A stretch of DNA of 44,928 nucleotides, the filler included, from Streblomastix strix (lineage: Eukaryota), in assembly GCA_008636045.1 (NCBI GenBank). It is 2 parts of 2 records of this genome, joined end to end, with 100 filler letters (N's around TTAATTAATTAA, not from the genome) between each part and the next. Parts side by side here need not be neighbours in the genome. Positions count along the whole stretch, not along the records: positions 1 to 22,416 come from SNRW01000323.1; positions 22,517 to 44,928 come from SNRW01000324.1. One strand, given 5' to 3'. Below, piece by piece: positions 1-44,928 of this stretch (its first letter is position 1; every line of letters starts with the position of its first letter). The position numbers and the translations under genes were made by a program. The notes beneath the pieces were generated by a model, which did not search any database, had not been told where the DNA came from, and saw only the letters and a program-made list of their open reading frames with translations.

Positions 1-800
1 AATTATTGTTTTTCATTTTTATGAGAAATATGATGCTTTGGGAAGATTTGAGAGTGGGAAATGAAAACAATGGTAGAAAAGTGGATATTAATTTATTTTA
101 AAGAGTGCAATTAAATATTTAAGGATAATAATCCAAAGAAGTTCGATTAGAGCTAAAATCAACTAAGGATTACTTCTTGAGAGCGATTGGTATTAATATA
201 TACTAGGACAATGTGAAAACAGATTGCAATATTAAGAGGTGGAGTACTTTGAGATAAATACTACAAATAATGAGATGAACTTAGTCATTAGCGAAGGAAA
301 TGGATGTTCAGTGACATGTGTAGCTTATACCAGGAGAAGAGAACAAGCAAGTGGATAAGTTAAGTCGAATATCTATGAAGACGGATTAATGGATCAACAA
401 GGGGATACTAAACAAAGTACGATGTCTACTAGAACTTTATCTATGGACTAACTCTTAAACGACACTAAAGAACAAACAATTGTAGAAATTTTGCAGATTT
501 TGTTTTTATTAGAGAATTTATAAAATCAATGCACTAAAAAAGTGCTTGAATAATCTAAATTCTAACATCGATCCTCTAGTTAATTGAATTCTAAAGGTAT
601 TGTCGAAGATATATAAGGATGAATAAGAGTTGATAATTGCGATATCAGCATCAATATTCCACGTGTGATTGAGCCAACTAAACGAGAAGAAGGTAAATAA
701 AATGTTTCCACTCTTAGCCGAAGAGTATCTATTAAAGAATTAAAGGAGAATGAATCAGAATCTATATATCTCAACAGGAAGAATTTTAGTATAGATTAGT
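1..800 (+). mobile_element. Degenerate DIRS/Ngaro-like (tyrosine-recombinase) retrotransposon fragment: RNase H end plus methyltransferase-like domain
   Basis: Code-6 translation gives YQDNVKTDCNIKRW (DN..V.YI-like) and IPGEENKQVDKLSR (327-368; the HIPG..N..AD.LSR RNase H terminus), followed by NIDPLVN*ILKVLSKI...LIIAI, which resembles the DIRS MT-domain (PP..LI..VL.K) motif. Contains stops and frameshifts. Confidence 0.55.
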
Positions 801-1699
801 TTATTCTCTGAAGTTACAGATGAGGCATAATCACTAGTGGTACAAATAATAGTTAATAGGTTGATTGTGGATATGCCAATCTACAAGAAGTATCCAAATT
901 ATTTGGTATTCTGAACTGACATTGATTCAAAGATCAGAAATCATAAACTAAATTTAAAAAATTTGTAAGAAATTAATTTGTAAATTTGATATATTGAAAA
1001 AAAGAATTACAACATTGTCAACGTTCATATATCAAAATTTTTAAATCATATTTTATTACACGTATAATGAAATTTATAATTTCTAAAATTATTTTTTAGA
1101 TAATATTGAATAAATATAATTTAAAATAATTATTTATTTAATAATTAAAGTTTTAATCAATTAATTATTTTACCCAAAATTTGTAAACGTTTTTATCATT
1201 TCAACAGAAAAAATTACTCTATTTTTTATTTTTCATTATTAAAATAGTAAAATTATTTATTGTTTTACTATTTAATAAACAAATGTAACTTTAAAATTAT
1301 CATTTAGCTTGTTTTTTAGAATAATTTCAATAAAAGAACTTTTTAATTAATATAGCTTCACCATGATTTAAAATATATATTGACTTGTAATGATTTTACG
1401 CAGTTAAAATGAATTTTCATAAAATGAACGTAAATTGGAATCATCTTGATTAATAGAATATATTGAGAAAAATAAAAATCATTATCATCTAAACTATCAG
1501 TTAATATCCAAAAAAAATTTTTTTAATTAAAACATTAAAAAATGAAAATAGAATTTATTTTAAGACAAATAACTCATTTTAAATTTAAATTAAATGGAAA
1601 CTATGAAAATTATGGGTCTTTTTTATTTAATTTATATTTATCTTTAATCTTAAGCGAATTTTCTTCTAATTGTCAATTTCTTATATTAAATAAGAAGAT

Positions 1700-2880
1700 T
1701 AGATCTGATTTGTATCCATCTCGAATCCATTGGAGTATATAATACACATTGGAGGTTGTTGGAAAGGGTTTGGGTATATGAAATTGAGTTGCGTAAGACA
1801 TGATGCGATTAATGATATTCTAAATGGTAATATTCTTAAGATTGGATGGAAGTTACGAAATTGTTCATTAGAAGTAAATCAATTATTCTAAATTAATTAT
1901 TTATTTTAAAAATTAAATTAATCAAAATTTTTCATTTATTGATTCTATTCAATGATAAGACAAATATTATCAATATCGTTACTTCTTTCTGTCTATGAAG
2001 TTGTTAAAATATTAATATCTTACTTATTTACACAATTACAATCTTTTAATCTTTCATTTATTAAGAGGTTAATTTGGAAATGTTATTATGAATTAAATAT
2101 TGAACTGTTGTTAAGTGATATTCAGTTGAAGTTTATTTATTGAATCAAGTTGAGAATTTGATTTAAATTTTTTGTTTTCTGATGAGCAATAGTTATTGAC
2201 ATTATCGAATTTATCTTAAATTATTAAAATGTTTTCATTTGAAAATTAATAATTAATATATTTATTATTTCTAGATAATCCTCCTTATCAGATATTAACA
2301 TCTCCAGTATCAATATGATTCAATTACTTGATATCTTCTCCTCTCAAAGTCTTTATTACTCTATTCTCATCAATAACTTTTATTAATCATGATATAAAAT
2401 GTAAAATTATAATTAATTCAAATATATGAAGAGAAATAAGATGATTTTTGAAGTCAAATAGAAGTGAGAGAATAGATAGACAAATTTGTTAGTCAATTAA
2501 TGCAATTGCCGTTGTATATGAAAATTTATTTTCATCTATTTCTGAATTAATATTATTAGATGTTTAATTGTAATTATCAATTTAATATCTATTATTCAAT
2601 TATCGATCATTAATATCATATTGAATATATTCCGGAAGTTATATTCTTCCTTACTCATCAATTTCACTTAATCCATATCCAACAACTTCTCCATTTTTTT
2701 TCTCTTCCAATCGGATATGAATAAAGAAATGAAGGCATAATAAATGGTGTCTTCTTAATTGAAAATGACTTTAATTGTGTCGTTGCTGTGAAAGTGAGAT
2801 GACGAACTTGATGAATCTAAAGATGTCTCGAACGTGGAAGAATTTGCTGCGACGATCAGATAGACAGATGATAATGGAAA
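1700..2880 (-). CDS. Possible host hypothetical gene (partial, probably spliced)
   Basis: Long code-6 open frame from ~2880 to ~2390 (FPLSSVYLIVAANSSTFETSLDSSSSSSHFHSNDTIK...GEVVGYGLSEIDEQGRIQLPEY) plus further coding-like sequence to ~1700. No recognisable domain. Confidence 0.3.
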
Positions 2881-3050
2881 TGATTTAGTTTTATTTCTTG
2901 ATTAGTAAGAACTTCAAATAAGAGATACAAAGGCAGATAATAAAAGACTCAAATTATTTGAAAATAGTAAAATAAAATAATTTGAATATATTTTTATATT
3001 TCAGTTTTAACTGATGGTGCAACATCCTTCGCTGGTTACAAATATGGAAT

Positions 3051-3932
3051 GGTAATGAAATATTAAGAAGAGTATAAGCTGTTGAGCAAGATAATAAGGT
3101 GTTGAATCAATTTTGTAAGATAGTTATGAACGCTAGTTATGGATCTGATGGTATGAATACCTAGAAATTTAGTAATTTGAAATTAAAATCAAAGGCTGAC
3201 ACATTTATTACTCAATAGACTGGTAATTTTATGAGCTAAAGATATTTAAGTGATAATCTATATGCCGCATAAGTAAATGCAGATAAACATAAGTGCATAA
3301 CCCCATTATAAAAAGCTTATTTTGCACCAGATAACGCCAGGTATTGGTATTTTATTTTTATATATAATTTTTTTAGTAAGTGTTTGGATAAAAATAGGTT
3401 TCATTTTATCGAAGGTGATACGGACTCTATGTACTTTGCAGTAGCTGGAGATATTAATTAGTGAATTAATTAAGGATTTAACTACATCATAACTGATTAG
3501 TAATTTTATGATACTATTTACAAATATTATTTTCCTACAAATAACGATTTAAAAGAATAGAAGAAATTATTAAGCCAAACAATCGAAAGGCAAGGTGATA
3601 TAATGATAGCTGTTGCGCCAAAAAATTATTATATTAACACTATCAGTGATGAAATCATTAAATTTAAAAGGGTTAATTATAAATAGAATATTATTATTAT
3701 ATAGAATTTAATTGATTGTATTAATGGTAATATAATGAAGTGTAATACTATGCGATTGGGTTAAAAAGATAGGGTAAAGATAAAATTAGCTCAAACAAAG
3801 AATAGTCTCATTGGAGTACATACTAAAGGTATTATTTTACCTAATAGTTAATTATTAGCTCCGTTTATCTATAAATTACCTGCTAGAGATTATGTAGATC
3901 TTTAACCCACTATAAATGATCCCCCTGAATGA
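3051..3932 (+). pseudogene. polB: Protein-primed family B DNA polymerase, C-terminal fragment
   Basis: FCKIVMNASYGSDGMN (motif B KxxxNxxYG), HFIEGDTDSMYF (motif C) and APKNYY. Clearly homologous to the C-terminal part of the pPolB at 24392-28740. In-frame TGA at 3462; ends with TGA at 3930-3932; the N-terminal part is missing. Confidence 0.92.
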
Positions 3933-4475
3933 AACTATGATTTACGAGCTCGAATAATTGAAGATTTACTGGAAGGAGTTGATTAAGAAGATATTCGATA
4001 TAGCTATAGAATATGCCTGTGAAAATAAGATTTATAATAGATTTTGTCAGCTAGCTTCACTAATTGACTTTTTTTATTTTTCATCGGTAATATAAATGTA
4101 CGGGTCATGTTGTCCATATAATATATATTCACTAGATTATGATGTAATAGTTAATAAAAGCTACGACAGAGGAGATCTACTATCATAATGGGGTAAAAAA
4201 AATTAATATTGAAACGTAATTAATATGAAAATTTCAAAAAGATATATGATGATATTATAGAAATAAGTGAAAAATAACGTATTGGTTTTAATAATAATAG
4301 ACTAAGGAGAATGATTCATGATAACAAATAATGTTTCAATGAATATATATTTTAAATAGAAGTAGCTTAATATGATTATTCGCCACTTCATATATATTAT
4401 ATATGAAAACTAATTTTTGCTATAATTTTCGACTGTAAAAATTTAGATTCTCGATTTTTTTATACTTGGGAAAAT

Positions 4476-4520
4476 TCAAATTTAAAAGAGATGAGCAAAA
4501 AACCTTTTTCAATTTTTTTT
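4476..4520 (+). promoter_or_regulatory. Dispersed intergenic motif, copy 1 (candidate viral terminator/polyA signal)
   Basis: tcaaatttaaaagagatgagcaaaaaacctttttcaattttt; similar to copies at 12911 (+), 16467 (-) and 18582 (-). Confidence 0.3.
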
Positions 4521-4543
4521 GTTAACAAGATAAAAATAACTTT

Positions 4544-6550
4544 TCATCCTGCGGCAATCATATTGCTATTAAACTCTGCGATTATTTCCAAATTTAATAC
4601 TTGGGGCTCAGGATAATCATTAAACATGATTCTAATGACCGAGTCACACAGGAAATGTATCATGGGGGTTTGTCCCACTTACTAACTCATGGGATAACTT
4701 CTACAGCCAATAAATCCAGCTAATGTGTTTTAATTTTCAGGGTGATTAATATCATCATTAATTTTATGAAAATCAACTATATTTATTATTATTTATGTGT
4801 TTAGTATAGTCTATATATTTGTTCTCGCACCAAGTCTAGTACTATTATACACTCGCATAAAAGAATAATCTGTAGCCATTTTCCAAGCCAACATATATTT
4901 ATTCGGATAGTATGTTTAACAGCTTTAGAACCAACAAATATTGTTGTATTATAAAACATATTATCTATTTTATTTATTGCCCCATCATTTTTGCCATAGA
5001 AATATTTCTTATCTTTTATATTTATATTCTCGAAAGTAAGTGAATGTTATAGTTCACTAGATGGAGATATAGTATCTTGATCAATAAATCACTAAAATAT
5101 TGATCCATTTGTCGATTATGTATGTGCTTCGTAAAGGAAAGAAACAACAAGACGCTATTCAATTATAAGGTCAATATTATGAAATAGCATGGCAAAGAAC
5201 CATGTTGGATACTACGGCATCGCAAATAACATGAGTATAGCTTTGATATTAGAAAATGAAATTATACTTTATATTTATCCGCTGGATTGGTCAAAATTAT
5301 TCATAATGTAATTTGCTGATTATGATTTAAGAACTTGAGTAGGAAAATATATTACTTTCTATGCCCTAATCATTTCAATTATCGCACTTTCATTTTTCAT
5401 AGTAAAGTAAAGATTATAGATGGATAAATATTCAAAAAAAGCGTTATTTAATTATTATATACTTATTTTTTGGTTAATTGAATCATCTTCTAGTTCTTTA
5501 CAATTAATCGAACGTACAGAATATTATTTATATTGGACAGTTGTTTCATCTGTAATTAGAAAAATTATATCAGGTTTCTCATGAGGAATCAATATGTAAA
5601 CAAGGTGTTAGTCAAATAAAGATATTTACTTATTTAACTATATTAATTTTAAGTCTAATATGAAGTCGGTCATCCACAGTTATAGATATAAACTGGCATA
5701 ATTTCTAGTGAGCACATGAAACTCATTAAATATTGGGTTCAGCTAATTGAGATCCAATTCTCCGCTAAAAGAAATGGGGTCAGGTATTTTATAATAGTAA
5801 TCATTTGTACTAGCATTAATTTTACTATATGGATATCAATAAATACTCCACAATATCGTTTTCCCTAAGTTATACTTTCTAATGGTGATAAAGTAACTGA
5901 ATTATTAACGTTAAGGCCAGATAAAGAATTGGAATAAATAATAGCTTATTCACGAGCAAAAATAGATGTCTCCCAAAGCTTTGCATTATCTTTACATATA
6001 ACCACTAATTAAAAAGGTCCACAAGTTGTTGAGAATCCGAGCCAAAATTTGAGTATTTCACAACTGTGATAATTTTATGTCTCTTAATTAATCTATCTAT
6101 CTACAGGTAATGGTGCAGCTGCTGTCTTTGTCCCGTTAAAATTAATTACTTAACGAGCATATTCAATATCAGTATTTGCACCTTTAGTCACATTGATGGA
6201 ATTGAGCTAGATACCCAATGTATTAGAGGGTATAGTAATTGTTCAACTAACTTAACATGCTTAAAAACATCAACAAGTAGCAGTACCTCAAGCACCAAGT
6301 GGAGCTCTTGTTTATCTTGTACCAGTAGAAAACAATATATTTACTGGTTAGTCTAAAAATTTATATTTTGATAGAGGTAATGATTATGGCTCAGTTGTAA
6401 GAGTTCACATAATTTCATTAAGAGCGATATTTGAACAAATATAGTTCGAATGTGAGGCTTTTGATAGTCGTGACAAATAATCCTATGCGTTAAAGCTCAG
6501 TTTATTAAACGAAATAACTTTTTAAATTATACGTTTTAAATTTTATTCAT
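4544..6550 (-). pseudogene. Large (~650 aa) viral structural-type protein, candidate double jelly-roll major capsid protein (frameshifted)
   Basis: Code-6 translation: WLGFSTTCGPFQLVVICKDNAKLWETSIFAREQA...DLNQLNPIFNEFHVLTRNYASLYLQLW...FAMPQYPTWFF...YPNKYMLAWKMATD...MIHFLCDSVIRIMFNDYPEPQVLNLEIIAEFNSNMIAAG*. Size, beta-rich character and context fit an MCP; the fold is inferred, not shown. Confidence 0.55.
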
Positions 6551-6570
6551 TTTTTTTATCTAGAAAATAA

Positions 6571-7131
6571 ATAACAAAGTTAAATGAATGGGAGATATTA
6601 ACTGATAATAATAACTATGAAATATTAACTGAAGATCCACATATTATAAAAAGAATTGAAGATTAATATATACCGAAAATAACATTCAATAAAACATGTA
6701 GATATAATTAAATTAAATTAAATGGAAAACCTTATAGATATCGTAGAGATATTGCAATACAATTTATACCGTACCCAAATATTTTGCCTGAAATTGATCA
6801 CATTAATCATATTAGAACTGATAATAGGATAAAAAATTTGTGATGGTATAATAATTCAGAAAATTAAAGAAATAAAGAAAGCAATAAGTATATTTATATA
6901 TATTTTGAAAAATTACCCGAAGGCAATTAGCTTCTTATTTTATTTAATGGTAATGATTTAGAAGGATATAGTTTCGACTAATAACATGATGTATATTTTC
7001 ACAACGGGCTAAAATTCAGGAAACTTCATGTCAATTATAATCGTAATTATTAATATGATATTTGTTAAGATATTACAGCAAAGCAAACTAAAGTTTATTT
7101 AGGCAAATTAATGAATTGGAATTATGAATGA
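6571..7131 (+). pseudogene. HNH endonuclease (HNH_3/phage-type)
   Basis: IAIQFIPYPNILPEIDHINHIRTDNRIKNL*WYNNSENQRN. Single frame with an in-frame TGA at 6841 and terminal TGA at 7129-7131; no ATG at the expected start. Confidence 0.85.
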
Positions 7132-7164
7132 TTCGCTTTATGAAAATTATTTTTAAACTAATAA

Positions 7165-7368
7165 TTGGGTTTCAAGTCAAATTTTAAAGTTTTTTTGTTC
7201 AAAAGTATTAAATGGAGTTACTTCTGCCGCATAATAAGTCGCGCCAGTTCTTCTTAAAGTTATAGGGCTGTTTTAGGTCCATTAGATGTAATAAATCCAA
7301 CAGCAGGTATGATTGCGAGAGGAGTTGGTGGAGCAGCTGGTATGACAAACAAGTTTCTTAATCGATGA
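7165..7368 (+). pseudogene. Small amphipathic Gly/Ala-rich viral protein (homologue of 34109-34315)
   Basis: (L)GFKSNFKVFCSKVLNGVTSAAQQVAPVLLKVIG/VLGPLDVINPTAGMIARGVGGAAGMTNKFLNR* with one frameshift. Aligns end to end with the ORF at 34109-34315. Confidence 0.75.
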
Positions 7369-7490
7369 TATATTTTAAATGATTGAATTAATATACTTGG
7401 TAGAAACTGACCGCGATAAATTTTGAAACATGGAGAGAATAATAAATTAACGTTTTCGTTATTTCAAATTTTTTTATTTTTGTATCTAAA

Positions 7491-7640
7491 ATGATTATCA
7501 CGAAGAATTTTGGTTCAAAATTACTAAGTAATGTAAATAAGCTACAGATTATGTGCCAAATTTATTGCACAAATTGCTATCCTCAACATAAATGAGAAAT
7601 GGTGCCTTATAAATAAAATCTGCACATATCTAGCAAAATA
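7491..7640 (+). pseudogene. Second, more degraded tandem paralogue of the small amphipathic protein
   Basis: MIITKNFGSKLLSNVNK/ATDYVPNLLHKLLSST matches NFGSKILGEVKHAAQWIAPTLHKVLST of 34109-34315. Confidence 0.6.
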
Positions 7641-8779
7641 AACTAATAGATTACATACATTAATCAAAAAAAAGATACAATGATTTTTATTTTATATAAA
7701 TAGAATCATTAACAATACAATCATTTGTGAAAACGTGAAAAATTTCAACCGGTGAAAAAAAACCTAATAGACTAATATATAGTTTTTACAATTTTTTTTA
7801 TTATTTTAAAATGGTTCTATCATTTTAAACTGGTGCCTATAAATATAGAGATTTTATGAATGGGACGAAAAATTATCTTAAAAAAATTTGCTTTAAAATT
7901 AAGTTTACATTTTCATACACATAGAAGTTTTATTACTATTTATTTTTAATTTTTTTTTAAATTGATTAATTTTACAATTAAATTAAAAATTAAAATTTTT
8001 ATTTTAATAACTCAATCATTATGAACTTGTAACATTTTATTTTATTCGATTTTACACATCATACTGTGTTCCAAATATACTAATATTAATTTATTTATAT
8101 TAATATTTAAATTATTATCAAAATTGATTGGTTTATTTATAAAATAAACATATATAATTCTCAATTTAGATTATTTAAAACATATCAATTAATTAATATA
8201 TATTTATTTATGCAAAAATCTATAATTTCCAACAATAATTGAATATCTAATATAAATTTTATTAATTTTTCGTAGTGTGATAGGCATAGATCATATTCAT
8301 TTCTTTTGCTTTTATTAGATTTCTTTTGTAATATTGTTTTACGCGATTTTTATTTCTTTTTCATATATTGAATATAGAACATGATTTCTGTTAGAGTTTC
8401 ACTGTATATACAGATGTAGTTGCACATGCAACTGTGTTTTAAACATCAGGAATAGGTGTTTCTGAACTCAATGATATTACAGAGATTATAATCAACTGTG
8501 TACAACGTTAGCATGGATCAAACTTATAATAGATAGCTTGTGACTTTATAAAAGAGGCAAATCATGAAGTGCTCAATTCCCAAAGGATGATCATGTAAAC
8601 AAAATCACAATGAAAATGATACTATGAACAATTAATAATTTCACAGTTTTGTCTGCTAAATTCGGTGGATACGAAGTTGCATACTATTTTCGCTAATTTT
8701 AACACGTCTACCACCACGAATTTGGGCGGGTTAATTTTTATCTATATATACCATAATAATTATATTATTATTGTTAAAG

Positions 8780-9340
8780 CTATTATTATTATTATTATTA
8801 TTATTCCTCTTCATATTCATCTTCTTATTATTCTATTTATTTAGACTATTGTTTGCATTTAGATTATTTTAGCGCATTCAATTTATTTTTATATTTCTCA
8901 TTTTATTTAATCATATCCGTATGATATTATTTTATGTATTTATTTTCAGATCGTAAAGATATTAGCTCTTCAAAATCAAGTTAAGCATTAATGTATTGGA
9001 TTTACGGTTTATTTTTTACTTTTTCTTATAATTTGCTTAGATTTTAGTTATTTTTGCTTTTCTTCATTAGCACCAGAATTATCGCTTTAACTTTCTTCGG
9101 AGTCAGATTCGAATAGTTTCCTTCTACTTCATAACCTATTGGATTATTTCTTATGCTAATTTTACCCTCTAGCTTTCATCTTTAGCTTATTTAATTAGGC
9201 TTATGTTACTACTTTTAATCCACATTTTCTATCTTCGAAACATTTGATTTATTTTTTGTCTCGGATGAAATCACTCCATCAAAGTATTCGTTATTAGTAT
9301 TATTTTCCTTCATATATTTTAACGCTTGTGACTTATCCAT
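8780..9340 (-). pseudogene. Basic, Lys-rich hypothetical viral protein
   Basis: Starts MDKSQALKYMKENNTNNEYFDGVISSETK; later Lys/Arg-rich; frameshifted. Confidence 0.3.
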
Positions 9341-9371
9341 TTAATAATCTAGAAATTTCTATTTTAATTAA

Positions 9372-10440
9372 ATGAAACTTGGAGTAGAACATAATTAATT
9401 GAGACTATTTAAAAGTAAGAAATAAATGAAAGAACTAACTGATACCTCTAGTTAATAAACATTATAGTATGTAGATAATTTAATCGCTAAAGGTGTCACC
9501 AATGAATCAAACAAACCGAATGAATCAGTTATTACATCATTTAGAAATTATTAACAACGATAATTTAATAAAAATAAATACATTGATGCTGATCATACTA
9601 CAACTTAAGTTACCTCATAAGAAGTATTGGATAAATTATCATAACCAACAATTGAAATATTACCGACAAAATCGGCAGCGGAATATGCTCCTTAACCAAA
9701 TATTATACCACAAACAATATAAACAAATGTTACAGATAATCATTTGAACGCTTATTTATCACATCCAAATTTAGAAGTTTTGAAATCCATTATTGATAGT
9801 ATTTGGAGAACAGTTACTCATAGAAATAAAGGTGATGAATTTATATTGTAGAGTGATAACTTCAATAAATTTTAGTCAGTAGTTATCTAAGAAAAAGAAG
9901 ATGATATAGAAGTAGTATTAGAGGAAAGTATAATTGCTACTCACTCTTGTTTAAGTAAATAATATAAGTAGAAGGAAGTAGTTTGAGTTATTTATGTTCT
10001 GATAAAAATGTGTCGATTAATATGTAGGATAATATGCTTTGGAATATTTTGGAGAAATTATATAGAATAAATAAAGATCTAGTTGGACTATCTGATGATC
10101 CATCATAAGATATAGATCCAAATTAATTTTGAAGCTTATGAAATATATATGAAAAAGGCTTTTTGCACTTCTGTTTTAAAATTGGTGATAGCCGAAATTC
10201 GGTTGATCACCCCAAAATTAATGTTGTACTATATATTGTGTGGTGGTGAAATCTATGGACACTCTCTAATAAAAGAACAAGTTGCCAATTATTATTTTTT
10301 ACCATCAATTTAAATGGATGATTTAAAATTACCAATGGAAGAGTAAACGTAAGCAATGAAAGATGAGATAACTAAAGTATTATAGAAATAAATTAAGTAA
10401 AAAAAATTCGAGTAATTATAAGATAAATTAACCCCCCATA
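9372..10440 (+). pseudogene. Hypothetical viral protein(s)
   Basis: Long code-6 frames (IAKGVTNESNKPNESVITSFRNY...NAYLSHPNLEVLKSIIDSIWRTVTHRNKGDEF...) with frameshifts. No known motif. Confidence 0.35.
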
Positions 10441-10499
10441 TCGAGCGTATTATTTATAAATATTTTACTTATTTTTGCTAATATTATCGATCTAAACAG

Positions 10500-11010
10500 T
10501 GTTAATGTAAGCCATTTGATCCCACAGGATTAGTTACAATAAACACTTAATAAGATATAATTAGTAAAAAAATAATCGATTAATTTTAAAAAAAATGATG
10601 GCACTACAAAATAATTGTTACTTGCTAATGGTGATACAACTGATATAGGTGATTTTAACCCAAATAGTCTCGTCATACGATGGGGTAATTGATTATCGAA
10701 CTGAGAGATAGTATATTATATTATGAGATCAGGATAATGAAAATAAAGCGAATTGGGATAGTTTTGTAATTACTGGCTGTATTATTGACTCTACAAATAA
10801 AAATGGAGTATGGAAAGTTGGATTTACTTTATCATAATTTAGAATAAAAAAAATAATAAGATTAAGCATGTGATTAGAAGGGTTTAATTATTGATTTCGA
10901 TTATACAATATTAAAATTCAATAACTAAATTATTGCACCAATTATCACAAAAAGTGGAACCTTTCTTGCAGGAGATTATGTAGTTGGACAGAGTTAGGAC
11001 TCATTAGTCA
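10500..11010 (+). pseudogene. Fibre-like protein fragment
   Basis: DGTTKQLLLANGDTTDIGD (same KxG...LxANGD motif as the other two fibre genes) and NWDSFVITGCIIDSTNKNGVWKVGF. Confidence 0.55.
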
Positions 11011-11444
11011 ATAACAGTATAAATGGAAACACTTTTGGTCATCATTGATTGGTAGCTATTTAATTTATACCTACTGATGATTATAATAATTATGTTGATC
11101 ATATAAATCAAAATAGATTTGATAACTCACTTAACAATCTGAGATAGTTAACACGAAGTGATAACTGCCTGAATAGAACAAAACCAATACGATAACATAT
11201 ATCCTACATATCTAGATATATTATTTATTGATAATATTGAGCTAAGCAAATACGACGACACAAATTTGAAAGATTATATTTTTCTTCTAGCGAAGATATG
11301 TTCCATATATCATATGGTAGATAATATAAAGAGTTATATATTAATGTGAAATTAAATGGTGCATTGTTTGTGTATGCCCCTGATATTCGGGGTAAGAGTC
11401 ATTAAATTCATTACATAAGAGCAAAACGAATAATGAAAATTTGA
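11011..11444 (+). pseudogene. HNH endonuclease (5'-truncated)
   Basis: INGNTFGHH*LVAIQFIPTDDYNNYVDHINQNRFDNSLNNLRQLTRSDNCLNR; TGA at 11046; ends at 11442-11444. Confidence 0.8.
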
Positions 11445-11479
11445 TATAATATTTTTGGATATAACTGACTACATAAGCT

Positions 11480-12891
11480 ATGTAAATACTATAATCATTC
11501 TCGGATTAAGAATTTGTCTAATAGAAAACAAATATCTCATAAGGATATAATTAGTTCTAAGTAAATAGTATATATAACGTTACTATAAATTTTTGTTATT
11601 ATTTGAACAAGGACTAAATAGAAATTAAAACGAATATCAAGTCAACTATTAATAATATGTAAATAACGTTATAAGATTAAATATAAGATGGTTTCAAATT
11701 ATCTCCTGTATATGAACTCCCACCAATTAGAATTAAAATGAACACAAATATCAACAATAATTATGTCGATAACGAGATAAATGAATCATATAAATATATG
11801 TCATAAAACTATGTGCTCAAAAATAGTGAAATAAATAATTTTCAAGATAGCTAAAAATAATACTTTCTTTAATTCGATATAATTAAAGGTGGACCAATAA
11901 GCTTCAATTAATCATACAACGAACATACACAAAAGTTAGATAATTACTATATAATATCATAAAATAGAGGTATCGATATTTGTTCTACTGCTATTAAAAC
12001 GTTAATTTGAGATTAAATTCTTTTCTTTATCATTATTGGATATAAGTTACTTAGTTGGCGATAGCTTATCTAATGATTAGTCAAATTAAAATATATTGTC
12101 CTATAACACATAATAATATCACTACTGTTTAGCTACTACTCATATGTTTTAAAATTAAATATAATTCAGGCCAACAAATTGCGCTAATAAGTAATGAGCT
12201 AATTATTACGGAATAATAACCTATCAATGTATAGAGTCAAAGTATGTAATTAGCGATTAATTAGATCAATACATTTCCTGTCAGGCTAAAATTTTCATTA
12301 CCTGCGTTATCATTAACAGAATGGTAATATATTATTACTAGTGTATAGAGAATATCTGATCTTGGTTAATTAATACCATAAGTATTAGATGAATTTTATG
12401 AAAAATAATTTGATGTTCCGAATAAAGTGTTATAAATAGAGCTGACAAATAATATATATATTTAGATAACTAACACTAGTGATCTATATGTAGAACCATT
12501 AGTAGATAATCATTTTAAATAAATGGCATAAGATACATGGTATTATAAAGTGAAATATAACAACGACGAGTAGAATTAAAATTAAGCTATATTTTCACCT
12601 TTTATTAAAAATTTTATGGAGCATGCATTAATGTTAATTATAATAGTAAATAATTATTAGAGGGATATAGTACAACAAGTCTAGGATAACGCTGCTTTCA
12701 ATAATGTCGTATTTAAAAAAAATTAGATCGGAGCACCAGTAATATGGGGATAGAATATGTTATCTAATTCAATTATTATAGATATGATTAAAGAAATTGT
12801 GTTTAAATTATATGATAATATGGGTAGATAAGTTCCTGTACAATAAATCGATACGTATAATAATTTATTATTAGAAATATAATACTAGTGA
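11480..12891 (+). pseudogene. Candidate minor capsid (penton) protein
   Basis: C-terminus IGAPVIWGQNMLSNSIIIDMIKEIVFKLYDNMGRQVPVQQIDTYNNLLLEIQYQ*. The FxLYDxxGR ending resembles the L.D..G end of Polinton/PLV pentons. Homologous to 22517-23970. Confidence 0.5.
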
Positions 12892-12910
12892 GTACTGCGA
12901 AAATTCGCGG

Positions 12911-12957
12911 GTCAACTTTTTCAAACTGAGATGCGAAAAAACCTTTTTCTATTTTTG
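12911..12957 (+). promoter_or_regulatory. Dispersed intergenic motif, copy 2
   Basis: gagatgcgaaaaaacctttttctattttt versus gagatgagcaaaaaacctttttcaattttt at 4488; starts ~20 nt after the penton-like stop codon. Confidence 0.3.
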
Positions 12958-12966
12958 CAGAAATAA

Positions 12967-13161
12967 TCATTTATAATTTAGATCATTCAATAATTTTAGT
13001 GTTGCTTGCTAACTATCTTCTTTAGCTATTTCAATTATCTCTTTCAATTAATCCATTCGTAATATCCTGTTAAATTATCTCAATAAGAATCTCAATTCTA
13101 TCTACGGATCAGCTTTTGTAGGTTATAAAACATATAGTGATAAAAATTTGCTGCAGATCAT
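12967..13161 (-). CDS. Small hypothetical viral protein (64 aa, code 6)
   Basis: MICSKFLSLYVLQPTKADPQIELRFLLRQFNRILRMDQLKEIIEIAKEDSQQATLKLLNDLNYK*, open from ATG to TGA. Confidence 0.45.
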
Positions 13162-13199
13162 ATATTCCTACACACTTATTATAATCATTTTAAGTATAA

Positions 13200-14500
13200 T
13201 AAATTTGTTGAGCAAAAGTAAAAGCAGTAAAAGTAAAATTAAAAGTAAAAGTAAAAAATCTGGGTCATCAATTTCCAATATTGGTTCAAGTACTGAGGAA
13301 GAATATAAATACGAAGTAAACAGGGTTAGTAAATTACCATAATAAGCATAAGAAAAATTTGTTTATTCTGACAAAGGAATGAAATAAGTGAGAAAATTGC
13401 AATAAATATATATATGAAACATACTAATGATATTGAAATAACTCCAATAATGAAGATTAAAGCTTATAAATACTTAAAAGATTAATTTATAGCATTAGAT
13501 ACTAAATTAAATATAGATGATGAAGGCCTTAGAGCGTTCAAAAATTCAATTAATCCTTCAGATTAAAAAATAAGCTAATAGTCTATTATTTGGTCCTAAT
13601 TATTAAAAAATAATTAACAATAAACATTTAATGAAAAGAATAGTTGAAAATAATGATGCTCAATATCTATTGGAGGATTAATAGGAGCAAAGAGCACTAA
13701 TGTAAATAGAAGTTTACGATAATTTTAATAGATAAGTGAAAGAAAATAAAGGGATTGATGACCCAGCATATAGTGAAATATAAACGTCATAACCTGTACC
13801 ATAAGAACATCGTATTAACGATAGGTTATCAGGTCCGCAAAATTAAATGAACAGTATGGCTCCTCCACCTAATCCTGATAGTTAATTTAAATAAATTAGT
13901 GAAATAACTCCAAAAGAATATGTATGTTTATTAAAAAACAGACAGAGAATAATAATCTTTCAAATTTTCATCAGAAGAAGACGCATTATAATAACAAATA
14001 TATGATTAATAAGATAATATACAAGATTATTCATTATCAGCACTAGTACATTAAAATATACACAGATCCGCTAGTGAAAATGCTACTAATTAATTTTGAG
14101 ATCCAAATAGTAAAGAATTGAGATAATTAATATAAATATTATTAACAGCTTATTAAGTTAGCGATGAGTTGACTTAACAAAATACTTCATAATTTATATA
14201 AGATTAAATGTAATGAATTAGAACTTAGCATTAGATGAGTGAATAATTATAAGAGGCTAACGATGAAGTAATAAAAGGGCTAAAAGATGTAATATGATCA
14301 ACTATTTGGGGAAAATAACGAATAAACGCTTATTTCAATAGATAACAATTTCCTGATAGTATGTTCTAATGGTTCATAAACGAGGGAAAAACAGTTCTCC
14401 GACAAGCTAAAGTTAAATTACGTAAATAATAACTAATCAATATACCAGCTAAGAGAAAGAATTATATAAAGACTAGCGAGCAATAAAAATAAATAAAAGC
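13200..14500 (+). pseudogene. Hypothetical viral protein(s), with a Ser/Lys-rich N-terminal part and a Pro-rich segment
   Basis: KSKSSKSKIKSKSKKSGSSISNIGSSTEEEYKY... and DDPAYSEIQTSQPVPQEHRINDRLSGPQNQMNSMAPPPNPDS; frameshifted. Confidence 0.3.
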
Positions 14501-14559
14501 CCAAAAAAATATGCGAAAGAAATGATTTTAACTGTATATATTTTTCCAGAATAGTTATT

Positions 14560-14842
14560 ATATTATCTATATTATCTTATTCAAGGATATATTTATTAAT
14601 CAATTTGGGTATATCCATTTATTTGGCTGTTGTTTCTTTTCTAAATTATATCACTTTTTATCTCTCTCTCTATATATGAATTATTTTCGCTATTCCTTAG
14701 CTTTCTCTTTAGCTTCTTCGGTATTGAAATACTTCTTAGGTCTTGCTTTCACTTTATGCGTATCAATTTTTTCGTTTATCAGTTTATTGACCGTCTCATC
14801 AATGATTTCATTTGTTTACTTTAATTATATATTTTATTCCAT
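14560..14842 (-). pseudogene. Small basic protein with an AT-hook-like RPKKY motif and coiled coil (putative DNA-binding)
   Basis: EKIDTHKVKARPKKYFNTEEAKEKAKEQRKQFIYRERDKK. Confidence 0.45.
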
Positions 14843-14869
14843 GGTTTATATTAAAATTGAAAAAATCAT

Positions 14870-15960
14870 AAAAATTACTTTTTGTATTTATCTTCGAGTT
14901 AGTTGATATCAATAGCTATAAATTTAGCGTAATAGGATGGTATTTCTATTTGGTCAATATCTTTATATGGCTTCAATAATTTACACACACCATTTCCATG
15001 ATTATAGCGAATTAAGGTAGCCAACTAATTAAATTATTTACGTTACTTATCAAATTAGTGTTTTGTTTTAGCTAAGTCAAGATGAATCATTATAATATTA
15101 CCTACATTTAAATTTAGCAACCTCTCTTTTCGTTATAATCAAATTTTTACATTCAACTTCTTATTATTTTTATCGAATATAACTTGCTTCTAATTCACGT
15201 GAATTATTAACTTATTAGGGTGTATATTTATTATTAAAAGCAGCAAGTTTTAATTGATTATGCTCGTTTGCTACTTATTATATTATATGATTAGTAACCT
15301 GCTAATTAATTAGCCTATTTCTTACATTACCAATAATACTATCGACTACTCAATTTTAATTTGGCAAATGGAGACTTATTATAGAAATGTTATATTTTAT
15401 GGATTTTAGCAAGGTTTTTATTTAGTTTCTTACAAATGATGATTCACTATTTGATCAATTATTTGTTATGTACTTGGATTATATTAGCTACTCTAGAACT
15501 GGGATTAGTGATTATATCTCTTTTGTGTGAATAGGATAAATAATAAGAAACATTGTATTAACGTTGATAATAAATAGGAATAACAACAGTTTGAAGAAAG
15601 CTATTTCCATTTCCCTTAATCTTAATTGAGGTGAAAAATTTGGACGTTAATATTTCGTTAATGATTTGAGTTAATAGTCTTTGATGTTTTCATTAGGTTA
15701 GTATTATCGTTAATAATATTATACTCTTTTGAGTCTAAGAATCTCCGATTATTATTTTTTCACTATGCTTTTACTTCTATATATTTATATTATTAAATTA
15801 CTCTACGTATAATTTATAACATTAATCCAAAGATTTACCGTAAAATTAATCGACCTAATTAAAGTATTTATTAAATTAATAATTAATATAGTAAATGAAT
15901 TCTCTTAGCGATAACTTATTAATTTGTCTAAAATTCTTATCCGAAATAATCAATTCCATT
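14870..15960 (-). pseudogene. Retroviral-type (rve) integrase of Polinton, degenerate
   Basis: RPNFSP...FLFIINVNTMFLIIYPI...SESSF...KSPFA/QN*VVDSIIGNVRN...QQVANEHN..AAFNNKYTPQQV..GNIIMIHLD follows the rve core layout, including the YN..H....TP block. Catalytic acidic residues look eroded. Confidence 0.7.
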
Positions 15961-16419
15961 TATTTTGAAAAATAATGTCATATATCTCATATACTATCAA
16001 TAGTTTCCCTTATTATATTAACCACATCACCAGTCACATTATCATCAAATTATATGGTAAATTTATTATATCTGAATATTACTTCATAATAATTTAATAA
16101 ATTTTATTATATCTTATGAAACGAAGTTACTGCTACAGGCAAATTATCATACATTCTTATCGGTTAATATTTTAATTAATTTAATTATCTAACTATTATT
16201 TTATTTTTACATATTCTTCTCATCTCAAATGTGATTTTATTATCTGAAATATCATATATATAGCATAAATATATACGCTTATCTTTTTTTATACTTATAC
16301 CATTCGTGTTGATAATTGCTCGAAGTAATTCTCAAATTTTTCAGTTATTTATTCATTTAATTGATTTATATTTTATTAGTTAATGATTTCCATTCATATT
16401 TAGAAAAATATTAAAAAAT

Positions 16420-16467
16420 AAAAAAAATTTTAAAAATGTTTTTTTGAACCTGTGCTTTAAATTTGAC
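16420..16467 (-). promoter_or_regulatory. Dispersed intergenic motif, copy 3
   Basis: Minus strand reads gtcaaatttaaagcacaggttcaaaaaaacatttttaaaattttt. Confidence 0.3.
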
Positions 16468-16489
16468 TTTTGCTGAGGCTAGCTGAAAT

Positions 16490-16703
16490 TCAATATGTTG
16501 CGAACATTATTATATAATTAACGTAATTAACTCATGACATTTATCATCAATCAGATCACCTTCATCTTAAATGCTTGCATCATTAATTATTTTTTCACTA
16601 TCTTCACTTTTAATAGGTCCGACTAAAGCTTAGTATATATTTCAGTATTGTTTGCGTCAATTGAGCTTCCTAATTTTATAGCTATTTATAATATTTATTC
16701 CAT
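16490..16703 (-). pseudogene. Small hypothetical viral protein (weak homologue of 31428-31700)
   Basis: MEQILQIAIKLGSSIDAN versus MNQ(I)LQLATNIGLSYNAK. In both elements it lies near the 3' end of the fibre gene. Confidence 0.35.
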
Positions 16704-16719
16704 TAGTATAAAAATAAAA

Positions 16720-18510
16720 TCAAAGAACGTGCCCATTGAAAGTTTATGTGTTTCCATCAGCGGATATCATTAGCCCTAAAATATCATTAAGAAATTAATT
16801 ACCAACACCAATTCCTAAATCGCCAGTAGGTGTATTTACTATACTCTACTAATCGGTTATTGATCCATTAGTTTAATTTGGATTATACCCTAAACAAATT
16901 CCGCTATAAATTGAATCAATAGAACGTGAAAATCTTATTGCTTCATTAAAATTATTACTATTTGGATTAATTTAAACAGCACTTCAAAAAAAACTCCTAC
17001 AAATGTTTTTTTACCTATAATTATTTAATCAGTTCCAACATTCATTAATTAATTACCATTAAATTTTAATTATAATCAATCCATATTAATACATAAACCA
17101 AAACTATAATCAGCATATCTTAGAGACGATGTATTTATTATCAATGCCCTATCACTTGTTTAATTTATTTCCCATTAACCTGTTTATGTAGTATTTATCG
17201 CCGTATTTATAGATGCTAAATATATTGCTGATGATTCGGTTTTATAATTTCCGATTCTAATACAATTATTAAATGTAGTATATGTTCTACCTGTTGGATT
17301 AACTTATTGCATATTAATTATTATTTCACTATCTCCTAAATTATACGAAAATTTGTATTAATATTCCATTTATTACCCCAGAAACCACATTTTATGTAAA
17401 TATTTCAGTGATTCTATTAGTAAAATAAATACTTTAATCAGATCCAACTATTGTAATAGACCCAACTGATTCAAATCTAACATATACTTAAAATATAGCT
17501 GTTGTTTCAGAGCCAGTATGATTATGAAATAACTAATTTTTCCAATTATCAATCTCATAGTATGAACTAACTTTAGTTGGAGCAGTAAATATTCCATGTA
17601 CAGTAGTGATTCCATTAACGGTATAATTAGGCTATAATCAAATGGTTTGAACTGCATTATTCATTGAATATACTTTAAATTCAATGAATGGATTACCAAC
17701 ACTAGCATCTGCAGGAAAACACATAAACGAATATATCCATCAGCAACATTAAAATAAGTTCTTGATAACTTATTATTTAAATAGTTATATCATCATTAGC
17801 TCACAATACTTCAGTTGCTAATCCACCTGTCTTAATAAATTTAGTTACTGTTATATCACCATCATACGTTAATTTATAAAATATGAATATGATCTCCTCT
17901 ACTATACGAAGTACTAATTCCTACATTAGTAGTACCATTACCTATAGTCAATTCATCACTTGCAGGTATTATTTGATCATGTACTAATTACCCACTATCA
18001 TACCAATTATTTCCATATATCCAAACTATACCGCTCTCCGCGATAAAGGCAAAATCACCTGTTGCACTAGTGTTAAAATTAATTATATCACAATTCAATA
18101 AATAATAACCCCTGAAATGAGTTTGTCGAGCTAATTCTTTCTAAATTAAAGTAATTGATTAATTTATATTATTTATATCCTATGATGTTTAGCCCTATTC
18201 TTATTATAGTTAGTTTACCTAATTATTCAATTGGTTAATTTAAGTAATAAAATCGAAGTTAATTACATTGAGATCATGAACAATTAATTAACCATCAGCC
18301 TTTACTTTTAAAGCGAAAGTACTTGCCTATCCTTAATTTATATATTACTTGTCCGCGTAAACAAATTTTGAATCATTATCAATGAAATGTTGATATGAGT
18401 CATTTTATAAAGCAGATAATGAACTATTTTTACTCTTCACATATTATAAATAATACTATTTCTAAGTTGAAATTAATTGATAAATGATAGATATCTATTA
18501 ATTAGAAAGC
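16720..18510 (-). pseudogene. Fibre/receptor-binding-like protein with phage tail-fibre-type motifs
   Basis: QTHFRGYYLLN...GDFAFIAESGIVWIY...GISTSYSRGDHIH..LTYDGDITVTKFIKTGG...GLMISADGNTQTFNGHVL*. Colinear with 32110-34059; contains stops and frameshifts. Confidence 0.7.
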
Positions 18511-18545
18511 CCTATCATTTATAATCAAAAATAAATTATCCTAAT

Positions 18546-18582
18546 CTGAAAAAAGTAATTTACACCTCTGCTTTAAATTTGG
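18546..18582 (-). promoter_or_regulatory. Dispersed intergenic motif, copy 4
   Basis: Plus strand acctctgctttaaatttg matches acctgtgctttaaatttg at 16448 (17/18 identical). Confidence 0.3.
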
Positions 18583-18653
18583 ATTTACCACAAGTTTGAG
18601 ATTATAGATCATTATTCTGTTTGTGATTATAGATAGATATTTTTTCCCATAGA

Positions 18654-19076
18654 TAGGTATTGGCGAAACCTGCACTAATTGAAGATATAATAACTGCCAC
18701 AATAATGCGAGTCGATGGAGTCAATGAGTATAAATATTCATATTTGGCCAAATTAAGTGGTAAATTGCTCGTGTAAATTAAAAAAGTTCATTGTAAAGGT
18801 TAGCGGTAAAAAGGAATTTGTATGATTAATTTGGTAATTTAGTAATTATATATAATGTATGAAAATCTAAACAAAAGATAAAAATATATATAGTATATTT
18901 CATAATAGCTTTAAATTGAAAGAAACCGTTGGTAAAACAGTGAAAAATATAATTTTTAAGAGCAATTTAGTTCATTATTTGGCCAAATATGAATATTTAT
19001 ATCCATTGACTCTACCGACTCGCATTACTGTGGCAGTTATTATATCTTCAATTAGTACAAGTTTCGCCAATATCTA
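18654..19076. mobile_element. MITE-like foldback element with ~117-bp inverted repeats
   Basis: The arm at 18654-18770 (taggtattggcgaaacctgcactaattgaagatataataactgccac...aaattgctc) is the reverse complement of 18960-19076 with scattered mismatches. 189-bp AT-rich spacer; TA at both outer ends; no ORF. Confidence 0.85.
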
Positions 19077-19996
19077 ACTATTTATAACTTACCTCTATAG
19101 ATGTAATTTTTTGACTAAAATTTAGCGAACTTGAAGAAAGTATTAGATTCTTCAGAAGAAACTTACAGAAATTTTCAAGGAAATGCAAAAGGGCAAGAAG
19201 GATTAAAGGCAATATATGAAATAAGTAATGAAGAAGATGAGATTAAATCGTTACGACATTCAGTGACTATGATCCAATTACAAATGGCGTTTTCTTGAAA
19301 TATGAAAGAAAGATTTCTTCTTTCAATTTGCAAAACTTCAAACAGGTCTATCAATCAATGAACTTATTTTTAAAGTCATCCATTAATAAAGAATTGATCT
19401 TTCTGAATCAATTTTCAGAATTTAATTTATGAAAAGTAGATTAGAATTATTAGAGAAAGACATTATAACTTTTAAAAGGTTCATATTTGAATGGTGCAAT
19501 TTTAAATAATCGTGAGTGGTAGATGAAAAGTATTTTTTTTATTTTTTGTTATTTTAACAGAATAATATATTAATTCTCTATTTACAATTCAAAATAAAAG
19601 ATTTCCATAAAAACATATTAAATTCATTTTCATGATTTAAAATTCAGTTAAAGAATGAGAAGAACAAGAATTAAGAATAAATAGTGGAAATAATAAAAAC
19701 CAATATTTGCGTAATTTTTCAATTAAGTATTAAAATTCAATCTTAGCAACTTTGAAAATAATCAAAAATCAAAATAATCAAAAAATAGAATTATCATAAA
19801 TTATAAGTAATACTTAATTAAGAATAAACTAATTATAAAATCTAAGAAAAAATTGAAAAATTCAAAAGATTTTCAATAATTTTAATTATAATAAGAATGT
19901 ATTGAAGCTAGAAATCTTATTTAAAAAGTGGAAGGATAATTTATGCATTCAATACGTTAAATTATATTTACATTCTAAGAATCTAGTTAATTACTG

Positions 19997-20197
19997 ATGC
20001 AAAGAAAGTTAGCTCAAATTCTAATTTCAACAGATTTTTCAAATGCACCTGTAGAACAACCTTTCAGTGAGACAATTAGAGTAAAATCATCAAAAAGGAA
20101 TAGACTTGGAGAAACGACTCAAAATTATATCCCTTCAGTAATTTTTAATTCTCTTGACGATATATCAGATGAAGATTCGAGAATTATTGGATTGTAG
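19997..20197 (+). pseudogene. hAT transposase C-terminal dimerisation-domain relic
   Basis: LAQILISTDFSNAPVEQPFSETIRVKSSKRNRLGETT matches the hAT LA..LL..P.S.A.VER.FS......K...RNRL pattern. Upstream coding-like debris (19120-19520, FEWCNFK) may belong to the same transposase. Confidence 0.7.
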
Positions 20198-20448
20198 GGG
20201 TAAAACTAACCTCATAATTTTTGGTAATCTAAAATATAAATTTTTAATGGATATATGGATTAATTTGAAGATGATTAAAATGAATGATGAGAAAATTAAG
20301 ATAATCAAATCAAAATAATTTACAGTTTTGTTAAACTAATATCTTTTTTAATAATTTTTATCTATCTTAATAAATAATAGTAGTTGAAGTAAATATACTT
20401 TGCTAAGAGTCGATTTTCTTTTTATTCCAATTTATCATACATCTTCGC

Positions 20449-22370
20449 ATGGGTAATATTTCATCAAAAAATTTAATATTTTTTAACATTATTATATATA
20501 GTATGATTTTTCTATCCAATTTATACTTTCATTCAATTAAATGTGGATTATTCAGTACTTATTATAAAATTATCTCTTTCACACTTACATTTATCTTTTT
20601 ATCATTATAATTAATTTTATTATCGGAAATTTAACATTTTACATCTATTAATCTAATTATTTAACATTTGTTATAAATACATTACTTCATTTTATTATTT
20701 ATTATTTTTTTTTGTATCTTTTTGTTATTTTAGAACCTAGCTAAGAAGAATACATTGACAAATGTATGACTCAATTATCAAGATTTTCTCAATATTTTTT
20801 TTATTAGACCATGTCATCAAACGCATTGCCAAAGGAGGATATGGCTAAGCTTATCTTGTTGAAGAAAGAGGAACGAAGAACATAAACGTGATGAAAAGTA
20901 TAAAATTTAGGAACGAATCTTAAAAACAGTAGATAATACATGAGATTGAAATACATAGGGATCTTTACTCACCATTCATAGTAGATTTCGTTGAAGGGTT
21001 TGAGTATTAAAATGATACATGGTATATAATCATGGAGTTTTGTGAAGGTGGAGACCTGGATGATTTTCTTGAAGATCTGAAGAAAATGGGAGCTGAAATT
21101 GATGAAGATGTTTGATATGAATATTTTACCAATTTTACTTAATACATAATAATATTTTCTTTTTATTTTAATTTTAATAATTATTTATTTAATTGTTTAT
21201 TTAATAATAATTTTTCTTAGAGAGCATGGGACTTATTATCGTAGATGATAATGGCTGTTGATTATCTGCATCAGAACAGAATTTTGCACAGGTTTGAATA
21301 TAAAGTAACATTCAAGCTAATTTAATTCATTATTTTCATCTTTTTTTACTAACAGAGATCTTAAGCCAAAAAATGTATTTCTCTCAAGTACATTTGATGT
21401 CCGTCTCGGAGATTTTGGAATTTCGCGTATTTTGGCAGACGATGAAAAATATGCTCGTACATAGATTGGGTCTAAAGCCTACATGTGCCCAGAGCTCATC
21501 GCTTAAAGTAAATTTAATGAATAAGTTTGCATTACATTTGTTTTATCATCTACTTAGAAAAATTATTTTATTATCTAATGATTATAAGTAATACATATAT
21601 CATTAATTTATACTTTGATTGACCATAATATTTAAAGGGCGACGTCTGGGGAATAGGAATAACCATGTATGAACTGTTGACTGGTGTTCTTTTCACTATT
21701 GTCGGTGCTAATTCAGAATAATAAGTCCTTCAGAACGTAGTTAATAACTAAGAGCCGGAGATCACTAGCTATTATTCAGAAGGACTTCGTAATGTGGTTC
21801 ACAAGATGCTGATTAAGGTTTGAAATTAATAAACGAGTTATTATTGAAATTATGTTAACAAATTTTACTTAATAATAAAAATTCGACATTTTTTTTATTT
21901 GATGATTTTATTCAATTTAATTTAGGACTTCCACAAAAGAATTACTATTCTTCTACTGAAGTAAGAACCAGAGGCAAAATAATATTTATTATATAAATTA
22001 GAAAATAAACAATATTCAGAAAACCATGAAATATTCTTAAATTGAATTCATTTGTTATTATTTTTATATTTTTCTATTTAAAATATATTATATTATATCC
22101 TTACAGATCAATAAAAGAATGGTTTTTTACGCAAACGAGTTAATTAAGAGAGGAATTGATTATTATGATGAAAAAGCAAAGTAATATAAATATTTTTATT
22201 TTGGAATATTAATTTTATAATTTAGTTTTGAGTTTTAATTTCATAATTTTTTCATTGTTATTTTTTCTTAATTAATTTATATTATTATTATATTTAGGAA
22301 GTATGTCATGTCAATTGCGAATATGAATAAAGAAACTTCATCTGTTCCACTTCCACGTCCAAAATAAGTT
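20449..22370 (+). CDS. Spliced Ser/Thr protein kinase, NEK-like; 3' end may run into the gap
   Basis: Exons give YHVIKRIAKGGYGQAYLV..VMKSI..IIMEFCEGGDL | RAWDLLSQMIMAVDYLHQNRILHR | DLKPKNVFL..RLGDFGISRIL..TQIGSKAYMCPE | GDVWGIGITMYELLTG..GLRNVVHKMLIK, with GT-AG introns (e.g. 20764-20807, 21292-21355). TAA/TAG fall at Gln positions. The start (ATG G|gt at 20449) is tentative. Confidence 0.92.
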
Positions 22371-22416
22371 TTCATTATAATTATTACATTAAATTTTTTT
22401 ATTTTATAAATAAAAT

Positions 22417-22516
22417 NNNNNNNNNNNNNNNNNNNNNNNNNNNNNNNNNNNNNNNNNNNNTTAATTAATTAANNNNNNNNNNNNNNNNNNNNNNNNNNNN
22501 NNNNNNNNNNNNNNNN
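22417..22516. other. Artificial contig-join linker N44-TTAATTAATTAA-N44
   Basis: Exactly 100 nt and symmetric; the central 12-mer gives TAA in all six frames, typical of a concatenation spacer. Confidence 0.95.
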
Positions 22517-23970
22517 ATTGTCTTATAAATTATTAGCTCTGATTCAGATGAGGACTTCGTTTCGTGAAAGACAACAATACCTAGCGGCTATAATTCCTTT
22601 TAAGTGAATTGCATAAATAATATACCGATAAATTTAACCTATTATTTGAACAGTGATTATATAGAAATTCAACACAATAACATTTCAACTCCCAATAGAA
22701 AAATTTATTATAAAACTGAATACGGAAATAATACCTTTTCACTTACAGCTCTAACAGAGCTTCCAGCTATCTGAGTGAATTAAAATACGTCTATCAATAA
22801 TTCATATGTTGATGATTAAGATAATTAAGGATATGACTATGTTCCGTAATTGCTTGCTCTTTAAAGCACATAATTTAATAATTTAACAGATGGATAAGAA
22901 AAATATTTCAAGCAATAAAGAACAACAAATCGAGGCGCATTCTGCTTCAATAATCCCCAGAATGCACGCACATAAAAATTTTCAAATAATTAATTTTCAT
23001 TAAATACAAATTACGGGTAGGATATAGTAAGTTCTGCAGTGAATTATATAAATTTAAGAATTAACGCGATTCTTTATCATTATTGGATAAAGGATTACAG
23101 TACTGGCACCGCTTATAGAGCTATTAGTTTGATTCGTTTATATTGTCCAACTACAAATAATTTTATAACTTCGGTTGAGCCTCTAGCACCTAACGTTTTA
23201 TCAGTTCGTTATTTATTTGGTAAGTTAATAAATATTAGTTCAAAGGGCGCCATAACAAAATCAGATGATTAACCTATAGACGTTTAGTAATAGACAACGC
23301 AATAAATAATCAATAATATAAATACGTTTCCCATAAGAATAATATGCTCTCTTCCTGCGATCACCACTCAAGAATAGACGGATATTTATGCCGCTGTTGG
23401 AAGGGCTGGCTTCTATGGGTAATTCATCGCTTACGTTGTTAGCGAATGATCATCAGTTGAGCGTAGTAATTTGTTCGCTAAAAAAATAATATTATCACCA
23501 AATTTATATGTTTAACTCGTTGGCGCCTTAGATTTATATCATGGAATAAATGAAAATAAAGCCAATTAATTAGTTAATTTTGCATCGTCAATAAAACAGA
23601 TTGATTTGGAGACATGGTTTTATAAGACCAAATTTTAAGCTGATAGTTTGATTCCTGATATACCAATATTTTGCCCATTTATTGGTAATTTTATTGAATA
23701 TCCCCAGATATTAATAATATGCGTAAATAATTAATTGAAAGGAATAACGATGGAGACGGTCGGAGGTAATGGTTTTAATAATGTATGCTTCTAATAGAAC
23801 TTGGTAGATGCTCCTGTTTTATGGGGTTAGAACATGATGTCTTAAGAATATTTAATAGGATATAATAAATCAGTAGTATTTACATTATACAATAACTTTG
23901 GCCGAAAGATACCTACATAATATTGTGATATGTATAATGACTGACTATGAGAAATTTAATATTAACAAAT
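22517..23970 (+). pseudogene. Candidate minor capsid (penton) protein, 5'-truncated
   Basis: C-terminus LVDAPVLWGQNMMSQEYLIGYNKSVVFTLYNNFGRKIPTQYCDMYND*L*EIQY; homologous to 11480-12891. Confidence 0.5.
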
Positions 23971-24391
23971 TCGTTTATTTTAACTATTTTTTTATCATAA
24001 ATGGACAAATTAAATAAAAAAATTGATTATTATCAATAAATAGCAATAGATTAAGCATTTTGTATCAAAAAAATTTACGCCTTTTAAGATTAAATAATTC
24101 ACCCCCAATAACATTCAAAATAAACAAGGAGCGGATGGTTTAATAATTATACGGTAGATATTCCCATCAATGAAATTATCGATGAAGCATAAAATTAGAT
24201 AAAAATATATAAATAAAGGTTATATTAAAATAAAGAAATCATCGATGTTTTATATTAATCATATCCAAAATTGAAAAATAAATTTGATATAATAAACAAA
24301 GAATTTGAAATAAATGAATGACTAAATTTATATTTATTTTATCCTAACCAAATTTATTTATTATTTATTATTTTTTTAATTTATAATAAAT

Positions 24392-27300
24392 ATGCCATAC
24401 TTAAAGAAAAGCGAAATCATCAAATAATTAGGTTCAAATGTTAAAAGCAAATTAAAAAAAAATTAACTAAAACAATTGCTCGACCAATAACTAGATTCTT
24501 TTAATATCCCCAAACGTAGAAAGAATAATTTTAATACACTAAATAAATTCATTAATGCCCAAAATAAACGAATTGAACAGGAGCAAGAAATCCAAAGGTG
24601 TTTTCTCAATGAGACAAAATAATTTACTAAGCCAGTTAATTTCTAAGAGACAAAAAAAAAGCTTTCGTTTTACCATAGCTTTATATTGACATGATATAGA
24701 ATGAAGAGATTAGCGATAAAATTAATAAATATAGTAATGAATAGGTCAATGAAATATAAAATGATTTCTCTGACACTTTACTTTATTTCTAACCTGTTGA
24801 TATTGATAAATTTATCGAAACAGCTGATAGAGCAAGTTAAGACTATTAGTTTTAGAAAGACATAGATGGAGATATTAGCAGCACATATTATAATAATTTG
24901 ATTTATTATTTAGAAGAGATAAATAAATTTATTGACTCAGTATATGAAAAACAGAATCATAAACCATTTAAAATTACCTTTGATTTTGGAGTTATTTATG
25001 AGGAGCAAAACACGGACAAAAATGGGCATTTATCAACACCATATGATTATATTTTACCCCATGAAGCAAGAACATAAAAGCATATTCCCAAATCGATAAT
25101 CACAGAACAAGATATCGATTAATACAAAGAATACATTAAATCTGAAATAATAGAGATGCAGAACTTTAATTTGGATAGTACAAAACAGCGATTTATTTCC
25201 ATTTATTCGATGATGATTAAAACGTTTACCCTTCACCAGTTTCGCATAGGCAGTAACATCGTGGAACTGATAGACTTTCATCTGTTGGGCCATAAGAACT
25301 ATTTGAGTATGATAAGATGCAAATATAATATATGCTCGTTTAAGCTTACAATTTATTTAAATAACCTGATATAAGTGATAAAAGAATCAGAGAACATTCA
25401 CGTGAACACATGACAAAGGAGTATATGATGAAATATTATAAAATATCCACTGAAAAGCAATTATAAAATTGGCTTTAAGATTATCGAGGATTCGATATTG
25501 GTTCAGAGATTGATAAGTTCATTAAAGATGAAAAAATTAATATAAATATATGATTATGATACTTAGCTAAAAATATATTATCAATCAAAGGCATATAAAT
25601 TTAATAAAGAAGCACAGGATGAATCTAGCGATGAATCCGAAAATGAACCTGTCAGCTTTCCCGAGTTTAACTTATTAATTTCCTTGTTTGAATAAATGGA
25701 AACCCATGCCTTTTATATCTCGAATAAAGAAACCTTAACTGGATTAAGATTTTGCCCCTTCTGTAAATCAAAAGTATTCGACCCTAAAGAGCATCATTTC
25801 GTAGAACAATATGAGAAGCACATCAAGAAATGCGAAATTAACGAAGGAAAGATAATAAAGGAGGTTAAACTGGAAGCCGTTCAAAGGCCATTTTGTCCGC
25901 ATATAATGCAGAACGAAACATACTAATTTCTGTTAGCAAATAATAGAGAGAACGAATTTAAACCCACGAGCTACTATATCATTTATGATTTTGAAACAAT
26001 GGAGAAAGTAATCAATAAACATTTTGGCAAATCAAGCATACAGATTTCATAATTGGTACCCATTTCTGTGGCCTCAACAATTAAAAATAAATAAGATATA
26101 AAAACGATTTATTTTGACTTGAAAAATTGTGCAGATTTTATTAATTAATGGCTCAAATAAATATTCAAAGAAACGAAATTAATATAAATTGATGATCTTT
26201 ATAAACATTCACATATACCATATGACGTTGAAGTTCCCATCGTTGGATTCAATAGCACGAAGTTCGATTTTGCATTAATATTTAAAAATCTTTAATCGTA
26301 AGACTGGGAAATTAAAAGATATATTGGCAGTTCATCATAAGCTAAATCTTTCATTGTCTTACATAAGCATTCATAAATCAAATTGACTTTCTGCGATATT
26401 ATGGTCTATGTTCAAGCGATGACATTGAAGGAATATGCAAAAAATTTCTCTATATAGGCAGGCGATTAGACGAAGGCAGCGCAAGCCAAGGGTATGTTCC
26501 CATATGAATATATTAACACTGATAATTTTAATGATGTTCTCAATAGTAGCGAGCCATTCCTCCAAGAGGCCTTCAATTCAACATTAAAGAACTCATCAAT
26601 GAGCGAAGACGAATATAAAATTTATTTAGGGGATGCAAAATAATTTAAAAATAGATGGGAATATCTACAGTATTATAACGAGCATATTACAAAAATTATG
26701 ATAGTACCAATAGATAATTTAATATAAATGAATCTGGAGTATAAAATTGATATGTTTAGCTTTATGTATATGGGCGCATTTGCAAACGCTATCAAATATG
26801 CATTAGCTTATAAAAACTTTTATATAAATGCTAATTATCCCCCTATTATTGACAACTCTTATAAGTTCGTTTTATATCCCTCTTATTGGAAGTATAAAGT
26901 AAATGGTTATAGATTCCAAGACCAAATTAAAAAGCGTGATTATTCAAATAACGTATCAGTTAATGACTTCGAATGTTTTAAGCAATTACTCGAATCCTCT
27001 GTTTGCGCCATTTGCGGCGAAAAATTTACAGTGAATAATAAGCCAACACTCGATCGAATCAATAATAATTTTTCGCTTATTAAAGGTAATGTATAACCGT
27101 GCTGCCTCTATTGCAATAAATACTGTTCAAATAAAGATAAAAATATCAGCTGATTATTTATTTAACTTCGCAGGTATTGCATGCTGAATTGTCTCCTCAC
27201 CAATTTAACTAATATTGAAGATTATAAACTGATCCGTAATGGAATAACTGGCGGCTTATCTGATGTAATGCAAAGAGAAAATATAGCTTTAAAAGACGCA

Positions 27301-28740
27301 ATAAAATAATTCAATTATGATTCCATTAATAAGAAAGTTCATGTTCAAACGTCATCTAATATAATTTCTCATATCGTCGGTGTAGATTTCAATTCCTTAT
27401 ATTCAAGCGTTATTTCATCCGAGCAGCATAAATTTATAAAATATACTTGAGGAAAAATGTACATGGCAGAAAGCATATAGGGAAGAACAGAAGATAAACA
27501 AAAGGTAATGGACATAATAGGGGGAAGAGATTAATTATTCATCGCAGAAATTAAGGGGCATATAGACGAAAAATATATTAATGATTTTATTAATTTCCCA
27601 CCTATTTTAAGAAACTATACATTTACAACTAATGAGGAAACCATTGGGTCCTATATTTATAATCATTTGAAAAATAATGGAATTAAAACAGATAAAAAAT
27701 AAAGAAAATTGACCAATTTATTATCGACGAGCGGTGGAACCGCTGGCCCTAAAGGGCTGGACGAATTTATGTCCTTCAGCTCGTACTATTTATGGTTCTT
27801 GATTGATGACTGCCATTTTATTGTTGATGATGTAAAACAATTAATTTTATTTAATAAGCATGATTGATTAAATCCATTCGTAAAGTAATTCATAAGCAAG
27901 AGAATAAAGGCAAAAATTTAAGCAAATAAAGGACTAGAATTATTTTGTAAAATAACGATGAACTCGTCATATAGTTCCGATGGAATGAACACAGAGATAT
28001 ATACAGAGATAAAAATACATGATAAGAAAGGAGCATTAAATTCTCATTTATCGAATACTTTTATGGATGAGCAATAATTGTCTGATAATGCATACGCTGT
28101 ATAATTAAACCCTGAGACCTGCACATGTAAGACCCCAATTTAGGAAGCGTATTTTGTGTAGGATAATGCCAAATATCATTACGTAAATTTCATATATAAT
28201 TTTATGCATAAAGCTTTTGATATGACGAAACTCCACTTCGTGGAAGGCGATACTGATTCGGCTTATTGGGCTATTTCAGGAAACGCTGACGCAGGATATT
28301 TATATTAATTTAACTATGCATTTAAAGATAAATAATTTTATGATGAAAATGCAAAATATTATTTTCCAACAATTGAAGGGGATTTATTAGACGAGAAGAA
28401 AATATTAGGTTTAGCTATCGAAAATTAAGGAACCGAAATAATAGCATTAGCTCCTAAGAATTATTATATAAAAGTTGGTGAAAAGGAAAAGATAAAATTG
28501 AAAGGTAAATCATAAAGCACAGATCATATTACAAAATAGAATATCATCAATAATATATATAGTGGAACGATAACAAAAGCGATAAATATGAGACTAGAGC
28601 AAAAAAATTATATTATGTCAAAAATAGCTATACAAAAGAACAGAATCACTGATATCCACATTAAGGCTATAGAATTAATGGATTAAAGTTCTTGTCCTTA
28701 TATTCACCGATTAAAAGATAGAGATTACTTTATTGATTGA
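24392..28740 (+). pseudogene. polB: Full-length protein-primed family B DNA polymerase (Polinton type), disrupted
   Basis: ExoI YIIYDFETME, ExoII VGFNSTKFDF, KGMFPYEY, IRNGITGGLS, motif A GVDFNSLYSS, motif B CKITMNSSY, motif C EGDTDS, and APKNYY. Ends with TGA at 28738-28740. In-frame TGAs at 27151, ~27448 and ~27865, plus N-terminal frameshifts. Confidence 0.95.
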
Positions 28741-28907
28741 ATGAGTAGAGTCTAATTTAGGAACAACCCCTCCTAAAAGTCTAGGGAATTAAATTAGCCC
28801 TAAGAATATTTTTGGCTTTAAAGCTGTCGAGCCATTCTGGCCAAACCCATCTAAATATATCAACAATGGGTCCGCTGCGAACGCAGCTTACCAAAAAATA
28901 AAACTTT

Positions 28908-29479
28908 TCAAAATGGAATATCGTATAATTTCTTAAATTTATTAAGATAAGTTGAACGTTATTTATTGCATGTATCATACACTTTAATATATAATGAACC
29001 AGTTCGTTTATCTTCATTTATATGAAGCTATTTATACTTTAGGCCGTTGTAGCAATAAAAGCTGCCGTTATCGAAATATAAAAATTCAAATTCATTTTGC
29101 CCATATTTATTAAAAACAATTGCATCATCTGATAACTTATCTATATTATTATATCATATTTCGCCATAGTGTGATTTATTTTTTAAATTTTCTGAATTGG
29201 ATATCCATCTCAAATTATCTAAACTGTTATTTAAAGGATTATGGTCCCAATGGTCAATATATAGTAAATTACCAGGATTAAGAATGAATTATTAAGCTAA
29301 TAATCAATGAAATAATTATTTTTTCCGTTTAAATTAATTAGATTGTACCCAGTATTTTCTTTAAATAATTTTGGGATAAATTGGTCACTTTTTCGGCGAA
29401 TTACAAAAGGCTCATCTTTCATAATTTCAAATTCGTTATCAATAAAAATTATTTCCCAATCGTTTAATTCTTATGACAT
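28908..29479 (-). pseudogene. HNH endonuclease
   Basis: MSQELNDWEII...LNG/LFH*LLAQQFILNPGNLLYIDHWDHNPLNNSLDNLRWISNSEN; paralogous to 6571-7131. Confidence 0.85.
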
Positions 29480-29509
29480 ATTTTTATACCGCTAAAAAAA
29501 ATAAAAAAA

Positions 29510-30582
29510 AAAGTTGTTCTTAAATCCTTTATTGATTTATTGCATTAACGGGTACGTGGGAATCCCCACGGACTGGATTTCATAAAGACCGAGCCACTTG
29601 TTCGGGACTACAAATTCATATTTGTTAAGTGTGTTATATAATAATTACAATTCTTCAAAATCTAAACCTTATATACTATTTTCCTCGTAAATTTGTTTTA
29701 AATCACTCACGCCCAGATTAACACCTAAACAAATGACATGCGATAATATCCTCGCAGTCTTAAATAAATAACTGGGCCGTTAAGCTGCAAAAAATATTGT
29801 ACTCTTTGAATGTCTTGAATCACTAATCTTGAGCGTTAATGTTTTAGATAATGACGAACTAAAACGTTATATATCAGCATTTGAGCCAATATTATCAAAT
29901 AACATTATCGTATTCAATAGCTGAGCATCTTTTTGAATAGGAATTTTTAACAATTTTATATTTGCTATTTATTTATCGTTAGTAACTTTCAATTTCTTTT
30001 GAAACGAAACATTTTAAATAAGGGGGCGGAATTTTAAATCGAAGTATTTCAAAAGTTATGAATATTTATTAACGGTCTCGATTATTGTCGATTAAAATAA
30101 TTCGGCAATTTTTTCGATATATTTATCTGGTTTGTCTTCCCTTTTTATTGGATTTGCTTCTATTATTTTCTCTTTCATTCGTTTAAAAAAATCGCTATTG
30201 TAATCAAAATTTTGTTCCTTTAGCTTATAATAAATATATATTTCTTTTGTTGAATATTTAATCTCATCAAATTCAGGCAAAAAAACCATAGCTTCGCCAT
30301 ATGTTATATTCACGATTTATATATTTTTGCTGTTCAAATTTAGCATCATTGTTTCATCCGCTCCAAAATTAGAGAAATAAATTATGTATGGGTCAATAAT
30401 TTTTTTATACGTAAAAATCAGCTTGGACATAAGCGTTGTTTTACCTGAGCCAATAGCTCCAACAATATAATGGTTACTGTTGATGAAGAACAATGAATTT
30501 TTCGTAAGTGGCCGCGTTTTGTATTCGTTTAATAAATCTTGGTTCGCGTAATATATATATTTTGTAAATCTGAAAGTGTCAT
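29510..30582 (-). CDS. A32/FtsK-like genome-packaging ATPase
   Basis: Walker A YIVGAIGSGKTT, Walker B-like IMLFDN, Arg finger DSRH and sensor TIFFAAQ. May be frameshifted near the start and in the middle. Confidence 0.88.
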
Positions 30583-30822
30583 TTTTACAAGGATAAAATA
30601 TTTCAAAAATTCCAATGGAATAACATTTTGAATTTGATTATGACCATCATGAACTATATATTTTATTACATAAATTTCGTTTTATCTATCCTATCTATAA
30701 CCTTCCCTGATAAATTAACGGATACAGTTAATTTAGTCAAATAATTATGGGTATATTTGGATATAGTATTGGAACCCTTGAATATTACAATTTATATAAT
30801 AAAATTTTTTTATAGAAGAAAA

Positions 30823-31401
30823 ATGGATAAGAAAGAGAAGGTCATTCATTGGAGCAAACTAATGACAAAATAAATAGAATAATATTTATAGGATGCTATA
30901 CAATAAAAGGATGCCGAATTAGCTGTGCATTTCTGTTATATTTTATATTTGATATTACTGAATTCTCCACTGATAAATAATAAGTTTGATTTTAGTATTT
31001 TTGATTTTTTTATCTTATATAAAACGACTAATCAATTTGAGAAACTCGAATTTTAATTAAGTCAAGACCAAGTTAAGATAGATGGACAACTAATAGAGCA
31101 AATCAACAGAATATAATCAAATGAACTCCGCTTATGGAACTTGTAATTTTATCAATTAACCAAAGCCAAAAATAGCGATTATACATATTATAGAAAATTA
31201 AAATAGTATGTGAAATATAACGAAAAATATATATTTGTTAATGATATAAATAATATTAAATAGAAAATAAGCATAAAACAAATCATATAATCGAATCATA
31301 AAAGGAAACCAATCAACGAAACCATTAACGGATACAGCCTCGAAGAGGCCAGCCAAAGGCTCAACGAAACCAAAACTGAAGAAGAATAATGCGGGATATG
31401 A
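30823..31401 (+). CDS. Hypothetical viral protein (~192 aa, code 6)
   Basis: Open from ATG to TGA: MDKKEKVIHWSKLMTKQIEQYLQDAIQQKDAELAVHFCYILY...GYSLEEASQRLNETKTEEEQCGI*. Confidence 0.55.
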
Positions 31402-31427
31402 AAAATATTTATTTTTATTTTATATAA

Positions 31428-31700
31428 ATGAACCAAATTTATTAATTAGCCACAAACATCGGCCTATCATATAATGCAAAAATTTATGAGATATTTGAAA
31501 TTTTTGAAACATTAATAGAACATAATAATCTGAATGAAGAGGAAAAATAAATCTATCAGTAATTCAATAACCATTTATACATTCATTGAGCCCGTAAATG
31601 ATAAAACCGATGAAATTATTAACTATTTACATTATTTAAATTTGCTTATGAAATTAAATTAAGCTGATAATAATTGACCAAGCTACTATTTTATGTGTCT
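31428..31700 (+). pseudogene. Small hypothetical viral protein
   Basis: MNQ/LQLATNIGLSYNAKIYEIFEIFETLIEHNNLNEEEK...; weakly similar to 16490-16703. Confidence 0.35.
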
Positions 31701-32109
31701 ATGATAAAATCAGTGTATATTTATTTTTCTGTTTCACTAGCTTCGGAAATTATATATTTTTTGATTTATAGGGGCTGGTTATTTTAATCCAATTTCTTTT
31801 TTATTTAATTGTACTTATTTTTAAAATATTTCTCTTGTTCATTAAATATTTTATTTTTATATTCTTCTTCATCGATATATTATTTTATGCTTTACAATTT
31901 ATTTTACAAATTTAGAAATTATTTATTTATCCTCTGTAATTCTTTCAAAAGTGGATGCATTGGTTCTTTATTTTCTTTGATAAGCATATTTTATAGGGCA
32001 TCAATTGCTACCCTTATTGTATCCTCATTTTCAAAATGACATTTAACAAGTTCATTAAAAAGATGCTTAATTGGTTGGCTCTTTATATATAAAAATAAAA
32101 TTATCCTTT

Positions 32110-34059
32110 TCATGTAAGAACTGACCCTAATGTTATTGGCTTTGCACGCCAATATATTTTTGGCCCATCGCTATAAAATCCCCCTTCTGTGCATATACTA
32201 TTTACACCCGATAATATCGGATTTCCTGCTGAATAATTAACTGACCCATTAGTTGCTCCAGTGCCAGCGATAACGGAACCTTTAAATGTTAATGTATTTC
32301 CATCGGCGGATATCACTAATCCTCTATTAGCATTATCAGCATCAGCATTTAAACAAATTTTTAATCCTAGGTTTGCATTAGATGTATAAATTTTCCACTA
32401 ATTTACAATAGTACCAGTTGTTGCTGTAGCACTAGTACCTAAATATATTCCACTATTTCCTTATGCTGCTGACCTTGCAATTCGTAATCCATATGCATAT
32501 CCAGTATTATATGCAGGATTAATTTAAAATGGTGCATTAGTTATTGTTTCAGTATTATATTATAAATTTGGCTATTAATCTTATTTTGTTGTGAAATCAC
32601 TTGGTAAAGTATCTATAATTTAATTAGTTAGCATATCAGAAACTACAGGAGACCCATATATTATTTGGGTTAATAAATCAATTCTTCCTTGATTACCTTA
32701 ATAATCTCCAACAGTCATCCATAATTCTCCATATTAATTTTCACCCGAACCATAATATAAAATTGTCGGCAATCTAAATGATGCATGATTTATTTATTAC
32801 AAGTAATGATATGTTATTGAATTAAATCCTGTAGTATCAAAACTAATATGTAATTTAAGCCCATTGAAACTACTCCTTGAATAAAATTTAAATTCCACAG
32901 TAGTATCTCCATAACTATTATAAGCTTAAAATCTATATAATTTTATATATTTTGCTGTAGCTCCAACATCTTTTGGAAAATTTTATGATTTGATACCGTT
33001 TAAGTTTGTTGTATCTCCATTAACGCATAATATTACCGTAGCCAATTCTCCCGTCTTAATAAATTTAGTCGCTGTAATGTTTCCGTCATATGCCAATAAT
33101 TGAGGATGAACATGTTCATTTCTACAGTAATAATCACTCATTCCATTAGCGGCAGCAGTAGCAATTACCAGTGGCACAATTGCCACAGTCGGATCAACAT
33201 TAAGAGGATGAGCATGATTTGACCTCGCACAATAATTAAAATTTCCAATATCTTCCCATGTACCTGTATCTTTTTGGGGTTAATTGGCTACATCTGGATC
33301 TGTGTTCAAAATATGCTAGTGGTCAGCTCTAGAGTATGCTGTTGATGTGCCCGCTACTCCTGTTCCCGTATCTCTAGATGGTATTTATTCGTTGACTTAT
33401 AGCGGATGCTAATGGTCCCCTCTGTTGTAATCATTTTAAATTCTAGCAACATCTGCGCCACTATCTGCCATTGGTGTATTATCACTAGCGGGAGAAACTT
33501 AATTAAAAACTACTTATCAGCTATTGTACTAATTAGTATCATACATCCATACGGTCCCACTCTCGGCACTGAATGCAAAATATCCCACTGCGGAATTTGA
33601 TATTGAAATTATACCTGCGTTCAATAAATAATATCCCCTAAAATGTTATTATCGATTAAACTCTTATTAAAAAGTTATTATGTCATTTTTTACACCAATA
33701 ATATCGCAATTAATCGATCCGACAGTAGATTATAATTAATTTACTTCGTTAATTAATTGAATAATTTAAGCGACGAAATCAAAATTTAGAACTTTTAAAT
33801 TCTTTATCGTCAACAGGTCATTAGGCTATATTTTTAATGCAAAATCTGATGCTTGGCGATCAATGATTTAAATATTGGCTGCAAAAACTAAAGCGTTATC
33901 TTTATCTATAAACAATTAATAATCTTTATTTTAAAGCATGCCGCCTGTTGAATTTCCTTCACGTTTCGAATACTGGATATAATAAGCTAAATAATTAGTG
34001 ATTAATTATCAAACTGTTCGAATTTACTATTATTAAAGAATTGGATTATTTTTTTGCAT
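32110..34059 (-). pseudogene. Fibre/receptor-binding-like protein with four RxxHxH repeats
   Basis: QQHFRGYYLLN..FAFSAESGTVWMY..YNRGDHQHP..YSRADHQHI..CARSNHAHP..YCRNEHVHP..YDGNITATKFIKTG..NRGLVISADGNTLTFKGSVIAGTGATNGSVNYSAGNPIL..GGFYSDGPKIYWRAKPITLGSVLT*. Confidence 0.75.
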
Positions 34060-34108
34060 TTTAATTTCGCAAAAATAAATTATTTAATGGAATACATAAA
34101 CGCAAACC

Positions 34109-34315
34109 TCAGCATTTACTTACAAGCCTATCAACGGCTCCCGCAAGATTAGCACTTGCCCCAATTGCTCCACCAGTGCCTGGATGAATCATTCCTACGG
34201 GGCCCGCTACCGTACTTAATACTTTATGGAGAGTTGGCGCTATCCACTGAGCAGCATGTTTTACTTCCCCTAAAATTTTCGACCCAAAATTTATAATTTT
34301 CGAAGAAAACCACAT
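34109..34315 (-). CDS. Small (68 aa) amphipathic viral protein
   Basis: Intact ORF ending in TGA: MWFSSKIINFGSKILGEVKHAAQWIAPTLHKVLSTVAGPVGMIHPGTGGAIGASANLAGAVDRLVSKC. Two homologues in element A. Confidence 0.8.
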   Translation of the reverse strand: MWFSSKIINFGSKILGEVKHAAQWIAPTLHKVLSTVAGPVGMIHPGTGGAIGASANLAGAVDRLVSKC

Positions 34316-34389
34316 ATTTAATAATTATATAAAAAATAAAATTCATTAAATAATTTTGTTCTTTATCAATTTATTTTTTACTTAATCTG

Positions 34390-35340
34390 CAACAAAAACG
34401 GATAAAATGTTAAATTTTAGTTTAAATCAAATATATAAAAAACTCCAATAATAAAGAGATTGAAGATAAAAATTAAAAAATCTATAAAGATCTCGATAAA
34501 AATGATAAAAATATAATTATAATCGAAGATGATGATGAAACTAGTGAAAATAAAAATGTTAATAATTAAGAAATAAATGATTAAAATATAAAAATTGAAA
34601 CATAATAATTATTTTAAACAGAAAAATCAAAAAATTAACAAAACAAAACTAATTAAACTTCTTCTAATTATAGACAATTGTTTAATCATACTTCGGTGAC
34701 CTCTCCAAAACATTTGCACTTTCCTAACGCATCTTAATCGTCGAACATCTCTGCTTCATTACCAGCTCAATTGATAGAAACTAGCTTAAATTATAATTAA
34801 AATAATAGAAACAATAAAAATTATAATAGCAAAGATAATAAAGACATCAATCAAAACAATAAACAGTAATTAAATAATAAATAAAATTAATAATAAATAA
34901 AGAAACAATAAAATAATAATAATTAAAATGATTAAGATCAATAATCAGAATCAGAAGAGGAATATGAATATTTAAATTCATTAATTATAAATAAATATTT
35001 ATAACAAAATAATAAAGATAATATTAACATTGATTGAAATAATTTATTTCAAAATGATTATTAAGTTTTTTAATAAGAATTAAATTAATATGAAAAAGAA
35101 ATATAAACAAACAAACTAATGATTAGAAATAAATCAATTCTGACAAAAAAAAGAAGAATAACAAAAATAAAAAATAGAAACAGAGTAATTACAATGATCA
35201 ATAAAATAAAATTAATTAATAAGATTAATAAAAAATAGTAACAATGAATATAAAACAAAATAATCTAATCATTGAAGATTAAAATAAGTAAAATGAATAA
35301 AATGACAAAACATAAAATAACATTTGGTTGAATATTTAAC
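34390..35340 (+). other. Low-complexity Asn/Gln/Lys-rich coding-like region (possible host exon or pseudogene)
   Basis: Code-6 frame FNHTSVTSPKHLHFPNASQSSNISASLPAQLIETSLNYNQNNRNNK...SESEEEYEY, with an internal TGA near 35035. Confidence 0.3.
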
Positions 35341-36129
35341 AACAACAAAATGTCTAAATATATTAAATAAGCATTAAATTAAAATTAAGGAAAAAAGATA
35401 AACTCAAACAAATATTGTAATAATTAAATATGGGAATGAGGAAAATTTTTAATAAAAATAACAAAATTGAAATATGTTTCGGAAAGGATTAAATTTTAAA
35501 AAATTTTTCAATTCTTTAAAAGAAATTAAATAATGTTATTTTTAAAATTTATTTAAAAAATTTATTTAATAAATTAATTTATTAAATTTATATTTGAATT
35601 TATGTTATGATATTTTCTTCAAATAATTTAACGTAATATAAATTAACCTAAGAAATGAAACCTGTAACAATTTTTTTAATTCTTCTATTTCTTCACCAAG
35701 AATTTTTTTTTAAATTCAAATTAAATTTTTTTATATATATTTCATATTTAATTTAAATTTAATTTTTTAAAAATAATAAAAAGAAACTTTTATTAAAAAT
35801 TATTGGTAAAAAATTTGTTTAATTTAGTAATAAAGTAAAATATTGATCATATCATAGAAAAAATTAAAATATTTAATATAAATTAATTTTTAATTTTCTG
35901 GCAAAATTGGCATTTTATTAGAAATTCTTGATTGTAATTTTTTAATAGCTTAATTAATTTTAAATTAAATTAAATAGTATTATTGAACATTATTTGTATC
36001 AAATATTATTGTTTTAAAAATTAAAATTGAAATTGTATTTTTTCAATTCCATACATTTAGCTTTTTTGAATAGCATACAAAAAAACCGAAATATAAATTT
36101 CTTTTAATTTAATTCTTATTGAAATATTT

Positions 36130-36870
36130 TTTTTATTTATTCTGAAATATTATTAAATTTTGATCTTGAAACTCTAATATTTGCCTATAAATTAAAAGAA
36201 ATAATATTCATTCCCGGCTTTCCATCATTATTTTTATCCTCTGCATCTGAATCATTCAGATTATCAAGCATATTTCATTTTAATTTTTTCTTTTCTAAAA
36301 CAATTACTACTTAATTAACTTATTCTCTCTTGCTGCATTTCTTTATGCAACTGTTTTCTCATTAATTTCTTTTGTTTTAATAAAGTTATTTTAATTTTTT
36401 CTTAAAATTTCTAATCTTGAATATCTTTTTTCATGCGAATATAATCTTCTTCTGATTAATTTTCTTATTCCTTCATTTCAAAGTCATCTTAAAACTCTGA
36501 TTCTCCAATTGATTCATATACAGTTAAGTACATATCTTCTGACTCAATTTCTGCATCAATCGATTATTTATTATTAGAATTAAAATCACTATATAAAATA
36601 TAATATTTAATTAAATCTTCTTCAATTTATTCTTAAAATACTTTTAATTCGGTTTCTTCTTTTATTCATTATTTTTTTATCTTTAACATCTTTTATTGTT
36701 TCTTATTTATTAATTTTCCTTTTTTTCATAAATATTTTTATTATGTTCATTATTTGAATAGATTGAATCTCACTCATTTGAATTAATAATGTTTTTAAAT
36801 AAATTTTTTTGATTTTTTTTTTGTATTTTTTTTGATTTTTGATGTAATTTTATTGATTATTTTTTGATGA
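36130..36870 (-). other. Low-complexity Lys/Glu/Asn-rich coding-like region
   Basis: Purine-skewed minus strand with fragments such as IRKLIRRRLYSHEKRYSRLEIL; frameshifted. Confidence 0.25.
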
Positions 36871-37339
36871 TTTAATTAATTAGAACTTTTTGGTTTAGAA
36901 ATGGGCAGGTCCCACCGGAGCCAACTTGAATATGTTTTTAATAAGTAATAATCATTGCAGACTTATATTAATTACCATGAAATTGTTCCAGCATTCCGGA
37001 AATTGTTCCTCATAATTATTTTTTTAATAAAAATTCCTACTTCTTTTTTTTGAAAATATCTCGTAAAAGGCGCAAGAATTCTGAAGACGAAGAGACTATG
37101 TCAATCGCTGATTTTTAGTATGAATTAGAAAACTAACTAGAATTCAAAAGATATTGTTTTTCTAATCTATTAAAATTCCATGATCTTCTTCCTGCAGAAT
37201 TTTAACCCGCTTGCCGCGCAGTGGCCTACTCGTTTGGGGAGTCGCTAAAATTAACGGCTCTGATTCGTTTCCTTTTTCTACATAAATGAAAGTCACTTTA
37301 TAAAATAGTATTTGATACCAAATTTTTGAGAGTAAGAGA

Positions 37340-39000
37340 GTTAATGTAATACCACCAATGGAAGGAAGTGAATTTAAAACGATTGAAATGAAAATAATAG
37401 ATTTTATTATTAAAAAAATTCACGTATGAATCAAGAGATGATGATAAGTGTAAATGTAATGCTCAAAAAAACAGATGTTGATGGAGTTGAAACGGCTATT
37501 GTGGATGAAAACATTACCACAAACGACTATAACAACGTATGCAACTTCTTCAAATTGTTTTAACAGAAGAAAGCATAATTAAAATGACGAAATTATTATA
37601 ATACATTGAGTAAAACTTACCAATGAAAAAAACAATAGCAGAAACTGAAGCTGAAGTTGAAGAACGCGAAGAAGAGTAGCATGAAATTCAAAAGGTTCAA
37701 TTTGAAAAAGACATTAATAAAGATCTTAAAAAATTTTAATAAGAGATTAAAAAAGAAAAAGAATAAAAATATCAAAATGAAAAGAATATACTCGAAAAAT
37801 TCAATTAAAAGATAATTTATTCCTTAGATCATATAGCAATAGATTGGAAACAATATTAAAAAAAAGATGGATAAAGAGGAATCAGAAAAGATAATGAATT
37901 GAACAATTCCTCTCACATCTTTCAAGATAATTCAATTGATGATAGACCAATCGAAATTAAGTCATCTGAAGCGTTTAGAACTCCACTATCAACCAGCGAA
38001 TCTGAATTAGAATCTAAATGGGGACCTGATCATAAGAATATTATAATTAGGAAAGGATAATTAAATAAATTGTTAAATTAAATTGAATAAGGGGAATACG
38101 ATTCTGTCAATGACAATAATTCTTTAAGATTTTATGGAGAATTCAAATTTCTGAACATCACGATTTATGTACTGACCAAAAATCAAGATATTCGAATTCA
38201 TAAGAATACCATTTCCTTGGATACCACTATCTAGAAGCGGATTTTACAGAAGAACTAAGTTTCTACAATAACCAAAATCTCGTACAGATCTCTGTGAGCT
38301 ATGTCATACTGCTTATCTCATTTTCGCTGATGCAAACAGAAGAGGAATTTAAGTTGAGTAAATGACTGAGAATGAAATTAATTACATACAATTGTAGTGA
38401 TGACATGTTCTTCTAGCTGCGCATCAAAGAGAATGCTTCAAACGAGAAGTCTTTTCCCTCGAAGAAGATTCTAGTCAAGTGCTAGGTGACTTCAAAGAGA
38501 ACTTTAAATTAAACATATAAAGAGATTAAGTAGGAAAGGATTATTTCAAATAATTACCTGCAACATGTCTCTCGTTCGTAGTACATACAAAGAGGGTTAA
38601 GAAGGCCTACATCTTTTTATCTAAATGCTTGTCACATTCCACTTCCTTCGCATTGCAATGTTTGCAAAAGTTTCTACTCTATCCGATCTTTGAAGGTAAA
38701 ACAAAGTTAATTTGGTGGTCAGATTGCGGTCCCCACTTTCATTCAAAGCAGTTTAATGCATCATTAGATGAAAATTTAGATAATAAATATAGTAATAGAG
38801 AATTTGAAATAAATCATTTTGTACCTTCACACGGTAAATCTGAGGTTGATGGAGTCTTTGGAATTTTTTTAGCCTTCTTCGCAACAACTTACCTTCAAAT
38901 GGAATTGAGAATGTACTTGAATTAGTATCTTTCTTTAAATATGAAGCAAATCGAGCTTAAATGTTAAAGGATGAAGAAAATAAATATGAATTTATTAAGT
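37340..39000 (+). pseudogene. Sola-like (DDD) DNA transposase, decayed
   Basis: PKSRTDLCELCH, HVLLAAHQRECFK, LGDFKENF, FLSKCLSHST, IWWSDCGPHF and NHFVPSHGKSEVDGVFG match the DF.EN / SD / F...HGK...DG motif series of Sola2-type transposases. Tandem TGA TGA at ~38398. The 5' extent is uncertain. Confidence 0.7.
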
Positions 39001-39930
39001 ATGAATTTATTTATTTATAATTAACAGCTCAATTTTTTAATAAAAAAATGAGTTCAATTTTCATTTATTAATTTAAATACAATTTTTATTAGTTATTTAG
39101 AAGGAAAAAATTAAAGAAGAAGAACCAGAACCCGAACCATAACCTGCTCCATAAATGTGCGAGTATGAATTATATATCTGAATCCCGAAGAGCTAGGGCG
39201 GGGTGGAGAGTTGGGGCATTCGATTATTGATGCAATATATAGGATAGAAAAATAAATACTTTGTTTATGAACTACCAACATATACATTTAAAATAAACAT
39301 TAAAGTTTAATATTAATTTTTTTTTATTTTTTTATTTTATTATATAGGGGCTCGTATAATGTTGGACAGTGATGAAAGCCAGTGATGGGGTATTAGTAGT
39401 ATTATAGGGTGAAGTTCGCAATGAACTATAACATATTTGATTTTATAATTTCATTATAAATAAAATAGAGAGGTAATAAATACGAATGAGGATGCGAAAG
39501 CATTCCGAATACGTATTTATGAACTAGCTTATTTTATTTATAGGGGATTATTAAGATAAATCAAATGTATTTTGGGTTTGGGCGAACTTCACCCAATAAT
39601 ACTACTCTTATTATATGAAATATTACTTAAAATGCCATTTAAACAATTATATAAAGCAGAATATCGGCAGTTGATCACTGCTAGATGGTACGTTATATTA
39701 TTTTTCAAAACCCCTTTTCCAAATTTTTCTGAAAGTAAATTTTTGCGGCATATTTAATAGTCAACAATGAATTTATGAAACCATTTCTTTTTTCAATTAC
39801 ATCATATATATCTATTATTCTAAATACTAGCCACAAATTCACTTGAATGAAAGATCTGTTTAATTTCTAATAAATTTCACTTTTCAGCACGAATTTCAAT
39901 ATATTTTTCTTTTTTTATTTACTAGTAATA

Positions 39931-40298
39931 ATGAGCTGTGGTGGTGGAGTTTGTGGTAGAGGAGTCCTTCCTCCTAGAGATGTGTATTCAGCAGTAATTA
40001 AGAACACAAAAACCTAACCTCTTGAAGTTTCTGTACATTATGCTGGTCTAGAACCTGGCGATGAAGAAGTTATTACTCTGACAGTGGCACCAGGATCAAC
40101 AGCCGATGCTCCAGAGAAGAGCGTTACAAAAGGTTAGTACCATATTGTTCTATTTTCATTTCACTGTTTTTATGTCTAATTGCAGGCACTGCTACATTCC
40201 ACAAGGTGATTAAGAAAATTGTTGCTGGAAATGATATTTTGGAAGCTCCATTTTAAGGCGTAGGGAGCCCAACAAAGGGGAAAGTATTCGAATTCTGA
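39931..40298 (+). CDS. Small two-exon host protein (104 aa), unknown function
   Basis: Exons 39931-40132 and 40186-40298; 53-nt intron GTTAGT..CTAAT.TGCAG. MSCGGGVCGRGVLPPRDVYSAVIKNTKTQPLEVSVHY...EAPFQGVGSPTKGKVFEF*; two TAA read as Gln. Confidence 0.85.
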
Positions 40299-40412
40299 GC
40301 GGGTCTTTTTTCGAGGAATTACCATCTTACAAAGAGCAGTTTGGCTCCAATGGAATAAATAAGTAATCTTAGTATTTATTATATTTGCAAATGACATATT
40401 TGTTTATTTCGT

Positions 40413-40672
40413 TCATGAGATGTAAATCAACCAATCGTTAAGTAATTTTGCAGTATCAACTTATTCATCATCTTCATTTCCGTTTAATATTAATTCTCTT
40501 ACAAAGTCCAGTGTAGTTTCTTCTCTTACTTTCTATATAGCGTCTTCTTAGCCGTAATACAACAAATTCGGTGCCATCAACATTCCACAATTGGCTGTAT
40601 TTGGCGATTGGCTCGAAATGAATTTTATAAGAACATCGGCAAAGTCGCCAGTGATGATTTCTGAGTGATTTT
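40413..40672 (-). CDS. Isolated terminal exon of a helical (ARM-like?) hypothetical protein
   Basis: After an AG acceptor: NHSEIITGDFADVLIKFISSQSPNTANCGMLMAPNLLYYGQEDAIQKVREE...AKLLNDWLIYIS*. Upstream exons not identified. Confidence 0.4.
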
Positions 40673-40915
40673 CTTATAGTAAAAATAGATTATAAATAAT
40701 ATAAAATAGTACAATACATTAATATGCACAATTTTTAATTTTTTTTGTTATGTAGAGGTTTTGCACGAGTACTAGCATTAATTAATAAAAATTTTATATA
40801 ACAAAATGATCATGATGCTGATAATAATATTAATATTGATGATTTTAATACATATGTTATATTTCACTCAATCTTTTATTAATTAATCAATAGTTAATTT
40901 AAAAACGAGTATTAT

Positions 40916-43525
40916 TCATTCTTCACTCTGATCCCTTCTTCGCTTTACACCGTGCCCTCTAACCTACTTTCCATTTTCATTAGTCGTACTCCTTCCTCGA
41001 TTCTTCTTCTCATTGACCATCTGTCTATAACCCATCTCTCTCTTCTGATCTTCATTACCATCAATACTATTCTTATTTGGTCTCATTGATAGACTCTTTG
41101 ATCGTCCTCTCTTATTTTATTAATTCTTATATTTATTCTTCTTCTTTGACTTATTTTATTATTTTCCTTTATTTTAATTTGCCTTCATTGATTTCTCTAA
41201 ATTCTTTCTTCTTAATTCTTATTCAATTTCTTCTTCATCTTTTCTCTGTTATTAAAATGAACGAATATATTCCTCAGCTGAGTCTTCATCAATATTCCTT
41301 ATTTAATCATCAACTGAATCTGAATCAGTATCTGACTCATCTTCATCTTCATTATTACTGTTACTATCATCTTCTCTTCCTTATTCTCTTTTGCGCTTCA
41401 CTTTAACCATCTTCATTTATTATGAGAAAAAATCATTGGTTTCATCATCTTCACTTTTATCCAACTTCTTCTTCAGATCTTTTTCTTTCTTTTATTATCC
41501 AACATAATCTTCGTCTTCATCTTTTAATTCTTCATCTTCTTCACTTTTCATTTCCATTTCTTTGTCCATTTGTTGTTTCTATTTGGATTCCCTCTTCTCT
41601 TTCTTCTTCTGCAGTTTCTCTTCTTTTTGTCTTTTCTTCCCTTCTAAAATGGCCTTCATTTCACCGGCTCTTTGTTTTCTCTGCAAATGAATATAAACAT
41701 AAATAGTTATTTATTATATAATTATACAGTAATAAATACTTCTTATTCTCGTTTTTCAATTCTTTCTCTGGTCTCCTTTATTTCAGCTTCTGATTTTTGT
41801 ACTAAATGAATATTATTATTATTTATTAGTCAATAATACATATTTATTATTTTATTTCTCTTAATAATACACATACTATATCTGTGATATTTAACTTCTC
41901 CTCCAAAATATCCATCTTCTACTTTGATTAACTATAAACATAACATTGAATATATATAATAAACAAAGTTAAAATAAGACTATAGATAAAAAATTACAAA
42001 TAATAGAAACTATTGATATCCATAATTACCTTCATTCTTATTCTTGGTCCCATATCACTGAGTTAAACAGCAATTTTCCCTCTGTTACTTTCATCATCAA
42101 TATTAAACAATGATTATGAAGAAGAAGAAGATTAAGAAAGTAATTGTTTATATTATTTATTCATTCTCTCATTTGCTACACTTTCAGTTTCATACGCATT
42201 GTTCAATTAATTTAATTCATCTTCTTCTTCTTCTTTTATATCCACTTTTATATCCTCTTCTTCTTTCTTAATGTTTCTATCTTGATCATCATCTTTATCA
42301 TTATCAGTATCATCTTGATTATTGAGATCCAATTATATTATTTCTTTCTTAATTCCATCTGTTTATTCTTCTTTTATTTTCTCCTTATTCTGAAATACAT
42401 CTATTTCATTATCTCGCTCCATTTTCATATTTAAATCTTTTGTTAATGCGTTGATTTCTTCATTTTCATCTTCAAGCCTAAAAAAATAGTTATTGAAAAT
42501 ATAAAATATAATTTAATTTCTATTTTCATAATTAATTGAAATTACAAACTATTGAAGCATTTATTGAATGTGCGAAGATTCATTTAAATCCAATTTCTTT
42601 TCCAATATCTGCTAAACAATCTATATAAATAATATATATCAGTGAACAATATAATCTAAATTGTTAATAAACTCATTCATATCATTTTATTCATCAAATT
42701 ACTCCCTCTACATTATTATTTAATTTTTGAATATAATACTTCATATATCATACTTTATTAATTCCTGCTGGTTTCTATCCAATATAGTAATGCCTCATTT
42801 CAATCTCATCTGTTAATGGATCCCTTTTGAAGAGAACTACTCTTTTACATGTCTATATCTTAGTCTGGTTGTGAATATACAAATACAAATTAATATTCAT
42901 ATTAAACAGAATAAATATTTTCTTTTTCATTCTAACAACCTTCTATAAATCAATTGCAGGGAACAAATGTTGAAGCATTTGCTATTGAAGTGTGACTTCT
43001 GAACCCCCTTCAGAGAATTTACTCAATACAATCTGATATAATAAATAATATTGCAATATATATTAATAAAATAATAGGTAAAAATGATGTTTGAAGAAAG
43101 TTATAAACCAGTGGTGCTTTTAGGAAAGCAGTTTTACTTGAAGTAACAGCATGAGGAATTATTTTCTAAACATCCCTTGCGCATGAGAAATCTATAAGCT
43201 GGAAGGTTAATGTTGGTCCTCGTGGTAATCTCACCAAGCGCAAATATGAGTTTGTCTCAGTGGCCGTAAAGCAGAGCAAGTGCGTAATGCCAAGCTGTCC
43301 AGCAACATGTAATATATCTTTCTTACTGTTTTTCTTATTTATCTGTAATAAAAAATATAATAAATTGTATATATTACTACATAAAATAAGACAGAAATAA
43401 CAAACTCGTAATTTTGGGAAGCTGTTAGGCTCCAGAACCTTACACATATCGGAGGCGAGTTATTTCAGAGCAGGAGGAGCTTTACCAGGCGCATATGAGA
43501 CAGCTCGTGGAACAGCCTCATTCAT
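40916..43525 (-). CDS. SSF1: Ribosome biogenesis Brix-domain protein SSF1/Peter Pan, multi-exon with an acidic/basic tail
   Basis: DMCKVLEPNSFPKLR|INKKNSKKDILHVAGQLGITHLLCF..YLRLVRLPRGPTLTFQL..ARDV; MLQHLFPAID; KRVVLF..EIEMRHY; AVQLSDMGPRIRMK|LIKVEDGYFGGEVKYH. GT-AG introns; TGA at 40916-40918. A short upstream exon is possible. Confidence 0.92.
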
Positions 43526-43972
43526 TGTATCTAATTATAGAAATATATAATTTAAATTCATTAAATAAAAATTGAAATATGATTTTGAGTGAATTGCATC
43601 TATTTTTTATTGGTCAAATTAAACTCATGTAACAAAGTTTTATAAGATAAATTAAGTAAAGTTTTCATATATCTATAAAATAAAACAATTATATAATAGG
43701 ATTTTATATCAAAAGTAAAACAAATAGTTTAGAAAAACAATTTTTTAGTATTTTTTAATTTGTAATTCACATGTCAGATTATTTACTTTTAAATAAATTT
43801 AATTTATTGTATTTTTATAATTTATATATAAGCTGTTATTTATTAATTATTTACCCAACAATATGTATTAAAAATAAATTGAGAATTAATGAATTGAATC
43901 AAATTTAAAAACGAGACTTTAGATCTTAAAACAAAATGAACAGAAGGTTTTATATTCATACACTGACAATAA

Positions 43973-44928
43973 TCATCCTAATCCACCAGTATAATCATAT
44001 AGATCATCATTTGCATGCAGTTCCTGATCGGTTTCACGGAGTTGTCCTTTTGTCTAATTCAACTTATAGATCGATTGAACATGAAAAGAATCATATTGCA
44101 TGCATGGAGTTGCCTATGTATGATGAAACAAATAAATAATGAATTATTTGTATAAATTTCAATTTTCCATACAAAGAAGCGAATTCGTTCAGGTATATTA
44201 GTAACATATCGTGCAATCTATCGACCTTCAATAAAGAATCGCAGTGTGCGAGGAATTATATTCATGTTTACTTCCATTGAAACATGCATTCCTCGCTCCC
44301 ATTTATCTTTTGGATCAGTTGGATCAGACCAACGTCCATTAATATATATTGTTCCTCTGATTATGATAATATGAAAGATTCAAAATAATATAAAATGTAA
44401 AAAAAAAATAAAAAATACGAATTATCAAATGAAATTCCTCCTTTATCTTTTCCTGCTACATATGAAGTGGCATCTGTCATTGGAAGGTCAGCATCTACTA
44501 TTCCAACTCCTGAAAGAGCGCGCGATTCAAATAAATTAATTATAAATATAATTGAAAAATAATGAATATAATAAATTCATTATAAATATAATTGAAAAAT
44601 AATAAATTAATTATAAATATAATTGAAAAATAATGAATTACATTTTTATTATTTGAAAGAGAAATTTTTAGCATACGAAATCTCATCAAATTTTATTCAT
44701 TCAACATAGCATTGCTGAATATTAATTCACAGTAAACAATTCCAGCTTCATCAGTAAATTGGGGAATTAACTTTTCTTTCTGAACTGGTTTACGTTTGAT
44801 CGTATCAATATTGAAAGTTCTAATTCTAGCACCTGGAACTGTGATAACAGGATCAAATGGACAAATGTGCCAGTTAGAATTCCTTGATTTGACAATGTTA
44901 CTATTTTCCAGACGAGATAATCTATTTT
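43973..44928 (-). CDS. SPRY/B30.2-like beta-domain protein, 5' end outside the window
   Basis: ICPFDPVIT...GIVYCELIFSN..|GVGIVDAD..|GTIYING..WERGMHVSMEVNMNIIPRTLRFFIEGRQIARYVTNIPERIRFF|ATPCMQYDSFHV..GLG*; three introns. Confidence 0.7.
44530..44640. repeat. 31-bp AT-rich tandem repeat (3 copies) in an intron
   Basis: aataaattaattataaatataattgaaaaat at 44530, 44570 (one mismatch) and 44601. Confidence 0.85.

Follow-up and report, generated by a model that had tools for sequence, protein, structure and literature searches.

The window analysed here, a stretch of 44,928 nucleotides of the genome of the termite-gut protist Streblomastix strix (assembly GCA_008636045.1; GC content ~26%), contains two decayed, likely Polinton-like remnants that we designate element A (~3.0–18.6 kb) and element B (~22.5–34.3 kb). 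Translation with genetic code table 6 yields 193 open reading frames (ORFs) of at least 80 amino acids across the window compared with 6 under table 11, and the latter code recovers 2 such ORFs inside positions 3051–34330. The claim of the initial annotation that standard-code ORF calling loses nearly everything in this region is borne out by these counts. Homologs have glutamine opposite in-frame TAA or TAG at 41 of 52 positions, a proportion that is partly circular because the homologs were annotated with the host code. Genes of both elements are pseudogenised as assembled, gene order differs between A and B, and neither element in its assembled form could yield virions. A host protein kinase gene with introns (20762..21900, plus strand, end approximate; Pfam Pkinase E 2e-15) lies between them, its catalytic motifs distributed across exons; this position of an intron-bearing host gene is best read as marking two insertions. 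Further downstream, a piece of a host Brix-domain gene (42751–43173, minus strand; Pfam E 3e-5) fits a eukaryotic flank.

Element B encodes a family-B DNA polymerase in a single frame of 1375 codons (24613..28740, plus strand; probable start near 24392) that is interrupted by six TGA stops. The motifs YDFET, GFNSTKFD, DFNSLY, MNSSYS, GDTDS, and KNYYI follow one another in this order, and we take them to be the exonuclease and polymerase motifs of such enzymes. The B polymerase is 53–72% identical to P0120 and has no Pfam match; searches of the PDB and of phages with the polymerase returned nothing. Its sequence motifs and genomic context suggest that it is likely protein-primed. A terminal-protein/vOTU layout is described in the accessible text of PMC11161782. 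The region at ~26890–27250 (plus strand) contains an inserted zinc domain of the endonuclease-VII/HNH type (PHROG 1035, E 3e-8). Of the polymerase gene, element A retains just the 3' end (3036..3932, plus strand; 5'-truncated, with one in-frame TGA). This remnant, which corresponds to the last ~300 codons and includes the GDTDS motif, is 43–48% identical to the B polymerase and matches NCBIfam DNA polymerase II over the PolB motif with an E-value of 0.002, far under the cut-off.

The A32-like packaging ATPase of element B occupies an open frame (29552..30580, minus strand) that is 69% identical to P0087. The alignment of ATPase homologs shows conservation of Walker A and of the A32-type motifs; Walker B reads DN in B and DD in 12 of 13 homologs. 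P0087 exceeds the Pox_A32 cut-off (25.5 bits, cut-off 22.8), P0121 does likewise, and 4 of the 14 aligned ATPase rows match Pox_A32 at E ≤ 0.01; the window copy on its own has no Pfam match. All 34 ATPase homologs, found among 1352 candidates, are S. strix genes. Judged by these motifs and family matches, B encodes a predicted A32-like packaging ATPase, which is one criterion for Polinton-like viruses (PLVs) in the broad sense.

Element A contains a candidate for the major capsid protein of ~650 amino acids (4544..6500, minus strand), the gene for which is broken by two frameshifts and five stops. The candidate is 74–76% identical to an intact 652-amino acid protein, P0001, over its entire length. 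All 86 capsid homologs found among 1100 candidates are S. strix genes; some homologs are named “Major capsid protein” in UniRef, which is a label only. A termite gut metagenome, one of the three runs listed, contains 0.82 of the capsid’s words and may be the source sample; no RNA run appears in that listing. The origin of the capsid and ATPase homologs agrees with S. strix, or a close relative, as the host. Comparison of language-model features in the Atlas placed the capsid at 0.96 to a Capsid_N/Capsid_NCLDV cluster, with 200 of 256 features in common, and at 0.95 to a Sputnik-type capsid cluster, values to be read against a background in which one in 100 shuffled proteins scores as high as 0.95. 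By these features, the candidate likely resembles double-jelly-roll capsids. None of 49 capsid members matched a Pfam capsid family, and capsid profiles searched against Pfam and PDB sequences gave nothing relevant. A structural model built from 49 homologs reached a pLDDT of 45.6, and Foldseek searches with this low-confidence model listed 53 PDB rows and 500 viral rows, none of which reached E ≤ 0.001. The first eight PDB rows, all non-significant, belong to capsids or scaffolds of the double-jelly-roll type, namely PBCV-1 capsid, adenovirus hexon, and vaccinia D13; the top five viral rows, also non-significant, comprise two hexons, two pithovirus capsids, and an adomavirus LO7 protein. The best VIA match, an EhV-201 capsid protein (Z 5.0), was tied with unrelated folds and did not rise above background.

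Both elements carry a penton-like candidate. The A copy (11477..12891, plus strand) encodes ~470 amino acids with one frameshift and is 41–42% identical to the B copy (22520..23968, plus strand), which forms one frame with five TGA stops. The filler at this junction (22417–22516), which consists of two 44-N runs around a 12-base AT-only palindrome, hides the start of the B gene. We found no homolog of the penton-like gene beyond the A and B copies, and its structural model (pLDDT 29) was too poor for a fold search; the penton identity of the two genes is an unproven lead. Fibre-like genes are likewise present in both elements. A long one in A (16723..18509, minus strand) has several breaks and is 37–69% identical to P0138 and P0119, and a second, shorter one (10320..10952, plus strand) is frameshifted and is 32–42% identical to P0137, P0139, P0141, P0142, and P0144–P0146. 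The long fibre-like gene of B (32110..34038, minus strand) contains one TGA, is 38–51% identical to P0138, P0146, P0166, and P0179, and has an architecture of a coiled coil, His-containing repeats, and a beta-rich end. P0144, a relative of the shorter gene, matches PHROG 972 (tail fibre) weakly at E 0.006, and the named Atlas matches of P0138 are phage fibre families at 0.78–0.80, which serve as leads only. Searches of Pfam, PHROG, phage records, and PDB produced no sequence match to the fibre-like protein. Architecture and these weak leads are consistent with a fibre, an identity that we regard as unproven. A small amphipathic-looking gene is frameshifted in A (7160..7365, plus strand, end approximate; 51% identical to the B copy) and intact in B (34112..34318, minus strand), where it encodes 68 amino acids and is 82% identical over 39 amino acids to the start of P0103.

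Three of 30 scanned frames, two in A and one in B, passed the Pfam HNH_3 cut-off of 24.8 bits. These free-standing HNH endonuclease genes lie at 6577..7114 (plus strand; 30.2 bits, PHROG 99 E 3e-12) and 11043..11280 (plus strand; core only, 27.4 bits) in A and, in frameshifted form, at 28935..29480 (minus strand; 27.9 bits) in B. They are likely selfish homing nucleases. A frame at 15023..15682 (minus strand) in A is likely a decayed rve-type integrase core. Its sole Pfam match is rve_3, which is sub-threshold (E 0.017, 15.3 bits compared with a cut-off of 26.5); we presume that the motifs in this frame are those of rve, and nothing was found for it in PDB, PHROG, NCBIfam, phages, or plasmids. 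Family scans and a motif search of these two incomplete, decayed copies recognised no Adenain/Ulp1 cysteine protease. An ORF of 253 amino acids in B (30640..31401, plus strand) has no family match, the scans being negative.

Direct comparison of the two elements reveals that they are related yet divergent, as the initial annotation had proposed for the polymerase, penton-like, fibre, HNH, and small genes. DNA identity is ~60%, a six-frame self-comparison gives 32–51% amino acid identity in coding frames, and the larger proteins common to A and B are 41–48% identical. Individual tblastn alignments show 48% identity for the polymerase (A 3060–3452, B 27892–28284; E 6e-41), 41% for the penton-like protein (A 12001–12888, B 23048–23965; E 8e-58), 48% for the fibre-like protein (A 18509–17868, B 34038–33391; E 3e-46), 32–47% for the HNH genes, and 51% for the small gene (A 7160–7264, B 34318–34217). 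The capsid candidate is present in A only and the ATPase in B only, within this window. The integrase-like frame was also said to be confined to A, and this distribution holds: tblastn of A against B found no second copy of it in the window. The best explanation of these observations is that the two elements come from different subfamilies, each element having lost different parts after insertion.

We found no inverted repeat pair in the window that bounds A or B. A 433-bp inverted repeat (18649..19081) lies just beyond the A fibre-like gene, with arms of 105 nucleotides (91%) and 132 nucleotides (87%); it is a candidate MITE or element end, with no target duplication seen. Five kilobases past B is a 212-bp element (39395–39606) with terminal inverted repeats that match at 24 of 25 positions, an (AGT)2 start, and an (ACT)2 end. 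Four of six bases match in its flanks, no other copies of it occur in the window, and its end pattern gave 0 matches in metagenome contigs. According to the accessible text of PMC8097293, (AGT)2//(ACT)2 is the canonical Maverick end motif, and the 212-bp element is likely a non-autonomous mini-Maverick.

Linkage of these genes elsewhere in S. strix was assessed by matching locus tags and contig sizes by eye in 89 NCBI records of the ATPase cluster and 163 of the capsid cluster, a sample limited by an incomplete list of capsid genes and by short contigs. A listed capsid gene lies two to three tags from the ATPase on 3 of the 24 ATPase-bearing contigs longer than 6 kb (tags 014148/014150, 013094/013096, and 006461/006464). 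Chimeric gene models join the ATPase to A-type and B-type fibre-like genes, the polymerase, and the small gene, and others join capsid and HNH genes. Public S. strix models such as P0064, P0094, P0120, P0146, and P0179 fuse viral genes that are in fact separate, presenting them as chimeric host proteins. The co-occurrence of capsid and ATPase on three other contigs suggests that the parts list likely belongs to one family. The near-complete parts list that the initial annotation drew from A and B is supported for the capsid, ATPase, fibre-like, and polymerase genes, which are connected by tags and chimeric models in other S. strix copies; among these copies, no record provides a link from the integrase to capsid or ATPase.

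The capsid family is broad. Near-full-length capsid proteins (n = 41) form 11 clusters at 80% identity, 7 of which have two or more members; pairwise identities range from 48 to 98%, and some pairs are nearly identical. A capsid profile search of 1.84 billion representatives returned 209 matches, the best 150 of which were inspected. Among the matches listed are ten long proteins that are 24–30% identical to the S. strix family (P0282, P0304, P0338, P0346, P0350, P0355, P0358, P0361, P0381, and P0402); they originate from Logan, ENA, JGI, or NCBI and lack informative names. Three of them, P0338, P0350, and P0355, reside on metagenomic contigs of up to 20,640, 20,667, and 21,847 bases; a genome of 20–22 kb is typical of PLVs. 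In a quick tree of 29 rows, which has long branches, a branch with support of 100 separates the 17 S. strix rows from the others. Scans for related loci did not confirm a relative in viral contigs, metagenome contigs, or prokaryote genomes.

Considered together, these results lead us to conclude, with a probability of roughly 0.8, that A and B are two separate, broken remnants of a likely Polinton-like family that is present in many copies in S. strix and uses the host code (TAA/TAG = Gln). Its ~650-amino acid capsid is likely distinct from the trichomonad-like capsids of ~550 amino acids for which S. strix loci have been counted before. Decay, truncation, many related copies, the A32-like ATPase, the HNH genes, and capsid and ATPase on common contigs were seen directly, and the Polinton-like identity advanced in the initial annotation gains support from the A32 ATPase family, capsid-like features, family-B motifs, and a weak rve match. 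A first alternative, which we consider unlikely, is that the elements simply fall among the 820 capsid loci that Bellas et al. (2023) had recorded in S. strix and represent nothing new. PLVs of S. strix that use the host code (table 6) are already in print in that study (PMC10120064, accessible text), its example capsid bears by eye a faint likeness to the present family, and Atlas clusters from Parabasalia and other Preaxostyla reach 0.96. However, the 820 loci fall into a single cluster, for which Trichomonas capsids served as seeds, in the accessible part of the paper, none of the 9 distinct S. strix capsid IDs visible in its tables is among our 163 capsid records, and 12 IDs of the present family have no capsid row there, in a comparison that covers rows of Tables S1, S3, and S4 and, in Table S5, rows other than those for S. 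strix. In addition, three short motifs of the published example capsid are missing from all 409 proteins collected. These indirect indications speak against membership in MMPC_40, the Metamonada-group cluster of that study with a threshold of at least 25% identity over 30% of length to its capsids. The ~650-amino acid capsids are likely a second S. strix family outside the published count. Among non-subscription papers, we found no other relevant literature on Streblomastix Polintons or capsids, and S. strix is absent from the accessible text of 10.64898/2026.10.13.758929.

A second alternative, which we judge improbable, holds that the family is an intragenomic transposon that no longer makes particles and for which the capsid and fibre-like genes are passengers. 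The death of both A and B and the fragmentary state of many database copies speak in its favor. Against it, full-length capsids of ~630–660 amino acids persist in at least seven multi-member subfamilies that are 48–98% alike, which suggests selection on the capsid, and capsid relatives occur on 20–22 kb metagenomic contigs. It is very hard to sustain the idea that A and B derive from a single element by rearrangement, or are chance neighbours from unrelated elements: their contents are complementary, A having the capsid and integrase genes and B the ATPase gene, and termini were not found, but five gene families are duplicated across them at ~60% DNA identity, the host kinase stands between them, and A-type and B-type genes are linked in other copies.

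By analogy with known Polintons and PLVs, an intact member of the multicopy family would have a linear genome copied by the protein-primed polymerase and integrated by the rve integrase at inverted-repeat ends. The ATPase would pack this DNA into a double-jelly-roll capsid, penton and fibres would serve attachment, and the small amphipathic protein might have a role in membrane entry. The window itself provides fossil evidence only, and its value lies in the family to which it points. A second S. strix capsid family, if true, would lift the viral share of the genome over the published count, and the metagenomic relatives on genome-sized contigs could be used to place the group and to search for its hosts. 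A more ambitious proposal, to which we assign somewhat less than an even chance, is that the family represents an uncounted, deep-branching PLV lineage with a ~650-amino acid capsid, many endogenous copies in at least seven subfamilies in the oxymonad, and extant metagenomic relatives of ~20–22 kb. It would carry two fibre genes and lack a protease, and the nuclease within its polymerase would mean that the HNH insert of oomycetes and nematodes also occurs in metamonads. Such a lineage would help to place the Metamonada PLVs, which are described as still ungrouped for lack of related genomes (10.64898/2026.06.19.733378, accessible text).

Several of these features have precedents. A and B are dead copies of a known kind of element, in a host for which PLVs are already published and with accessories ordinary for PLVs. 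What stands out is the likely second capsid lineage, which may be new and has metagenomic relatives on contigs of genome size, together with the polymerase nuclease insert and the canonical-ended mini-element. Animal Maverick-Polintons (Polintoviricetes) have in common with A and B the polymerase, the likely rve integrase, the A32 ATPase, and the likely capsid; their (AGT)2//(ACT)2 ends appear here on the nearby mini-element. A and B differ from them in having no recognised cysteine protease, in carrying fibre-like and free-standing HNH genes, and in their variable gene order. The accessories are therefore unusual against animal Polintons, as the initial annotation stated, but not against protist PLVs. 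Phage-like fibres, HNH genes, and protease rarity are described for PLVs in the accessible text of PMC12220804 and for PgVV in that of 10.1101/2022.07.28.501842, and 10.64898/2026.06.19.733378 restricts the core protease among major PLV groups to the Gossevirus group, as far as its accessible text extends. Accordingly, we reject the view that the presence of fibres or HNH genes, or the lack of a protease, is novel in itself. Gezel-14T/PgVV and cryptophyte PLVs, in the text available for them, combine phage-like fibres with homing nucleases among structural genes and mostly lack a protease, as here; they differ in that the fibre-like protein of A and B is the one without a sequence match in the databases searched.

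The closest comparison in likely host, use of table 6, and high copy number is with the Metamonada PLVs and Maverick-Polintons of PMC10120064, the capsids of which are, in the visible portion of that paper, also highly divergent and recognisable only by structure-like methods. Those trichomonad-like capsids measure ~550 amino acids compared with ~650 here and share no IDs with the present family among the visible ones; no trichomonad-type protein occurs among the best 150 of the 209 capsid profile matches. Finally, pPolB2 Polintons of oomycetes and nematodes contain a nuclease domain inside the polymerase, as does B; pPolB2 is abundant in Metamonada. The HNH insert of pPolB2 is called unique to oomycetes and nematodes in the accessible text of 10.1101/2023.08.22.554363, and the insert of B is likened to it by nuclease type.
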